From: Dehalococcoidia bacterium
GTDB taxonomy: Bacteria; Chloroflexota; Dehalococcoidia; SM23-28-2; WHTN01
Assembly: GCA_009377715.1 (NCBI GenBank)
Contig: WHTN01000006.1
Coordinates: forward strand, 1-57,503
Reading direction: 5' to 3'
Length of the DNA: 57,503 nucleotides
Part shown: one piece after another, positions 1 through 57,503 of the stretch
Numbering within the stretch: position 1 is the first letter of the stretch
How the letters are laid out: each line of letters opens with the position of its first letter
The notes under the pieces: generated by a model
What the model was told of the DNA's origin: nothing
Seen by the model: only the letters and a program-made list of their open reading frames with translations
Database searches by the model: none
Position numbers and translations under genes: made by a program

Positions 1-684
1 GACATCGGGCACCCACATCTGGAAGGGGACAAGCGCCATCTTAAACCCGAAGCCGGCGGTGAGCAGTACAACCGCCATCACCAGTGCCACCCTGTTGTCA
101 TCGGCCGCCTCGCTTACAGCCACGGCGATGCCTTCAAGGTTTGTCGTGCCCGCCAGGCCGAACAGAAAGGCCATGCCGTATAGAGTAACCGCAGAGCTTA
201 TGGCGCCGAGGAGAAGGTACTTAAGCGCCGCTTCGGCGGACGTCGAGTCTTTAAGGAAGGCGGCCATTATGTAAAAAGATATGCTCGTCAGCTCAAGCGC
301 AAGGAAGATGGCGATAAGGTCGCGACTGCTGGCCATAAGCATCATCGAAGCGGCAGTAATCAGCACCAGCGCCTGATATTCCGTTTCGCGGCCGCGGAAG
401 CGCTCGCCATAGTCCTGCGAGGCCAGTATCACTACGAAAGCGATGCCTGCGAAGAGAAAATTAAAGAAGATGCTGAACTCGTCGACGACGAGGATGCCGG
501 AGAAGGCCTCGCCCTGCTGGTCGGTCGCGATGAGCAGCCCCGTCCAGAGGATGGACGCCAGCGTAGCCCCCAGGGCTGTCAGCGTCAGTAGCCCCCTACG
601 CGGCACCACTATGTCCGCGAGGAGCATGATGCCAGCGATAGCAAGAAGAATGAGTTCGGGGCCTAATCGGTTAACGTTTTCCAT
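1..684 (-). CDS. nuoN: NADH-quinone oxidoreductase subunit N (3' end runs off the window)
   Basis: Manual translation from ATG at 684: MENVNRLGPELILL...IFLALELTSISFYIM...SAEAALKYLLLGAISS...GFGFKMALVPFQMWVPDV, typical NuoN motifs; follows nuoM. Confidence 0.95.
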   Translation of the reverse strand, partial: MENVNRLGPELILLAIAGIMLLADIVVPRRGLLTLTALGATLASILWTGLLIATDQQGEAFSGILVVDEFSIFFNFLFAGIAFVVILASQDYGERFRGRETEYQALVLITAASMMLMASSRDLIAIFLALELTSISFYIMAAFLKDSTSAEAALKYLLLGAISSAVTLYGMAFLFGLAGTTNLEGIAVAVSEAADDNRVALVMAVVLLTAGFGFKMALVPFQMWVPDV

Positions 685-701
685 ATACGCTCTTCATAAT
701 A

Positions 702-771
702 ACCACAGATTGACACAAACAGATCACAGATTCAGATTTTCTATCAGTGTTTATCTGTGTCAATCTGTGGT
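702..771. repeat. Inverted repeat built from CACAGAT-type short units
   Basis: ACCACAGATTGACACA (702-717) is the perfect reverse complement of TGTGTCAATCTGTGGT (756-771), with further degenerate CAGAT units between. Confidence 0.8.
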
Positions 772-780
772 CGTTCTATA

Positions 781-2244
781 CTAAGACACTCGCGCCGCTA
801 TAGGCGCTACGCCGACCTCCAAGAAATCTACGAGCACAGATGGGAAGATGCCGATGAGCATGATAACGGCCACCATGCCCGCCAATGCCGTTCGCTCCCA
901 CCAGGTAGTCGCGTCGCCGAGTTCCTGCCAGCGCGCTGAGCGCTCGCCGAGGAAGACCCGCATTATCATCCAAAGGATGTAGCCAGCGGATATCAGCACG
1001 CCGATAACGCCGATGACTGTCGGCAGACCGTACTTCCCGAAAGCGCCTAAGAACACCATCACCTCCGCGGCAAAACCGGCCATACTCGGCAAGCCGAGCG
1101 CCGCCAGTCCGGCGATGACCATGACGACGGCTATCACCGGCATGTTGTGGACGAGCCCCGACAGCTCTCGTATCTCCCGTGTGTGAGCGCGGTCGTAGAC
1201 CATGCCAACGACGACGAAAAGCAGCCCTGTGATGGCCCCGTGCGTGAACATCTGCAGCGCAGCGCCGGTTAAGCCCACTTCGCCGAGCGCAGAGATGCCG
1301 ATCAGCACGTAGCCCATATGGCTGACGCTACTATAGGCCACGAGCCGCTTGAGGTCGGTCTGCACGAGCGTGATAATCGCCCCGTAGATGACGTTCACCG
1401 CCCCGAACGCCGCTAGCCACACCGAAGCATCTATCGCCTGCTCCGGCAGCATGGACAGCGAGACGCGAAGCATACCGTAGCCGGCCATCTTCAACAGCAC
1501 GCCGGCAAGCATCACGCTCACCGCCGTCGGCGCGTCGGTATGGGCGTCGGGCAGCCAGGTATGGAAAGGGAACATCGGCAGCTTCACGGCGAAGCCGAAG
1601 AAGAGAAAGAAGAAGACGATCGGCAGCGGCCATATAGCGTCCTGTATTTGCGCTTGCGACAGTTCGATCATGTCAAAAGTGCCGGCCGAGAACGACAGTA
1701 CCAGGATGCCCACGAGCATGAGGCTGGAGCCGAAAATCGTATATAGAAGGTACTTCCAGGCGGAATAGACTTTGCGTCCGGTGCCCCAGATAGAGATAAG
1801 GAAGTACATTGGCACCAGTTCGAGTTCCCAGAACAGGAAGAAGAAGATGAAGTCCAGCGACGTGAATACGCCTAACAGGCTCGTCTCCAAGACCAGCAAC
1901 CAGGCAAAGTACTCCTTTGGGCGAAGCGTCACGTTCCATGAGACAAGAATAGCGACGAGGCTCAGAAGCGCCGTCAGTCCCACCATTGCCAGCCCTAGCC
2001 CATCGACTGCCAGCAGGTACTGTAGCTCGAAGCTGGCTATATCGGCTTCGATCCAGGGCTTGCGCTGGATGAATTGGAAGCCGCCCTGATCCTTATCGAA
2101 GGCGATGAACAGCCCGATGGCGCAGCCGAGGACGATCGCGGACGTCGCCGTCGCTATAACGCGGGAATTTCGCTCATAGCGAGATGGCAGCAGCGCTATA
2201 AGCGCCGCCCCGGCGAGCGGAAAGAAGACCATAAACGAAAGCAT
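781..2244 (-). CDS. nuoM: NADH-quinone oxidoreductase subunit M
   Basis: FFLFWELELVPMYFLI, AVKLPMFPFHTWLPDAHTDAP, DLKRLVAYSSVSHMG motifs; ATG at 2244 preferred because the GTG at 2274 lies inside a repeat. Confidence 0.95.
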   Translation of the reverse strand: MLSFMVFFPLAGAALIALLPSRYERNSRVIATATSAIVLGCAIGLFIAFDKDQGGFQFIQRKPWIEADIASFELQYLLAVDGLGLAMVGLTALLSLVAILVSWNVTLRPKEYFAWLLVLETSLLGVFTSLDFIFFFLFWELELVPMYFLISIWGTGRKVYSAWKYLLYTIFGSSLMLVGILVLSFSAGTFDMIELSQAQIQDAIWPLPIVFFFLFFGFAVKLPMFPFHTWLPDAHTDAPTAVSVMLAGVLLKMAGYGMLRVSLSMLPEQAIDASVWLAAFGAVNVIYGAIITLVQTDLKRLVAYSSVSHMGYVLIGISALGEVGLTGAALQMFTHGAITGLLFVVVGMVYDRAHTREIRELSGLVHNMPVIAVVMVIAGLAALGLPSMAGFAAEVMVFLGAFGKYGLPTVIGVIGVLISAGYILWMIMRVFLGERSARWQELGDATTWWERTALAGMVAVIMLIGIFPSVLVDFLEVGVAPIAARVS

Positions 2245-2268
2245 TGTTTTTCTTGTTAACTCTCTTGT

Positions 2269-2437
2269 GCTCACCCTTCGACAAGCTCAGGGTGAGCGGG
2301 TTCCAAAGCTTTGTTCCGCTCGTGGTGAGCCAGACGAACCATGAGCGACTCCTGTCATTCTGAGCGAAGCGAAGAATCCGTAAGCTCAGGTGCTCGGATT
2401 CTTCGTCGGTCGTCACTGCGATCTTCTCAGAATGACA
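2269..2437. repeat. Composite REP-like palindromic element
   Basis: CCCTTCGACAAGCTCAGGGTGAGCGG unit followed by the nested inverted pair TGTCATTCTGAG...GAAGAATCCG / CGGATTCTTCG...CTCAGAATGACA; the same units recur at 7104, 11566 and 13551. Confidence 0.85.
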
Positions 2438-2474
2438 TAGCTAAATCAGTGCCAATCTGCGGTAATAACTCCTC

Positions 2475-4429
2475 CTACGGCGGGTTCACCAGCATTATGC
2501 CCAACGCGATGAAAATCACGCCTACAAATATCGCCGCGCCGTAAAGCTGAACTTGGCCGCTCTGGACGTAGCGCATACCTGACGATCCCGCGCGCGTCGC
2601 CATGGCTAAGCCGTTTACAGCGCCATCCACGACGTAGCGGTCGAAGAAGGCCAGGCCGCGAGCGACGTTGCCTAAAATCAGCCGTCGTAAGATTAGGTCC
2701 TCGTACAAATGGTCCATATAGTACTTATTCTCGACGAGCGTATGCACAGGCCCAAACGCTTGTCGTAACCGATCGGCGCTGAGCAACCGGGCGCCGTAGA
2801 TCGCCCAGGCAACGACGAAGCCGGAGACGCCTAAACCGGTGGAAACGACAGCGATGCCAAGGTTGAAGTCAAAGTGGTGCGCTTCCTCGGCTAGTTCGGC
2901 GGGCAGCGAGTTGTTCAGGAAATGCGTGACGCCATCGGAGATATTGGCGAAGCCTGTGAAGATTGAAGCGCCCGCGAGGATGACCATCGGCAGGAGCATC
3001 GCAACCGGCGATTCGTGCGGCTGGCGGGAGTGGCCGCCGTGGCTGGCAGCTTCCTCCGTCGCATGCGACGAAGGCTCGCCGCCCTTGTATTCGCCGGTAA
3101 AAGTCATAAACACGACGCGGCCGATGTAGAGCGATGTCATAAACGCCGCAACCAGCCCCACGTAGGCTAGAATGCGCTTTTCGTTCCAAGCGTCGAGAAT
3201 GATCTCGTCTTTGCTCCAGAAGCCGGACAGCGGGAAGATACCGCCGAGACTGAGCGAGGCGATTACGAACGTAGTGAATGTCACCGGCATATAGCGGGCC
3301 AGGCCACCCATTCTGCGCATATCGAAGGTGCCGGTCGCGTGGTTTACGCTGCCGGAGCCAAGGAAGAGCAGAGCCTTGAAGAAGGCGTGATTGAAGAGGT
3401 GGAAGATAGCCGCGACGTACCCGCCCACTCCGAGCGCGAATATCATGTAGCCAAGCTGGCTGATCGTCGAATAGGCGACGACGCGCTTGATGTCGGTTAC
3501 GACGATGGCGATCGTCGCCGCAAAGATGGCCGTGATGCCGCCTATCGCGGCGACGGTGTTGATCGCCACCTCGGAGCTTCGAACACAGGAAAAAGGCGAG
3601 CGACCAAATACACGCCCGCCGCGACCATCGTCGCCGCGTGGATCAGCGCCGAGACTGGCGTGGGGCCTTCCATCGCGTCGGGCAGCCATACGTGTAGGGG
3701 GAACTGCGCCGATTTGCCCACCGCTCCGGCGAAAACGCCGACCGCGAACCAGGTGATGATGATGTCACCGATGGCTCCGGTGACGGCGAGCTGTTGGATT
3801 TCGGGGATGCTGAGCGTGCCCGTCTGGTTCCAGATCAGCAAGATCGCGCAGAGAAAGCCCAGATCGCCCATGCGGGTGACCAGGAACGCTTTCAGCGCCG
3901 CCGCGCGAGCGGTCGGTCGCTCGAACCAGAAGCCGATAAGTAAGAACGAGCAGAGACCGACCAGCTCCCAGAAGGCGAACAACATCAAGATGCTCTCTGA
4001 GAGCACCAGCCCAAGCATCGAGCTGGTGAAGAGCGACGTGTAGGCGTAGTAGCGAGCGTAACCGGGGTCGCCGGACATGTAAGCCTGGGAGTATATCTGT
4101 ACGCCCAACGATATGCCGCTGACGACGACGAGCATCATCGCAGTCAGCCCATCGACCGTCACTCCGAGGCGGATCGTCAAAGGACCGACGGTTAGCCATT
4201 CGTGCGGCGCGAAGCCGATACTGTGGCCGTCGTTCTGGATAACGCTATCGAGGACCCAAAGCGAAAGGAGGAACGTAATCGCGACGGCGAGGATGGTGAT
4301 GTAGCCGGCGTAGCGCCGGCTTTCAGGCGTCCAGGCGCTTGCTAACGTCGGCAGCCCTAGGACGACAAAAGAGGAAACCGGCACAAGGATTATTGCCCAT
4401 ACTGCGGCCTCAGGTATCGTATCTAGCAT
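2475..4429 (-). CDS. nuoL: NADH-quinone oxidoreductase subunit L (single frameshift near 3575, probably an assembly indel)
   Basis: ORFs 3542-4429 (WELVGLCSFLLIGFW, KSAQFPLHVWLPDAMEGPTPVSALIHAATMVAAG) and 2475-3689 (DIKRVVAYSTISQLG, HAFFKALLFL, GFWSKDEI) join into one NuoL. Confidence 0.93.
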
Positions 4430-4447
4430 ACACTCCTCGGCGTTAGC

Positions 4448-4558
4448 GTCATTGCGAGGTCATCGCAGATGACCTCAGCAATCTCTGAATTGCGAAAAGC
4501 TATAGAAAGCGGTGCGTCATAGAACGGGCAGAGATTGCTTCGCTTTGCTCGCAATGAC
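4448..4558. repeat. REP-like inverted pair (GTCATTGCGAG family)
   Basis: GTCATTGCGAG...GCAATCTCTG and CAGAGATTGC...CTCGCAATGAC; related units near 5225, 13610, 23420-23535 and 52272. Confidence 0.8.
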
Positions 4559-4561
4559 ATC

Positions 4562-4756
4562 CTAAACTTTCCTCAAAATCTCCTGCGCTACGTGAAGCTT
4601 CCCGCGCGGCACATAGATCTTATACGGCTCTAGGTCCGCCTGCTTGCCCCAGCCTGACTGCGGCACGACCTGCACCGCTAACGCCTCGGCGGCGAAGAGT
4701 TCGCGCCACATCTCTGCGACGTATTTGTTCTTTACTTCCATCAATTCAATCCACAT
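4562..4756 (-). CDS. Small hypothetical protein, DUF2007/PII-like appearance
   Basis: 64-aa ORF MWIELMEVKNKYVAEMWRELF...YKIYVPRGKLHVAQEIL, co-oriented between nuoK and nuoL; the pattern AE..R..L..E....V...IYVP....A.EIL resembles DUF2007. Confidence 0.6.
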   Translation of the reverse strand: MWIELMEVKNKYVAEMWRELFAAEALAVQVVPQSGWGKQADLEPYKIYVPRGKLHVAQEILRKV

Positions 4757-4781
4757 GGCTATCTCACCACCACACCCCACC

Positions 4782-4854
4782 GGGAAGGAGGAAGAGGGTA
4801 GGAGGAAGAAAAGAGCACCGTCTCTTCCCCCTTCCTACTTCCCTCTTCCTTCCC
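4782..4854. repeat. Polypurine/polypyrimidine inverted repeat
   Basis: GGGAAGGAGGAAGAGGGTAGGAGGAAGAAAAGAG followed by the complementary tract CTCTTCCCCCTTCCTACTTCCCTCTTCCTTCCC. Confidence 0.65.
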
Positions 4855-4856
4855 TA

Positions 4857-5174
4857 TTACCATCTGAGTAGATTCAGCTTATCGATATCGATGCTGCGGC
4901 GTTGTCGGTAGATAAGCACCGCCAGAGCTAGCGCCACCGCAGCCTCAGCCGCAGAAACTGTAATTACGAATAAAACGAAGACGTGGCCGGCGATCGGGGT
5001 TGCCGACTCTGAGAAGCGCGAAAAAGCGATGAGCGTCAGGTTAACCGCGTTGAACATCAACTCCACGCCGATCAGGACACCGACCGCGTTTCGCTTCGCT
5101 AGCGCTAGATATAGCCCCACGCCAAAGACCAGCGCGCTTAGTACTAGGTAGTGGTCAAGCGTTATCGATTCCAT
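4857..5174 (-). CDS. nuoK: NADH-quinone oxidoreductase subunit K
   Basis: HYLVLSALVFGVG, IGVELMFNAVN, AAEAAVALAL motifs. Confidence 0.95.
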   Translation of the reverse strand: MESITLDHYLVLSALVFGVGLYLALAKRNAVGVLIGVELMFNAVNLTLIAFSRFSESATPIAGHVFVLFVITVSAAEAAVALALAVLIYRQRRSIDIDKLNLLRW

Positions 5175-5190
5175 CTTTTCACGAAACCTT

Positions 5191-5350
5191 TGCCCCTCGA
5201 CAAGCTCGGGGTGAGCGGATTGGGGTCATTGCAAGGTCACTGTAAGTGACCAAAGCAATCTCTGCCCAAAAGAAACGGCCGCTAAAGCTGCGAGGGCGGA
5301 TGAGTTGTCTCCACAGGCTGCTCGCTTGGGCAAAAGTTTGTCGAAGGGCA
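5191..5350. repeat. Composite REP-like element
   Basis: TGCCCCTCGACAAGCTCGGGGTGAGCGG ... TTGTCGAAGGGCA outer inverted ends enclosing GTCATTGCAAGG...AAGCAATCTC. Confidence 0.75.
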
Positions 5351-5366
5351 GTGTTTGTAATAACTC

Positions 5367-5858
5367 CTAGTCCTCTCGCACGATAACAATAGCCCCGAGC
5401 ATAGCCACCAGCAGCAATACTGATGCGATCTCGAAGGGAAGAATATATTGATTCAGCATCGCCTCACCGATAGCTTGAGATGTTTCGGTGAAGGGGCCAC
5501 GCGTCGCTTGCGGCCAATCGGTCGCTACCCCGACGGCAGCGAGCGTCGAAGCCATCACGGCGGCTATCCCAAGCGCCGGCAAACGGAAAAACGTCTCGTC
5601 GTTACGACGCCCGGCATTAGGCGTAAGCATTATGGCGAAAATGATGAGCACGGCGATGGCTCCGGCGTAGATTAACACCTGCGCCACCGCTACGAAATCG
5701 GCGGAGAGGGTGATATAAAGGCCCGCCACCCCGATGAAGCTAAGGATCAATGCCAGTACCGCATGGAGGAGGTTGCGCGTAGTAGCCGCGAGAACTGCTG
5801 CCCCGAGCGTTAAAGCGGCTAGCGCCCAAAAAGCGACTATCGTACCGGTATCGGTCAC
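5367..5858 (-). CDS. nuoJ: NADH-quinone oxidoreductase subunit J
   Basis: AVAQVLIYAGAIAVLIIFAIML and YILPFEIASVLLLVAMLGAI motifs; GTGA overlap with the nuoH stop. Confidence 0.95.
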   Translation of the reverse strand: MTDTGTIVAFWALAALTLGAAVLAATTRNLLHAVLALILSFIGVAGLYITLSADFVAVAQVLIYAGAIAVLIIFAIMLTPNAGRRNDETFFRLPALGIAAVMASTLAAVGVATDWPQATRGPFTETSQAIGEAMLNQYILPFEIASVLLLVAMLGAIVIVRED

Positions 5859-7096
5859 GCCTCAGCCTCTTGTCCGTAGACGATCGCCCCTACTTCTTGC
5901 ATAAGGCGCACGCGCGGCGCGCGCTGCGAAAGGGGTCGCATCAACTTCGCCCAGGCGTAGATTAGCAACCCTGCCATTGCGAAGTTGACTACGGCGAAGA
6001 TCGGTAGCACAAGGCCTGCGGACAGTCCATTTTCCTGCCAAAGGAGGACTTCCAGGCCGACCAGCAATACGTTTACCAGTGAGATCGGGAGAAGGAACTT
6101 CCACGCGAAGCTCATTAGCTGGTCAATACGCAGGCGAGGGAGCGTGCCGCGGCTCCATATGAAAAGGAAGAAGAAACCGTACACTTTACCGAGGAACAAC
6201 ATCCAGCCGGGGATCCACTCCTCCAAGCCGAATAGCGTCCAGCCGCCCAGGAAAAGCGTCACGCCTACGGCGGCGATGCCGAAAGTGGCGAAGTACTCGG
6301 CGACGTAGAAGAAGCCAAACTTTATGCCGGAGTATTCCGTATGATAGCCGGCGACGATCTCAGATTCTGCTTCGGAGATGTCTGTGGGCGAACGGTTGAC
6401 CTCCACGGCCCCGGCTATCAGAAAGACGAGGAACGCTAGCGGCTGCAGGAAGATGAACCAGACGTGATATTCCTCTTGCCAGTTCACTATGCCGCTCAAA
6501 CTCATTGTGCTGGTGAAGATCGTGATCGCTAGAAGCGCCATGACTTGCGGCACTTCGTAGCTGATGAACATCGCGACGCTGCGCATCGCACCGAGAAGCG
6601 AATACTTATTGTTCGACGACCAGCCGGCCATGAAGACGGCAATGGTCGCCAGCGAACTCGAGGCGATGACGAACAGCACACCGACGCTTAGGTCGGCGAG
6701 GACCATCTGTTCCCCAAACGGTACGACTGCAAAAGCCAGAAGTGCCGGCAGAACGACGAGCGAAGGCGCCAGCCAGAAGACCCAGCGGTCGGCGGCCTGG
6801 ACGGTGATCGCCTCCTTGGTCAGAAGCTTAATGGCGTCTGCGACTGGCTGGAGCAACCCCATAGGACCGACGCGGTTCGGGCCGACGCGGACCTGAATGC
6901 GGCTGATTAGGCGGCGCTCGATCCAGACGAAGGCGAGCTGGCTCGTAACCAGCCAGCCGGTTATCGCTAGAATGCCGATGACGCCCGAAATGACGTACGG
7001 CAGCCAGTCAGGCCCGCCAGCATCGTCTACAAGCTCTAGAAATCGGGCGACCGGGTTGCCCAGATCGCGGATATCCCACCATTCAGCCAGGAACAA
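5855..7096 (-). CDS. nuoH: NADH-quinone oxidoreductase subunit H (start uncertain: TTG 7096 or TTG 7135)
   Basis: ERRLISRIQVRVGPNRVGPMGLLQPVADAIKLLTKE, GWSSNNKYSLLGAMR, EAESEIVAGYHTEYSG, PRLRIDQLM motifs. Confidence 0.95.
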   Translation of the reverse strand: MFLAEWWDIRDLGNPVARFLELVDDAGGPDWLPYVISGVIGILAITGWLVTSQLAFVWIERRLISRIQVRVGPNRVGPMGLLQPVADAIKLLTKEAITVQAADRWVFWLAPSLVVLPALLAFAVVPFGEQMVLADLSVGVLFVIASSSLATIAVFMAGWSSNNKYSLLGAMRSVAMFISYEVPQVMALLAITIFTSTMSLSGIVNWQEEYHVWFIFLQPLAFLVFLIAGAVEVNRSPTDISEAESEIVAGYHTEYSGIKFGFFYVAEYFATFGIAAVGVTLFLGGWTLFGLEEWIPGWMLFLGKVYGFFFLFIWSRGTLPRLRIDQLMSFAWKFLLPISLVNVLLVGLEVLLWQENGLSAGLVLPIFAVVNFAMAGLLIYAWAKLMRPLSQRAPRVRLMQEVGAIVYGQEAEA

Positions 7097-7103
7097 TTCT
7101 GTA

Positions 7104-7330
7104 CCCTTCGACAGGCTCAGGGTGAGCGGATTCAAAAGCGTTCTCCGCGCTCATGGTTCGACAGGCTCAGGGTGAGCCTGTCGAAGCTGCACCCCTTGAC
7201 AAGCTGTCGCATAGGCGACTGTGAGACGGGATAAGCAAAAGGTTGAGATGTCATTCTGAGGAGCGCAGCGACGAAGAATCCGACACCCATAAGGCGGATT
7301 CTTCGCTCCCTTCGGTCGCTCAGAATGACA
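7104..7330. repeat. Composite REP-like element
   Basis: Two TTCGACAGGCTCAGGGTGAGC units plus the inverted pair TGTCATTCTGAG...GAAGAATCCG / CGGATTCTTCG...CTCAGAATGACA. Confidence 0.85.
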
Positions 7331-7388
7331 TAGTGGAACGACCGATCAACTTTCAGCATGGTGGTCGGACCAAAGTACGCGTCGGGCA

Positions 7389-8492
7389 TCAGCGGTCCAC
7401 CTCACCGACGACGATATCGATGCTGCCCAGTATTACGATAGAGTCGGCGACGGACAGACCAACCACGAGGTCTTTCATTGCCGTTAGGTTTATATAGGAA
7501 GGCGAGCGTATATGGAAGCGGTACGGCGCAGGGCCGCCATCGCTTACTAAGTAGAAGCCGAGCTCGCCGCGCGGTGACTCAATGCGAGCGTATGCTTCGC
7601 CCGGCTCAGGCCGCATGGCAAGCGGAAGGCCTACGTTAACCGGGCCTTCCGGCAAGACATCGAGCGCTTGTTCGAGGATGCGTACGCTCTGGCGCACCTC
7701 GGCCATTCTTACAGCGAAGCGATCGTAACAGTCGCCATGGGTACCGACCGGTATATCGAACTCGAATTGATTGTAAGCGGCGTAAGGATCGGCTTTACGA
7801 ATGTCCCAGGCCACACCAGAAGCACGGAGGATGGGGCCGCTCGCGGAAGCATTTATCGCCTGGTCGGCGGTCAACACCCCTATGCCGCGCGCGCGAGCCA
7901 GGATGATTTCGTTTTCGAGCAACATCTCCTCGTACTCGGCGATGCGCTGAGGCAATTCGCCCACTATGGATAGAGCAGCCGGCATGAATTCGTCAGGAAC
8001 GTCGAAGGATACCCCACCGATGCGCATATAATTGACTGTGAGGCGGGCACCACAGGTCATTTCAAATAGGTCGAGGATACGCTCACGCTCGCGGAACATG
8101 TACATGAGCGGCGTTTGCCAGGCGCCACAATCGTTGACAAAGGTGCCGAGGGCCATGCTATGCGAAGCGATCCGTTGTAGCTCAGCGAAGATCACTCTGA
8201 GCACCTGTGCCCGCTCCGGCACCTCGACGCCCGCGAGCTTTTCAACCGCTAAGCAGTACGCCAAGTTGCTGTTCATCGCCGAGAGATAATCAGTACGGTC
8301 GGTGAACGGGATGTTTTGCGTGTAAGTGCGTTCCTCGGCCAGCTTCTCCATGCTGCGGTGGAGATAGCCCATCACCATATCGGCGTCGACAATCCTTTCA
8401 CCGTCGAGCGCGACGCGCATGCGGAAGACGCCGTGAGTGCTGGGATGCTGCGGCCCAATGTTAACGATGTAAGGCTCGGCAGGCATTGTCAC
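7389..8492 (-). CDS. nuoD: NADH-quinone oxidoreductase subunit D
   Basis: NIGPQHPSTHGVFR, GYLHRSMEK, ESPRGELG, DIVVGEVDR; GTG at 8492 overlaps the nuoC stop (GTGA). Confidence 0.95.
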   Translation of the reverse strand: MTMPAEPYIVNIGPQHPSTHGVFRMRVALDGERIVDADMVMGYLHRSMEKLAEERTYTQNIPFTDRTDYLSAMNSNLAYCLAVEKLAGVEVPERAQVLRVIFAELQRIASHSMALGTFVNDCGAWQTPLMYMFRERERILDLFEMTCGARLTVNYMRIGGVSFDVPDEFMPAALSIVGELPQRIAEYEEMLLENEIILARARGIGVLTADQAINASASGPILRASGVAWDIRKADPYAAYNQFEFDIPVGTHGDCYDRFAVRMAEVRQSVRILEQALDVLPEGPVNVGLPLAMRPEPGEAYARIESPRGELGFYLVSDGGPAPYRFHIRSPSYINLTAMKDLVVGLSVADSIVILGSIDIVVGEVDR

Positions 8493-8998
8493 TGCGATTG
8501 CTCCGGCACGGATTCTCTCGGGAACTGCTGGAGACCGGGCTGAAGGCCGCTCGGAAGACTGAGAAAGTCTTTGCGCAGTGGGTGACCAGGGAAGCCGTCC
8601 CACAAAAAGATGCGGCGCATATCCGGATGTCCATCGAAGCGGATGCCCATCAGGTCATAGATTTCACGTTCTTGAAGCTGCGCTCCCTGCCAGACCGGCA
8701 CTACCGACGGCACTATCGGCATATCGTGGTCCGTGGTGAGCGTTTTAACGACTGCTGTGTGGTTCTTCGACAGCGATTGTAGGTGGTAGACGACTTCGAA
8801 ATACTCAAGCCAGTCTACAGCCGTGACGCTTATCAGAAATTTGAAGTCGAGCTGCGGATCGTCGCGAAGGAACCTGGCTATCGGCTCGATATCAGCGGGA
8901 GGTACGACTATGTATTGCTCTTCCGAACTGAGGGTGAGGTCAGGAAACTGCTCTGCAAGTCTAGCTGCCAACTCCCGGCCACCAAACAGTTTCGTCAC
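8489..8998 (-). CDS. nuoC: NADH-quinone oxidoreductase subunit C
   Basis: VTAVDW...FEVVYHL, QEREIYDLMGIRFDGHPDMRRIFL, GHPLRKDF. Confidence 0.95.
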   Translation of the reverse strand: MTKLFGGRELAARLAEQFPDLTLSSEEQYIVVPPADIEPIARFLRDDPQLDFKFLISVTAVDWLEYFEVVYHLQSLSKNHTAVVKTLTTDHDMPIVPSVVPVWQGAQLQEREIYDLMGIRFDGHPDMRRIFLWDGFPGHPLRKDFLSLPSGLQPGLQQFPRESVPEQSQ

Positions 8999-9008
8999 GG
9001 CAGCCCCC

Positions 9009-9380
9009 CTATTGCCATTCTAGGCCGCCCTTGGCCCAGTCGTAGATAAGGCCGATGCTCAGTACCGCCAGGAAGACCACAACCCCGACGAAACCGAAGA
9101 TCCCGACCTCACCAAAGGACACAGCCCACGGGAAGAGAAAAACAAGCTCGACATCAAAAACAAGAAAAACCAGGGCGATGAGGTAGTAGCGCGGGTGGAA
9201 TTGCACCCAGGCGGTGCCTTCCGTCGGGACGCCACATTCGTAAGTGTCCTCTTTGACAGCGTCCGGCTTTTGGGGCCTGAACCGCAGCCAACCGAAGAGG
9301 TAAGAGGTCACTATCCCACCCAAAGGAAAGATAAGACCCATTATGAGAAGAAAGCCGACGTGGCCGAAATCGGAAAGCAT
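9009..9380 (-). CDS. nuoA: NADH-quinone oxidoreductase subunit A
   Basis: KEDTYECG, YYLIALVFLVFDVELVFLFPWA, YDWAKGGLEW. Confidence 0.96.
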   Translation of the reverse strand: MLSDFGHVGFLLIMGLIFPLGGIVTSYLFGWLRFRPQKPDAVKEDTYECGVPTEGTAWVQFHPRYYLIALVFLVFDVELVFLFPWAVSFGEVGIFGFVGVVVFLAVLSIGLIYDWAKGGLEWQ

Positions 9381-9415
9381 TACTTATTTGTGAAATTTAT
9401 CGTAATCGTTAAGGG

Positions 9416-9424
9416 AGTATAGCA
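9416..9424 (-). promoter_or_regulatory. Putative extended -10 promoter of the nuo operon
   Basis: Minus strand reads TGCTATACT (TGn-TATAAT-like) about 35 nt upstream of nuoA. Confidence 0.4.
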
Positions 9425-9581
9425 TAGCCGCCTACATAGAACAAGGGTGAATGTAATGTGTTGCAGACCAATTGGACGAAACAAGGACCCGTGTAACGGA
9501 GCCCCCTAACACTGCGTCTCTAATCATAAGCAACGGCAAGCAGTGTTGAGCAATGATCAACATTTATAAGGAAGGAAAGCC

Positions 9582-9785
9582 ATGTTGATGACAGTCCGGG
9601 AGGCAGCTACGTACCTAAGATGCCATACATCAACGATCTACCGACTTCTACGCGAAAACCAGCTTCCGGGCGTCAAAATCGGCAATCAGTGGCGGATAGA
9701 CACCGACATCTTGGCGAACCATCTGGGAATTGAAAGTGTTTCGCAGGACGAGGCGAATTCGAAAGTTCCAAGTATCCGACGATAG
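9582..9785 (+). CDS. Excisionase-family (HTH_17) DNA-binding protein
   Basis: MLMTVREAATYLRCHTSTIYRLLRENQLPGVKIGNQWRI pattern; AAGGAAGG ribosome-binding site upstream. Confidence 0.85.
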   Translation: MLMTVREAATYLRCHTSTIYRLLRENQLPGVKIGNQWRIDTDILANHLGIESVSQDEANSKVPSIRR

Positions 9786-9823
9786 CTAACGACGCGTGCT
9801 AACGATCTCAGCGGAGGAAAAGA

Positions 9824-11527
9824 TTGTTAAGACCTTCCCTATTTGTGGTTCTGCTGCTAACAGTTTTTACGGTTACCTTTCTAGCTTGCGAAGAGGAAAA
9901 CGGCACTAACGGCACATCGCAGCCATCGGGCTCTCAAGAGGTGAGTATGTGGCTTGCGGGCGAACCCGCGAGCATCGACCCTAACAGGGCCGTCTTCGAT
10001 GTCGAGGTTAGCGTGGTCCGGCAACTCTTCCGCGGCCTTCTCTGGTTCGACGAGCATCTGAAACTCGCCCCAATGGCCGCCGTGGAGGTGCCCTCAGTTG
10101 ATAACGGGGGTATCTCAAGAGACGGCCTCACCTACACCTTTAAGCTACGGGATGACCTGAAGTGGAGCGACGGCCAACCGCTCACTGCCAGCGACTTCGA
10201 GTACAGCTTTAAGCGTCTTTTGGACCCGGCAACCGCCTCGGATTACGCTTCTCTTTATTACATAGTGAAGGGAGCTCAGGAGTACAACAGTGCCACCGAT
10301 GGGGCTACCGACGTACTAGAGCGGCTCCGCAGCGAACTCGGAGTGAAGGCGACAGATGCAAAAACGCTAGTTTTTACTCTTGAAAGCGTCCGGCCTACCT
10401 TCCCTCAGCTTATGGCGCTTTGGCCAGTATCTCCAGTGCGGGCGGACGTTGTCCAGAAGCACGGTGACAGTTGGACCGAGCCGGGCAACTTAGTGGGTAA
10501 TGGCCCTTTCATTCTCAAAGAATGGGCGCACCAAGAGCAGATAGTCTTAGAGCCAAACCCTCACTGGTGGGGAGCCGATAAGCCGCAGCTAAGCAAAGTT
10601 ACCTTCAAAATCATCGAAGACCGTGCTCAAGCATATAACGCTTATTTAGCCGGCGAGCTAGACGTCGTCGTCGTGCCTCCAGAACAGATGGACTCGCTGC
10701 GTGGAAACGAGCAACTCAGTAAAGAATGGGTAGCTCATACCGACCTCGCTACTTTTGCCCATCAATTCAATAACACCATAGCGCCGTTCGACGATCCCAA
10801 AGTTAGGCAAGCGTTCTCTCTAGCTATCGACCGCGAGACCTTATCCAACGTCATTACTAAGGGCATCGACGCGGTCGCTTATAGCTGGCTGCCGCCCGGC
10901 ATGCCCGGTTATGACGAAAATCTCGGCAGCCAGTGGAAGTTTGACGCAAACAAGGCCAAAAACCTTTTATCGGAAGCGGGTTATCCTGAAGGCAGCGGCC
11001 TTCCAAAGATCACGTTCACGTACGCGAACAGCGGCAGCAGCCCACTGGTGGCTCAATTCACACAGGAACAATTCAAGCGGAACCTCGGTGTTGAGATCGA
11101 ACTCGAGCCACTTGAGCCTAGAGCCTTCCAACAGCGGGTTGGGAACGAGGAGTTCCAGATGTCGCTTCTAGGCTTCCTCGCCGACTATCCCGACCCTGAA
11201 AACTGGCTGCCGGACTTCTGGGGCTGCCGTAAATACGAGGGTGATGAGTGCACGCAGTTCGCCGGTAACAATCATATAGGGTACGCCAATCCGCAGTTCG
11301 ATTCTTTTGTAGGGCAAGCCGCCAGAGAACTGGACCCCGCGAAGAGAGTCGAATTGTATGCCAAGGCCCATAAAGTCTTGGTCGATGATGCGCCTGTCAT
11401 CTTCACCCGCTACCGCGGGCGCAGCTTGCTCATAAAGCCGCACCTGAAAGGCCTTACCAGGACAGCTATGGACGGAGGCATCGTAGGCGACTTCTTTTTG
11501 GAGAGGGTTTACGTAGATAAGGGATAG
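9824..11527 (+). CDS. oppA: Oligopeptide ABC transporter substrate-binding lipoprotein (OppA-like, family 5)
   Basis: Sec lipoprotein signal (FLAC), EPASIDP, DGLTYTFKLRDDLKWSDGQPLTASDF, GNGPF, KVRQAFSLAIDR. Confidence 0.9.
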   Translation: MLRPSLFVVLLLTVFTVTFLACEEENGTNGTSQPSGSQEVSMWLAGEPASIDPNRAVFDVEVSVVRQLFRGLLWFDEHLKLAPMAAVEVPSVDNGGISRDGLTYTFKLRDDLKWSDGQPLTASDFEYSFKRLLDPATASDYASLYYIVKGAQEYNSATDGATDVLERLRSELGVKATDAKTLVFTLESVRPTFPQLMALWPVSPVRADVVQKHGDSWTEPGNLVGNGPFILKEWAHQEQIVLEPNPHWWGADKPQLSKVTFKIIEDRAQAYNAYLAGELDVVVVPPEQMDSLRGNEQLSKEWVAHTDLATFAHQFNNTIAPFDDPKVRQAFSLAIDRETLSNVITKGIDAVAYSWLPPGMPGYDENLGSQWKFDANKAKNLLSEAGYPEGSGLPKITFTYANSGSSPLVAQFTQEQFKRNLGVEIELEPLEPRAFQQRVGNEEFQMSLLGFLADYPDPENWLPDFWGCRKYEGDECTQFAGNNHIGYANPQFDSFVGQAARELDPAKRVELYAKAHKVLVDDAPVIFTRYRGRSLLIKPHLKGLTRTAMDGGIVGDFFLERVYVDKG

Positions 11528-11565
11528 CAAGTGTGAGAGCGGAACATAATTAGCTTGAACACAAA

Positions 11566-11683
11566 TGTCATTCTGAGCGACCGAAAGGGAGCGAAGAATC
11601 TTACGAAGCAACTATATGACCATTTGACTGTAAGACCCTTCGCGGAGTTTTATGCTGAGCGAAGCGAAGTGCTCAGGGTGACA
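11566..11683. repeat. REP-like inverted pair
   Basis: TGTCATTCTGAGCGACCGAAAGGGAGCGAAGAATCTTAC ... GTAAGACCCTTCGC...GCTCAGGGTGACA. Confidence 0.8.
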
Positions 11684-11718
11684 AAATAGCCCCATAGCAC
11701 TTTCTGCACAACTTTAGT

Positions 11719-12636
11719 ATGGCTGGTTATCTGGTACGCAGGACCCTGTGGCTGGGGGTAGTCCTGTTCCTCGTCGCTCTCATCACCTTCGTCCTCATGC
11801 ACGCCGTACCCGGCGGGCCGTGGGACCGCGAGAAAACGCTCGCCCCGGCGATCGTAGCTAACCTTAACCAACGCTACGGCCTAGACGATCCGCTGTGGCA
11901 ACAGTTCGTTGACTATGTCACGCGCTCACTGCGCGGCGACCTCGGCGTCTCGTATATCTACCAAGACAGGCCGGTGGCGGAGATCATATCGGACAGCTTT
12001 CCCACTACTGCCGCCCTTGGTTTACTGGCGCTCGTATTCGCCCTTGTGGTCGGTCTCACCCTTGGCGTTGTGTCGTCAATGCGGCCGAACAGCGCTCTCG
12101 ATTACGTCAGCGTGCTTTTCGCCACTATTGGCGCAAGCGTGCCGAACTTCGTTGTCGGCATCTTGCTCGTCGTAATCTTCGCTGTGAAGCTGGGCTGGCT
12201 GCCGACAGGCGGCTGGGGCGATCCCAAAGAGGCGGTACTGCCGGCGTTCACGCTCGGGCTGCTGCCTGCGGCCTATCTCGCCAGAATAACGCGAGCGAGC
12301 ATGCTCGAAGTCCTTCGGCAGGACTACGTGCGGCTCGCTTGGGCGAAAGGCTTGCCGGAACGTACGGTTATGGTAAGACACGCCTTCCGAAACGCTCTAA
12401 TACCAGTCCTGACCGTGGCTGGCCCTCTGGCTGCAACCCTCGTAACAGGATCTTTCATCGTCGAGACGGTCTTCTCGGTCCCGGGCATTGGCCGCCTCTT
12501 CGTACAAGCGGTCTTCCAACGAGACTACGGCCTCATCATGGGCACAGTGCTCTTCTATGCATTCTTAGTGGCTACAGCCAACTTCATCGTGGATATGCTA
12601 TATGCTGCAGTTGATCCGCGGATTCGCTACCGCTAG
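11719..12636 (+). CDS. oppB: Oligopeptide ABC transporter permease
   Basis: YGLDDPLWQQF, GDLGVSY, EAA-region QDYVRLAWAKGL, HAFRNALIP, C-terminal DPRIR. Confidence 0.92.
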   Translation: MAGYLVRRTLWLGVVLFLVALITFVLMHAVPGGPWDREKTLAPAIVANLNQRYGLDDPLWQQFVDYVTRSLRGDLGVSYIYQDRPVAEIISDSFPTTAALGLLALVFALVVGLTLGVVSSMRPNSALDYVSVLFATIGASVPNFVVGILLVVIFAVKLGWLPTGGWGDPKEAVLPAFTLGLLPAAYLARITRASMLEVLRQDYVRLAWAKGLPERTVMVRHAFRNALIPVLTVAGPLAATLVTGSFIVETVFSVPGIGRLFVQAVFQRDYGLIMGTVLFYAFLVATANFIVDMLYAAVDPRIRYR

Positions 12637-13531
12637 GCGCGGGGCGGCTGCGCAGGCTCGCGATACGGATGGTATCGAGCGGCCGCCGCGTTCCAGTAGC
12701 CTTTGGAGCGACGCTTTTCGACGCTTGCTGAAAAACCGTCTCGCGGTTAGCGGCCTCGTGTTTATTATCACCGTGTCTGCTGTAGCCATCCTGGCGCCTC
12801 TAATAGCTCCGTACGACCCAACGCTTCAGGATTACAGCATCGTTCAGCAAGGCCCGAGCTGGGGCCATCCCTTCGGGACGGACGCCTTGGGCCGCGACCA
12901 GCTAAGCCGCGTCATATATGGGGCGAGGACATCGCTCGCTGTCGGCGTCTTCGCTGGAGCGCTCGCGTTAAGCATCGCCATAGCTGTAGCGGCGCTGGCA
13001 GCGATAGGCGGCCGCCTCGGTGACACCGTGGCGATGCGCTTTACGGACGTAATTTACGCCTTCCCCGAGCTGCTATTTATCATCCTCTTAGCCGCTGTGA
13101 TGGGCAGCAGCCTCACAAGCTTATTCTTCGCCATTGGACTTGTCGCGTGGCCGGATAGCGCTAGGATCATCCGCGCTCAGATGCTATCGCTGCAGGAGCG
13201 GGAGTTCGTAGCTGCGGCCGAAGTTCTCGGCGCGTCGAAGAAGCGTATAGTATTCCAGCACATGCTACCGAACACGGTCGGGCCCCTCATAGTGGTAACA
13301 ACCTTCGGTATACCGCGGGCTATTCTGGCGGAGGCCACCTTGAGCTTCCTGGGTATTGGCATTAAGCCACCGACGCCTAGCTGGGGAAGCATGGTGCAAG
13401 AAGGGTACGCCGCTGTCCTGGCTACGCCAGCCTTGGTATTGTTTCCGGCACTGGCGATAGCGCTGGTGATGATGGCCTTCACCTTCCTCGGCGACGGCCT
13501 CCGCGACGCGTTGGATCCGCGCACGCGATAA
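12602..13531 (+). CDS. oppC: Oligopeptide ABC transporter permease (start uncertain)
   Basis: HPFGTDALGRDQLSRVIYGARTSL, EFVAAAEVLGA, AEATLSFLGIG, GDGLRDALDPR. Confidence 0.92.
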   Translation: MLQLIRGFATARRGAAAQARDTDGIERPPRSSSLWSDAFRRLLKNRLAVSGLVFIITVSAVAILAPLIAPYDPTLQDYSIVQQGPSWGHPFGTDALGRDQLSRVIYGARTSLAVGVFAGALALSIAIAVAALAAIGGRLGDTVAMRFTDVIYAFPELLFIILLAAVMGSSLTSLFFAIGLVAWPDSARIIRAQMLSLQEREFVAAAEVLGASKKRIVFQHMLPNTVGPLIVVTTFGIPRAILAEATLSFLGIGIKPPTPSWGSMVQEGYAAVLATPALVLFPALAIALVMMAFTFLGDGLRDALDPRTR

Positions 13532-13550
13532 CTAATCTTGGGTTCCTTCT

Positions 13551-13649
13551 CCGCTCACCCTGAGCCTGTCGAAGGGCGTCCAAAATTTGGCAATCGTTGT
13601 CTCAACTCAGAGATTGCTTCGGCACACTTGCAGTGACCTCGCAATGACA
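13551..13649. repeat. Composite REP-like element
   Basis: CCGCTCACCCTGAGCCTGTCGAAGGG (reverse complement of the 7104 unit) plus GAGATTGCTTCG...CTCGCAATGACA. Confidence 0.8.
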
Positions 13650-13708
13650 CCCGCCGTCTTCGCTGTGCTATATTACGAATATCGAAAGCATCCTAAAGGA
13701 GGCCTACA

Positions 13709-14983
13709 ATGGTCAACCTGAACGAGCTTGTAAATCCCGCGACGGGCATGGTCAACCGTAACATCTACGTAGATCGCGAGATCTACGAGCAAGAGTTGGA
13801 GAAGATATTCGCCCGTTGTTGGTGCTACCTCGGTCACGAATCGCAAGTACCGAACCCTGGCGATTTTGTCGCCTCGTACATCGGCGAAGACCCAGTGCTG
13901 GTAGTACGAGACTCTCGCGGCAAGATAGGAGCGTTCCTGAACACCTGTCGCCACCGCGGCATGCGCGTCTGCCGGGCGGACGAGGGGAACGCAGCCGCGT
14001 TCACCTGTACGTACCATGGCTGGACGTATGGCAACGACGGCAAGCTCGTGGGCGTGCCGGGTTACAAGGAGTACTACTACGAAGAGTTGGATATGGAGCA
14101 ATGGGGCCTCGTGCCCGTGGCACAGGTTGATTCTTACAAAGGTATGATATTCGGCACGTTCGACGCGAATGCTACCTCGCTCCCAGAATATCTCGGCGAT
14201 ATGACCTTCTACCTGGACATCCTCATCGATAGGCGCGAGGGTGGCTCGGAGATTATAGGGGGCGTGCACAAGTGGATAATGCCCTGCAACTGGAAGTTCG
14301 CCGCCGAGAACTTCGGCGGCGACGGTTACCACTTCCCCATCACGCACATCTCTGCGTTCGCTTCCGGGGCGCGGCGAGACCAGGCGATACGCCGAGCCAC
14401 GGGCATCGGCACCGAGTCTACCCAATTCGTCGTCAGCCCGGGAAACGGCCACAACGTGATGACCGGCGTCCACAACGGCGTGCCGCCCGAAGGACCGACG
14501 GAGCTCTTCGACGACTACATCGTGCAGATCTTTCCCGAGATGGAAGAGAGGCTTGGCCCCCTGCGAGCGCGCATGTCGGGCGGTGTCGGCAACATATTCC
14601 CGAACATGTCGTTCCTGCGCGGCGGCGGCTCAGGCGCGCATACCCTGCGGGTGTGGCATCCCCGCGGTCCGGACAAGATAGAAGTGTGGTCGTGGGCGAT
14701 CGTCGATAAGAAAGCGCCGCCCGAGATCAAGGAAGCGAACAGATTCTATTGCACCGGGTCGTTCAGTCCCGGCGGCATCTTCGAAATGGACGACGCCGAG
14801 AACTGGGTGGCGGCCACACAGGCGAGTTCAGGCTATATGGGTCGGCAGCAGGTGTTCAACTACTCGATGGCGGTGGGCCATCAGCGTACCAGCGAAGACC
14901 ATCCTGGCTCGCTCGGGCCATCGCCGAGCGAGCATAACCAGCGAAATCTGTACGCTCGCTGGCTGGAACTGATGAATAGCTAG
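13709..14983 (+). CDS. Rieske ring-hydroxylating oxygenase alpha subunit (copy 1)
   Basis: Rieske CRHRG...CTYHGW; mononuclear Fe ligands DGYHFPITH and EMDDAENW; CNWKFAAENF resembles HcaE/BphA1-type alpha subunits. Confidence 0.95.
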   Translation: MVNLNELVNPATGMVNRNIYVDREIYEQELEKIFARCWCYLGHESQVPNPGDFVASYIGEDPVLVVRDSRGKIGAFLNTCRHRGMRVCRADEGNAAAFTCTYHGWTYGNDGKLVGVPGYKEYYYEELDMEQWGLVPVAQVDSYKGMIFGTFDANATSLPEYLGDMTFYLDILIDRREGGSEIIGGVHKWIMPCNWKFAAENFGGDGYHFPITHISAFASGARRDQAIRRATGIGTESTQFVVSPGNGHNVMTGVHNGVPPEGPTELFDDYIVQIFPEMEERLGPLRARMSGGVGNIFPNMSFLRGGGSGAHTLRVWHPRGPDKIEVWSWAIVDKKAPPEIKEANRFYCTGSFSPGGIFEMDDAENWVAATQASSGYMGRQQVFNYSMAVGHQRTSEDHPGSLGPSPSEHNQRNLYARWLELMNS

Positions 14984-15087
14984 CACGAAAGCTGCAAAGT
15001 CGCCCGCTTTTTTTATACTTCCTTAACACCTTCTTTAAGGGAGAGGAGTATCCTGGAGAAGGAGGATATAATAGAAGGAGGTTGAAC

Positions 15088-15537
15088 ATGGCAGTAAAAC
15101 CGATTCCAGAGGGCTATCACACCGTTACGCCTGGTATGGCAGTCCCTAACGTAAAGGGCGTGATCGAATTCCTCAAGCAGGCGTTCGGCGCTGAAATGAT
15201 AGAGGAGCCTATGATGCGGCCAGACGGCGGCGTCATGCACGCCGAAGTAAAGATCGGCGACTCCATCATCATGTTGGGCGAACCGATGGGCGAGCAGTGG
15301 GGCCCTATGCCCGGCAGCTTCTGTTTGTACGTTCCTGATACTGACTCGGTCTACAAGCGAGCGCTTCAAGCCGGAGGCGAAACGCTTATGGAGCCAGCCG
15401 ACCAGTTCTGGGGCGACCGCATGGCCGGCGTCAAAGACAAGGGCGGCAACTTCTGGTGGCTGGCGACGCGCGTTGAGGAGGTATCGCGTGAGGAGATGGG
15501 CAAGCGCGCGGAAGCGTTCATGGGGCAAAATCGCTAG
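15088..15537 (+). CDS. VOC/glyoxalase family protein (PhnB-like)
   Basis: VKPIPEGYHTVTP, MHAEVKIGDSIIML, DQFWGDRMAGVKD; AAGGAGG ribosome-binding site before ATG 15088. Confidence 0.9.
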   Translation: MAVKPIPEGYHTVTPGMAVPNVKGVIEFLKQAFGAEMIEEPMMRPDGGVMHAEVKIGDSIIMLGEPMGEQWGPMPGSFCLYVPDTDSVYKRALQAGGETLMEPADQFWGDRMAGVKDKGGNFWWLATRVEEVSREEMGKRAEAFMGQNR

Positions 15538-15630
15538 GTAAGTAACGGAGTAACGCGCATCGGCATGCAGCCTTGCTAAGTTGAGCGACGCGCGTTAAAA
15601 TAGCACAAAAGTAGGGAAAAGGAGGAACAA

Positions 15631-16497
15631 ATGGCAGACGTACAAACTAGAACCAGAGTCCTACACCTTCCCGATGAGATAGCCAAGGGCGGTTTTCACC
15701 CGTTGCAAGGACCGAATGCGGGTAGGCTCGGCGGCTACACAATTTTGGACCTGGCGCCTGACAAGGAGCGCACCAAGCACCTCGTCGAAATCGTGAATAT
15801 CGAGCCGGGGAGCAGCAAGTTTAACCATTATCACGACGGCGCAGAGACCATTACTATCATCCTAGAGGGCGAAGGCGAGTACGTCCTCGATGAGGATAAG
15901 ACCGTTCCCGTGAAGCCGGGGGACATCTGCATGTCCCTACCTGGTCAAATTCATGGCTCTCGTAACACCGGCAAGGGTCCGCTTCGCTACTTCGTCGTGG
16001 AAGGGCCACTGCCCCTCCAGATGCAGGAAGGGGCAAGGCCAAAGCCAGGCGACACGCCCAACCGCAAGCTGAACCTTAAGGAAGTAATCGATACCTGGAA
16101 GTTCGTGGAGATAGCGCCGGAGAACATGCCCGCTCAGATGCGCGGCCCGCAGGGCCCTTCCCGCGGCCAACGGCCCGAGCTAGCGGGCTACACTGTGGTC
16201 TTCCTGGTTGACCATCCGGACAGCCTTCACCAGGTAGAGATCGTGAACATCGAACCTGGGCATGGCAAGTTTGCCCATTATCACGACAACGCTGAGACAT
16301 TCCAATACTTCGTAGAGGGCGAAGGCGAGTTCGTGCTAGGCGATGGCAACACCGTGCCGGTGAAGCCCGGCTCCATGACCCACGCTTTCCCGGGCGAAGT
16401 CCACGGCACTGTTAACAAGGGCAACACGCCCCTTCGTTACGTAGTGATCGAAGGACCTCTACCGCTCGGCGGCACTAACCCCGTTGAAGTGCACTAG
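15631..16497 (+). CDS. Bicupin protein (copy 1)
   Basis: Two cupin domains, each with HxHxxAE...EGEG...PG..HG..N.G..PLRY. Confidence 0.88.
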   Translation: MADVQTRTRVLHLPDEIAKGGFHPLQGPNAGRLGGYTILDLAPDKERTKHLVEIVNIEPGSSKFNHYHDGAETITIILEGEGEYVLDEDKTVPVKPGDICMSLPGQIHGSRNTGKGPLRYFVVEGPLPLQMQEGARPKPGDTPNRKLNLKEVIDTWKFVEIAPENMPAQMRGPQGPSRGQRPELAGYTVVFLVDHPDSLHQVEIVNIEPGHGKFAHYHDNAETFQYFVEGEGEFVLGDGNTVPVKPGSMTHAFPGEVHGTVNKGNTPLRYVVIEGPLPLGGTNPVEVH

Positions 16498-16518
16498 ACC
16501 GTACAGATCGAAGAATAA

Positions 16519-16562
16519 GCGACCTAAAGGTCGCCACTGGCAGCCTAAAGGCTGCCCTCTAC
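16519..16562. repeat. Doublet of short TAAA-loop hairpins (GTAG-type REP-like)
   Basis: GCGACC-TAAA-GGTCGC and GGCAGCC-TAAA-GGCTGCC-CTCTAC (minus strand starts GTAG); similar hairpin CCCCAGCC-TAAA-GGCTGGGG at about 29383. Confidence 0.55.
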
Positions 16563-16666
16563 ATTACGTCCTTCGAAATACTTGTCAGGCTACGGCATAT
16601 TATGCTAAAGTGTGCGAAAAGTAGGCTCATATAGGATGATGCCTACATATCAGGTAGGAGGAGCAA

Positions 16667-17536
16667 ATGGCAGACGTACAAACTAGGACACGGACGTGGG
16701 ATATCCCCGCTGAAATTGCCAAGGGTGACTTCGGCCCAGTCCCTGGGATCGACATGAGTAAGTTGCCAGGATATACGGTCAAGGTCCTGGTCGACGACCC
16801 GAAGACGCAGCACCTCATCGAGATCGTCAACATCGACCCTGGCATGAGCAAGTACAACCACTGGCACGAGAACGCCGAGACCGTCACGATTTTCCTCGAA
16901 GGCGAAGGTGATTACGTCCTGGACGAGGACAAGACGATGCCGATTAAGCCCGGCTTCATCTGCTCGGCGCTGCCAGGCGAGGTTCACGGCGCCCGCAACA
17001 CCGGCAACGTGCCGCTTCGCTACTTGGTAGTCGAAGGCCCGCTCCCCCTAGGCATGCGGGAAGGTGCCAGGCCACTGGACGGCAGCAGGCCCAACCGCGT
17101 TCTCGACTCCAAAGAGGTGATCGCTACCTGGAAGTTCGTACCGATCGCCCCGGAGAACATGCCCGCTCAGTTGCGCCAGCCAGCGCCGGACCCGAGCGCT
17201 CCCCGCACGAACCCCGAGCTTCGTGGCTACACCGTAGTCTTCCTAGTAGACCACGAAGACAGCAAGCACATGGTCGAGATTGTCAACATCGAGCCCGGCC
17301 AGGGCAAGTATGCTCACGTCCACCAGAACGCAGAGACCGTCCTCTACTTCCTGGAAGGCGAGGGCGAGTTCGTAATGGACAACGGCGCGAAGCTGCCCGT
17401 GAGGCCTGGCACGATGTGCCACGCCTTCCCCGGCGAAGTCCACGGCACGATAAACAAGGGCAACACGCCACTTCGTTACGTCGTCGTCGAAGGCCCGACG
17501 CCGATCGGCGGCACCACTGCCGTCGAGGTCCACTAG
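16667..17536 (+). CDS. Bicupin protein (copy 2, tandem paralog)
   Basis: Same N-terminus MADVQTRTR and C-terminus VEVH as copy 1; two HxH...E...H cupin motifs. Confidence 0.88.
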   Translation: MADVQTRTRTWDIPAEIAKGDFGPVPGIDMSKLPGYTVKVLVDDPKTQHLIEIVNIDPGMSKYNHWHENAETVTIFLEGEGDYVLDEDKTMPIKPGFICSALPGEVHGARNTGNVPLRYLVVEGPLPLGMREGARPLDGSRPNRVLDSKEVIATWKFVPIAPENMPAQLRQPAPDPSAPRTNPELRGYTVVFLVDHEDSKHMVEIVNIEPGQGKYAHVHQNAETVLYFLEGEGEFVMDNGAKLPVRPGTMCHAFPGEVHGTINKGNTPLRYVVVEGPTPIGGTTAVEVH

Positions 17537-17553
17537 TCCATAAGGGATTCAAA

Positions 17554-17597
17554 AATAAAAGTAGACGGGCAGTAAAAACTGCCCGTCTACTTTATTA
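17554..17597. terminator. Rho-independent terminator (potentially bidirectional)
   Basis: 20-bp perfect inverted repeat AATAAAAGTAGACGGGCAGT / ACTGCCCGTCTACTTTTATT just after the cupin pair. Confidence 0.9.
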
Positions 17598-17742
17598 GCG
17601 CTTATCAACCAGCGGTCTATATTGCTCGTGATATCGGCTATGGAAATAGCTGATAAAAGTTTCTCTTATTGACCGTAAGTCTAGTTGAGTGTATAAGGGT
17701 TTTACTACAAAATTCGCTAAAGGCGGAAGGAGAAAGACGTTA

Positions 17743-19428
17743 GTGGCAATGCAAACTGAGAACACCTACTGGCAGCGATTCTGGGGTAAGCGTGTGGGCC
17801 GGCGCAGGCTGCTGCAAGGCGCAGCTCTTGGCAGCGCTGGCTTGGCGGCCGCAGCGGTCATCGGCTGCGAGGAAGAGGAGGGTGGTTCGACTTCGTCGCC
17901 CGGGGCATCCCCGAGTGGCGGCGCCTCCGACCAACCGCGGTCGGGTGGAACGATCACCTTCGTCCAGACCAACAGCGACAGCACTCCCATGGACATCCAC
18001 AAGATCTCTTTCAATGCTTCGCACCGCCCCGGCGTTGCCTATAGCAAGTTGATGATGCACGACCTTACCAAGTACCCTAACGAGCTCAGTTTCACGGGCG
18101 ACTTGGCGGAGAGCTTCGAGATACCCGAACCAACAACTTACGTCTTCCACCTAAATAGAGGGGTCAAGTGGCAGAACATACCTCCGCTCAGTGGTCGTGA
18201 GCTCAAGGCCAGCGACATCGTTTACAGCTACGAACGCCAGAGGAGCGAGGGCGTGAACGGCGCCATCATCGGCTCCATCAATACAATTGAAGCGACCGAC
18301 GACTACACCTTACGGATTACCCTGAAGAAGGCAGACGCCGACTTCCTCTTTTCAATCGCCGACAACCGAACTCAGGTGATAGCGCCGGAGGCGGTAGAAG
18401 TGAACGGCAATCTGGATAACGGTCCGATCGTCGGCACAGGGCCATGGATCTTCGAAGAGCGAATTCCAGACCAAATCCTGAAGATGCGTAAGAACCCTGA
18501 CTATTTCCGGCCGGGGATCCCCTACGCCGACCGCTATGAAAGCCCGGTGATCCTCGACACCAACACTGCTCAGGCCGCGTTCCGCACTGGTCAGATCCAT
18601 GATGTGCCCACAAACGGGCAGATCACCGAACTGCTCCGATCTAGCGTCCGCGACCTTGAGGTACTGGACCAAAAATTGTTGATCGCCGGCGGCGGCGACA
18701 GGCTTTGGGTATCGCCACTCAACGGCCCGACGAAGGACGTCCGCGTTCGGCAGGCCCTCGGCAAGCTATTCGATCGCGACGCCATCATCCGCGACATCTA
18801 CTTCGGCAGCGGCTGGAAGAACTCAGGTATCTTCACCAACCTCAGCGACTGGCTGCTACCAGAGGCCGAGTTGAATAGGCACTACGGCTATAACCCCACG
18901 GAGGCGAAGCAGATGCTTGAAGCCGCGGGAGTGGACTTGGCGAACTGGAAGCCGCAGCTAGACGCCGGCATCGCCAGCACTCAGAACTCGCCAACCACCG
19001 AATACTACGTCGCGCAACTGAAGTCTGTTGGCATCGACGCCCGGATACAAGTTATCGACAAGGTGGAGATCACTGACCGCGTGTTCGGCCGAGGAGAGAC
19101 AGATTTCTGCATCTGCAACAACGCCCCAACCCGTGGCACCAACCCCCACCTCTACACCTTCTTCCACACGACCGGCCGCGGCGCCCTGCTCTTTAAGCAG
19201 CTTGGCGACTCGCAGTTCGACAGCCTTATCGACAAGCAGTCCACGATCCTCAATGCAGAAGAGCGCAAGGCTGCTGTTCAAGAAGTACAACGCCGTAATC
19301 TGGAACTCGCGATTGCCATTATGGTGGTCAACAACAACGGTGAGACTGCCATCTCCCCGAAGGTCGGAGGGTTCAAGAACAACCCTGAGGAGCAACTCCG
19401 CTTCGCTTACACCTGGCTAAGGGCCTAA
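17743..19428 (+). CDS. Tat-exported lipoprotein, ABC family-5 solute-binding protein (orphan, copy 1)
   Basis: YWQRFWGKRVGRRRLLQGA...VIGC leader; GDLAESFE, VGTGPW, RVRQALGKLFDR; AAGGAG upstream of GTG 17743 (ATG 17749 is an alternative start). Confidence 0.88.
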   Translation: MAMQTENTYWQRFWGKRVGRRRLLQGAALGSAGLAAAAVIGCEEEEGGSTSSPGASPSGGASDQPRSGGTITFVQTNSDSTPMDIHKISFNASHRPGVAYSKLMMHDLTKYPNELSFTGDLAESFEIPEPTTYVFHLNRGVKWQNIPPLSGRELKASDIVYSYERQRSEGVNGAIIGSINTIEATDDYTLRITLKKADADFLFSIADNRTQVIAPEAVEVNGNLDNGPIVGTGPWIFEERIPDQILKMRKNPDYFRPGIPYADRYESPVILDTNTAQAAFRTGQIHDVPTNGQITELLRSSVRDLEVLDQKLLIAGGGDRLWVSPLNGPTKDVRVRQALGKLFDRDAIIRDIYFGSGWKNSGIFTNLSDWLLPEAELNRHYGYNPTEAKQMLEAAGVDLANWKPQLDAGIASTQNSPTTEYYVAQLKSVGIDARIQVIDKVEITDRVFGRGETDFCICNNAPTRGTNPHLYTFFHTTGRGALLFKQLGDSQFDSLIDKQSTILNAEERKAAVQEVQRRNLELAIAIMVVNNNGETAISPKVGGFKNNPEEQLRFAYTWLRA

Positions 19429-19438
19429 GTAACAGAAG

Positions 19439-19470
19439 AAAAGGCCCCTCAGCAGTTGAGGGGCCTTTTT
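19439..19470. terminator. Rho-independent terminator
   Basis: AAAAGGCCCCTCAG-CAG-TTGAGGGGCCTTTTT between the SBP and RHO genes. Confidence 0.85.
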
Positions 19471-19500
19471 AATTAAGAATATTGCTAGAAAGGAGCAGCC

Positions 19501-20760
19501 ATGATCGACACAAGCAACCTCGTAAGCATGGAAACGGGCTTGATGGACAGACGCATCTACGTAGACCGCGAAATTTACGAGATGGAACTGGAACGCATCT
19601 TCGCTCGTACCTGGCTGTTCCTGGCACATGAGTCCCAGATACCGAACGCAGGTGATTTCGTTGCCGCCTACATGGGCGAAGACCCCGTACTGGTCGTTCG
19701 AGACTCGCGCGGCAACATCAACGCCTTCCTCAATACCTGTCGTCATCGCGGCATGCGCGTCTGCCGGGCAGATGCTGGCAACGCGGCGGCTTTCACCTGT
19801 ACGTACCACGGTTGGACGTATGGCAACGAGGGCAAGCTCGTGGGCGTGCCGGGCTACAAAGAGTACTACTACGAAGAGTTGGACATAGAGCAATGGGGCT
19901 TGGTGCCTGTGGCGCAAGTTGACTCCTATAAAGGACTGATCTTCGGCAACTTCGATGCCGATGCACCATCCCTAACTGAGTATCTCGGCGATATGAAGTT
20001 CTACCTCGATACGATGCTCGACCGCGTCGAAGGGGGAACAGAGATGATCGGCGGAATCCACAAGTGGGTCATGCCCTCTAACTGGAAATTCGCTGCGGAC
20101 AACTTCCAGGGCGATAACTACCACTTCCCCATCACCCATATCTCAGGTGTAAAGGCGGGCTTCGGCGGCACGACACCGAGGTCTTTGCTGGTCCGCACGA
20201 TCACCTCTTACGCCGGCCAAGGGCACGGCCTCGGCGTCTTTACCGAACGGCCGGAGTGGACGGATGCGCCGCTGGCGGAGTATATGGACGCTATCTGGCC
20301 GGAGATGGAGCAGCGCCTTGGCGAACAGCGCGCCAAGCACGTCTGGCCTGTAAACGGGACGGTATTCCCCAACATGTCATTCCTCGGTCTCGACCCAATG
20401 CGGACGATCCGCGTGTGGCACCCACGCGGCCCTGACAAGATCGAAATATGGTCATGGGTGTATGTCGATAAGAAGATGTCCGCAGAGGTCAAGGATATCA
20501 GCAGACTCAACACTCTTTGGGGACAGGCCGGCCCAGGCTCCACTTTCGAGGCAGACGACGGCGAAAACTGGGAGCAGTGCACGACGAGCAGCAAAGGCCG
20601 GGTCGCACGGCACTACCGCTTCAACTACTCGCTAGGCCTCGACCGTCACCGTACGGACGAGGAATTCCCCGGCAAAGTCGGCAATGCTGCGAATGAAATC
20701 AACCAGCGCGGCTTCTATGAGTACTGGCAGCACCTAATGGGCGGCGGAGACTTAGTTTAA
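19501..20760 (+). CDS. Rieske ring-hydroxylating oxygenase alpha subunit (copy 2)
   Basis: CRHRG...CTYHGW, DNYHFPITH, EADDGENW. Confidence 0.95.
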   Translation: MIDTSNLVSMETGLMDRRIYVDREIYEMELERIFARTWLFLAHESQIPNAGDFVAAYMGEDPVLVVRDSRGNINAFLNTCRHRGMRVCRADAGNAAAFTCTYHGWTYGNEGKLVGVPGYKEYYYEELDIEQWGLVPVAQVDSYKGLIFGNFDADAPSLTEYLGDMKFYLDTMLDRVEGGTEMIGGIHKWVMPSNWKFAADNFQGDNYHFPITHISGVKAGFGGTTPRSLLVRTITSYAGQGHGLGVFTERPEWTDAPLAEYMDAIWPEMEQRLGEQRAKHVWPVNGTVFPNMSFLGLDPMRTIRVWHPRGPDKIEIWSWVYVDKKMSAEVKDISRLNTLWGQAGPGSTFEADDGENWEQCTTSSKGRVARHYRFNYSLGLDRHRTDEEFPGKVGNAANEINQRGFYEYWQHLMGGGDLV

Positions 20761-20767
20761 CTCTAGT

Positions 20768-21637
20768 CTAATTTGCGCCGCGAACTTCGACATAGCCGTC
20801 CACAATGCGAGTTTCGAGGCGCGGCTGCGGAAATGTAGCTGGGCCATTGAGCACGCGGCCGTCATCCAGAGCGAAGCGCGAGGCATGCCAGGGACAGATG
20901 ATGCTCTCGTCAACCAGTTTGCCTTCCGGTAACGGGCCACCGAGATGCGAACATATCCCGACGAGCGCGTAGATGCTGCTCCCTTGCCGTACGAGCAGGA
21001 CCGGAACGCCTTGGACGTCTACACCGCGCGGTGCGCGCTCCTGTAGTTCCGATTCGCGCAATATACGTACGAAATCGGTCGGCAGATGTATGCCATCCAC
21101 ACGGCTGACGCCTATGCGCTGGCCATAAACCATATGCCCGCCAAGATACGCCGAAAGCAACGCGATATTGAAGCCCACAAACCCCATAGCAAAACCGAGC
21201 GGCCTGGCGTGCCGGCTGCGTAGTATCATCGACGTGGCATAACTCGACATTGCGGCGCTGTTTAGGAGCGCATGAGCAACGCCGGTGCGGCGCGCCCCGC
21301 CGCTGGTGTGCTGCCAGTCTGTTAGTCCGCTGAGCGCGGCGCCCATGCCGGCTATAAGCCCTAGGCCAATTGCTGCATCAGCAGCCCCGCGGCTCTTCTG
21401 GTCCTTGCCGAAAATCTCCAGCAAGTCCAATACGTAAGCCATAGTCCAGGCGCCTATCGCAACATCCGTAAAAACGGGATGAAGCGGGTGCCCTGACCAG
21501 GTGCCGTGCAGAAAGTTCTTAACTTTTTGCCCGGCGCCTCCACTCGCCCGGTATACGCCTTCGACCGACCGCTGGAGCCTATCGCCAACTCTATCCAGCC
21601 AGTCCTGCTGATCCAACTTGTCAAAAAGCTGTTGCAT
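20768..21637 (-). CDS. DUF2231-like membrane domain fused to a C-terminal Rieske [2Fe-2S] ferredoxin domain
   Basis: LHGTWSGHPLHPVFTDVAIGAW, GLTDW, AYLGGHMVY in a hydrophobic N-terminal half; CSHLGGPL...CPWHASRF...GPA in the C-terminal half. Confidence 0.88.
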   Translation of the reverse strand: MQQLFDKLDQQDWLDRVGDRLQRSVEGVYRASGGAGQKVKNFLHGTWSGHPLHPVFTDVAIGAWTMAYVLDLLEIFGKDQKSRGAADAAIGLGLIAGMGAALSGLTDWQHTSGGARRTGVAHALLNSAAMSSYATSMILRSRHARPLGFAMGFVGFNIALLSAYLGGHMVYGQRIGVSRVDGIHLPTDFVRILRESELQERAPRGVDVQGVPVLLVRQGSSIYALVGICSHLGGPLPEGKLVDESIICPWHASRFALDDGRVLNGPATFPQPRLETRIVDGYVEVRGAN

Positions 21638-21642
21638 TATAT

Positions 21643-21888
21643 TTAGCGGTGGATTTCGACGATGTGAACTTCCATCAACTCGTTAGTTACAAAGCCCTCC
21701 CCACACTGAGCGCATACGAAATTCGTTCCGCCCGGTGTGGTCGCTCCTTCTGACTCGCGTACGAAATTCGTCCCCCCAGGCGTTGTTCTACTCTGCCCTT
21801 CGTGCCCACGGGCATAGTGCTCTTCCAGATGCTGGCGGTCTCGAAAGGCCGTCCCGCAATGCTCGCAACGGTACGTATCTGTCGTCAT
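21643..21888 (-). CDS. Small protein with two C2H2-type zinc fingers
   Basis: YRCEHCGTAFRDRQHLEEHYARGH and FVCAQCGEGFVTNELMEVHIVEIH; GGAGGA ribosome-binding site before ATG 21888. Confidence 0.75.
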   Translation of the reverse strand: MTTDTYRCEHCGTAFRDRQHLEEHYARGHEGQSRTTPGGTNFVRESEGATTPGGTNFVCAQCGEGFVTNELMEVHIVEIHR

Positions 21889-22011
21889 AACATCCTCCAA
21901 CTTGCTCAGATGAGCCGTATACATCCATCCTAGCGAATGATAATAACGAGGGGATAAATATAAGCTTGCTGAAAGTATCAGAACCGTAACACGAAATTTT
22001 ATGGATAGACG

Positions 22012-23278
22012 TTATTCGACGGCTAAAGCCGCCTCGCGTTGCGTCGGGGAGTCGTGTTCTTGCACAAAGGCCCAGAAGACCGCTGCCGAAGTCACGGAAG
22101 CGACCGCTGCTGCGGGGCCTAGCAGAGTATAGCTGTCGCTGGCGTTGATGATCAGGCTGCCAATCAGCGAGCCCGTCACCACGCCGAAATTCATCGTCGC
22201 GTTGGTCAGCGCCATTATCGTCCCCCGCGCCCGCGGCGCCATCTCGGAAAGCATCGCCTGGGCATTCGTGTAGTGGTTGCCGTTAGCGATGGAGGCAAAG
22301 ATGAGAAAGAGAAACGCCAGCACCGACGTCTTCACCGCCACGGTCAAAAGCGCTTTGAAAAGCGCATCGACCAATCGACCGCCCACTATAAGCGTTCGCC
22401 TACCGTTACGGTCACCTAGCTGACCGCCGATGTTGCTGCCGATGACGTACGAAACGTTGATCACGACGACCGGGGATACCCGCTAACGACAATGGCAGCC
22501 CGTGGACATCGGTGAAGTAAGCCGCCAGGAAGGTGAAAATGATGCCCCAATGGATATCGTTGAGGTAGTTGGCTAGCAAAGCCATCCTTGTCCGGCGCTC
22601 ATGCAAAACGATTTCGATGGCTTGTCTGAAACCTATCTTCTCTGCGTTTGGGTCATCGGAACGTGTGGAGGAGGAAGCCATTAGCCAGAGGAACGCAGCC
22701 GCGATTACGCTTATCGCCGCGATGAAGACGAAGTTCAGCCGCCATGAGACCGTATCGGCGAGAACGGCGCTTGCAGGAAGCGCCAGCAAGTTGGCGGCCG
22801 TGTTCACGCTGAACACCCAAGCCATCGCCCGGCCACGTTCGTTATAGGGAAAGTAATCGCCGATAGCAGCCAGAACGGCGGCCATCAGTGCCGCCGAACC
22901 GACGCCAGCGAAGGCGCGGGTGGCAACGAGAACCCAGAAGTTTGGGGCGACGGCCGAAAGGACGCTCGAGACAGCGAAGATAACCAGGCCAGCGAGGATT
23001 ATGGGCTGGCGCCCTATGCGGTCGATGGTCGGCCCGACAGCGATAGAGCCGACGCCGGCCACCAGCGAAAACGCCACCGTCAGGAGGCCACCTACTGCTA
23101 TGCCGACGCCGAAGTCGTCGACGACCTCCGGCAGAATAGGGACGAGGATGAAGATATTAAAAGTGGATGCGAAGGAAGCGACACACAGCAGGGCCAGGAC
23201 GAACCTGCGATTGCCGCCTCCCTGCTGACCAGCTCGCATCTTGCTCACGAACGGAAGGCGGGCTAGGGCGGAAAGCAT
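22012..23278 (-). CDS. MFS transporter (frameshift near 22470)
   Basis: Motif A GPTIDRIGRQ in 22412-23278 and the second-half GGQLGDRNGRR in 22012-22464. Confidence 0.85.
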
Positions 23279-23359
23279 GCTAAGATTCTAGCGTTTTGCT
23301 ACCGCTTTATCTATGGCTTTGGGCGGGTTAACTTGAAGGGACTTCAGTCATCTCGGTTG

Positions 23360-23568
23360 CCGCTCGACAATTACATCCTGAGCTTGCCGAAGGGCTCGGG
23401 GTGAGCGGACTTAGTATCATCTGCGAGGTCATCGAAATGACCGAAGCAGTCTCTCGATAAGCCTAGAGTTCAGCCAAGCAATTGAGGTGTAATGGAACGG
23501 GCAGAGATTGCTTCTCCGCCGGCGGCCGCAATGACGAGGCGATGCCCCTCGACAAGCTCCATGAGCGG
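23360..23568. repeat. Degenerate composite REP-like element
   Basis: CTGAGCTTGCCGAAGGG, GCTCGGGGTGAGCGG, GAGATTGCTTC...CGCAATGAC and CCCCTCGACAAGCTC units. Confidence 0.7.
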
Positions 23569-23612
23569 TTCCCCGGGTTTTGCTGGCGTCTTGAACTCCC
23601 GAACGGGCTGCT

Positions 23613-24617
23613 CTAAAACTCTTCGTCCAGCTTCACTTTGCCCTCGACGGCGACCTGGTACGCGGCGACACGCCGCTCGAAGAAGTTGGATAGCTCCTGA
23701 ACGTCCTGAAGCTCCATAAAGTCGAACGGATTGCGCACCCCGTAGCGCGGCGCCATGCCCATGTTGAGGAAACGCTGGTCAGCGACGTACTCCAGGTACT
23801 GGCGCATATCGGCAAGAGTAAGACCGGCTACGCCCTCCTCCAGAAGGTCTCCGGCGAACTGTGTCTCCGTTTCGATCGCTTCCGCGAACATATCGGCCAC
23901 CTGCTGTTCGAATTCAGCGTCGAAGAGGTCTGGCTCCTCGGTCCGGATAGTCCGTACCGCCTCGAACGCGAAGGTCATATGCATGCTCTCGTCGCGGAAG
24001 ACCCAGTTCGTACCCGATGCTAGCGCGTTGAGCAAGCCGCGCGAGCGCAGGTAATAAACGTAGGCAAAGGCGGCGTAGAAAAACAACCCTTCGATGCAAC
24101 CAGCATAGCAGATGAGGTTGAGCAAAAAGCGACGCCGATCTTCCTTCGTCTGCAGGGTATCGAGGTCGAAGACGGAGTCCAGCCACTTAAAGGCGAAGTC
24201 GCCTTTAGCTTTGATCGTCGGAATGTTTTGGATGGCGGCGAAGGCTTGGTGTCGCTCTTCGACGTCCGGGATGTAGGTATCGAGCAGCGTCAGGTAAAAC
24301 TGAATGTGCACGGCTTCTTCGTAGAGCTGCCGCGAGAGGTACAGCCGCGCCTCCGGCGAATTCAGATGTTTGTACAGGTTCAGGACCAGGTTGTTCGCCA
24401 CGATGGAATCGCCGGTAGCGAAAAAAGCTACCAGGCGGTTGATGAGATGGCGCTCGGCTGGCGTCATCCTGTAAGTCAGATCTGAAATATCGTTCGCCAG
24501 GTCAACTTCGTCTACCGTCCAGGTATTCTTTATCGCCTGGCCAAACATCTCGTAGAAAGCCGGGTACTTCATCGGCCGCAGGGTAAGCTCAAGGCCGGGA
24601 TTTAGTAACATTCTCAT
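23613..24617 (-). CDS. nrdB: Ribonucleotide reductase class Ia beta subunit
   Basis: FFATGDSIV (Asp ligand), EEAVHIQFY (radical Tyr), IEGLFFY, RDESMH, NFFERRVAAY. Confidence 0.95.
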   Translation of the reverse strand: MRMLLNPGLELTLRPMKYPAFYEMFGQAIKNTWTVDEVDLANDISDLTYRMTPAERHLINRLVAFFATGDSIVANNLVLNLYKHLNSPEARLYLSRQLYEEAVHIQFYLTLLDTYIPDVEERHQAFAAIQNIPTIKAKGDFAFKWLDSVFDLDTLQTKEDRRRFLLNLICYAGCIEGLFFYAAFAYVYYLRSRGLLNALASGTNWVFRDESMHMTFAFEAVRTIRTEEPDLFDAEFEQQVADMFAEAIETETQFAGDLLEEGVAGLTLADMRQYLEYVADQRFLNMGMAPRYGVRNPFDFMELQDVQELSNFFERRVAAYQVAVEGKVKLDEEF

Positions 24618-24648
24618 TCCTCCTGAATAGCCACTCTTCTTCTTCCCC

Positions 24649-27036
24649 TTACTGACACGCCTCGCAGTCTTCCGGGTTCTCCAACGAACAAGCGATAGCG
24701 TTCGCCTCGTCCGCCGCGGCCTCTTGCTTCGCGGCGTCGCGCACGGTCGTCTTGCGAATGGCCGTCGCCGGACGCGAGCGCAGGTAATATGTGGTCTTCA
24801 GGCCGCTCTTCCAGGCGTACATATACATCGACGATAACTTCCCGATATTCGGCGTAGCCATAAACAAGTTCAACGACTGGCTCTGGTCGATGAACGGACC
24901 GCGACCGACCGCCATATCGATGAGCGAACGCATGGAAAGCTCCCAAGTCGTGCGGTACAGATGACGGAGCGAGTCCGGGACCGCGTTAACGTCCTGGACC
25001 GAGCCATCGGCGGCCTTGATCTCTTCCCGGACCGACTCGTTCCAGAGGCCGATAGCCTTGAGGTCTTCTACGAGATACCTGTTAACCTGCAGGAACTCGC
25101 CGGAAAGTGTCTCGCGCTTGAACAAGTTCGAGACCTGCGGCTCGATCGACTCATAGCAGCCGCAGATCGAGGCAATAGTCGCCGTCGGCGCGATGGCGAT
25201 CAGCAACGAATTGCGCAGGCCATACTTCTTAACGTCCACGCGGAGTGCATCCCAGCGCTCCTTCTCACGCGGCCCGATGTTCCAGAGATCGGGCTGAAGG
25301 ACGTTCGCAGCAGCCTTCGTCTCGGCGAACGACCGATGTGGGCCACTCTCCTTCGCCAGCTCGCAAGAAGTTGCGACGGCGTAGTAATAAATCTCCTCTT
25401 GGATACGACTCGAAAGCTCCAGCGCTTCGGGCGAGCCGAACGGCAGGCGCAGTTTGAAGAAGGCATCTTGCAGACCCATGACGCCGAGGCCGATCGGCCG
25501 CCAGCGAGCATTCGAACTCTCGGCGCTTCCAGTGGGGTAGTAGTTGAGGTCGATAACCCTATCCAGATAGCGCACCGCCATCCGCACGATCTCGCCGAGG
25601 CGGTCGAAGTTGAACTCTCCGGCCTGCACGAGCCGCCCAAGGTTAATCGAGCCGAGATTGCAAACGGCCGTTTCGCCTTCCGAAGTTACCTCCAGGATCT
25701 CTGTGCAAAGGTTAGAGGAGTGGATAACGTTGCCCTCGGCACCGGTTTGATTCGCCTTCGTGTTGCAGGCGTCCTTGAAGCAGAGCCAGCCGTTGCCCGT
25801 CTCCGCGAGCGTCCGCATCATACGAGCGTAAAGCTGTCGCGCCGACAACTGCTTGGCATAGAGTTCTCGCTCTTCGGCCTCAACATATGCCCTCTCGAAG
25901 GCTTCGCCGTAGAGGTCTACCAGGTGCGGCACGGCCTTGGGGTCGAACAGCGACCAGGTTCCATCTTCTTCGACGCGCCGCATGAACAGATCGGAGACCC
26001 ACAGCGCTATATTCAGGTTGTACGTACGACGAGAACTATCGCCGGTGTTATCGCGCAGCTCAAGGAACTCCTCGATGTCGGCGTGCCAGTTCTCTAAGTA
26101 GACGCAGCAAGCGCCCTTGCGCCGTCCACCCTGGTTCACGGCGGCCACCGATGAATCGAGCGTCTTGAGCCAGGGCACGATGCCATTGGAGATGCCATTA
26201 GTGCCCTTGATCAGCGAACCGCGCGAACGGACGCGGTGGTACGGGATGCCGATACCGCCGGAGAACTTGGAGAGCTTGGCGATGTCGGCGTAACGGTCGT
26301 AGATACCCTCCAGGCTGTCCTCTGGGGAGTCGAGCAGATAGCATGACGACAATTGCGGATAGCGGGTGCCGGAGTTGAAAAGGGTCGGCGAACTGGGCAT
26401 ATAGTCGAGGCTGGAAATAAGATCGTAGAACTCTATCGCCTCCGCTGGGCTGCTCGAAAGACCACAGGCGACACGCAGGAAGAAGTACTGAGGCGTCTCG
26501 ATGGCTTTGCGCGTCTCGGGGTGGTGCAACAGATAGCGGTCGTATAGGGTGCGCAAGCCGAAGTACTCGAAGAGATCGTTGCGCGAGGCAAGCATAGCAT
26601 CATCGAATTTGCGACTGTTGTCGGCGACAAGCTTGGCCGTCTGCTCTGCAATCAGGCCAAGGTCATAACCGGTCCTGATCGATTGCGAGAATGACTGGAT
26701 GTCCTGGTTGCGTACCTCTTTATCGATGTAGACCGAGAACAGCCGGGCGGCCAGACGCGAGTACTGCGGCTCTTCGAAGATGAGAGACGACGCAACGTTG
26801 ATCGAGAGGCGGTCGAGTTCAGCGGTAGTCACGCCATCGTAGAGGCCGCTGATGGTCTTAGTCGCCACGCGCAGCGAGTCGACTTCATCCAAGCCGTGGC
26901 AGCTACGGGCTACGGCCCGCACGATCTTGTTGACGTCCGCCGGCTCATAGCTGCCGTTGCGCTTGCGCACACGCATGCCGGTAGCGACGCTCGATTCTGA
27001 GGCCAGTAGCGATTTCACTGAGACTTCGGTAGCCAT
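24649..27036 (-). CDS. nrdA: Ribonucleotide reductase class Ia alpha subunit with N-terminal ATP cone
   Basis: VRKRNG ATP cone, SSPTLFNSG, SSCYL, SSNLCTEI, VCNLGS, APTAT, KTTYYLR, C-terminal CEAC. Confidence 0.96.
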   Translation of the reverse strand: MATEVSVKSLLASESSVATGMRVRKRNGSYEPADVNKIVRAVARSCHGLDEVDSLRVATKTISGLYDGVTTAELDRLSINVASSLIFEEPQYSRLAARLFSVYIDKEVRNQDIQSFSQSIRTGYDLGLIAEQTAKLVADNSRKFDDAMLASRNDLFEYFGLRTLYDRYLLHHPETRKAIETPQYFFLRVACGLSSSPAEAIEFYDLISSLDYMPSSPTLFNSGTRYPQLSSCYLLDSPEDSLEGIYDRYADIAKLSKFSGGIGIPYHRVRSRGSLIKGTNGISNGIVPWLKTLDSSVAAVNQGGRRKGACCVYLENWHADIEEFLELRDNTGDSSRRTYNLNIALWVSDLFMRRVEEDGTWSLFDPKAVPHLVDLYGEAFERAYVEAEERELYAKQLSARQLYARMMRTLAETGNGWLCFKDACNTKANQTGAEGNVIHSSNLCTEILEVTSEGETAVCNLGSINLGRLVQAGEFNFDRLGEIVRMAVRYLDRVIDLNYYPTGSAESSNARWRPIGLGVMGLQDAFFKLRLPFGSPEALELSSRIQEEIYYYAVATSCELAKESGPHRSFAETKAAANVLQPDLWNIGPREKERWDALRVDVKKYGLRNSLLIAIAPTATIASICGCYESIEPQVSNLFKRETLSGEFLQVNRYLVEDLKAIGLWNESVREEIKAADGSVQDVNAVPDSLRHLYRTTWELSMRSLIDMAVGRGPFIDQSQSLNLFMATPNIGKLSSMYMYAWKSGLKTTYYLRSRPATAIRKTTVRDAAKQEAAADEANAIACSLENPEDCEACQ

Positions 27037-27100
27037 ACGACCCTCCCTACACGATTTTGACGCAGCGAAAGTGTCAGAGCAGAGGGTCTAACGTCACCCA

Positions 27101-27134
27101 TTAAGAAAGCCCTCGACCTTTTCGGTTGAGGGCT
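27101..27134 (-). terminator. Attenuator terminator in the nrdAB leader (probable riboswitch expression platform)
   Basis: Minus strand AGCCCTCAACC-GAAAA-GGTCGAGGGCT followed by TTCTT, located between the riboswitch and nrdA. Confidence 0.75.
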
Positions 27135-27222
27135 GCTAGCTAAAGTCTTCGGATGTTATACGTATGTATAACACAGCGAAGCTATTCCAGCATGCTCTCA
27201 AGAGCGAAGAGCGGTCGGCTGG

Positions 27223-27404
27223 GCCTTCCTGGCAGGTCTCCTGACTCCCGGGTCACCGTCCTCCCGCTTAGCCTTCCCATCCCGAAGAACAGTGGCTTGT
27301 GCAGCGGGCGACTCGCCGGTTACAGTGGCGCCTCCGCAGCGGACTTTCACCGCTTTCCCTCTATCGCCTACACAATATATAGTGCATGCGATACCAGTAG
27401 GCAC
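27223..27404 (-). ncRNA. Cobalamin (B12) riboswitch
   Basis: Minus strand: GGT...AGGGAAAGCGGTGAAAGTCCGCTGCGGAGGCGCCACTGTAA...GCCACTG...GGGAAGG...GAGTCAGGAGACCTGCC (B12 box), upstream of B12-independent nrdAB. Confidence 0.93.
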
Positions 27405-27416
27405 AATATTTAGTTG
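27370..27416. promoter_or_regulatory. Tandem NrdR boxes
   Basis: ACACAATATATAGTGC (27370-27385) and GCACAATATTTAGTTG (27401-27416) match acaCwAtATaTwGtgt and lie 31 bp apart upstream of nrdAB. Confidence 0.85.
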
Positions 27417-27549
27417 TGAGCCGATAATAGCAAGACAATTGGCAACTGTCAATAGGGTCGGCGAGCGAAATACAAAAATCGGGGGGCGTGGTCTTTCGCC
27501 GAGTAAACTGTTAAAATATCATTGAAACTAATGTTCTAGAGCGGCAGGT

Positions 27550-29207
27550 GTGAATGAGATAGCGAACGACCACGATGAGAACAATCTTGGTGTTAACCTA
27601 GGAAAGAACTTCCTGGTTCACAAGATTCCGTCTCATTCTGCGACGACATATGACAGGCTTCTCAGCAGGATCAATCGATTCCCTGTTAAGGATTTCTTAA
27701 TGCTGTGTAATCTTGTTGCTAGGTGGATCGATGATAGACCGTCGTTACCCGACGCCCTAATCACCGTACCTCCAAACAAGGACTACGGTGTGTCGGCTCC
27801 ATGCCAAGTTTATCTTGCTCCATGGAGTGTAGCGTTCTTGGCGAAAAGTTCGATTATCCGTTCCCTCGGATATGCGGCAGCACATATTTACGCTAGACGA
27901 TTTTCGTGGGCTCGCCTATATGTATGCCAGCCTCATTGAACAAGCCACCCACAATCAGGCATGGATCGGGAGCCACACCAGGTTCTGTTGACGGTTGCAT
28001 GGGAACAGTTTGTCTATCAATCTGATTTGTTTCCATTGATCCCGCGAGCATATCTCATCTTGGTCACTGGAAATCGAGACATTCCAAATCGGCCTTTCGA
28101 CACCGAGGCGGAGTGGAAGGCGAGAACGGGTATCGAGTTAGAGAAATTCTTGATGGTGGGATTCGGCTATCTTGCTGGAGTTATGGCCCATAACTTGATT
28201 GTGAAATACTTTCCGGCGAGCGGAGTGATGGACAAGGCGATTAGTAGGGATGATTGTGACAAGTTTTTGGCACTTTGTGCCGCCAATTACGATGAATTTC
28301 GGGCCTTGTCGAAAGAGCACGAAGTGACTGACGTGACCTTCAAGAAGTATGAGTTTAATGTTCTACACAAAAGGCCCCTCATCGCTTTGGGCGAGGAGCT
28401 CATAGCACCGGTTCCGTGGATCTTGGCCCATAGAGTTACAGAAGGCCTCTATTTTGATTTGATGGATATGTTTCATGAAGCGACGGGAAATAAATTTCTA
28501 GATTATTTCGGTTATTTGTTCGAACACTATATTGGACGATGAATTACGCTTTCGGTGAAGAGAATGTGTACCACGAACCTAAATACGGCAAGCCGGAACA
28601 CGGAGGACCAGACTGGATAGTGATTGACAAAGATACCGCCATTCTAATCGAGTGTCGGAGTTCTCGACTCAGACTAAACTCAAAGATCTATGCAGATCAT
28701 GAAGACCTCTTAAAGGATACCCGACGTATCTTTCTAGAAACTTTGGAAAAGTATCCAGGCAAGATTGCGGATTTCATGGATGGTTCCATGGATATAGATG
28801 CTACCGGTGTCACTCATTGCGAGGCTATTGTTGTCATGTATGATCAACTTTTCGTCGAGTCTTACTATCGCGAGGTCGCTAGGGAACATTTTGCGCAGAA
28901 GGGCCTAACACCCTTTGATGATTATCACTTTATGGGAGTGGTGGACCTAGAGGTTTTGACCGGGTGGAACTCCACTCACCCAATGAAGACTCTTCTTCTG
29001 AAAAACAAGGAAGCGCGAACTCAAGAAATGCAGGATTTCAACGCATTCTTGCGGACTTACTCAAAGGATCATGATTTAAACTTCATGCACCCATTGCTCA
29101 AGGAAGTATTCGACGAGTTCTTCGCGAAACACTTTCAAATTTCTGCGGACGGAACCAAGCTGGAGCTTGAAGAGCCTACAGCTGACTCAACATCAACTTC
29201 TACTTAA
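27550..29207 (+). CDS. AT-richer hypothetical protein with a putative C-terminal PD-(D/E)XK-like nuclease motif (probably one gene split by two frameshifts)
   Basis: Consecutive ORFs 27550-27939, 27961-28542 and 28539-29207; GYLFEHYIG runs into ...GPDWIVIDKDTAILIECRS (E...PD...ExK-like); base composition visibly more AT-rich than the flanks. Confidence 0.5.
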
Positions 29208-29441
29208 TGTGTTGACCCACTTTTGCTCCACGACGATTTCGTGGCCGTTGAGTTGACTTGTGTCAGGCCACCGTTGTAACAGGACTGTAAACGCGGTGAG
29301 CAAGCCAAGGTCCGTTAGAGGTGCTCTTTCACGATGGTTAAAACCGCGGTTATCTAGTTAAGCTGCGGGTTAAGCAAGGAGACCCCAGCCTAAAGGCTGG
29401 GGCATCTGGATTGCTCGTTCTGTTCCGGGCTGGAGGGACTC

Positions 29442-30323
29442 CTATTGTGGCCGCTCACCTTGGCGCGCCGGCTGGGCTCCGTCACTGGCGCTTTGGCCGT
29501 TGCCGAGCGTCTGACTGATACTGCTGGCCATGTTGATCAGGTCCAACGGCAATATCCACTTCGTCGATGGGCTGGCGCCGATCACCTTCAGCATATCCAT
29601 GTACTGAAGCGACATCGTCTTGTCGTCCACGCCGCGGGCGCTCTCGTAGATCTGCTGGAGCGCGTTGGCGAAACCTTCTGCGTTTAATATCGCGGATTGC
29701 CGCGCGCCCTCAGCGTTTAGGACGGCCGACTGCCTGTTTCCTTCGGCGTTCAGGATGGCGGCCTGCTTATCGCCCTCCGCGATTGTTACGGCAGCCGCTC
29801 TTTGTCCGTCGGCGTCCGTAACGGTCGCCCGTCGATGGCGCTCCGCCGACATTTGGCGACTCATAGCGTCCTGAATATCTCTAGGGGGCAAGATTTCCCT
29901 GATCTCTACAGCGTTAACCTTAATGCCCCACCGGTCTGTAACCTCGTCGAGCTTCGCCCGCATTATTTGGTTTATCTGCTCGCGCTTAGACAGAACATCG
30001 TCGAGGCTCATGTCGCCGACAACGGCACGTAACGTTGTGATAGCAATGCCGCGTGAAGCAGCCACGAAGTCCTCAACTTTGACAACGGCATCCTCGGCAT
30101 TCGTCACTCTGAGATAGACAAGCATGTCTACGGACACGGGCGCGTTGTCCTTAGTGATACACGTCTGCGGCTCAACATCCAGGACCCGTTCGCGCAAGTC
30201 CACGCGAGACGTCTGATCGATGATGGGGAACACCGGGAAGACAAACCCCGGGCCTTTAACGCCGATCAAGTTGCCTAAGCGAAAGTGCAGCACTCGCTGG
30301 TAGGGCAAGACTACTCGAAACAT
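29442..30323 (-). CDS. SPFH/band 7 (stomatin-like) protein
   Basis: RVDLRERVLDVEPQTCITKDN, TTLRAVVGDMSLDDVLSKRE, WGIKVNAVEI, QMSAERHRRA; AGGAGG before ATG 30323. Confidence 0.9.
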   Translation of the reverse strand: MFRVVLPYQRVLHFRLGNLIGVKGPGFVFPVFPIIDQTSRVDLRERVLDVEPQTCITKDNAPVSVDMLVYLRVTNAEDAVVKVEDFVAASRGIAITTLRAVVGDMSLDDVLSKREQINQIMRAKLDEVTDRWGIKVNAVEIREILPPRDIQDAMSRQMSAERHRRATVTDADGQRAAAVTIAEGDKQAAILNAEGNRQSAVLNAEGARQSAILNAEGFANALQQIYESARGVDDKTMSLQYMDMLKVIGASPSTKWILPLDLINMASSISQTLGNGQSASDGAQPARQGERPQ

Positions 30324-30429
30324 CGCGTTCCTCCTAAAGTTTGATAGCGCCAAGAATCAGTACCCGCATGTTATGCTGTCAACCGATAATCCGCAAGACG
30401 TGCACGCAAGACGCACATGGAGGTAATCT

Positions 30430-31209
30430 ATGGCATGGTTTAACTATACGAACGGACGCATTTGGTACGACGAGCGAGGAAACGGCGAGCCGCTGCTGTT
30501 CCTGCCGGGTTTCACAGAAAGTGGCGATGACTTCTCGCCAATGATCGATGCGCTTGCATCCAGCTATCGCGTCATCGCGGTCGATCTGCCGGGGTCGGGT
30601 CGCTCGGAGCCGCAGCCCCGGCATTACACTCGCACCTGCTACCATGAAGACGCGGAGACGCTCGCAGCGCTTATGGCGCATTTAACGATCGATTCGTTCC
30701 ATACCGCCGGCTTCAGCGATGGCGGCGAAGTGGCGCTTCTTCTCGCCATCCAGCAGCCGAAAGCCATGCGTTCGGCGCTGATCTGGGGCGCCGCCGGTGG
30801 CATAGACGCTAACGCTATTGCCGGCATGATCCCGGTGTTCCACGACATCATAGACAGTCCGCCAGAGTTCATGAAAGACTTTAGCGAACACCTAAAAGCC
30901 CGCTACGGCGAGACCAACGCTCGGCTTATGACCCAGAGCTTCGCCGATGCCGCTCTAGCGATCGTCGACGCGGGTGGCGACATCAGCGGGTCCAGGGCTG
31001 GGGAGATCGAATGCCCCATACTGATCATTGCCGGCGAAAACGATCCGTTTGCTCCGACGTCGCTGGTGCGGCCTCTGGCCGAGCGTATACCGCGCGGCGA
31101 ACTGATCGAGGTGCCGGGTGCAGGCCACTCGGTCCACGAAGAGCAGCCGGAATGGTTCATGCAGACCCTCCTCAACTGGCTGAGGAGGCAATCCGCGCCG
31201 CAGGTTTAG
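30430..31209 (+). CDS. Alpha/beta-fold hydrolase
   Basis: DLPGSGRS, nucleophile elbow GFSDGG, GENDPF, GAGHSVH catalytic triad pattern. Confidence 0.9.
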   Translation: MAWFNYTNGRIWYDERGNGEPLLFLPGFTESGDDFSPMIDALASSYRVIAVDLPGSGRSEPQPRHYTRTCYHEDAETLAALMAHLTIDSFHTAGFSDGGEVALLLAIQQPKAMRSALIWGAAGGIDANAIAGMIPVFHDIIDSPPEFMKDFSEHLKARYGETNARLMTQSFADAALAIVDAGGDISGSRAGEIECPILIIAGENDPFAPTSLVRPLAERIPRGELIEVPGAGHSVHEEQPEWFMQTLLNWLRRQSAPQV

Positions 31210-31268
31210 AAGCTTTGACGCGACAGCGATTGACGCTTAAACTGTGAGCACTTCAACTCAAAAGGATG

Positions 31269-31293
31269 CCCTTCGACAAGCTCGGGTGAGCGG
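31269..31293. repeat. Single REP-like unit
   Basis: CCCTTCGACAAGCTCGGGTGAGCGG. Confidence 0.7.
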
Positions 31294-31365
31294 AAAAGAA
31301 CCGCTCAGGCGATCCCTTCAAAGGATGTACCTTATCGACCATCGGAGTTTCAATAGGAGGAAAAC

Positions 31366-32385
31366 ATGTTGTACCTCAACCGCGCTCAAGTCGGCGAACT
31401 GCTTACCCATGCGAGGTGTTTCGAGTACTGCGAGGAGATCTTAACCGCGCAGGCTACGGGCGAAGCCGAAGAAGTCCCGCGTTTCCGCTTCACGGTCGAC
31501 GGTTCTTGGCTGTCGATGATGCCCTCTGTCTGGAGGCCGAAGAAGATCGTTGGGCTACGAATCTATGGTGCGGGCAAGTCCGGTGACCCCGTGCGCTATA
31601 TGTACCATCTGTGGGATATGAACGATTGCAGCCATGTGGCGATGCTGGACGCTATCCCGATTCGCGATGTCCGCACCGGCGTTATCGCTGCGATGGGATC
31701 GAAGTATCTAGCCCGCCCGGAGAGCGAGACCGTTGGCATTATCGGCTCGGGCGCTGTATCGCGCCACGCATTGCTGGCGCACACCTCGGTCTTTAAGCTG
31801 AAGCGCGGCAAAATATTTAGTCGCAACCAGGAACACAGCCAGGACTTCGCCAAAGAGATGGGCGAGATGCTCGACATGGACATCGAACCGGTGGAGAGCG
31901 CTGAACAAGCCGTACGAGGCGTAGATATCGTAATCACCGGCACCAACAACCGCGGCGGCGACCCGCTTGTGCGCGGCGAATGGCTCAGCCCCGGCATGTG
32001 CGTAAGCAGTCCAGGCTCCACCGCCGGCGAACTGGACGATGAGGTCATCACGAGAGCTTCGAAGATCGTCATCGATAGCAAACCGCAATTCCAACATCGT
32101 GACGGTGACGTAAGCGGCCAGGTCAAGAAGGGTTTGATCTCCTGGGACAGCGTAGACGAGATCCACGAATTGGTCACTGGACAGAAACGCGGCCGAGAGA
32201 ATGCCGACGAGATTACGGTGCTTAAGACAGAGGGCACGCCGATACAGGACCTCGGATCGGCGGTACGTATCTATGAACTCGCGGTAGAACAGGGCATCGG
32301 CCATGACCTAGGCGGCGACCTGTTCGAACTGGCCAGCGGCTGGTTCTGGACGCCAGAGCGCGACGATAGGACGAAGGTAGGCTAA
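31366..32385 (+). CDS. Ornithine cyclodeaminase/mu-crystallin family protein
   Basis: RTGVIAAMGSKYLARPES, GIIGSG, AVRGVDIVITGT, GRENADEITV...G..IQD. Confidence 0.88.
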   Translation: MLYLNRAQVGELLTHARCFEYCEEILTAQATGEAEEVPRFRFTVDGSWLSMMPSVWRPKKIVGLRIYGAGKSGDPVRYMYHLWDMNDCSHVAMLDAIPIRDVRTGVIAAMGSKYLARPESETVGIIGSGAVSRHALLAHTSVFKLKRGKIFSRNQEHSQDFAKEMGEMLDMDIEPVESAEQAVRGVDIVITGTNNRGGDPLVRGEWLSPGMCVSSPGSTAGELDDEVITRASKIVIDSKPQFQHRDGDVSGQVKKGLISWDSVDEIHELVTGQKRGRENADEITVLKTEGTPIQDLGSAVRIYELAVEQGIGHDLGGDLFELASGWFWTPERDDRTKVG

Positions 32386-32414
32386 ACTTCCGCCAAACTC
32401 GTATTAAAGTACAA

Positions 32415-32443
32415 CGCCCCCTCCTTAAAAGAGGGGCGCTTTT
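32415..32443 (+). terminator. Rho-independent terminator
   Basis: CGCCCCCTC-loop-GAGGGGCG followed by CTTTT after the OCD-family gene. Confidence 0.75.
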
Positions 32444-32476
32444 CGTTTTGGTGTCCACTCCCAAGCTCATCCGTAA

Positions 32477-32525
32477 TTAACACAAATTTCACAAACCGGT
32501 AATCATTTCATAACAGCCCTGAAAC
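32477..32525 (+). promoter_or_regulatory. Array of five 11-bp-spaced half-sites (OmpR/PhoB-family operator, GlnR-box-like)
   Basis: TTAAC-n6-TTCAC-n6-GTAAT-n6-ATAAC-n6-GAAAC, followed by a possible -10 TATCAT at 32536. Confidence 0.6.
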
Positions 32526-32551
32526 ATTCCCCCACTATCATTAAGTTCGAT

Positions 32552-32893
32552 ATGTCTATCCAGTTGGGGAATTTGGTCGTCGAACTGGAGCGCCACTTGG
32601 TCTATCTGGACGGTCAGGAGATCAACCTAACTCATATCCAGTTCAAGCTATTGACTCTGCTGGCCAGCAGGCCAGAACGCATTTGGACGCGGGATGAGCT
32701 TGAAGCCAGCCTCGGCTTGAAAAAAGGCAAACGGGGCAGCCTCACTACTCATATCTCCCGACTGCGCAAAGAGCTCGCCCACAGCAAACCCTTCGCGATC
32801 GTTACGGTGCGGAAGCGCGGCTATATCTTCGGCCGGGAGTCCCCTGGGAGACCGTCGCCATCTCAACGGAAAGGATGGCTCGTTAATGCATGA
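32552..32893 (+). CDS. Stand-alone OmpR/PhoB-type winged-helix DNA-binding domain (no receiver domain)
   Basis: LGNLVVELERHLVYLDGQEINLT..QFKLL..LAS.P..IWTRDEL...HISRLRKEL...IVTVRKRGY. Confidence 0.88.
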   Translation: MSIQLGNLVVELERHLVYLDGQEINLTHIQFKLLTLLASRPERIWTRDELEASLGLKKGKRGSLTTHISRLRKELAHSKPFAIVTVRKRGYIFGRESPGRPSPSQRKGWLVNA

Positions 32894-32914
32894 TCGATTA
32901 CTCGAAGGCCATGG

Positions 32915-33637
32915 TTGCGGCCCGTTATGGAGCAGGACATGATCGAACTCGAACCGACGATTAGAAACGCAAGCGAGACTTCCTTACAGAGGCTCCGCCA
33001 GAACAGGCCCGGAGTGCGGCCGCCGAAGTTCGCAGGCTTATTCGCGAATCTCGACTTCGAGGCTGTCCCACTACCCGTACTGAGCCTCTATCCCATGCCC
33101 TTACCAGTATCTCTGGACTCCCTCGAGATTATGGTATGCGGCCTAGATTGCCGCCCTCGTCTCATCCCCTGGCCTGAGTGTGCCGAGCTTCCTCGTTACA
33201 GGCTGCGAGCCCCCCTTATCTGCCAGATCTTCAACTGGGCAGAGGAGGTCGAGTGGGAAGGCGTACGTCTGGCTGATTTCCTAGAGCATGCCGGCCTGCA
33301 GATGCATCCAGATGGCTACCTAGCTGTCTACTCTAGGGACGGAACGTACTTCGAAGGTTTCTCGACGGATGAGGTGCGAGACCCGAGGGTGCTGCTAGCC
33401 ACTACATTAAACAGGCAGCCGCTACCAGACGCATACGGGGGGCCTCTTCGGCTCGTAGTGCCTTTCTTGCAAGGATACAAGAGCGTGAAGTGGGTGGGCG
33501 CTATCCGCGCCACCCGACACGATCCCGTAGGCATAAAACGGCTCCTGGGCCAAAGCAAGACCGGCCGCTTGGGGCAAGCCTGGCTAAAGCGCTTCGTGCG
33601 CATCTACCCAGCAAAAGGAAGGGCAGGAGACCCATAG
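32915..33637 (+). CDS. Molybdopterin-binding oxidoreductase, sulfite oxidase/MsrP fold, no export signal (start uncertain)
   Basis: PLICQIFNW (candidate Mo-ligand Cys), WEGVRLADFL, LNRQPLPDAYGGPLRLVVPFLQGYKSVKWV. Confidence 0.82.
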   Translation: MRPVMEQDMIELEPTIRNASETSLQRLRQNRPGVRPPKFAGLFANLDFEAVPLPVLSLYPMPLPVSLDSLEIMVCGLDCRPRLIPWPECAELPRYRLRAPLICQIFNWAEEVEWEGVRLADFLEHAGLQMHPDGYLAVYSRDGTYFEGFSTDEVRDPRVLLATTLNRQPLPDAYGGPLRLVVPFLQGYKSVKWVGAIRATRHDPVGIKRLLGQSKTGRLGQAWLKRFVRIYPAKGRAGDP

Positions 33638-33639
33638 CT

Positions 33640-35112
33640 ATGAATAAAATAGAGCGGATTAAAGCGGAGAAAGACGGCCTCGATATACTCCCCGATATCT
33701 ATCGGTGGGCCGAGATGGGCATAGATGCCATTTCCGAAGACGACTTCGAACGGCTAAAGTGGTACGGCATTTTCTACCGTCGGCGCACGCCTGGTTACTT
33801 TATGATGCGCATACGAATCCCTAACGGCATCGTCAATAGCAGCCAATTCAAGGGACTGGCGAGCATCGTGAACAGATACGGCAAAGGCCAAGCCGACATT
33901 ACAACGCGGCAGCAAATGGAACTGCGTTGGCTCCAGTTAGGTGATGTACCAGCCATTTTCAAAGAGCTGACTGACGTAGGGCTTAACTCTCTGCAGACCG
34001 GTATGGATAACATCCGCAATGTGGTGGGATGTCCACTGGCGGGCATCAACGCCCGAGAGGTACTGGATGCCTCGCCAGCGGTGAACGAGCTTACGGCCAT
34101 GTTTGTGGGGAACAAAGAGTTTAGCAACCTTCCCCGCAAGTTCAACGTGCTCATCACCGGCTGTCCCGATAACTGTACCCACGCCGCTACCCAAGACCTC
34201 GCACTGGTGCCTGCAATAAAAGACGGTGCGACCGGCTTCAACGTATTGGTGGGCGGCAAGCTGGGATCGGGAGGTTATCGCATCGCCACACCCCTGGATG
34301 TGTTCGTGCCGCTGGAGGAAGCAGCAGAGCTTTGCGCCGCAATCGCCCTCATTTTCCGCGACCACGGCCTGCGTGAGGCCCGCGCCCGCGTTCGCTTGGC
34401 GTTTCTCCTTGAGGAGCGCGGCGAGCGCTGGCTGCGCGCGGAACTAGAAGCCCGCTTACGTCGCTGCCTGCCGTCGGCAGGCGACGACCAGCGGTCCGAC
34501 AGAGCAGCTGATCACATCGGCGTTCAGGCCCAGAAGCAGCCGGGCCTAAACGCTGTCGGTCTCTTGGCGCCCGTGGGCAGGATCACGGGCGAACAGATTT
34601 TGGCGGTGGCTAGGCTGGCCGAGGAGTATGGCAGCGGTGACGTCCTCCTGACGGTAGGCCAGAACTTGATCGTCCCCAACGTCCCCGATGAGTGTATCCC
34701 AGACCTTCTGCAAATACCCATCCTTTCAGAGCTTAGTCCATCACCATCGCCCATCCTGCGCGGAATGGTGAGTTGCACCGGCATCGATTACTGCAATCTC
34801 GCTCTCATCGATACTAAGGACATGGCGCTGGGGCTTGCGTCCCATTTGGAAGGTGTGCTTCCTAATGGAAAGCCGATGAGCATCCACTGGTCAGGTTGCC
34901 CAGCCGGCTGCGGCAACCACCATGTGGCGGACATAGGCCTGGAGGGTAAGCGCGTGCGAATTGGCGCTGAGATTGTAGAGGCGGTGGATGTTTACCTCGG
35001 CGGGCGCTCCGACAGGAACGCAAAGTTAGCGACTAAGATTTTGGAAGACGTGCCCTGCAACGAACTGTCGGACGTACTCGCGAGGTTGCTAACCAGGGAA
35101 GAAAGCGCCTAG
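33640..35112 (+). CDS. nirA: Ferredoxin-nitrite reductase (siroheme; sulfite reductase not fully excluded)
   Basis: MNKIERIKAEKDG start, RLKWYG, DITTRQ, TGMDNIRNVVGCP, NLPRKFN, SCTGIDYCNLA and WSGCPAGCG siroheme/[4Fe-4S] Cys motifs. Confidence 0.85.
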   Translation: MNKIERIKAEKDGLDILPDIYRWAEMGIDAISEDDFERLKWYGIFYRRRTPGYFMMRIRIPNGIVNSSQFKGLASIVNRYGKGQADITTRQQMELRWLQLGDVPAIFKELTDVGLNSLQTGMDNIRNVVGCPLAGINAREVLDASPAVNELTAMFVGNKEFSNLPRKFNVLITGCPDNCTHAATQDLALVPAIKDGATGFNVLVGGKLGSGGYRIATPLDVFVPLEEAAELCAAIALIFRDHGLREARARVRLAFLLEERGERWLRAELEARLRRCLPSAGDDQRSDRAADHIGVQAQKQPGLNAVGLLAPVGRITGEQILAVARLAEEYGSGDVLLTVGQNLIVPNVPDECIPDLLQIPILSELSPSPSPILRGMVSCTGIDYCNLALIDTKDMALGLASHLEGVLPNGKPMSIHWSGCPAGCGNHHVADIGLEGKRVRIGAEIVEAVDVYLGGRSDRNAKLATKILEDVPCNELSDVLARLLTREESA

Positions 35113-35166
35113 CCTGCGGGTTTTAACCCGCAGCTACTTGAAGCTGCCGGTTTCAATCGGCAGATC

Positions 35167-36371
35167 TTATTCAGATTGTCGCCTTAGATCGTCCCAGCTA
35201 TCAGCCGCCATTAGCTCCGCCCAGCGTTTGTAGATACCGCGCTGGTTGTGCTCGCTAGGCGACGGCCCGATGTAGCCAGGGTACTCCTCGCTGTGGCGCC
35301 CTTTACCGAGGCCGATCTGGTAGTTGAAGTCAAAGCGCCCAGGCGGTGCGCGTTCTTTACTTCCGCCGGCGCCTCGGCATCGGCGAGAGCGTACGACCAC
35401 ACCTCGGTCTTGTCGGGGCCGCGCGGGTGCCATATGCGGATCGTGCGATGCACTTCGCCACCGATCATCGATAGGTTCGGGAAAAGGGTGGATGCGCCGA
35501 TCCTGAGTTGTCCACGGACCGGCCCGAGCTGCTCCACGACCTCATCCTTGATGCTCTCTAGATACGGGTTGAAGACGTCAGTGTAGAGCGGGTTCTCGTC
35601 CGGACGGAAAGGGCCCACGCCGAACCCATGTCCGTTGGCGCTGACGTTAAATCCCCTAATCGCCTGTCGCTCCTGCTCCGAGCGAATGCGGCCACCCGCG
35701 CCCAAGAAACCTACCTTCTGCGCCGAGATATGTGTGACCGGCACGTGATAGCCATCCGATCCGAAGTTATCGGCTGGCAGCTTCCAATCCGTGTTCATGA
35801 TCCACTTCTGCACACCACCGACCAGGACGCTGCCGCCCTTCCTGCGACCCAGCAGTATCTCGAGATACCAGGCCATATCGCCAAGGTAATCGAGCAACGA
35901 TGGCGCTTCGGGGTCGAAGGTGCCGAAAATGAGGCCCTTGTAGGAGTCGACTTGGGCGACCGGTACGAGGCCCCACTGCTCCATGTCTAGCTCTTCGTAG
36001 TAGTACTCCTTGTAGCCCGGCACGCCTACGAGTTTGCCGTCGTTGCCATACGTCCAGCCGTGGTACGTGCAGGTGAAGGCGGCAGCGTTGCCATGATCTG
36101 CTCGGCAGACGCGCATGCCGCGATGGCGGCAGGTGTTGAGGAAGGCGTTGATCTTGCCGCGCGAGTCACGCACTACCAGCACCGGGTCTTCGCCGATATA
36201 CGACGAGACGAAATCGCCGGGGTTGGGTACCTGGGCTTCGTGCGCTAAGAAACACCAGTTGCGGGCGAAGACCTGCTCCAACTCCTGTTCGTAGATCTCT
36301 TGGTCTACGTAAACACGCCGACTTATCAGGCCTCTCTTCAAATCTACCAAGTTCTGAGTATCTGTTAGCAT
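35167..36371 (-). pseudogene. Rieske ring-hydroxylating oxygenase alpha subunit (copy 3) with an out-of-frame internal deletion
   Basis: Intact Rieske and DGYHVPVTH motifs; after NAHRLG the sequence jumps to RFDFNYQIG in another frame, losing the segment with the FExDDGENW iron-ligand motif. Confidence 0.85.
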
Positions 36372-36447
36372 TTAAGTCTCCTTATATAGGACTTGATTGC
36401 TACTTATAGTAACGCACACGACTAAATATTTAAAGGTAACAGCGTGA

Positions 36448-37140
36448 TCAAACGCTACGGAGAGCCTCGCGTAGCCAAGCGTTGATCGGATTGACGGCCT
36501 TGAAGTGCTCGAGGCAGTAGTCGACGAAGGCGGCCGAGCGCGCCTCGGGTGGGACCGGCGTTTCGAACATGGCGGTAAGCCCTTCGTAGAGAAGGAACTT
36601 CGCCCGCTCGTGCTGCGGATCAAACTCTTTCGGGACGGCCTTACGAGAAGCCTCACCGACCCTATAGGGGCCAGAGCGCTCAACAGTAGCGGCAGTCTCG
36701 GCCAGGGAAGCACCTCTATCCGGATCGATCACCGCCTGTCTGTAAGTGTTAAGCCGGTCGCGGTCGAAGCCATGCATACCCGCGCCTAGAATGAGCGAGT
36801 CCGCATACATACGGAAAAAGAACCCAGGTAAGTCCCAACCGCGTTTCTCACCTTCCCAAAACCAGAGGTCGATGTGAGTCTTGTATGGCGTCTTGTCTTT
36901 GGAGAAGCGAATATCGCGCTGGATGCGAAGAGCGAGCCGTTCAACTTAGCTTCGTAACGGACGCGCGGGGAGACTTCAGGCCACGAGACGCGGGGCCTAA
37001 TTCGCCGACGAAGGACAACGCCGGCTCAAGATAGAACGATGTGTATTCGTCTCGATGTTCTTCGAACCAGGCCTTCGAGTTATTGGCGGCGAGGCGTCGA
37101 GGAACCGAAACGTTTCCTCCGGGAACCCTTCGAACTTCAT
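36448..37140 (-). pseudogene. DUF2461 family protein, frameshifted
   Basis: Manual translation from ATG 37140: MKFEGFPEETFRFL / ANNSKAWFEEHRDEY / RIQRDIRFSKDKTPYKTH, spread over several frames. Confidence 0.75.
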
Positions 37141-37220
37141 CTCTGACTGTGCTTGAGATGCCATCTATTTGCCTAAATGGTTTGGTAAATATGGAAGTCT
37201 ATATCAGTTCATGCGGCACT

Positions 37221-38070
37221 TTAAATCGGCCCGCTGAACGTATCGCACGCGTCCAGATCGCCAGCCTGGTAACCGGTGGTGAACCAGCGCTGACGCTGCT
37301 CTGAGGAGCCATGCGTCCAGGACTCTGGGTTCACCCGCCCTTGCACCTGCTCCTGAATTCGGTCATCGCCGACCGCCGCCGCCGCGCTCAACGCCTCGGC
37401 GATATCAGTATCCGTCAGCGTGACGATGAAGCTTGTAGCGACTGCGTTGCTCGCCCAGACGCCGGCTAGGCAATCTGCCTGCAACTCCGAACGGACGGCC
37501 GCGCCTTGCGGCCCTTCTCGGTCGCCGCTTACCTGCTCAAGGATGCCTAATTGGTGCTGGACGTGATGCCCGTATTCGTGGGCCATTACGTAGGCTTGCG
37601 CGAACGGGCCGCCGCTCGCTCCGAACCGTGTCAGCAACTCATTGAAGAACTCTAGATCGATGTAGACCTGCTGGTCTCCGGGGCAGTAGAAAGGCCCCAC
37701 CTGAGAAGAAGCCGCGCCACACGCGGTTTGCGTGCCGCCCGTGAAGAACCGAGTCCGCGCCAGGTTGTAGTTCCAGCCGCGGCTGCTGAACTCTTCGTCC
37801 CAATAGCTCTGGATGCTGTTCACGAACGCTACGATGCGGCAGTCCTCGCGGGCGTTAGCATCCGCACCGGTGCGGCAGACCTCGGCCAGACTCGTGTCTT
37901 CGGCGCCATCGCCTGTCGTCTGACCCTGGAGTTCCTCCAGTGTGCCGGTAAACCCACCCCCCGCCTGTAATCGCAGACGGATCGACGCCGAGCAAGACGC
38001 TGATAAGAACGACCAACAGCCCGATACCACCGCCCAGCGTCCCGACACGCGCGCCAGCCCTTCGCTTGCT
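37221..38070 (-). pseudogene. Neutral zinc metallopeptidase (YpfJ-like), 5' end missing and frameshifted
   Basis: [59 protein letters not shown]; the N-terminal [19 protein letters not shown] helix is in another frame. Confidence 0.8.
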
Positions 38071-38395
38071 TCTGTGGGAGCGAAGAAGCGAACGCGAAGC
38101 CCTCCTCCACCCATCCTGACAGCGCCTGATCTGCATCATAGCCCACCGGTCCGACGAAAACCATGCCCTTCGGCGGGCGGCCCGTGAAGTCCATCGGCCG
38201 CGCGCCTGGCTTTTCAAGCGCCGGCTTGTGGCCATCCGGGCCGACGCGCACCATCAGGTCATCGTGAGCGATACCGCAAAACATATTGTCGTTGATCATG
38301 AACGCCAGGCCACCGAACATCCTTATTTCGCTGATCCCTTCTCTGGCGTTCAGCACCTGCCGAACTCTGTCGGCTAGCGTTTCATTGTAGGGCAT
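38060..38395 (-). CDS. TfoX/Sxy N-terminal domain protein (natural stop apparently lost)
   Basis: [12 protein letters not shown]...[18 protein letters not shown]...LMVRVGPD...[14 protein letters not shown]...FASSLP. Confidence 0.8.
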
Positions 38396-38454
38396 CGGCT
38401 CATCCTAGCTCTCGTGGAACTAGACAGCAGACCAGAGCTTCCTCGCCGTAACGG

Positions 38455-38868
38455 TTAGCTTGGCGTTACTACCGCGGTACAGAATGCACACCGCCTAGCT
38501 TCGACCGGTATCTCGCTGAGGCACTCCGGACATTTGCGAACGCTAGGATCGAGCGGCGGCTCACTTCGCTGCCGGCTGATAAGCATGTTGACAGGCTTGA
38601 TGACAAAGAAGAATATAACCGCCGCGATCACTATGAAGGCGATTAGGCTATTTATAAAATCACCGTATCGGAACGTGCTGTCGTTAATGGTGAAATCAAG
38701 GGCGGAGAAGTCCGGCTGGCCTCCGATAGCAGCGATCAGTGGCGTGACAAGGTCCTCTACGAACGCTGTCACCAAAGCAGCGAAGGCGATGCCAATAACA
38801 ATGCCAACCGCTATCTCTACCAGGTTCCCGCGGATCAGGAACTCCTTGAACTCATCGAGTAATCTCAT
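38455..38868 (-). CDS. mscL: Large-conductance mechanosensitive channel with a C-terminal CxxC-CxxC extension
   Basis: EFKEFLIRGNLVEIAVGIVIG, YGDFINSLIAFIVIAAVIFFFVIKPVN; tail CPECLSEIPVEARRCAFC. Confidence 0.93.
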   Translation of the reverse strand: MRLLDEFKEFLIRGNLVEIAVGIVIGIAFAALVTAFVEDLVTPLIAAIGGQPDFSALDFTINDSTFRYGDFINSLIAFIVIAAVIFFFVIKPVNMLISRQRSEPPLDPSVRKCPECLSEIPVEARRCAFCTAVVTPS

Positions 38869-38897
38869 GTTCCCCTCCTATCGAAATCGAGCCGCTA

Positions 38898-41166
38898 CTA
38901 ATAGATCCAAACGATGCCGTATTTGATGATCGACACGTCACCGCGCGTCGGCCTCACCGATCTGCTCTCGAACCGAGAAGGGTCGACCCGCCCGAGCTCG
39001 TACAGTTCAGTCTCTAGCGCAGCGACCTCGCTACGGAGCTGTTCAGCGCGAGCGCGCTCTTTCGATTCTGAACGCCGTCTGCTTAGGACCGAACCCATGC
39101 CTCGAATGGAGCGCCTCCTTCCTGTGAGGATGCCTATGTTGTCCAGGATCGACGTGCCTATCGAAGCCCATTTCTCCACGTCGTGGGAGCTCAGTTCAGA
39201 TTCCTTAGCAGCTAGAGCTGCCCGTTTCTGCTCGATCTTTGTCTCCAGTCGTCGACGGGCGTTCTGGATGGCAGTCGCGTTCTGCGCACGGATGGCGAAA
39301 TCTTCGGCGCTTTCCCCCGGGCGGGACGCCAACTTAGTCTCGCCGTCGTAAAGAACGTCGATCGCTAAGCGATCGTCCAGTCGCTCTTTGAGGGCGCGCT
39401 CAAGGGCCTTTGGGCCGTCAACGCTTAGGTACGCTGGGAGATCTTCGTAAGTTAGGCTAGCAGGCGGCCCCTCTGCGAGTTTCGATTCGTCGATGCGGAC
39501 GATGTCCGACTCCAAGGTCTCCATCGGCCCCAGATCGCCGTCGAGCTTAAACGCCAGCGTTTGGCTCGACTCATCGGTGGTAGAGCCGCCGATCTTATAA
39601 CGGACGGCAGCCCTAACGTAGACGTGCGGCACTGCGATCTGTCCTCCGTCGCGATTGAGGTAGCGCGCCTCCAGGGAGGCGGGGAAGCACGGGCGGGGCC
39701 GATGGTGAAGGTTCAGGGCCACGCTCCGGAGAGATGCCACTCGCCTTAGTGGCTGCGTCTGTGGCCGGGCTCGCGGCCTTAGTATCGGAGCGCTCTTCCT
39801 GAGGAAGCAGTTCGATCTCTTGTCGGGTGATCGGGCCGCGTAGGTACGACAACGCCCAGCGCGTATGCACAAGCGACGGCGCCTTGCGGTGGATATCGTG
39901 GATCAGGAACACGCGCTTGCGGACGCCGGCGATGAGAGAATCAAAATCTTTGCCGAACGCGCTATCTGCCAGCGCCGCTTCGATGCCGGTGCGAATACGC
40001 TCCTGGTCTTGCGTCGTCTGAAGGCGGCCGATGGCCCAGAACCCCATGTTGGCGAGACCGCGATAATCCAGATCAACCGGATTCTGAGTCGAAAGCAACA
40101 CGCCTAGGCCGTGGGCGCGCGCTTGCTTGAGTAGCGTGAGGAGCGGCTTCTTCGTCGGCGGGTTGGCGGTGGGAGGAAAATAGCCGAATATCTCGTCCAT
40201 GTACAGAAGGCACCGCAACTGGCCCGTCCCGGGCTGCTGGCGGACCCAGCTGACGATCTTGTTGAGGATCAGCGCGGTGACAAAGACCCGCTGCTCTTCT
40301 TCCAGATGCGCCGTATATACGATATTCGCTCGCGGACGCCCATCGGCTGTCCGCAGCCAGGCGTCTATATCAACCGGTTCGCCCTGGCGCCAGGCCTCCA
40401 TCGGAGGAGAAGCGAGAAGGCCATTGAGGGCCAGCATCAGGCGATTTCGCTCCGCTGGTGGATAGACGACATCGAGCGGCAAAGCGCCCAGTTTGTCGAT
40501 CGGCGGATTCGCTATGTGACCGATCAGGCTTTCAAGACTGAGGGAGTCGCCTCCACGCCATACCCTTTCGATGAGCGTGAACAGGAAGATATATTCGTGG
40601 CTCTCAACCGGGTCCGCCGAAATTCCGACCAGCCCCAGCAAAGCTGTCACTACAGCGTCAATCTGATCGCGGAACTCCTCTTCATCTTCTACGCTCTCTT
40701 GGCTGGGAGGGTCTAACCGTTCGATGAGGTTAAGTGGTATGCCGGAAAAAGAACCCGGCGTTATCACGCGGATACCACGGCTGGCCGCATAGCGCGCGAC
40801 GTCGGCGGCGCCAAGCCCCCAGTCGGCGAGGCCTTCGCTCCAGGCCTTGGCCGTCGCAGTTGCGGCCTCGTCCACATCTGTGCCTGCACTTGCAGGATCG
40901 ATCCAGGGCTTGAATTCGTTGGCCGTCAAGCCGCTGAAAGCGAGCGCTAGGTTGCCCATGTCGCCCTTGGGATCGATTACGATCACGGGGATGCCCAGCT
41001 GGAGGGCCTCTTCGATAAGGACGACGGACAGGCCAGTCTTTCCCGACCCGGTCATCCCTATGACGATGCCGTGGGTAGTCAGGTCTTCGGGGTCGAGCCT
41101 AAACCCTTCCCCCAACTCTTCAGAGGCTGGATCGAAGATTTTCCCTAAGTAAAGACCCTCCGGCAT
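38898..41166 (-). CDS. HerA/FtsK-superfamily P-loop ATPase (DUF87-like) with a C-terminal coiled coil; frameshift near 39690
   Basis: DLTTHGIVIGMTGSGKT, IDPKGD, LYMDEIFGYFPP, LKQARAHG, STQNPVDLDY; continues in ORF 38898-39872. Confidence 0.8.
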
Positions 41167-41203
41167 GCAACCTCCTCAGGAAACTGTCCAGACTTGCAAG
41201 GTT

Positions 41204-41608
41204 TTAGTGAGTGACCATTTGAGGCATGGTTTTAGCTTCTGTGACCCACTTCTCCACTTCTGCCGCAGTAGGAGTACGCCGGACAAGCTTCTTCGCTTCA
41301 TTGACTTCAGCCATCTTTTCGTACAGGTTCGCCGGGTTACGTGCCCCTAGTTCCTTGACGGTGTCTACTCCGCTGGCTTCCAGAAGATCGGAATATTCCG
41401 AACCAACACCGTTTATTCGCATTAGATCAGCGCGGTTTACCCATTCCAAAAGGTGTGAAGCATCGATCCCCGTCTTTTCGACTAGATTATTCCGCCCAGA
41501 AGCGGAGCCGGCTTCCTTAAGTAGCGCATCGGTCGTTCGCAAACCAGCGTCAGCCAGCTTGCCAGCGTAAGCCGGCCCGATGCCTTCTATATCGATAAGA
41601 TTTGCCAT
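41204..41608 (-). CDS. DUF4332 family helix-hairpin-helix protein
   Basis: IEGIGPAYAGKL, WVNRADLMRINGVGSEYSDLLEASGVDTVKEL. Confidence 0.85.
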   Translation of the reverse strand: MANLIDIEGIGPAYAGKLADAGLRTTDALLKEAGSASGRNNLVEKTGIDASHLLEWVNRADLMRINGVGSEYSDLLEASGVDTVKELGARNPANLYEKMAEVNEAKKLVRRTPTAAEVEKWVTEAKTMPQMVTH

Positions 41609-41752
41609 GTTTTTAGCTCCTTTCGTGAGTTCCGCTCACTAGGCGGAATCATAGTAAACAGCTTGGTCTATGGTGTCAACACATAAACATATAATATTTT
41701 CTGCTGACGCCATATAGCGTTATTAGTTCGCGGCTATCTGGAAGTGTTAAGT

Positions 41753-42102
41753 TTATTGCTCTACGCGACCGTTAGGCGTTAGCTGATCGACGATCTTGGG
41801 GAGCCATTCTGATATCTGATTTGCCGCCTGATCCGCGTTGATCCCTAGCTTCCCAGCTACCTCTGCGATTTTTTCGTTCCCCATGACTTGCTGAATTTGA
41901 GACGCGGAGACCGGAAGGTTCTCACCTTTACTGATCCAAGACTGGATCAGTCTCCAGCTCCTCCGGACGTGAATTGAGAGAGAAGATTCTCAATGCCACT
42001 ACCCCCATCCTTACCCGTGAGGAGACTGAGAAGCTGTGGCGGTCCCTCGCCCTCTCCCTTCTCACCGCTCGCGCTCTTGATAAGTTTTTTGATCAGGTTC
42101 AT
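41753..42102 (-). CDS. YidB/DUF937-like protein (one frameshift near 41950; absent from the ORF track)
   Basis: Manual translation MNLIKKLI...LLSQFTSGGAGD / LIQSWISKGENLPVSASQIQQVMG...WLPKIVDQLTPNGRVEQ*; span is 350 nt, one base short of a whole number of codons. Confidence 0.75.
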
Positions 42103-42145
42103 ATTACCTCCGAATACATTATTTCATGATGGTTTAGAGCTTAGC

Positions 42146-42180
42146 ACAAAGGCACCGGATCAAAAATCCGGTGCCTTTGT
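42146..42180. terminator. Rho-independent terminator after RHO copy 4
   Basis: Perfect hairpin ACAAAGGCACCGGAT-CAAAA-ATCCGGTGCCTTTGT. Confidence 0.85.
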
Positions 42181-42210
42181 AGCAGTCTACTATGTCTCTT
42201 TGCGATCGGT

Positions 42211-43521
42211 TTAGTGACCGTCGCGCTGCCGGCGGATCTCGTCCCAACTATCGCCAGTCATGAGATCGGCCCACATCTTGTACAGGGCGCGCTGGTTATG
42301 TTCGCTAGGCGCAGGGCCAAGAGAACCAGGATATTCCTCGCTGACGCGCTCCCGTCCCAGGCCGATCTGGTAGTTCAGAGGATAGTTCCGGGCCATGACG
42401 CCCTTGCTGGACTCCGTGCACATGCCCCAGTTCTCGCCGTCGTCCTGCTCGAACGCAGAGGATGGGCCGGCTTGCTGGCGCTCTGTGGCCAGGCGAGTAA
42501 AGTCTTTCATAAATTGCGGCGCCTTCTTATCTACGAAGACCCATGACCACGTCTCGATCTTATCGGGACCGCGCGGGTGCCAGACCCTTATCGTGCGGTT
42601 GCCTTCGCTGCCGCTGAACAGCGACATGTTTGGGAAGATGTTGCCGTTACCCACAGCGACCTTAGTCCGGCTTTCGCCCAGCCGCTCCTCCTGCTCGCCC
42701 CTGACCTCCTTCATATAGTTCAGGTATTCAGGGTCGTTCGCGAAGCGCTCCACGTCGAGTTGAGTCGTGAAGACGGCATATCCGTGGCCATAGCCGGCCG
42801 CCGCTGCGAACCCATTCGAGATGTTCTGCGGACGCAGCCGGCGATTTTCTCCGGCGAATCCCGCCTTGACGGCGGAGATGTGGGTGACCGGCACGTGGTA
42901 GCCGTCGCCGGCGAAGTTGTCTGACGCGAACTTCCAGTTGGACGGCATAATCCACTTGTGGACGCCGCCGATGATCTCGACTCCGCCCTCGCGGCGGTCG
43001 AACGCTATGTCCAGGTAAAAGGCGAAGTCGCCGAGATACTCTTGCAGCGAGGGCGCCTCCAGGTCGAACGTGCCGAAGATCAAACCTCGGTACGAATCGA
43101 CCTGTGCCACCGGCACCAAGCCCCACTGCTCCATGTCGAGTTCTTCATAGTAGTATTCTTTGTAGCCCGGAACGCCGACGAGTTTGCCGTCATTGCCGTA
43201 CGTCCAGCCGTGGTACGTACAGGTGAAGGCGGCAGCGTTGCCTTCGTCGGCGCGGCAGACGCGCATGCCGCGATGGCGGCAGGTGTTCAAGAACGCGCCG
43301 ATCTTGCCGCGCGAGTCTCGCACTACCAGCACCGGGTCTTCGCCTATGTAGGCCGAAACGAAGTCACCGGGGTTGGGTATCTGCGTCTCATGCGCCAAGT
43401 AGCACCAAGCGCGAGCGAAAACGCGCTCCAACTCCAGTGCGTAGACGTCGCGATCGACGTAAACACGGCGATCGATCAGTCCTCTCTCCATATCGACGAG
43501 ACGATTTATGTCGGTGATCAT
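42211..43521 (-). CDS. Rieske ring-hydroxylating oxygenase alpha subunit (copy 4)
   Basis: CRHRG...CTYHGW, DGYHVPVTH, EQDDGENW. Confidence 0.95.
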   Translation of the reverse strand: MITDINRLVDMERGLIDRRVYVDRDVYALELERVFARAWCYLAHETQIPNPGDFVSAYIGEDPVLVVRDSRGKIGAFLNTCRHRGMRVCRADEGNAAAFTCTYHGWTYGNDGKLVGVPGYKEYYYEELDMEQWGLVPVAQVDSYRGLIFGTFDLEAPSLQEYLGDFAFYLDIAFDRREGGVEIIGGVHKWIMPSNWKFASDNFAGDGYHVPVTHISAVKAGFAGENRRLRPQNISNGFAAAAGYGHGYAVFTTQLDVERFANDPEYLNYMKEVRGEQEERLGESRTKVAVGNGNIFPNMSLFSGSEGNRTIRVWHPRGPDKIETWSWVFVDKKAPQFMKDFTRLATERQQAGPSSAFEQDDGENWGMCTESSKGVMARNYPLNYQIGLGRERVSEEYPGSLGPAPSEHNQRALYKMWADLMTGDSWDEIRRQRDGH

Positions 43522-43603
43522 CGGAAGCCTCCTTACTTAGGATTACTGCCTAAAGCTTAGCATAAAAAGACGCCATACTGTAGTCCAGGTCTTCCATTCG
43601 TGC

Positions 43604-44899
43604 TTATCGGCCGGCACTGCCAGAGGTACGTATGTCATCCCAGCTTTCGGCCGCCATTAGCTCGGCCCAGCGACTGTATAGGTTCCGCTGCCTCACCTCG
43701 CTAGGACTTTCGCAGGTGAGGCCGGGTACGTTCTCGTCGTACCGTTCGTGGCCTAGGCCCATCGAGTAGTTAAACTCTTGGCGCCTACTGATACGGCCGT
43801 TGCTGGCGTAAGTGCACTGGTTCCAGTTTTCGCCGTCGTCTTGCTCGAAAGCACCGCCCGGGCCGAAGCGGCGGGAGTGAAAAAGCTGCATCTCCCGCTT
43901 AAGATGTTCCGGCGCAGCCTTATCTACGAAGCACCACGACCAAACCTCGGTCTTCTGCGGGCCGCGCGGGTGCCACACACGCATCGTGAAGAACTCGAAC
44001 GAAAGGTTCGGGAAACACGTACCCACGATCGGTTCGATCAGATGCGTTCGCGGGCCTAGATGCTGCTCCATCTCACCTACCAGCGTTTGGTGATAATACT
44101 CGTTAATTTGCGGCCACTCATCGACTGGCCAGGTCGCATCCGGATTAAATCCGGGACGCGTAATCACGCCGTGACCGCCCTGCGGGCTAACGTGGAGGCC
44201 GCGCGTCCGTTGCTGAACGGAGATCCGGTTGGAAGTGAAGCCCATCTTTGTCGCGGAAATATGCGTGATCGGCACGTGGTAGCCGTCGCCGGCGAAGTTG
44301 TCCGCCGCAAACTTCCAATTGCAGGGCATGATCCACTTGTTCACGCCGCCGACGACCTCAGAGCCCTCCGGCCGGCGATGGACGAGAAAGTCGAGGTAGT
44401 ACGCCATATCGCCGAGGTATTCGAGCAGCGGCGGCGCGCTGGAGTCAAAGGTGCCGAAGATCATCCCGGCGTATGAGTCGACCTGCGCTACGGGCACCAA
44501 TCCCCACTGCTCCATGTCCAACTCTTCGTAGTAGTACTCTTTGTAACCCGGGACGCCTACCAGCTTACCGTCATTACCGTACGTCCAGCCGTGATAGGTG
44601 CAAGTGAACGCAGCCGCGTTGCCAGCGTCCGCGCGGCAGACGCGCATGCCGCGGTGGCGACACGTATTTAGGAAGGCGTTGATCTTGCCACGCGAGTCGC
44701 GGACTACCAGCACCGGGTCTTCGCCCATGTAAGCAGCGACGAAGTCGCCGGGATTGGGCAGTTGGGTCTCGTGGGCTAAGAACAACCATGAGCGGGCGAA
44801 AATACGCTCCAACTCCATTTCGTAGACTTCCTGATCGACGAATATTTGCCGGCTGACCAGGCCAGTCTCGCGGCTAACTAGGTCTTTAACGTCCAGCAT
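43604..44899 (-). CDS. Rieske ring-hydroxylating oxygenase alpha subunit (copy 5)
   Basis: CRHRG...CTYHGW, DGYHVPITH, EQDDGENW. Confidence 0.95.
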   Translation of the reverse strand: MLDVKDLVSRETGLVSRQIFVDQEVYEMELERIFARSWLFLAHETQLPNPGDFVAAYMGEDPVLVVRDSRGKINAFLNTCRHRGMRVCRADAGNAAAFTCTYHGWTYGNDGKLVGVPGYKEYYYEELDMEQWGLVPVAQVDSYAGMIFGTFDSSAPPLLEYLGDMAYYLDFLVHRRPEGSEVVGGVNKWIMPCNWKFAADNFAGDGYHVPITHISATKMGFTSNRISVQQRTRGLHVSPQGGHGVITRPGFNPDATWPVDEWPQINEYYHQTLVGEMEQHLGPRTHLIEPIVGTCFPNLSFEFFTMRVWHPRGPQKTEVWSWCFVDKAAPEHLKREMQLFHSRRFGPGGAFEQDDGENWNQCTYASNGRISRRQEFNYSMGLGHERYDENVPGLTCESPSEVRQRNLYSRWAELMAAESWDDIRTSGSAGR

Positions 44900-45047
44900 A
44901 ACCGTCTCCTTTACTAGAGGTAACTTATTTTAATGCCTCTTTGCTCATTTTGCCAGAAGTATTCCTCGATGACGCCTAGGAAGGCCATAAAGAAGAGCGA
45001 CGAGGATATATCCTCGTCGCTCTTCTTTATGCGATAGCCCAAGCTCC

Positions 45048-46735
45048 TCAGGCGGCGAACCAAGCCTCCGCGTAGCGATGTGGCTCGTTCGGATCGTTCT
45101 GGTAACCACGAAGCTTCGGCTGGATAGCTTCAGTATTCGTCCTGGAGTAAATCGGAACGACGATCGCCGTCTCCAAGACCTTCCTCTGCACATCCTCAAG
45201 AATAGCCTCGCGTTCCTCGGCGTCCAAAGTGGTAGCCTGCCTGTCAATTAAGCTATCGAGCTGCGTGTCCGCCAGCTGCTTGTATGGGGCGGCGAAGCGG
45301 CCCGAGGAGTGATAGAAGATAAGCAGTTCGCCGTTAGTACCGCTGAAAGTGGGCTTATTGCAAATGCAGAACTCAGTTGTGGCGTTCAGCCAGATCTTGT
45401 CCGTGATCTCGACCTTGTCTACCTTGTGCACGGTGGCGTCGATGCCTATCTGCTTGAGAGTAGATATGTACACTTCGGTGGTTGGGTCGGTGGAGTCGGC
45501 GGTCGGAATACCGGAGTCCAGGACCGGCTTCCAGCTGACGGGGTCGAATCCGGCAGCCTGGAATAGCTGTCTGGCTTCCTGGACGTTGTAACTGACGTAC
45601 TTATTCATTTCGTCGGGTGACAGATGCCAGTCGAGGGAGGGCAGGAAGATGCCCGTGCTTTCCCAACCAGCGCCGAAAAGAACGTCGCGAATCAGGGCTT
45701 AGGCGGTCGAACAGCTTGCCGAGGGCCTGACGCACGCGTGCATCCCGTGTGGGACCGGTGGCAGGCGACATCCAGAGTCTGTCACCGCTAGCCGCTCCCA
45801 TTAATTTGCCTTCCACAATCTGCATATCGGGCACGCCCTGCCTGAGCAGACGGGTGATCTGGTCGTTGGTGCGGTTGTTGAGGACCTGGCCGGTACGGAA
45901 AGCCGCCTGGCCCGTCTGAAGGTCAGTAATCGTGAGCATCTGCCACTCATCGGCGTAGGGCATGGGACTCAAGACATACTCTGGGTTCCTCTTTAACGTC
46001 GTAACCTGTTCTGGCACCCACTCTTCGAATATCCATGGGCCGGTGCCGATCAGCGGCCCGTCCTTAAGGTCACCGCCCGCAGCCTCCACGGCTTCGCGTG
46101 GCATTATCTCCGATCGCGGGTCATGGATCGCCCACAGGAAGTCAGCGTTTGGCTGCTTGAGCGTGATCCTCACGGTATAGTCGTCAGGAGCTTCCATTCT
46201 ATCTACGGAGGCCAGCACAGAGCCGTTTACCTTCTCGTCGATCATGCGCTGAAGGCTGTAGACTACATCGCTGGACTTTAGTTCGCGACCGTTGACCGGC
46301 GCGATGTTGTGGAATTTAACTCCCTTGCGCAGGTTGAATACGTAGGTAGTAGCGTCGGGGATCTGGTGACTCTCGGCCAGTTCAGGCGCGAAATCGATCG
46401 TGTTCGGATACTTGGTCATGTCGTGCCGGAGCATCTTGTTATAGACGGCGCCTGAGCGGAACATAGTAGTGTGCCCGATCTTGTGGATGTCGAGCGTAGG
46501 CGCCGCTTCCGAGCTCTGGCTTACGTAAACGTGCGTTCCGCCCCGTTGGGGCGTATCGCTCGCCGCACCACCACTACCCGTCGGCTGTGAGATCGAACCG
46601 CTCTCCTCCTCGCCACAGCCGATAACGGCTGCTGCCGCCAGTCCCGCGCTTCCTAACGCTGCCCCCTGCAGCACGCGACGACGACTCACTCTCTTTTTGC
46701 CAGAAGTTCTGCCAGTAGGTTTTTTCGTTACTCAC
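45048..46735 (-). CDS. Tat-lipoprotein family-5 solute-binding protein (copy 2; frameshifts near 46695 and 45700)
   Basis: GTG 46735 after AAAGGAG gives VSNEKTYWQNFWQK / RVSRRRVLQGA...VIGC; ORFs 45601-46689 and 45048-45608 align end to end with copy 1. Confidence 0.85.
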
Positions 46736-46880
46736 GGAAAACGTGGCTCCTTTCTATGGTTCCTATGCCTCGCTTTTATGTGCAAGGCTGTGTGAGCAAG
46801 TTATACACTTCTCAAGATTTAGTGTCAATATTGGCTTTATTAATGAAATGAGGCGGAGCGATAGACGGCAGACCCTTAGA

Positions 46881-47885
46881 TCATTGGTACGAATAAGCCA
46901 GATGCCCAACCTCAGAAAGAGCACGAAAGACATCTGGGCCCAACGGGCCATCATTCGCCCAACGTACGCCCTCTTCCAACTGCTTAGTGTCCGAAAAGCC
47001 GATAAGCACGGTAGATACTTCTGGCTTGCTCAAAGCGAAACGCACAGCCAGTTCGGCGGTGCTCCGTAAGCCCGCACGCTCGATTACCTGCATCAATTCA
47101 CGTGTATCGGCGAGGTCCGTTTCATAAGTGGTCCCGGGCGTAAGGTAGCCGCTACTGGTCGCGGCGATCGGATGGCGCTCATCGCTGCCGGTAACAGCGC
47201 CGGCCGCCATAATGCGGATCGCCAGAACACCCATGCGCTTGCCCGCCGCTCTATCGATAAGTAGACCGAAGTCTTGCCCCGGGAACCCTTTCTTTACCGG
47301 GTGGCCGGCGCTCGGGTTTATGACGTTGAAATAGGCCTGGACAGTATCGAAGAGGCCGGTGTTCGCCAGCGCCAGCAGCGCCTCCGGATCGCCGAGACCG
47401 GTAAAGCCGAGAAAGCGCGTCAGGCCCGCGTTGCGCACAGCGCGCATCCCTTCAATCACCGGGCCTACCGCATCCTCGATCGATATGGCGCCCTCCGCTT
47501 CATTCTTCCGGAGCGCGACCGGGTTGTGAAGTTGAAGCAGGTCGACCCAATCACGCCCGAGTCGCGAGAGGCTCCCTTCGACGGAGCGCCGGACGGCTGC
47601 AACCGGATCGGCCATGTCGTCCGGCGTCAGACGCACTTTCGTGCCGATGGTGGCGACCAAGTTGGCATCCAGTTCAGCGAGTACGCGCCCCAGGTTGGTC
47701 TCCGAAAGGCCGTTGCCGTACATCGGCGCTGTATCGAAGTAGGTGACGCCCAGTTCGATGGCTCGTTCGACGGCGCGGACCTGTTCGGCAGGTTCGCCGC
47801 GCACCATAAGGCCACCCTGACCACCGCAGCCGAAGCCGATCAGCGATACCTCTATGCCCGTCCGTCCTAAAGTGCGGTATTCCAT
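46881..47885 (-). CDS. Aldo/keto reductase
   Basis: MEYRTLGRTGIEVSLIGFG, FDTAPMYGNGLSE, TKV, SLSRLGRDWVDLLQLH (D-Y-K-H tetrad). Confidence 0.92.
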   Translation of the reverse strand: MEYRTLGRTGIEVSLIGFGCGGQGGLMVRGEPAEQVRAVERAIELGVTYFDTAPMYGNGLSETNLGRVLAELDANLVATIGTKVRLTPDDMADPVAAVRRSVEGSLSRLGRDWVDLLQLHNPVALRKNEAEGAISIEDAVGPVIEGMRAVRNAGLTRFLGFTGLGDPEALLALANTGLFDTVQAYFNVINPSAGHPVKKGFPGQDFGLLIDRAAGKRMGVLAIRIMAAGAVTGSDERHPIAATSSGYLTPGTTYETDLADTRELMQVIERAGLRSTAELAVRFALSKPEVSTVLIGFSDTKQLEEGVRWANDGPLGPDVFRALSEVGHLAYSYQ

Positions 47886-47892
47886 CTTGGCC

Positions 47893-49544
47893 TCAGGATA
47901 CTTCCCAGACCGCTTTGCCATCGACCATAGTCATCAGAACCTTCATCTCTTTCAGAGCTTCCGTCTCAACCGTCAACGGGTCGCCCGACAGCACTATAAT
48001 GTCGGCATACTTGCCGGGATCAAGCGTCCCCTTCACATTCTCCTCGAAGGCGCATGCCGCGCTGCCTAGCGTGTACCGCTTCAGCGCCGCTTCGACGGGG
48101 ATCGACCCGGCCCTTGGACACCCGCAAGATGAGTTTCTCGGGTAACCGAACTCCAGATGCCGATCAACGGCTCGTAAGGCGTCACCGGCGAGTCTGAACC
48201 ACCGCCGACGATCAGGCCGCTTTCCAAATAGGCGCGCAACGGCTCGATGTGCTGAGCACGCTCAGGTCCCCAGTACTTACGAAATCCAGCCGCTAAGGTG
48301 TATTGGAGCGGCTGTTGCGCTGTGATTACTAGGTCTAAGGCGCGGGCGCGAGGAAAATGCTCGGGCTGGGCAGCCATCATATGGATCAAAGCCCAACGGC
48401 GACCCGTTAGCGGGGCTGCTGCATGCGCAGCCTCATAAGCGTCGAGGACGGAATCTATGGCGGCATCGCCAACGCAATGGATGCCGACCTGCCAACCGGC
48501 GCGAGAGGCGACTATGCAAAACTCCTGAAGGTTTTCTTCCGAAGCGTACCGCTTTCCATGTGGCTCTCTCGGATCGTCGGTATAAGCAAAAGGCTCACGG
48601 ATGAAGCCTGTCTCCACGCCACCGTCGGCGGTGATTTTTACGCCTCCCGCACGCAACCACGGATCGTTCGCTGGCAAGAACTCGCGCTTCTCGAGTCGAA
48701 ACTTCGCCCTCTCCAACTCCTCAGGCGTAAATCCGGGCACGAAGCGGAACATCGCCGTCGTCCGTACGGTCATCTCATTCCGCTCACGGAGGTTCCTATA
48801 GGAAGTGAACTCGGACTCCATCAGGTCGGGTTCTATCACGCTCGTGATCCCAGCCGCGTTATAAGCTCGCATCACCTTCTTTAGCGCCGCCTCTTCTTGC
48901 TCGGGCATTGGCGACGGCATGGCCCGCAAAATGCGCTGGAAGGCCGCGCCGCCTATAACATGACCAGTAAGGCTACCTCCGCCATCCCGCACAAAAGTGC
49001 CGCCGGGCGGGTTCGTAGCCTCTTCCGGCACGCTAGCCCTTTCAAAGGCGCGACTGTTGACCACTACGTTATGTCCCCCACGGCGAAGCAGTACTGCGTG
49101 GTTGGGGGCGGCCCGGTCTAATTCGTCGCGATTGGGGAACCGCTGCTCGACGAGCTGCTCCTCGTGCCAGCGGCCAGAGGACACTATCCATTCGTCCGGG
49201 GGTGCAACGGCTGCCCGCTGCTCGACCACGGCTAGGACTTCGCCGATGTCTTTCGCCCGGGATAGGTCGACCGCGTCCAAGCCCAGGCCGGTCCCACGCA
49301 TGTGATTGTGGGAATCGAAGAAACTTGGCATGACCGTCTGACTATCGAGTTCGATACGGCGGGTATTTGGGCCAGCCATTTCGGCGATCTCGCTGCTGGA
49401 ACCAACCGCTTGTATTACACCCTCGCGAATAGCGATGGCCTCGGCGACGCGCCCGGAAGAATCGAGAGTCAGCAGACGGCCGTTTAGAAGGATAGTGTCT
49501 GGAGGGCCGTTCGGGATACTTAAACGCGGAACTGGCTGCGTCAT
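47893..49544 (-). CDS. Metal-dependent amidohydrolase (amidohydrolase_3/YtcJ-like; frameshift near 48110)
   Basis: FFDSHNH, KITADG, IHCVGD, GGSDSPV; C-terminus EAALKRYTLGSA...KGTLDPGKYADIIVL...TMVDGKAVW recovered in another frame. Confidence 0.88.
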
Positions 49545-50652
49545 GACGCTCGCGAGGCCCCCACGAGATCGCTGATGTCGGTGCCCAACTCCTTCGCTAA
49601 CTCTGACGCTTCGTCCCAGAAGTTATCGAGCACAGGTATGCCATTCCGCATTCGCTGTTCCGCCATTTCGAAGCCGCGTTTCGCCCGGCATGTATATTCT
49701 GTCCGTATCCGGCCGCTTCTTAGACCTTCGTAACTCGCGGATCCTGCTGTCCACCCTCTCCTTAAATGCTTCGACGTTCTGGAAGAAGGAGATGTTTATG
49801 GCAATGAAGAAGGCGGGGTTATGCAGAATATGGACACCGGGCGGCGTGGGCCAGTCATCGTCGTTGCCGGTTTTTAGGTACGGCAATATCTGACCGATCA
49901 TCTCGACCATGAGTTGGATGCCGTAACCTTTACTGTTGCTGGCCATATTGTCCATGGAGCCACGCCGCTCTACGTTCGGCCGCGGGCCGCCCGGGCCGGC
50001 GAACTGGTTCGGATCTGTTGTGGGAAAGCCATCGTCATCGAGGATAAAGCCGAGCGGTATATGATCGGTTCCCACGTACGGCCGGATGCCGGCGAAGGAA
50101 GTGGACGCTGTCGCCCAATCGAGAATGATCGGATATTCGTCCTTCGTCGGTATGCCGAAGGCTATCGGGTTCGTGCCGAGCATGCGCTCTTTGCCACCCC
50201 AGGGAGGCGTGCCGGCGTCCGAACCGGAGAACGCGATCCCGATCAGGTCCTCCCTGGCTATAAGCTCAGCAAAGAAGCCGAGTGCGTTGCTGCTGTTGCA
50301 CTGGTATATACTCGCAGCCACTATAGGAACGCCTTTTCGCTTTTTCGATAAGCTTTTCGATAGCGAACAGCGTAACTGCTTTACCGTCGCCCCACTGCCC
50401 GTCGACCACGAGATGCGCCGGAGACTCGTTTACGATGGTTGGAACGAAGTCGTTGTTGAGGCCCTCCGCTGTGCCTAGGCGTATACGCTGACGCACCGAA
50501 CGAGCGAAATCGCCGAAACCGTGGTTGTTGCCGCGTAGCGTAGCCCAGAGGTACGACTCGGCAGTCGCCCTGGCCTCAAGGTCCGAGAAGCCGGCTGCCT
50601 TATAAGTCCGCTTGACAAGCTCTCTAAACTGGTCGGGGGTAATGGTTGGCAT
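49541..50652 (-). CDS. Ldh_2 family oxidoreductase (malate/L-lactate/ureidoglycolate dehydrogenase type; frameshifts near 50320 and 49680)
   Basis: LRGNNHG, VVDGQWGDG, PPWGGKERMLGTNPIAFGIP, ILDWATA, KGYGIQLMVE, IYMPGE; ATGA overlap with the amidohydrolase gene. Confidence 0.82.
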
Positions 50653-50842
50653 CCTTACATACCTCCATATCGTTGAAAGGGTCGTACCTTAAGGGCAAAC
50701 TACGTTTTGGCGTTGCGTCGGCTACACGTTCCATCGCCCAACGGTGGTATCCTAGCATACGAAACGCAACGGGAGCTACACAAGGCAATGCCCCAGGGTT
50801 CACCAGGCTCACCTCGCTCTTCTATGCGTTTAAGGAGGATAG

Positions 50843-52217
50843 ATGAGGCGTAACGGCAGCATCCAAGATGCAGCGCTATTCCGCATCCTTTTTTCGGAAA
50901 TACGCCAGGCGATCGCTGAATTTCTGCTCACTCCGCTGCTAATAATCGTCTTCTTTATCGTAGTCGCCGCAGGTGTTTACTCCCTAGACCAAGCCGAGTT
51001 TGCTGCCCCTCGATCCAATACGCGATTTCCTGACGGACCATATCTTCGGAGATCCAGAGGCCACTGCCGACCTCATGGGGATAGTGGCAGCCAGCATCAT
51101 TACCGTCACGTCGATCACGTTCTCAATTTTATTGATCGCTATAGAACAAGCGGCCGCCACAATGACCCACCAGGTGGTCGATCAGTACTTACGTCGGCGG
51201 CTCAACCAGTTCTACTTCGGCTACTTCGTTGGGCTAGCTACTTACGCGCTCCTGATCTTGGCGACTGTGCAGCCTTCATTTAACCCTGTCTTCGGCGGCA
51301 TGCTGGCCGTGATCTTCACAATCTTCGCGCTCCTCCTGCTCATTACGCTGGTATATACGACGCTCGATCGAGTACGGCCCACGGTGATCATCGAAGCCAT
51401 CCACGACCACATCCTCGCAGCCCGCGAACGCCAGGTCTCTATACTGCGGGCGACGCGACGCCAGCCGGAGGCGCCGGGTAGGATGCTGGTTCCGGTAAAA
51501 GCGGAGGTGCACGGGTTTATCACTCGCATCAACATCAACGCTCTTGAAGGCGCCCTCTGGAAACGGCGCCGGGGGAAGTCGTATTCGAGAAGTCGATCGG
51601 GGCTTTCATAGCCTTCGGTGAACCTATCGCGCAAGTCAGCGCAGAGAACGCATCGAATATCGAACTCTTGGCCAACGCCGTGCGCGGGGCAGTCCAACTC
51701 GAGCGTAAACGCGACATCGATTTCGACCCCGCATTTGGCATGGAGCAGCTTGAGGACATCGGCTGGACATCGATCTCTACGTCGAAGCAGGACCCTGCGC
51801 CAGGGCTGCACGCTATTCGCGTACTTTCGCACTGGTGCGACGCCCAACCGGACGTTCCGGACCGGCCGCCGCGAGCCATGAATACTATGGAGTCGCTGGC
51901 AGTGGTTTCTACGGAGTCGATGCAGCACCAGATCTATGCGGAGGTTATTCACGCCATTACGCTGTTGCTGCCAAAGCTGGCTCCGGATCAACAACAGCGA
52001 GCAGAGCGGCTTATCGCACGGATACTATCGGGGATCGGAGACCATGAGACCATATTCTGACGGAGGAATTCGACCAAGCTTTGACAGCCTTGGGTCAGGC
52101 TTTAAACGCAGCCGGTCAGTCTACCAGCGCGGACGAGGTGCGAACCGCGCACCAAAAGCTTGCTGCGTCAGTCGGCAAAGCAAACTCGCGGGCCACGCGA
52201 ATCTAAACACCGGCTAA
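50843..52217 (+). pseudogene. DUF2254-like predicted membrane protein, multiple frameshifts
   Basis: AASIITVTSITFSILLIAIEQAA, RDIDFDPAFGMEQLEDIGWTSISTSKQDP, split over about four overlapping ORFs. Confidence 0.7.
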
Positions 52218-52376
52218 AGCCCTGCAGATACATACCTCAATTCCATAAATACGATCGCAGTCGCAAGAAAGGAGATCGCTACGGCCGCCTTTGGCGACCC
52301 CGCAATGACGGCACTGCGCTATGCGTACCTAGCTGCAGACCTGAAAGTCTGCCTCTTCCTGCAGCTGAAGGACACG

Positions 52377-53657
52377 TTACGCTTTGATTAGCTCAGTCCA
52401 GTCCTTGCCGGCCATTAGATCTGACCAAAAGGAGTAGATGTTGCGCTGGTTCGCCTCGCCGGGCCCTTCGACGAAGGTGCCCGGCAATTCTTCATCGAAC
52501 CGCTCCTGGCCAAGGCGTAGCTGATAGTTGAAGTCGTACCTTCTTGCGACGCGCCCGTTGCTGGACTCGGTGCACATATTCCAGTTCTCGCCATCGTCTT
52601 GCTCCAGCATCCCGCCGGGGCCGGATTGGCCGCGCAGGTTTTGCACTCGGTAGATGTCCTTGATCTCCGGCGGCGCCTCCTTATCGACGATGCACCACGA
52701 CCACGCTTCGACCTTATCGGGCCCGCGCGGGTGCCAGACGCGAATAGTATGATTAGCGTCGGTCACCTGGAAGGAGAAGTTTGGGAAGATCGTACCTGTG
52801 TTCGTCCACACCTTCTGCGCCCTTAACTCTCCCATCTGTTTTTCCCTTTGCGACCAGACTCCCTCCAAATACGAAGCGAGTTCGGGAAGTCGCGGCGGCT
52901 GATTTTCCAATGCCAAGCTTGTGCCATGGCCGTAGTCCGTGTAGACGGTGAAGCTGGGAACAGGCGTTCTGAGGCGATCGGTGCTCCGCCCGCCCAGACC
53001 GACCTTGAGGGCAGAGATGTGGGTGATGTTGAAGTGGTAGCCGTCCGGGCTGAAGTTGTCGGCGGCGAACTTCCAGTTGCTGGTCATGACCCACTTCTGC
53101 GTTCCGCCGACGAGTTCTGTACCGCCCGGAGTACGTTCGAGGAACGTGTCGAGGTAGAAGGTAATATCGCCGAGGTACTCCCGCAAGGACGGAGCTTCAG
53201 GGTCGAACGTGCCGAAGATCAAGCCTTTGTACGAGTCCACCTGGGCAACCGGCACCAAGCCCCACTGCTCTATATCTAGCTCTTCGTAGTAGTACTCTTT
53301 ATATCCTGGCACACCCACCAGTTTGCCGTCGTTACCGTACGTCCAGCCGTGGTACGTACAGGTGAAAGCAGCCGCATTGCCTGCGTCCGCGCGGCAGACG
53401 CGCATGCCGCGATGGCGGCACGTATTTAGGAAGGCGTTGATCTTGCCGCGTGAATCGCGGACGACCAGCACCGGGTCTTCGCCGATGTATGCAGCGACGA
53501 AGTCGCCGGGGTTGGGTATCTGCGACTCGTGGGCCAGGAAACCCCAGCAGCGCGCGAAGATGCGCTCCAGTTCGAGTTCGTATATCTCTCGGTCTACGAA
53601 GAGACGGCGACTGACCAAGCCGCTCTTAGAGTTAACGAGTTCGCTGACGTCGATCAT
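52377..53657 (-). CDS. Rieske ring-hydroxylating oxygenase alpha subunit (copy 6)
   Basis: CRHRG...CTYHGW, DGYHFNITH, EQDDGENW; AAGGAGG before ATG 53657, 17 nt after the SBP stop. Confidence 0.95.
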   Translation of the reverse strand: MIDVSELVNSKSGLVSRRLFVDREIYELELERIFARCWGFLAHESQIPNPGDFVAAYIGEDPVLVVRDSRGKINAFLNTCRHRGMRVCRADAGNAAAFTCTYHGWTYGNDGKLVGVPGYKEYYYEELDIEQWGLVPVAQVDSYKGLIFGTFDPEAPSLREYLGDITFYLDTFLERTPGGTELVGGTQKWVMTSNWKFAADNFSPDGYHFNITHISALKVGLGGRSTDRLRTPVPSFTVYTDYGHGTSLALENQPPRLPELASYLEGVWSQREKQMGELRAQKVWTNTGTIFPNFSFQVTDANHTIRVWHPRGPDKVEAWSWCIVDKEAPPEIKDIYRVQNLRGQSGPGGMLEQDDGENWNMCTESSNGRVARRYDFNYQLRLGQERFDEELPGTFVEGPGEANQRNIYSFWSDLMAGKDWTELIKA

Positions 53658-53674
53658 AAACGCCCTCCTTTGCT

Positions 53675-55351
53675 TTAACTCTTCAACCAAGCATAGGCGA
53701 ACCGGTACGGCTCCTGAGTATCATTCTTGTAGCCGGCGACACGCGGCTGAATCGCGACTTCTCCGGTCTGGCCCACGGTTGGCGAAGCCACAGCGTCCAT
53801 TAGTCCGCGGCGCACTGCATTTAGCAAGACCGGCTTACGTTCTTCCGGCTCCAGTATCGTCGATTGGGCCTCGATCAAGCGGTCAAATTCGGCATCCGCA
53901 AACTTCTTCCAGTAAGTTGCAACGCCACCATTAGAATGGAAGTAGTTGAACAGATGTAGGTTCGTGCCTCGCGGAGCTGGGTCGTTAAGGATCGCTATCG
54001 GCTCCTTGGCCGACCTAAAGATTTCGATTACTTCCTGACTCTCAATAGGCCGGAGCTGGGCTCTGATACCGATCCTTGCCAACTCGGCGAGGAAGCTCTC
54101 CGCTGTCCCGACGTTCCTCTGGTAGGCAACCCCGTTTGGTATGACCGGGTTTAGGGAGCCGGGGTCGACGCCGGCAGCCTGCAGCAGCTGCTGGGCTTGC
54201 TGAGGATTGTAACCTACCAAGTTATCAAACTCACTTTGCGGCAGGATCCAGTCCAGGGAAGGGACGAACATCATTGGGTGCAGCCAGCCGCTGCCAAAGT
54301 ACACCTGATCAAGAATTTGCTCGCGGTTGAAGAGCTTGGCCAGAGCTTGCCTGACCCTCTGGTCGGTATAAGGCGGTACCGTTGGGTCTATCCAAAGGCG
54401 GTCGCCGGTCTGATTGAGCAGTCTGGCGTCCAGCACGTAGAGGTCCGGGACCGTCTGTTTGAGCAGGTCAGTGGTCTGGCCGACCGTGCCGATTATGTCG
54501 ATCTGCCCAGTTCGGAAGGCAGATATCTCAAGGTTGGGGTCTTCGAGACGGTAAACTTCGTGCCGTTCCATATAGGGAAGGGACTGGCCATCGCTGCCAT
54601 CTATATAGAACTCCGGGTTACGCGTCGACGCGGTTAATGCAGTATCGGCATCGTTTGGAGACCAGATCCAGGCGCCAGAGCCGATGATCGGTCCCTCCAC
54701 CAGGTCGCCTCCCGCCGCCTCGACGCTCTCTGGCGGGACGATGGGGGTACGAAGGTCGCTCAGCGCCCAAAGGAGGTCGGCATCGGGCTGGGACAGCGTA
54801 ACTCGAACTGTAGAATCGTCCGGCGCCTCTACGTTTGTCACAGCCCTGAGCGTGCCGCCATTTACCTCGGCCTTCTGCCTCTGGTAGCTAAATACGACAT
54901 CCGATGCTCTCACGTTCCGGCCGCCCACCGGCGGAATATTTTGATATGTAACGGCTGGGTTGATCTTGAACACCCAGACCGTAGGCTCGGCAACCTCCCA
55001 GTTCTCGGCTATGTCCCCTATGAAAGTAACCTCATCCGGATATTTGTCGAGGTCGTGGCGGGCCAAGCGGCCGTAGTTGCCATGTGATTGCGGCTGGGAA
55101 AAGGTGCTCTTGTGCGGGTCCCAAGTCGGGGCAAAGTCGACAGTGTTAAGGTCACGGAGGGTGCCGCCGCGGACGGGCTGATCAGAGGCGCCGCCGGTAG
55201 CGACCGGACTAGCTCCGCTATCGCCTTCTTCCTCGCCGCAACCGATTACGGCCGCCGCCGCGATGCCTGCGCCACCCAGTACTACCCCCTTCAACGCGCG
55301 GCGCCGCGTAATGCGCCTCCGCCAGAAACGATCCCAGTAGTTAGTTTCCAT
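53675..55351 (-). CDS. Tat-lipoprotein family-5 solute-binding protein (copy 3)
   Basis: METNYWDRFWRRRITRRRALKG...VIGC; PVRGGTL, GDIAENWE, RVRQALAKLFNRE. Confidence 0.9.
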   Translation of the reverse strand: METNYWDRFWRRRITRRRALKGVVLGGAGIAAAAVIGCGEEEGDSGASPVATGGASDQPVRGGTLRDLNTVDFAPTWDPHKSTFSQPQSHGNYGRLARHDLDKYPDEVTFIGDIAENWEVAEPTVWVFKINPAVTYQNIPPVGGRNVRASDVVFSYQRQKAEVNGGTLRAVTNVEAPDDSTVRVTLSQPDADLLWALSDLRTPIVPPESVEAAGGDLVEGPIIGSGAWIWSPNDADTALTASTRNPEFYIDGSDGQSLPYMERHEVYRLEDPNLEISAFRTGQIDIIGTVGQTTDLLKQTVPDLYVLDARLLNQTGDRLWIDPTVPPYTDQRVRQALAKLFNREQILDQVYFGSGWLHPMMFVPSLDWILPQSEFDNLVGYNPQQAQQLLQAAGVDPGSLNPVIPNGVAYQRNVGTAESFLAELARIGIRAQLRPIESQEVIEIFRSAKEPIAILNDPAPRGTNLHLFNYFHSNGGVATYWKKFADAEFDRLIEAQSTILEPEERKPVLLNAVRRGLMDAVASPTVGQTGEVAIQPRVAGYKNDTQEPYRFAYAWLKS

Positions 55352-55377
55352 TACATACTCCTTTTGCCTAAGTCCTT

Positions 55378-55470
55378 AGACATGAAGCCGAACGGGTTTG
55401 GTATCTGCGATTCGTGGCTGGAGAAGCACCAGTAGCGAGCGAAGAGCTACTCCAGCCTGTTCGTATATCT
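55378..55470 (-). pseudogene. Decayed 5' fragment of an RHO alpha gene
   Basis: Minus strand translates IYEQ / LE*LFARYWCFSSHESQIPNPFGF, matching IYExELERIFARCWxFLAHESQIPNPGDF of the intact copies. Confidence 0.8.
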
Positions 55471-55477
55471 TTGTTAC

Positions 55478-57160
55478 CTAACTCTTCAACCAAGTAAAGG
55501 CGAAGCGATGCGGCTCCTGGCTGTCGTGCTTGTAGCCCACGACCCGAGGCCGGATAGCGAATTCTTGCGTCTGGCCAACCGATGGTACAGCTACAGCGTC
55601 CGAGAGGCCCCGCCGTACGACCTCTAACAGAGCAGCCTTACGCCGCTCTGGCTCGTCCACTATCGTTGCCTGCGCCTCAATTAGCCTATCGAACTGAGTA
55701 TCTCCAAGCTTCTTCCAGTACGTCGCCACGCCACCACTCGAGTGGAAGTAGTTGAACAAGTGCAAGTTAGTGCCTCGCGGCGCCGGGTCGTTCAGTAACG
55801 ATATCGGCGCCTTGGCCGTGACAAAGACATCGATTACTTCTTGGCTTACAATGGGCTGAAGCTCGGCGGTGATCCCTATCTTCTTCATCTCGGACGCAAG
55901 GATCTCCGATATCGCAATGTTCCTGGCAAAGTTAGCTCCTGAGGGTATTGTGGGCCTGAATGACCCCAAGTCCACGCCGGCCGCCTGGAGCAGTTGCGTG
56001 GCCTGCTGCGGGTTGTAACCGACCAAGTTATCAAACTCCGACTGAGGCAAGATCCAGTCTAATGAAGGGACGAACATCATCGGGTTTACCCAACCGCTGC
56101 CAAAGAAGGCATTATTCTGTATCTCCTCGCGGTTGAACAGCTTGCCGAGGGCTTGCCTGACCCTCTGGTCGTTGTACGGCGACTGCGTCGCATCCATCCA
56201 GAGCCTGTCGCCGGTCTGGTTTAGTAGTTTGGCGTCCAGCACATAGAGATCGGGCACTGTCTGTTTGAGCAGCTCGGTAGTCTGGCCGTTGGTGTCCATG
56301 AGGTCGGCCTGCCCAGTGCGAAAAGCGGAAACCTGAAGGTTGGCATCTACAATGACTACCTGTTCTACATTCTCCATATAAGGGAGCGGCTGGCCATCCG
56401 TTCCTTTTCGGAAGAAGTCCGGATTGCGCCTCTTCTTGGATACTTGGTTTAGGACGTAGCTGGCCTGGTCCCAGATCCAGGCGCCGGTGCCGATGATCGG
56501 TCCTTCTTTCAGTTCGCCGCCCGCGGCCTCCACGCTCTCCGGTGGGATTATTGGCGTCCTCAGGTCACTAAGCGACCAGAGGAGGTCTGCATCCGGCTGC
56601 GCCAGAGTCACTCGAACGGTCAGGTCATCGGGCGCCTCCACCTTTGAGACAGCCCTGATGGTTCCCGCGTTCACGTTGGCCTTCTGTCTCTCGTAGCTGT
56701 ATACGACATCGCTTGCTTTGACAGTCCGGCCGTTCACTGGCGGAATATTATGATATTTGACGGCCGGGTTAATCTTGAAGACCCAAACAGTCGGCTCGGC
56801 GATCTCCCAGCTCGCCGCTATATCGCCGGTGAAGGTCACCTCGCCAGGATATTTATCGAGATCATGCATCGCTAGCCGGCCGTAGATGCCATGACCCCCC
56901 GGCTGCGCAAAGGTGCTCATGTGCATGTCCAGGGTTGGTGCGTGGTTGATTTGCGTAAACTCGTAAAGCGTCCCCCCACGTACCGGCTGATCAGAAGCTC
57001 CTCCGGTAGCCGTTGGAGCGGCGCCGTCACCCCCTTCCTCTTCATCGCAGCCGACTACAGCAGCCGCCGCGAGCCCCGCACCGCCTATCACAGCCCCCTT
57101 CAGTGCGTGGCGTCGCGTGATACGCCTCTGCCAGAAGCGATCCCAGTAGTTAGTGTCCAT
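55478..57160 (-). CDS. Tat-lipoprotein family-5 solute-binding protein (copy 4, close paralog of copy 3)
   Basis: MDTNYWDRFWQRRITRRHALKG...VVGC; long stretches identical to copy 3, e.g. PMMFVPSLDWILPQSEFDNLVGYNPQQA. Confidence 0.9.
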   Translation of the reverse strand: MDTNYWDRFWQRRITRRHALKGAVIGGAGLAAAAVVGCDEEEGGDGAAPTATGGASDQPVRGGTLYEFTQINHAPTLDMHMSTFAQPGGHGIYGRLAMHDLDKYPGEVTFTGDIAASWEIAEPTVWVFKINPAVKYHNIPPVNGRTVKASDVVYSYERQKANVNAGTIRAVSKVEAPDDLTVRVTLAQPDADLLWSLSDLRTPIIPPESVEAAGGELKEGPIIGTGAWIWDQASYVLNQVSKKRRNPDFFRKGTDGQPLPYMENVEQVVIVDANLQVSAFRTGQADLMDTNGQTTELLKQTVPDLYVLDAKLLNQTGDRLWMDATQSPYNDQRVRQALGKLFNREEIQNNAFFGSGWVNPMMFVPSLDWILPQSEFDNLVGYNPQQATQLLQAAGVDLGSFRPTIPSGANFARNIAISEILASEMKKIGITAELQPIVSQEVIDVFVTAKAPISLLNDPAPRGTNLHLFNYFHSSGGVATYWKKLGDTQFDRLIEAQATIVDEPERRKAALLEVVRRGLSDAVAVPSVGQTQEFAIRPRVVGYKHDSQEPHRFAFTWLKS

Positions 57161-57313
57161 AGCGTTTAATCTCCTAAAGCGCTGATTTCGCGCGCTAACT
57201 TTAAGCGGAACGATTAGAGTTTGTCAATCCTTTTTATAGGCTTGAGCATATTTTCACAAAGGATTCGTCGTCTGCTTGCCAGGATGAGGAGATAGCTGCA
57301 CGTTTTCTCAAAT

Positions 57314-57354
57314 AAACAGGGGGGCGGCTTCGACATGAAGCCGCCCCCCTGTTT
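57314..57354. terminator. Rho-independent terminator
   Basis: AAACAGGGGGGCGGCTTC-loop-GAAGCCGCCCCCCTGTTT. Confidence 0.85.
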
Positions 57355-57447
57355 CGAACGCTAGATCACTTAACGCGGACCAGACTCTGGGTGCCTGCAA
57401 AGTTGCTTTCTCGCATCAAGCACTCGTCGCTAAGCCTAAGGTCTATT

Positions 57448-57503
57448 TCAGCGCAAGTCGGCCCAGCTTTCGGCGTTTATCATTTCCGACCAGTACTCAT
57501 AAA
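57448..57503 (-). CDS. 3' end of a further RHO alpha subunit (enters from the right edge)
   Basis: Translates YEYWSEMINAESWADLR*, matching the C-termini FYEYWQHLM and WAELMAAESWDDIR of the other copies. Confidence 0.75.
   Translation of the reverse strand, partial: YEYWSEMINAESWADLR

Follow-up and report, generated by a model that had tools for sequence, protein, structure and literature searches.

What use does a bacterium have for a series of Rieske oxygenase alpha subunit genes that share a nearly constant Rieske module, can hardly be aligned over much of their catalytic domains, and lie apart from genes for partner proteins? The stretch of DNA analysed here (57,503 nucleotides, called the window below) raises this question with alpha genes in five intact copies and a broken one, plus a remnant of 35 codons and one 3' end, the same set that an earlier note on this DNA had listed. 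All six open reading frames named there match both PF00355 (Rieske) and PF00848 (Ring_hydroxyl_A) of Pfam above the curated cut-offs, the criterion used for RHO alpha subunits. The first alpha gene (13709-14983, + strand, 424 amino acids; Rieske 69 bits, Ring_hydroxyl_A 63 bits) immediately follows an ABC transporter operon coding for a substrate-binding protein and two permeases (9824-13531, + strand), and the second (19501-20760, + strand, 419 amino acids) directly downstream of an SBP_bac_5 solute-binding protein gene (17689-19428, + strand). The remaining copies are on the minus strand. The broken one (35167-36371) retains an intact Rieske block; an ORF at 35211-36371 corresponds to alpha residues 1-346 and an overlapping ORF at 35167-35433 to residues 383-422 in another frame, indicating that about 36 codons near residue 346 were lost and the frame was shifted. 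The orphan alpha gene at 42211-43521 (436 amino acids), used as reference for residue numbering and for complex prediction, is in tandem with that at 43604-44899 (431 amino acids), upstream of which an SBP_bac_5 gene is split in two ORFs (45048-46689, - strand). The intact copy at 52377-53690 (437 amino acids) overlaps its upstream SBP_bac_5 gene (53675-55351, - strand) by 16 nucleotides, and the remnant (55363-55467, with one internal stop; tblastn E=5e-7 to alpha residues 27-61) lies between this gene and another of the same kind (55478-57160, - strand), so that SBP-alpha units are repeated. A further alpha is cut by the contig edge (57448-57503); its stop codon occupies nucleotides 57448-57450, and a 17-residue C-terminal match at 57451-57501 has a tblastn E value of 0.3, which is weak taken alone. 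Frequently an alpha copy is accompanied by a solute-binding protein gene of its own.

The window contig showed no matches to Ring_hydroxyl_B, Reductase_C, Fer2 or a small soluble Rieske ferredoxin, in agreement with the earlier observation that it holds no beta, soluble ferredoxin or reductase gene. It does, however, include a gene for a DUF2231 membrane protein with a C-terminal Rieske domain (20768-21637, - strand), convergent with the alpha gene at 19501-20760. This is the sole ferredoxin-like Rieske protein in the window, with 27% identity to C72, one of the small ferredoxins of the genome.

The genome, of 2.35 Mb, has 49 PF00848 matches, and includes 34 intact paralogs of the family and about 11 partial or broken ones. 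The 34 full-length paralogs show 57-72% identity to the first window copy. Thus the library proposed for the window is real but larger, numbering at least 34 genes, of which only one sixth lies in this DNA. Residues C81, H83, C101, H104, D206, H209, H214 and D361 are kept in 34/34 copies; by homology to solved enzymes we take them to be the Rieske CxH...CxxH ligands, the bridging Asp and the 2-His-1-carboxylate iron site. For the window alphas, HcaE heads both the family scores and the PDB matches (8K0A), and the closest solved relatives (HcaE, BphA1, TodC1 and CumA1; E values 1e-118 to 1e-100) are all alpha3beta3 enzymes. Orthology to HcaE was ruled out for the window alphas: two of them score 444 and 432 bits against the 830-bit cut-off of the equivalog NF042946.

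In solved alpha3beta3 systems the alpha and beta genes are clustered, together with those for ferredoxin and reductase, with one alpha per beta. Here, four PF00866 beta matches were found in the genome, and only one, the C62 beta, adjoins a family alpha; two others are directly downstream of divergent alphas (about 30% identity) and the third is about 6 kb from a third divergent alpha. There are one Reductase_C match (a BphG/HcaD-type reductase), one NAD_binding_1 match and three small Rieske ferredoxins, and in the genome-wide neighbourhoods neither the reductase gene nor any of the three ferredoxin genes adjoins an alpha. The genome-wide counts, proposed earlier as a check, therefore come to 34 intact alphas for a single cognate beta, one reductase and three small ferredoxins, in an assembly that is 93.55% complete and in 109 contigs, so that gaps could hide further beta, ferredoxin or reductase genes. 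That partner proteins are common to many alphas is well supported. The counts agree with a single donor and a single beta serving many specificity modules, as the note proposed, except that the candidate ferredoxins are three and not one.

The constant module is an 85-residue Rieske block, which in the reference copy spans residues 60-144 (nucleotides 43090-43344, - strand) and contains the ligands C81, H83, C101 and H104, a predicted beta-contact segment (89-102) and a genome-specific patch (119-127) described below. Among the 34 paralogs the median pairwise identity is 0.94 for the block and 0.50 for the part after it. The earlier description of the six near-full window copies was accurate: the stretch varies at exactly five columns of their alignment, and beyond HxxxxH the sequences can hardly be aligned, with mean pairwise identities among the 34 paralogs of 0.91-0.99 over residues 61-140 and 0.10-0.26 over residues 221-280. 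When pairs were matched at a catalytic identity of 0.40-0.60, block identity was 0.94 in this genome, G000 (541 pairs, minimum 0.88), 0.67-0.71 for 73 other database homologues, and 0.64 (18 pairs) for a divergent family of another genome of the class, G002, in which at least six members adjoin their own beta gene. Judged by these alignments, the invariance of the block exceeds generic Rieske conservation; comparable invariance among unrelated RHOs, anticipated as an objection, was not seen in them.

The orphan alpha encoded at 42211-43521 was predicted to form a complex with the C62 beta with a score of 0.92 in 3/3 runs, while the best of three controls scored 0.00; the partner pLDDT was 93 and the contacts agreed by at least 97%. 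In the calibration, the mark was reached by 58/80 solved complexes and 2/110 mismatched pairs, and a pair such as this one can pass through its resemblance to solved alpha3beta3 structures. The predicted contacts with one modelled beta chain include block residues 89-100, 102 and 110. Conservation in the catalytic part is higher at positions predicted to contact beta (0.60, n=38) than at the others (0.47, n=254; one-sided Mann-Whitney p=0.002, burial uncontrolled).

In the alpha subunit of cumene dioxygenase, K117 and K141 belong to a side-wise ferredoxin site mapped experimentally (PMC9361823), and in the alignment they correspond to library positions 97 and 121. A change at F144 alters compatibility with a foreign ferredoxin (bioRxiv 10.64898/2026.04.03.713453); F144 and R110 were assigned to positions 124 and 90 by the +20 offset, without alignment to the cumene enzyme. 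The first of these sources describes Lys K117 as a mark of alpha3beta3 oxygenases served by Rieske-type ferredoxins. The equivalent residue is Lys in BphA1, TodC1 and BphA, Arg in HcaE and Ala in 34/34 library copies, so the basic residue that marks classes IIB and III of Batie is absent from all of them. Consequently, the type of donor or its docking mode may differ from those of cumene dioxygenase and of the BphA/HcaE textbook case.

Three other genomes of the class carry frozen blocks of their own, and one of them, G137, has two (E1 and E2). The identities within each library for the block and the catalytic domain are 0.96 and 0.51 in G002, 0.89 and 0.47 in G203, 0.98 and 0.69 in G137-E1, and 0.96 and 0.56 in G137-E2, and between libraries the blocks are 0.58-0.76 identical. 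Fourteen of 73 near-invariant block columns are genome-specific, i.e., fixed differently in G000 (34/34 copies) and G002 (8-9/9), compared with 0/60 in the catalytic domain and 0/15 in the N-terminal part. Nine of the 14 are within residues 115-127, and some are equivalents of the cumene dioxygenase ferredoxin site or belong to the predicted beta interface. Identity is in excess within genomes only over residues 51-130, with a peak of +0.50 at 121-130. None of the contacts predicted for the one beta chain in the model involves the patch 119-127, whose putative location in the ferredoxin site comes from homology mapping. By eye, the beta residues predicted to lie against alpha position 98 showed no corresponding change, and beta residues 54-58 are identical in G000 and one G002 beta.

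Trees were built with 12 outgroup proteins hand-picked from 74. In the block tree the copies of G000 and those of G002 are each monophyletic, and the minimum within-genome block identity (0.86) is higher than the between-genome maximum (0.81), without overlap. The catalytic topology is incompatible with the block alignment (delta lnL 314, AU p=4.65e-7), and G000 monophyly with the catalytic-domain alignment (delta lnL 65.5, AU p=0.014). The alpha encoded at 19501-20760 is a case in point, since its best catalytic match is not a copy from its own genome but the G002 paralog L002; the match is reciprocal, with an identity of 0.62 in the catalytic domain and 0.72 in the block, while its block is at least 0.91 identical to that of every G000 copy. 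In the catalytic tree it groups with L002 and L003 (UFboot 95). The alignments indicate with moderate statistical strength, the incongruence leaning on a single AU test (p=0.014) and a hand-picked outgroup, that between G000 and G002 the block follows the genome and the catalytic domains interleave. The constant block is library-specific and, for G000 and G002, appears to evolve in concert, a result that the earlier note had not foreseen. The catalytic tree recovers each of the libraries G203, G137-E1 and G137-E2 as monophyletic (support 0.99, 0.89 and 1.0), so for them lineage-specific expansion and purifying selection suffice and concerted evolution is unneeded.

Several explanations for a uniform block have to be considered. 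A single Rieske segment could have reached many genes by recent gene conversion, or seem to have done so because the assembly is collapsed or chimeric, an idea compatible with column-specific codon preferences (one Glu column is GAA in 34/34 copies while other Glu columns favour GAG) and with a pS that is somewhat lower in the block (0.60) than in the rest of the gene (0.71). However, it is already contradicted by synonymous divergence and is highly improbable: the nucleotide identity of the block has a median of 0.83 and a range of only 0.77-0.90, the longest identical run is 50 nucleotides, the lowest pairwise pS is 0.33, and the six copies on one 57.5 kb contig each have a different gene context. 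Codons for the same amino acid differ at a frequency of 0.437 in the block, 0.498 being expected at saturation from its own codon usage, and the observed/expected ratio of 0.88 resembles that of the neighbouring regions (0.87-0.93). Near-zero dS, which the earlier note had regarded as the sign of such an event, is contradicted by these values. Since synonymous sites are near saturation and the block pN is 0.038 (dN/dS about 0.03; pN is 0.53 for residues 221-300), the block is under purifying selection at the protein level, as the many synonymous differences had led the note to suggest; the same saturation makes any homogenisation undatable. A different explanation dispenses with shared partners and combines lineage-specific bursts of duplication with a block kept constant by internal demands, for example cluster assembly, redox tuning or intramolecular fit; the interleaving of G000 and G002 would then stem from an artefact of the tree or from gene transfer. 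The monophyly of the G203 and G137 libraries agrees with it, as do the AU p of only 0.014 and a mean catalytic identity slightly higher within G000 (0.503) than between genomes (0.476). Yet the blocks of the libraries differ by 24-42% and two distinct ones coexist in G137, which indicates that many block sequences work and that the freeze depends on context. Moreover, the G002 alphas of the divergent family, at least six of which adjoin their own beta gene, show ordinary block divergence, the lack of genome-specific catalytic columns argues against intramolecular co-adaptation, and the reciprocal match of alpha 19501-20760 with L002 is not what this explanation leads one to expect. We regard it as quite unlikely.

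The possibility that most paralogs are alpha3 homotrimers without beta, so that the block reflects a shared donor and alpha-alpha contact only, deserves somewhat more weight, although we still find it unlikely. The excess of alphas over cognate beta leads to this idea, as does G203, in which 32 alpha matches accompany one beta fragment; the library lacks the Lys that is the partner of beta R65 in the ferredoxin site of cumene dioxygenase; and action without beta has already been deduced from gene counts by Saw et al. (PMC6946804). On the other hand, the nearest solved relatives are alpha3beta3 without exception, the predicted complex of the orphan alpha with the C62 beta separates clearly from its controls (a result that likeness to solved structures may explain), and the conservation of the predicted beta-contact positions, together with the invariance of segment 89-102, argues for a beta partner.

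Taken as a whole, we consider it more likely than not that the library of at least 34 alphas uses its frozen block as a common docking platform for a few shared, unlinked partners, and that this platform is re-tuned in each genome. The window is part of a library of HcaE/BphA1-type alphas in a SAR202-like Dehalococcoidia genome, a taxon hinted at by the source name 'Dehalococcoidia bacterium' of homologues. The library members differ mainly in the loops after HxxxxH, which by homology would line the substrate pocket. Strong purifying selection keeps some 80-90 internal residues of the Rieske domain nearly invariant, and every alpha would have to fit a single beta, a single reductase and either one ferredoxin or a small number of them. 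A shared donor and beta fit the gene imbalance, the purifying selection and the presence of beta-contact and ferredoxin-site positions in the block; the docking role itself is suggested by the gene counts, the predicted alpha-beta interface and the mapping onto cumene dioxygenase mutagenesis. As the platform follows the genome between G000 and G002 and the catalytic domains do not, its changes seem to have reached every copy of a genome jointly, through old segment-limited gene conversion or through parallel selection to match the host partners. The outcome would be many substrate specificities, each at the cost of one extra gene. More tentatively, the block could be a standard connector that lets any of about 34 alphas combine with one beta and one donor, possibly in mixed-alpha hexamers, and that is re-tuned in all copies at once, by either of these routes, when a partner changes; G137 would then have two insulated electron-supply circuits. 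If true, a minimal genome would obtain a combinatorial oxygenase set.

To our knowledge, every oxygenase set of Sphingobium yanoikuyae B1 has its own beta. This strain resembles the present case in having several Rieske oxygenases and one ferredoxin and reductase pair encoded apart; it differs in having about six oxygenase sets, made of paired genes such as bphA1A2f, rather than at least 34 alphas (PMC1847435). The genome studied here has three small Rieske ferredoxins beside its one Reductase_C-type reductase. The cumene, biphenyl, toluene and phenylpropionate dioxygenases (PDB 1WQL, 1ULI, 2XR8, 3EN1 and 8K0A; E 1e-100 to 1e-118) have in common with the library the two-domain alpha family, the Rieske and iron ligands, a beta interface (predicted here) and ferredoxin-site equivalents inside the frozen block; the library differs from them in scoring far below the HcaE cut-off and in the change of cumene dioxygenase K117 to Ala. 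A close precedent is the SAR202 group, where group VII genomes carry 1-62 alphas (COG4638) and 1-3 betas and one group IV genome has 50 copies, with annotations that include phenylpropionate-dioxygenase-like genes (Saw et al. 2020, mBio, PMC6946804). These too are small marine Chloroflexota genomes with many alphas and very few betas, and our counts match this RHD expansion pattern of tens of alphas and few betas; the earlier caution that expansion alone is not new was justified. The excerpts of that report give counts and annotations, and are silent on frozen Rieske modules, on divergence at synonymous sites, on blocks peculiar to one library and on conflicting histories of the two domains.

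Redox-partner matching is described as a main obstacle to modular Rieske oxygenase biocatalysts (bioRxiv 10.64898/2026.04.03.713453). Nature appears to have solved it with one connector across dozens of catalytic domains that are about 50% identical, and the five libraries, each with a different connector, are a natural experiment on the residues that set partner specificity, for which the 14 genome-specific columns are candidates. The way in which SAR202-like bacteria operate tens of oxygenases when genes for beta and ferredoxin are nearly absent becomes a testable question. For ocean carbon cycling the library suggests a cheap widening of the range of aromatic substrates in small genomes, which the frequent association with private solute-binding protein genes fits. 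Between the first two alpha genes of the window, a glyoxalase/VOC-fold gene and two bicupin genes (15082-17536, + strand) likely account for ring-cleavage steps downstream. Near alphas throughout the genome, bicupins (5) and VOC proteins (4) recur.

The genome assembly of which the window is one entire contig (2.35 Mb, 109 contigs, 93.55% complete) includes 49 matches to PF00848, which were sorted by BLASTP across all ORFs. Thirty-four are full-length paralogs that share 57-72% identity with the first window copy; partial copies number about 11, and three matches are Rieske oxygenase large subunits (alphas) that have diverged to about 30% identity. All 34 intact copies retain the bridging Asp as well as the iron ligands and the four ligands of the Rieske cluster. 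The nearest solved structures are the alpha3beta3 enzymes HcaE, BphA1, TodC1 and CumA1 (E values of 1e-118 to 1e-100), but two window copies score 444 and 432 bits, far below the HcaE equivalog cut-off of 830. The alpha library with a constant Rieske module that an earlier note had described from the window is confirmed; it extends over the whole genome, and other genomes have libraries of their own.

Pfam searches found both the Rieske and the Ring_hydroxyl_A domains in all six ORFs named as alphas in the window, five of which are intact. The copy said to be deleted, 35167-36371 (-), does lack about 36 codons near residue 346 (residue numbers are those of the window alpha 42211-43521 (-)) and then continues in another frame. 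A remnant consisting of 35 N-terminal codons is present at 55363-55467 (-) (E = 5e-7), with genes for substrate-binding proteins (SBP) on either side. As for the alpha 3' end proposed at the contig edge, a 17-residue C-terminus at 57451-57501 (-) with its stop codon at 57448 can be read there, its match to the alphas being weak (E = 0.3). Eight of the partial copies in the genome, including the one in the window, are split into at least two ORFs, two are cut by contig ends and one has an unclear start. Splits into two overlapping ORFs in different frames also affect a nuoL-like gene (2475-4429 (-)), an MFS transporter gene (22012-23278 (-)) and an SBP gene (45048-46689 (-)). Since a core respiratory gene is among them, indel errors in the assembly are likely; with this and other essential genes split, some of the broken alphas may be such errors rather than real pseudogenes, which weakens any tally of pseudogenised copies.

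The 85-residue Rieske stretch spanning residues 60-144, referred to here as the block, has exactly five variable columns among the six window copies, as had been noticed before. Averaged over pairs of the 34 intact copies, identity reaches 0.91-0.99 in residues 61-140 versus 0.10-0.26 in residues 221-280. Nei-Gojobori estimates over all 561 pairs gave a pN of 0.038 and a pS of 0.60 for the block, that is, a dS of about 1.2 and a dN/dS of about 0.03, while residues 221-300 gave 0.53 and 0.72, respectively. Where two copies have the same amino acid in the block the codons differ in a proportion of 0.437, the expectation at saturation being 0.498 with the codon usage of the block or 0.576 with the usage outside it; the ratio of observed to expected synonymous difference is 0.88 in the block and 0.87-0.93 in the flanking regions. 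At the level of DNA, copies of the block are 0.77-0.90 identical and share no identical run longer than 50 nt. The block is thus old in DNA and is kept constant as protein. A near-zero dS, which would have indicated recent gene conversion or a collapsed assembly, is absent, and both of these explanations are ruled out by the synonymous divergence together with the tract lengths.

A block of this kind could also reflect nothing but the usual conservation of Rieske domains. When the comparison was restricted to pairs with a catalytic identity (downstream of the block) of 0.40-0.60, block identity was 0.94 within the window's genome (minimum 0.88, 541 pairs) and 0.95 within G002, a genome of the same order (27 pairs). 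The corresponding values were 0.64 for a divergent alpha family of G002 with at least six members beside a beta gene (18 pairs) and 0.67-0.71 for other database homologues (73 sequences). Generic conservation is ruled out by three controls at matched catalytic identity, and the invariance among unrelated oxygenases that had been named as an outcome that would overturn the idea is not seen in the divergent family or the database homologues.

Comparison with G002 revealed that the two parts of the gene have different histories. Of 40 relatives belonging to its order, G002 alone is expanded to a similar extent (27 PF00848 matches in 1.7 Mb); of the remainder, three have 1-2 matches and 36 have none. 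The G002 copies of the family type share a near-constant block of their own, about 76% identical to the one in the window's genome. Fourteen columns are fixed differently, in 34 of 34 copies of the window's genome versus 8-9 of the 9 G002 copies; all 14 belong to the 73 block columns that are nearly invariant, with none among the 60 catalytic or 15 N-terminal columns of this kind, and nine are found in residues 115-127, immediately after the GVP loop, which adjoins the cluster. Identity within genomes exceeds that between genomes in residues 51-130 alone, with a maximum of +0.50 at 121-130, and in the catalytic domain the difference is about zero in most ten-residue windows, the exceptions being +0.23 (211-220) and +0.15 (371-380). 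Over all pairs from both genomes, the within-genome minimum of block identity, 0.86, exceeds the between-genome maximum, 0.81.

A maximum likelihood tree of the catalytic part was built from the 281 columns that follow the block. It included the 34 full-length copies of the window's genome (11 partial and three divergent copies excluded), nine G002 copies (one of them partial; about seven other partial ones excluded) and 12 database proteins hand-picked from 74. In this tree the copies of both genomes interleave; the window alpha 19501-20760, for example, groups with two G002 copies, L002 and L003 (UFboot 95). Forcing monophyly of the copies of the window's genome on this alignment costs 65.5 lnL units in a full search (AU p = 0.014) and 104 in a fast search (p ~0.001). 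In a FastTree of the block, on the other hand, the copies of each genome are monophyletic (SH-like support 0.89 and 0.84), and the catalytic topology is rejected by the block alignment (delta lnL 314, AU p = 4.65e-7). In the catalytic part, the alpha 19501-20760 and L002 are each other's best match (identity 0.62), yet they have a block identity of just 0.72, versus at least 0.91 between the block of this alpha and that of any copy of its own genome. This incongruence implies that, in both genomes, all copies of the block were adjusted jointly.

Three routes could have led to this state. Gene conversion might have been limited to the block segment and be old by now; incoming genes might have been grafted onto a resident block; or the copies of the block might have been subject to parallel selection. 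At block columns 21 and 39 all G002 copies (L001-L009) have Ser, and all copies of the window's genome have Thr or Ala. The Ser codons in G002 are of both the TCN and AGY families, in proportions of 5/4 and 6/3, a mixture that would not be expected after a single conversion event. The use of both codon families favours parallel substitution, at least at these two columns, and as such is a hint, saturation barring a firm decision among the routes; because synonymous sites are saturated, they also cannot date the homogenisation.

Libraries of the same kind were found in other genomes of the class. A scan of the class gave matches in 61 of 301 genomes, with up to nine candidates scored per genome. 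On closer examination, two further genomes proved to be expanded, G203 (32 alpha matches in a 1.2-Mb assembly that is 75% complete) and G137 (21 in 1.3 Mb), from which 27 distinct alphas (28 loci) and 12 (14 loci) were extracted, respectively. G203 has a single frozen block and G137 has two different ones, the first in six copies and the second in five, with one odd copy left over. Identities in the block and in the catalytic part are 0.94 and 0.50 in the window's genome, 0.96 and 0.51 in G002, 0.89 and 0.47 in G203, and 0.98 and 0.69 (E1) and 0.96 and 0.56 (E2) in the two G137 sub-libraries. Across different libraries block identity is 0.58-0.76. The G203 and G137 libraries are monophyletic in the catalytic tree, so that expansion within the lineage followed by freezing suffices there. 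The two blocks of G137 (loci L045, L050, L054, L059, L062, L065, L068, L071 and L093-L095) are 0.58 identical to each other, and a Lys equivalent to K117 of cumene dioxygenase is present in one sub-library only.

Partner genes are few. As stated in the earlier note, profile searches of the window contig gave no match for a beta subunit, a reductase or a small soluble ferredoxin, and the roughly 1:1 set of cognate partners that might have been located elsewhere is absent from the genome, about 6% of which is missing from the assembly. There are four Ring_hydroxyl_B matches. One, on contig C62, lies downstream of a family alpha at a distance of 58 nt; two are downstream of divergent alphas, at 105-111 nt, and the fourth is on contig C101. 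The only Reductase_C match, on contig C47, is a 410-residue Pyr_redox_2 protein amid housekeeping genes. As for donors of other types, NAD_binding_1 and Fer4_15 have one match each, and Fer2 has six, mostly in frames of 160-200 amino acids. The genes neighbouring the C62 alpha-beta pair and the reductase are unrelated. Three small Rieske ferredoxins of 103-113 residues are encoded, on contigs C72, C14 and C15, none of them near an alpha, beta or reductase gene and all surrounded by unrelated genes. No electron carrier was found when the 186 ORFs located up to 3 kb from the 34 alphas were clustered, which rules out ferredoxin, reductase or beta genes concealed near them. Ferredoxins of the window's genome and G002 have no clear one-to-one pairing, six small ferredoxins being 35-42% identical to the one on contig C72. 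Betas are scarce in the other genomes too: the sole match in G203 (loci L044-L092) is incomplete and immediately follows one alpha where the contig ends, a layout of one alpha-beta operon plus many orphans that is the same as that of C62, and G137 has four beta genes.

The orphan window alpha 42211-43521 (31-row alignment) was modelled in complex with the C62 beta (4-row alignment). The prediction scored 0.92 in all three runs, the best of three controls scoring 0.00, with a partner pLDDT of 93 and a contact agreement of at least 97%. In calibration the pass rates were 58 of 80 for solved complexes and 2 of 110 for mismatched pairs, a rough guide here as our own alignments were supplied, and the prediction may pass through likeness to complexes that have been solved already. 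On the block side the predicted beta contacts include residues 50-53, 70, 89-100, 102 and 110, which with one exception have an identity of 0.88 or more in the library. The 38 predicted contacts in the catalytic part are better conserved than the other 254 positions (0.60 versus 0.47, p = 0.002). The genome-specific patch 119-127 is absent from the predicted contacts with the single modelled beta chain, and no co-variation between beta contact residues and alpha position 98 was seen by eye.

Residues were mapped by HMMER alignments to BphA1, TodC1, BphA and HcaE and from the stated start of the CumA1 match. By these alignments K117 and K141 of cumene dioxygenase are A97 and K121 here. In place of the conserved Lys (K117), all copies in the library of the window's genome have Ala, and docking may therefore differ from that of the model enzyme. 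According to a 2026 preprint, R110A and K117A cut activity and F144Y raises it with a foreign ferredoxin (10.64898/2026.04.03.713453); R110 and F144 would correspond to R90 and Y124, as judged by the +20 offset and not by a CumA1 alignment. The library-specific freeze of the block and the discordant histories of the gene halves suggest that the constraint comes from partner proteins which the alphas share.

The expansion of alphas with few betas is already known. For SAR202, Saw et al. 2020 (PMC6946804) give 1-62 alphas versus 1-3 betas in group VII and, for a single genome of group IV, 50 copies, and infer that the SAR202 enzymes work without a beta subunit. Colatriano et al. 2018 (PMC6123686) counted aromatic-degradation genes in a SAR202 genome from the Arctic, and at least six oxygenase sets of S. 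yanoikuyae B1 have one ferredoxin and one reductase in common (Ferraro et al. 2007, PMC1847435). A frozen Rieske module is not mentioned in the available portions of these three papers. Literature searches found nothing on concerted evolution or gene conversion of Rieske oxygenase paralogs, nothing joining SAR202 with Rieske and ferredoxin, and nothing relevant on orphan alphas or shared beta subunits of these enzymes. The frozen, library-specific connector and the discordant histories of the gene halves appear to be new. A look-up of occurrence and expression for 42211-44899 listed no sequencing run and no RNA source.

The commonest neighbours of the 34 alphas within 3 kb are SBP_bac_5 genes (14), other alphas (13), MFS transporters (7), bicupins (5) and VOC-fold proteins (4); named by eye without Pfam, DapA-type aldolase-like (5), putative Ldh_2 (4) and SDR-like (3) genes follow. 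A same-strand SBP gene is found at most 1.5 kb upstream of 8 of the 34 intact alphas and of 2 of the 3 divergent ones. The window contig begins with complex I (nuo-type) genes (1-9380), followed by an ABC transporter composed of a substrate-binding protein and two permeases (9824-13531 (+)) directly upstream of the first alpha; it also encodes ribonucleotide reductase, bicupins and VOC-fold proteins. Another four SBP_bac_5 genes adjoin alphas at 17689-19428 (+), 45048-46689 (-) and 53675-57160 (-). SBP_bac_5 genes lie directly upstream of window alphas, one pair overlapping by 16 nt. Tandem duplication of SBP-alpha units, followed by deletion of one alpha, is suggested by the position of the remnant, which has an SBP gene on each side.

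A 289-residue protein that joins a DUF2231 membrane domain to a Rieske domain at its C-terminus is encoded at 20768-21637 (-), convergent with the alpha 19501-20760, 7 nt separating both stop codons. It might be a membrane-anchored electron carrier. The only other DUF2231 gene in the genome, on contig C52, has no Rieske domain. Three consecutive ORFs of 129, 193 and 222 amino acids at 27550-29207 (+), which have no Pfam match, are located in the stretch of lowest G+C content in the window (0.50 for 28001-30000 versus about 0.58 elsewhere).

Follow-up and report, generated by a model that had tools for sequence, protein, structure and literature searches.

The window, i.e., the whole stretch of 57,503 nt that was analysed (contig C84 of the Dehalococcoidia genome G000), holds several combinations of a family-5 solute-binding protein (SBP) gene and a gene for the alpha subunit of a Rieske oxygenase (RHO). 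Both kinds of gene were identified by Pfam profile searches; their positions and those of neighbouring features are given in Table 1. According to an earlier note on this DNA, all four Tat-type SBP genes are followed by RHO alpha sequence. The profile matches agree, with one of the four being followed by a decayed remnant of 28 residues.

Table 1. Features of the window, ordered by position
Feature	Position	Strand	Evidence and remarks
OppA-like family-5 SBP, Sec-type lipoprotein signal	9824-11527	+	PF00496, 330 bits; heads the co-directional array 9824-20760
OppB-type permease	11719-12636	+	BPD_transp_1 with BPD_transp_1_N
OppC-type permease	12602-13531	+	BPD_transp_1 with OppC_N
RHO alpha copy 1	13709-14983	+	Rieske and Ring_hydroxyl_A; HcaE-like, 432 bits (cut-off 830)
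VOC/glyoxalase protein	15082-15537	+	PF00903
Bicupin	15631-16497	+	Cupin_2 twice
Bicupin	16667-17536	+	Cupin_2 twice
Cassette 1 SBP, Tat-lipoprotein, family 5	17689/17743-19428	+	PF00496, 190 bits; in the 17-row core SBP clade
Intercistronic hairpin	19439-19469	+	14-bp stem, then TTTTT; -27.4 kcal/mol, z -5.05
Cassette 1 RHO alpha	19501-20760	+	Rieske and Ring_hydroxyl_A; HcaE-like, 433 bits
Membrane DUF2231 domain fused to Rieske ferredoxin-like domain	20768-21637	-	PF09990 and PF00355; convergent to cassette 1
Solo RHO alpha, C-terminal frameshift	35211-36371	-	Pieces 35214-36371 and 35170-35541; no SBP upstream
Cassette 2 second RHO alpha	42211-43521	-	Rieske and Ring_hydroxyl_A; 82 nt past the first RHO alpha
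Cassette 2 RHO alpha	43604-44899	-	Rieske and Ring_hydroxyl_A
Hairpin in the cassette 2 spacer	44986-45031	-	Perfect, 21 bp, in the 148-nt SBP-RHO spacer; spacer fold -58.4 kcal/mol, z -6.17
Cassette 2 SBP, Tat-lipoprotein, frameshift-split	45048-46689	-	Two PF00496 ORFs, profile positions 2-228 and 262-327
Cassette 3 RHO alpha	52377-53657 (ORF listed from TTG 53690)	-	Rieske and Ring_hydroxyl_A
Cassette 3 SBP, Tat-lipoprotein	53675-55351	-	SBP_bac_5
Remnant of a decayed RHO alpha (N-terminal part), flanked by tandem SBP genes	55354-55446	-	RHO profile positions 34-61
Upstream tandem SBP, Tat-lipoprotein	55478-57160	-	SBP_bac_5; 72% identity to 53675-55351

The N-terminus of the OppA-like SBP closes in LACEEE, and its top NCBIfam model is OppA (264 bits vs. 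a cut-off of 947). Within the window, no ATPase gene follows the OppB/OppC genes. RHO alpha copy 1 starts 177 nt past oppC, i.e., its location after oppABC is as the earlier note described it. The VOC/glyoxalase protein and the two bicupins that come next are likely ring-cleavage enzymes. The further statement that the SBP-RHO pairs have no permease or ATPase neighbours is correct for immediate neighbours, but the first pair lies only 4.2 kb downstream of oppABC within the same co-directional array.

The RHO alpha of cassette 1 carries both the CxH..CxxH and the DxxHxxxxH motif, and its nearest solved structure is 1uli (biphenyl dioxygenase large subunit, 384 bits). The C-terminal part of the convergent DUF2231-Rieske fusion is AndAb/HcaC-like; the genome has two DUF2231 genes. 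The two ORFs of the cassette 2 SBP overlap at 45601-45608, that is, one of the four SBP genes is frameshifted. Split ORFs are frequent and include nuoL (2475-4429). For cassette 3, the N-terminal alignment with the other copies indicates that the RHO alpha probably starts at ATG 53657; given this start, the reported distance of 17 nt between SBP and RHO is borne out.

In the window, each Tat-type SBP (4/4) has a twin-arginine motif, SRRR, and a lipobox, VIGC; the N-terminus of cassette 1 reads YWQRFW..GRRRLLQG..AVIGC and the signal of cassette 2 SRRRVLQG..VIGC. Genome-wide, a regular expression for SRRR plus the lipobox [LVI][AGS][AGS]C matches 18/27 SBP5 loci; the remainder consists of the two SBPs with Sec-lipoprotein signals, of pieces truncated at the N-terminus and of close variants missed by the pattern. 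The three intact Tat-type SBPs of the window score 142-190 bits for SBP_bac_5 (Pfam gathering cut-off 32.4), while the split SBP reaches 145.5 bits with its N-terminal ORF and 22.2 bits, i.e., less than the cut-off, with its C-terminal ORF. Compared to the reference, core SBPs show 40-46% identity (72% within one tandem pair).

Known ligands of family-5 SBPs are peptides, nickel, opines, haem, glutathione and sugars. The best profile and structure matches of the SBPs studied here are peptide, nickel and opine binders, with the nearest solved structure at only about 120 bits, and equivalog scores are far below the respective cut-offs (NikA: 49-86 vs. 393; DppA: 36-65 vs. 1005). In a profile alignment, these SBPs have Pro in place of residue 436 of 8z1z_F (a dipeptide-binding protein chain), which we take to be mature Asp408 of E. 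coli DppA, the residue that grips the amino group of the peptide; at only about 20% identity, this is weak evidence.

The RHO alphas score 371-449 bits for HcaE (NCBIfam NF042946). This is about half of the curated cut-off of 830, such that they are to be seen as HcaE-like and not as HcaE orthologues. Their nearest structures are BphA1 (1uli) and HcaE (8k0a) with 380-384 bits. Among the 46 near-full-length RHO loci, the Rieske motif CxH-x17-CxxH is present in 44 (the other two are truncated or frameshifted) and the mononuclear iron motif DxxHxxxxH in 43.

Gene order and junctions in the genome

Genome-wide, 11 of 27 SBP5 loci have one of the 48 RHO alpha loci at most 200 nt downstream on the same strand. 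The enrichment expected from the earlier note is thus present, and it is directional: SBP before RHO outnumbers the reverse order 11 to 1. Based on 2521 crude gene calls (including 48 RHO and 25 SBP), we find 9 such pairs, compared to 0.31 on average and never more than 4 when the genes are shuffled 20,000 times; the reverse order as well as opposite-strand neighbours are each found once. The pairs are spread over 7 contigs with differing flanks. The adjacency is genuine and far exceeds what chance would give.

About half of the core SBPs of the genome have no RHO gene next downstream, and an SBP gene directly upstream is absent for 37/48 RHO alphas (in 4 of these 37, the upstream region is cut by the contig end). 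Distant SBP5 relatives (at most 33% identity) show RHO genes in their flanks at 0/25 genome loci and 0/29 metagenome loci.

All 11 pairs within 200 nt combine a common strand with a short junction, as is typical for operons. Within the window, the coordinates give spacers of 72 nt for cassette 1 (19428 to 19501), 148 nt for cassette 2 (45048 to 44899) and 17 nt for cassette 3 (53675 to 53657). Using profile-aligned ends, spacers of 15-41 nt are found in four pairs (C32, C102, C39 and cassette 3 of the window). The hairpin between the genes of the first pair had already been described as a strong terminator, and 0/200 shuffled sequences fold as well. Strong terminator-like hairpins are found in 3 of 9 junctions folded. 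The arrangement suggests that SBP and RHO are made from one transcript. Short or overlapping junctions may couple their translation, and strong hairpins past some SBP genes would lead to an excess of SBP over enzyme. Taken as a whole, the repeated order of SBP before RHO suggests a catch-and-oxidise pairing.

Duplication, divergence and recurrence in relatives

The earlier note held that the cassette duplicates and diverges as a unit, which stands in part. The remnant that it placed at 55378 is confirmed as a piece of 31 codons matching the RHO profile (E 1.6e-7 within the window). When every short ORF of the genome is searched, its E-value is 5.2e-6, and it is the sole such RHO piece there; upstream of it, the frame is RHO-like yet interrupted by stops. 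Contigs C34 and C31 share a duplicate of 1693 nt (90.5% identity) that covers an RHO gene and the 3' end of the SBP gene. Furthermore, one pair of genome G234 is sister in both the SBP and the RHO tree, and an orthologous cassette of SBP and alpha-beta genes is common to G000 and G002. On the other hand, Mantel tests of SBP vs. RHO distances within the core clades show no significant co-divergence, neither for G000 (Spearman r 0.29, 642/5040 permutations as good) nor for G234 (r 0.18, 214/720), and the SBPs of C32 and C102 are sister while their RHOs are not. That is, the distances and trees indicate unit co-divergence for some pairs only.

The adjacency expected in relatives is found in two further genomes. 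In G234, which belongs to another order, an RHO follows in 8/19 SBP5 loci examined. Its paired SBPs have lipoprotein signals of Sec type and group in a clade of their own, and between this clade and the paired clade of G000 there are SBP clades without RHO in the flanks retrieved; from the trees, the SBP-RHO order thus seems to have arisen again in G234. G234, a genome 75% complete, has 20 SBP5 matches vs. 1 OppC_N match. In G002, contig C106 encodes on one strand and with gaps of 11-60 nt an SBP, RHO alpha, RHO beta, Zn-ADH, OppB, OppC and another SBP; among the permease pairs of G000, those of C56 and C57 are nearest to its permeases (42-49% identity vs. 33-39% to other pairs). Two other RHO-rich genomes, G167 (19 RHO matches, 1 SBP5) and G424 (15 RHO, 6 SBP5), never have SBP5 and RHO on one contig, i.e., the SBPs are not needed for RHO expansion.

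These data have to be weighed against the possibility that a single ancestral SBP-RHO neighbourhood was copied within catabolic islands, with SBPs importing unrelated compounds, e.g., peptides. Such segmental copying would reduce the 11 cases to few events instead of 11 independent ones. Copying is evident from the C34/C31 duplication and from tandem SBPs (C47, C84, C20) as well as tandem RHOs (C84, C90, C101, C102); the peptide, nickel and opine binders among the best SBP matches and the missing within-clade correlation fit as well. We nevertheless consider mere inheritance of the neighbourhood unlikely. The pairs are old, given the divergence of the core SBPs and the synonymous sites of the RHOs, which are near saturation, and still their order, strand and close spacing have persisted, with the order bias reported above. 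In addition, the separate SBP5 clade of G234 has the same order, and in G002 a single cluster has the RHO alpha-beta genes between those for SBP and permeases.

Proposed shared parts and function

A transport core and an electron-transfer chain common to all cassettes, as proposed in the earlier note, fit the gene counts: 48 alphas and about 25 SBPs (27 SBP5 loci) stand vs. 4 OppBC pairs, 3 OppD/F ATPases, 1 HcaD/AndAa-like reductase, 2 small HcaC-like Rieske ferredoxins and 4 betas. A permease pair directly follows an SBP5 gene in only three cases (C56, C109 and the oppA of the window), and the OppBC pair on C57 has no SBP of its own. The OppD/F ATPases are encoded only on C68 and C52, stand-alone and in housekeeping contexts; no Opp-type ATPase gene lies beside any permease gene of the genome. 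Electron-transfer genes are likewise unlinked to the alphas. Of the four beta genes (PF00866), one is HcaF-like, and adjacent betas are found only for the alpha on C62, the only core-type alpha so placed, and for two on C31. One beta may be shared, or the alphas may function by themselves.

The Rieske domain is 91% identical over 34 intact core paralogs, while parts of the catalytic domain are at 21-35%. Synonymous third positions of the Rieske domain are nearly as scrambled as elsewhere (0.48 vs. 0.33-0.43), which indicates constraint on the protein level rather than recent gene conversion. As far as the sequences allow to judge, this points to a constraint such as that from one common electron donor.

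Genes of aromatic catabolism in the neighbourhood encode a BphC-like extradiol dioxygenase, bicupins, LigB, DHDPS-family aldolases and an SDR. MFS transporter genes recur next to cassettes and could encode the true importers. Some loci have regulator genes nearby (TetR, LacI, LuxR), all of ordinary cytoplasmic types.

We think it probable that the cassettes are modules for uptake and first oxidation that use common translocators and electron donors. In single-membrane bacteria, binding proteins are lipoproteins, and the cell is probably of this type. The lipid-anchored, Tat-exported SBP would catch an organic, probably aromatic, compound outside the cell and pass it, presumably by docking, to one of the few Opp-type ABC translocators encoded elsewhere. 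The downstream gene would provide a cytoplasmic RHO alpha of biphenyl/HcaE type that oxidises the imported compound, i.e., SBP ligand and RHO substrate would match. Electrons would come from the one common reductase and the two common Rieske ferredoxins. Adjacency, recurrence and gene counts speak for the capture-plus-oxidise cassette of the earlier note; its divergence as a unit is the part that holds only for some pairs. Against the module reading stand the many SBPs and RHO alphas outside pairs, the RHO-rich relatives without pairs, the known ligands of family-5 SBPs, the lack of significant co-divergence within clades and the hairpins at three junctions. The frameshifts that divide several genes may reflect non-functional copies or indels in the assembly.

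Most SBPs have no adjoining permease or ATPase gene, and SBP-dependent signalling occurs in other bacteria, so the lipoproteins might instead be sensors that signal the compound to a membrane protein controlling RHO expression. This is very improbable, since the cassettes examined are adjoined by neither a histidine kinase nor a chemoreceptor gene, the cytoplasmic regulators are present at some loci only, close SBP relatives lie directly by OppBC (C56 in G000, C106 in G002), and the permease pair on C57 is without an SBP. That the pairs reflect an assembly or binning artefact, i.e., collapsed or chimeric contigs of a metagenome-assembled genome (109 contigs, 2.8% estimated contamination, many split ORFs including nuoL, overlap of C31 and C91 at 95% identity), is barely credible given 7 contigs with different flanks, two other genomes and deeply diverged paralogs.

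The uptake-and-oxidation reading can be extended, which we do only tentatively and with more doubt than confidence: two separate Dehalococcoidia lineages may each have built a modular SBP5-RHO recognition, in which one cassette serves one substrate and a single set of permease, ATPase, ferredoxin and reductase, perhaps also a single beta, serves all. If true, the ligands of family-5 SBPs would extend to aromatic or dissolved-organic-matter compounds, which are not an established class for the family, and soluble SBPs would be a practical bait for natural substrates of SAR202-type oxygenase paralogs. The paired modules could thus help to reveal what poorly understood oxygenases feed on.

Relation to known systems

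We found no description of the SBP-RHO pairing in the literature searched. It can be seen as a variation on catabolic operons with a dedicated SBP, on orphan SBPs sharing a translocator and on SAR202-type RHO expansions.

We infer that this small, marine-type Chloroflexi genome belongs to SAR202. Two studies (Saw et al. 2020, PMC6946804; Colatriano et al. 2018, PMC6123686), in the portions consulted, describe dozens of COG4638-type alphas but only 1-3 betas per small SAR202 genome, see in these expansions a means to use dissolved organic matter that is aromatic or recalcitrant, and do not mention binding proteins. With alphas at 48 loci and 4 genes for betas, the present genome is alike; compared to these portions, the SBP-RHO pairing and a matching SBP5 expansion are added. 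For PMC6946804, a word count over the main text gives 0 for 'transporter' and 0 for 'binding protein'; for PMC6123686, it gives 0 for these two as well as for 'operon', 'synten' and 'gene cluster'.

SBP genes beside Rieske oxygenase genes are described, in the portions considered, for terephthalate (TphC with the Tph dioxygenase, PMC8556258) and for the Variovorax iad operon (PMC10374108). As far as these portions go, gene order links uptake and first oxidation in both as it does here, but they are single operons, whereas here a family-5 SBP and a lone alpha are combined many times over, mostly without genes for transporter, beta, ferredoxin or reductase. To our knowledge, the Tph and iad SBPs are not of family 5 (TphC is of the TTT family).

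Orphan SBPs that use one translocator are known from HisJ and ArgT with HisQMP and from several OppA paralogs with one OppBCDF; shared ATPases are known as well, e.g., MsiK. Similarly, about 25 SBPs face 4 permease pairs and 3 ATPases set apart from the permeases in the genome studied. The scale is larger, however, the orphan SBP pairs with a catabolic enzyme gene, and docking is presumed here.

E. coli HcaEFCD (3-phenylpropionate dioxygenase) and BphA (alpha3beta3) provide the best profile and structure matches, with Rieske and iron motifs kept; as for HcaEFCD, the genome has HcaC-like ferredoxins, an HcaD-like reductase and one HcaF-like beta. In contrast to both, scores reach about half the HcaE cut-off, a core-type alpha has an adjacent beta only once (C62) and redox genes are unlinked. 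Finally, sphingomonads run multiple terminal oxygenases on one ferredoxin and reductase, and we know of no SBP pairing in such sets. The genome resembles them in its many oxygenase components, one reductase and few ferredoxins, and differs in the 91% identity of the Rieske domain across 34 paralogs.

Binding protein-oxygenase pairs and their surroundings

Pfam scans of 55 ORFs give five loci of family-5 solute-binding proteins (SBP5, PF00496) and six genes for alpha subunits of Rieske ring-hydroxylating oxygenases (RHO) in the window. Four of the SBPs are of the Tat type, i.e., their N-termini combine a twin-arginine motif with a lipobox in the form ..YWxRFWQRRxSRRRxLQG..AAAAVIGC... The earlier note had claimed that each of them precedes RHO sequence, which is borne out: RHO sequence follows every one on the same strand, with spacers of 72, 148 and 17 nt in cassettes 1 to 3 and a decayed RHO remnant behind the fourth SBP. 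This remnant was found with the RHO profile (28 residues, profile positions 34-61, E 1.6e-7) and is the sole such short piece genome-wide. Coordinates are collected in the table.

Features of the window (contig C84) and of related loci. C-numbers denote contigs of the same genome (G000), L-numbers fetched loci; G234 is a genome from another order.
Location	Positions	Strand	Feature
C84	2475-4429		nuoL, split
C84	9824-11527	+	fifth SBP, OppA-like, Sec-type lipoprotein signal; OppB and OppC next, no ATPase after
C84	9824-20760		co-directional array: oppA, oppB, oppC, RHO, VOC protein, bicupin, bicupin, SBP, RHO (includes cassette 1)
C84	17743-19428	+	Tat-type SBP, cassette 1
C84	19501-20760	+	RHO alpha, cassette 1
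C84	20768-21637	-	DUF2231-Rieske fusion
C84	22012-23278		MFS gene, split
C84	27550-29207	+	three consecutive ORFs (129, 193, 222 aa), no Pfam match
C84	35170-36371		RHO, split
C84	43604-44899	-	RHO alpha, cassette 2
C84	45048-46689	-	Tat-type SBP, cassette 2, split by a frameshift
C84	49623-50652		Ldh_2 gene, split
C84	52377-53657	-	RHO alpha, cassette 3
C84	53675-55351	-	Tat-type SBP, cassette 3
C84	55354-55446	-	RHO remnant
C84	55478-57160	-	Tat-type SBP before the remnant
C31	14077-15738		duplicate of the C34 stretch
C34	2608-4295		duplicate of the C31 stretch
C32 (L027)	1163-2257		phage-type integrase
C52	29281-29694		DUF2231 gene
C52	about 12.9-14.0 kb		OppD/F-type ATPase (L090, L091 with C68)
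C68	about 65.1-66.4 kb		OppD/F-type ATPases, two
C57 (L089 3671-5653)	66.7-68.7 kb		OppB/OppC pair
C72 (L094)	1765-2391		IS481-like transposase fragment
L031	1632-2909		MFS_3 gene near SBP or SBP-RHO locus
L035	202-1611		MFS_3 gene, likewise
L089	1892-3220		MFS_3 gene, likewise
L073 (G234)	5992-6999		MFS_3 gene, likewise
L075 (G234)	2-1144		MFS_3 gene, likewise

Ahead of the Tat hydrophobic core, an extended stretch [YF]WxxFWQRRxSRRR is conserved (e.g., from 17743 onwards and from 57160 downwards). All 14 regular-expression matches among the genome's ORFs are SBP5 genes (14/14), and similar N-termini occur in G002, a genome of the same order, and in distant Chloroflexota SBPs. The window's lowest GC content (0.50 vs. 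about 0.58) is found in the stretch of three ORFs without Pfam match.

Many genes, among them that of the housekeeping complex I subunit NuoL, are split into two overlapping ORFs each, as in the five window examples of the table; genome-wide, 8 RHO and 6 SBP5 loci are fragmented. Homopolymer indels are rejected as the cause, since the five inspected break sites lie away from long homopolymers. The splits may reflect assembly errors or real pseudogenes.

Next, we consider the whole genome (2.35 Mb, 109 contigs, 93.6% complete). Profiles made from the window's own copies yield 48 RHO-alpha and 27 SBP5 loci (Pfam matches: 49 and 27). For eleven of the 27, an RHO alpha gene lies at most 200 nt behind the SBP5 gene on the same strand: three on C31, three in the window and one each on C32, C34, C39, C47 and C102. 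Two of these SBPs (C31, C39) are C-terminal fragments only. Two more SBPs, not counted in the eleven, stand first in a tandem pair of SBP genes. Contig ends cut off the sequence upstream of four RHOs and downstream of one SBP. Based on crude calls of 2521 genes, the SBP-then-RHO order is counted 9 times, compared to a mean of 0.31 and a maximum of 4 in 20,000 shuffles; RHO-then-SBP order and opposite-strand neighbours are each seen once. The adjacency is far above chance, and the earlier note's observation of SBP-then-RHO pairing is confirmed.

Four spacers (C32, cassette 3 of the window, C102, C39) measure 15-41 nt between profile-aligned ends, a length that would suit coupled translation. 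Among nine folded junctions, three show a strong hairpin just past the stop codon of the SBP gene (-27.4 kcal/mol, z -5.05; -58.4, z -6.17; -45.1, z -3.88), which is absent at the other six. These hairpins may terminate transcription fully, a caveat already attached to the first pair of the window. Hairpins past the binding-protein gene are known from ABC operons, e.g., at malE-malF, and shift the output towards binding protein relative to the products encoded behind it. Given this precedent, the caveat is no argument against coupling of the two genes.

The cassettes stand among genes typical of aromatic catabolism. These comprise a BphC-like extradiol dioxygenase (277 bits, with the cut-off at 366), single cupins as well as bicupins, a LigB gene in split form, one SDR, zinc-dependent dehydrogenases, molybdoenzymes of the xanthine-dehydrogenase type and recurrent DHDPS-family proteins. 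The latter score weakly as HpaI/DapA-like; NahE-type hydratase-aldolases belong to the same family. Transporters of the MFS superfamily, in several cases MFS_3, are repeatedly found beside cassettes and may be importers, or exporters of products. A phage-type integrase lies directly downstream of the C32 cassette, and an IS481-like transposase fragment adjoins a stand-alone HcaC-like ferredoxin on C72; both are possible hints of mobility.

Identity of the partners and location of the remaining parts

The RHO alphas score 371-449 bits against HcaE, about half of the equivalog cut-off of 830, and their closest solved structures are the large subunits of biphenyl dioxygenase and HcaE (380-384 bits, full length). 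Of 46 near-full-length loci, 44 have an intact Rieske motif and 43 an intact iron motif DxxHxxxxH. Within the RHO tree, 43 alphas form a single clade, and three divergent ones (two from C31, one from C101) form another; beta genes are directly behind both divergent C31 alphas. An identity as alpha-only oxygenases of the betaine/carnitine type is rejected, given the low GbcA scores (116-131 bits vs. a cut-off of 670) and the full-length matches to HcaE and BphA.

The SBPs match solved binders of peptides, nickel, opines and haem weakly (about 120 bits in a profile search), and they stay far below every NCBIfam equivalog cut-off. A single-sequence search of the PDB gave 0 matches at E 1e-25 or lower. 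Seventeen SBPs fall into one well-supported clade, referred to as the core clade.

The Rieske domain (residues 36-125; e.g., in 19501-20760) is on average 91% identical among 34 intact core RHO paralogs and reaches 97-99% in places (20-residue windows), whereas stretches of the catalytic domain drop to 21-35%. Gene conversion as the source of the near-invariant domain is rejected: third positions of identical four-fold-type codons agree at 0.48 in the Rieske domain and at 0.33-0.43 elsewhere, i.e., synonymous positions are close to saturation, so that the conservation acts at the protein level without recent conversion. This points to strong protein-level constraint. The contrast is what one common electron donor would lead us to expect: all RHO paralogs would dock the same donor, while their substrate pockets diverge.

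Respective candidates for common parts are few and scattered. Four OppB/OppC pairs are encoded, three of them behind an SBP (C84, C56, C109). The fourth, on C57, has neither an SBP nor an ATPase gene beside it; its neighbours encode an MFS_3 transporter and an S51 peptidase. This pair is the obvious candidate translocator for the orphan SBPs. Only three OppD/F-type ATPase genes exist in the genome (two on C68, one on C52), none adjoining a permease and all with housekeeping neighbours (methyltransferase, adenylosuccinate synthetase, holA, MazG). Since the ATPases stand alone, away from all four permease pairs, the whole Opp-type system is dispersed.

For electron transfer, we find one HcaD/AndAa-like ferredoxin reductase (C47) and two small HcaC-like Rieske ferredoxins (C72, C14). 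There are four beta subunits, and a core-type alpha adjoins just one of them (C62, HcaF-like). A gene convergent with cassette 1 of the window joins a DUF2231 membrane domain to one that resembles a Rieske ferredoxin, and its product may donate electrons from a position anchored in the membrane. Apart from it, the genome has a single DUF2231 gene (C52), immediately ahead of an orphan core SBP gene on the upstream side.

Duplication of the pair and its recurrence in relatives

The earlier note also held that the pair duplicates and diverges as a unit. Some events agree with this. The tandem SBPs with an RHO remnant between them imply that an SBP-RHO-SBP-RHO array once stood there. Stretches of C34 and C31 share 1693 nt at 90.5% identity covering the RHO gene and the SBP 3' end, with the downstream cupin being 87% identical. 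Two pairs of G234 (L073, L074) are sisters in both the SBP and the RHO tree. The window pairs with SBPs at 17743 and 53675 also group in the SBP and in the RHO tree, though weakly supported.

Divergence as a unit fares less well. For ten pairs of the genome, SBP and RHO distances correlate with Spearman r 0.75 (p 0.004), a value that rests on the split into two cassette classes. Within the core clade, r is 0.29, matched or beaten in 642/5040 permutations, and for G234 it is 0.18 (214/720 permutations). Furthermore, C32 and C102 have sister SBPs yet distant RHOs, and each tree mixes linked with unlinked members. The trees are star-like, and thus co-divergence tests have low power. Strict co-divergence of SBP and RHO is not shown.

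Recurrence of the order in relatives, a check suggested in the earlier note, is found in two genomes. Among 41 genomes of the order, large RHO sets occur only in the genome under study and in G002 (27 matches). One strand of the G002 contig C106 encodes SBP, RHO alpha, RHO beta, Zn-ADH, OppB, OppC and SBP with gaps of 11-60 nt. Both trees place its SBP and alpha with the SBP and alpha-beta-ADH cassettes of C31, and its permeases are nearest to the C56 and C57 pairs (42-49% identity vs. 33-39%). The second genome, G234 (another order, 75% complete), has 31 RHO and 20 SBP5 matches. An RHO alpha is directly behind 8 of its 19 fetched SBP loci and about 1 kb away at one more. For permeases and beta subunits, G234 has a single OppC_N match and a single weak beta fragment, respectively. 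Its SBPs carry Sec-type lipoprotein signals and form a clade separate from the core clade, with clades in between that show no RHO in the fetched flanks.

The core SBP clade itself is narrowly distributed. Within a set of 65 genomes of the order, the genome under study has it with 17 matches, and G016 weakly with 2; among 401 genomes of the class, with 3 candidates per genome scored, the same two appear and none further. A search of 5.8 billion clusters of proteins gives only 20 that reach 48% identity or more with the query SBP; eleven of them are homologues from elsewhere, and the remainder apparently includes the genome's own copies. More remote SBP5 homologues, with no more than 33% identity, served as negative controls rather than as cassette relatives; RHO was near none of them at 25 genome and 29 metagenome loci. 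Two results run counter to the pairing. No contig of the RHO-rich genomes G167 and G424 has both an SBP5 and an RHO match. G215 (same class, 4.8 Mb, 860 contigs) shows 105 SBP5 matches scored of 241 first-look candidates along with 3 RHO alphas, such that SBP5 families can expand in the class without RHOs. Given that 24 of 25 named SBP-relative loci are from Chloroflexota/Dehalococcoidia MAGs, together with the lipoprotein SBPs and the RHO pattern, we infer the organism to be a SAR202-type Dehalococcoidia.

Proposed function and comparison with the literature

Of the explanations for the pairing, an inferred capture plus first oxidation, with common parts for transport and electron transfer, has the best support, and we consider it fairly probable from the sequence data. 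For a 2.3-Mb genome, it would be a cheap route to a broader substrate range, i.e., only the two specificity-bearing genes would be copied, with membrane and electron-transfer parts being reused across the copied pairs.

Which compounds the many oxygenase paralogs of SAR202-type ocean Chloroflexi act on is a question that bears on how recalcitrant dissolved organic matter is turned over. A pairing of every oxygenase with a binding protein of the same specificity would open this question to bench work. Such proteins are soluble, readily expressed and tight binders, which makes them suited to screens of compound libraries or of extracts from natural organic matter. If the pairing is true, every SBP ligand found would be a candidate substrate of the neighbouring oxygenase.

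We found no description of an SBP-RHO cassette in the main texts of the openly available papers searched. Colatriano et al. 2018 (PMC6123686) and PMC11994032 mention none of transporters, binding proteins, operons, synteny or gene clusters, and PMC6306507 mentions ABC transporters and RHDs separately. Saw et al. 2020 (PMC6946804) report expansions of RHD alphas with few beta subunits for SAR202 groups VII and IV, with no mention of a transporter or binding protein in the main text.
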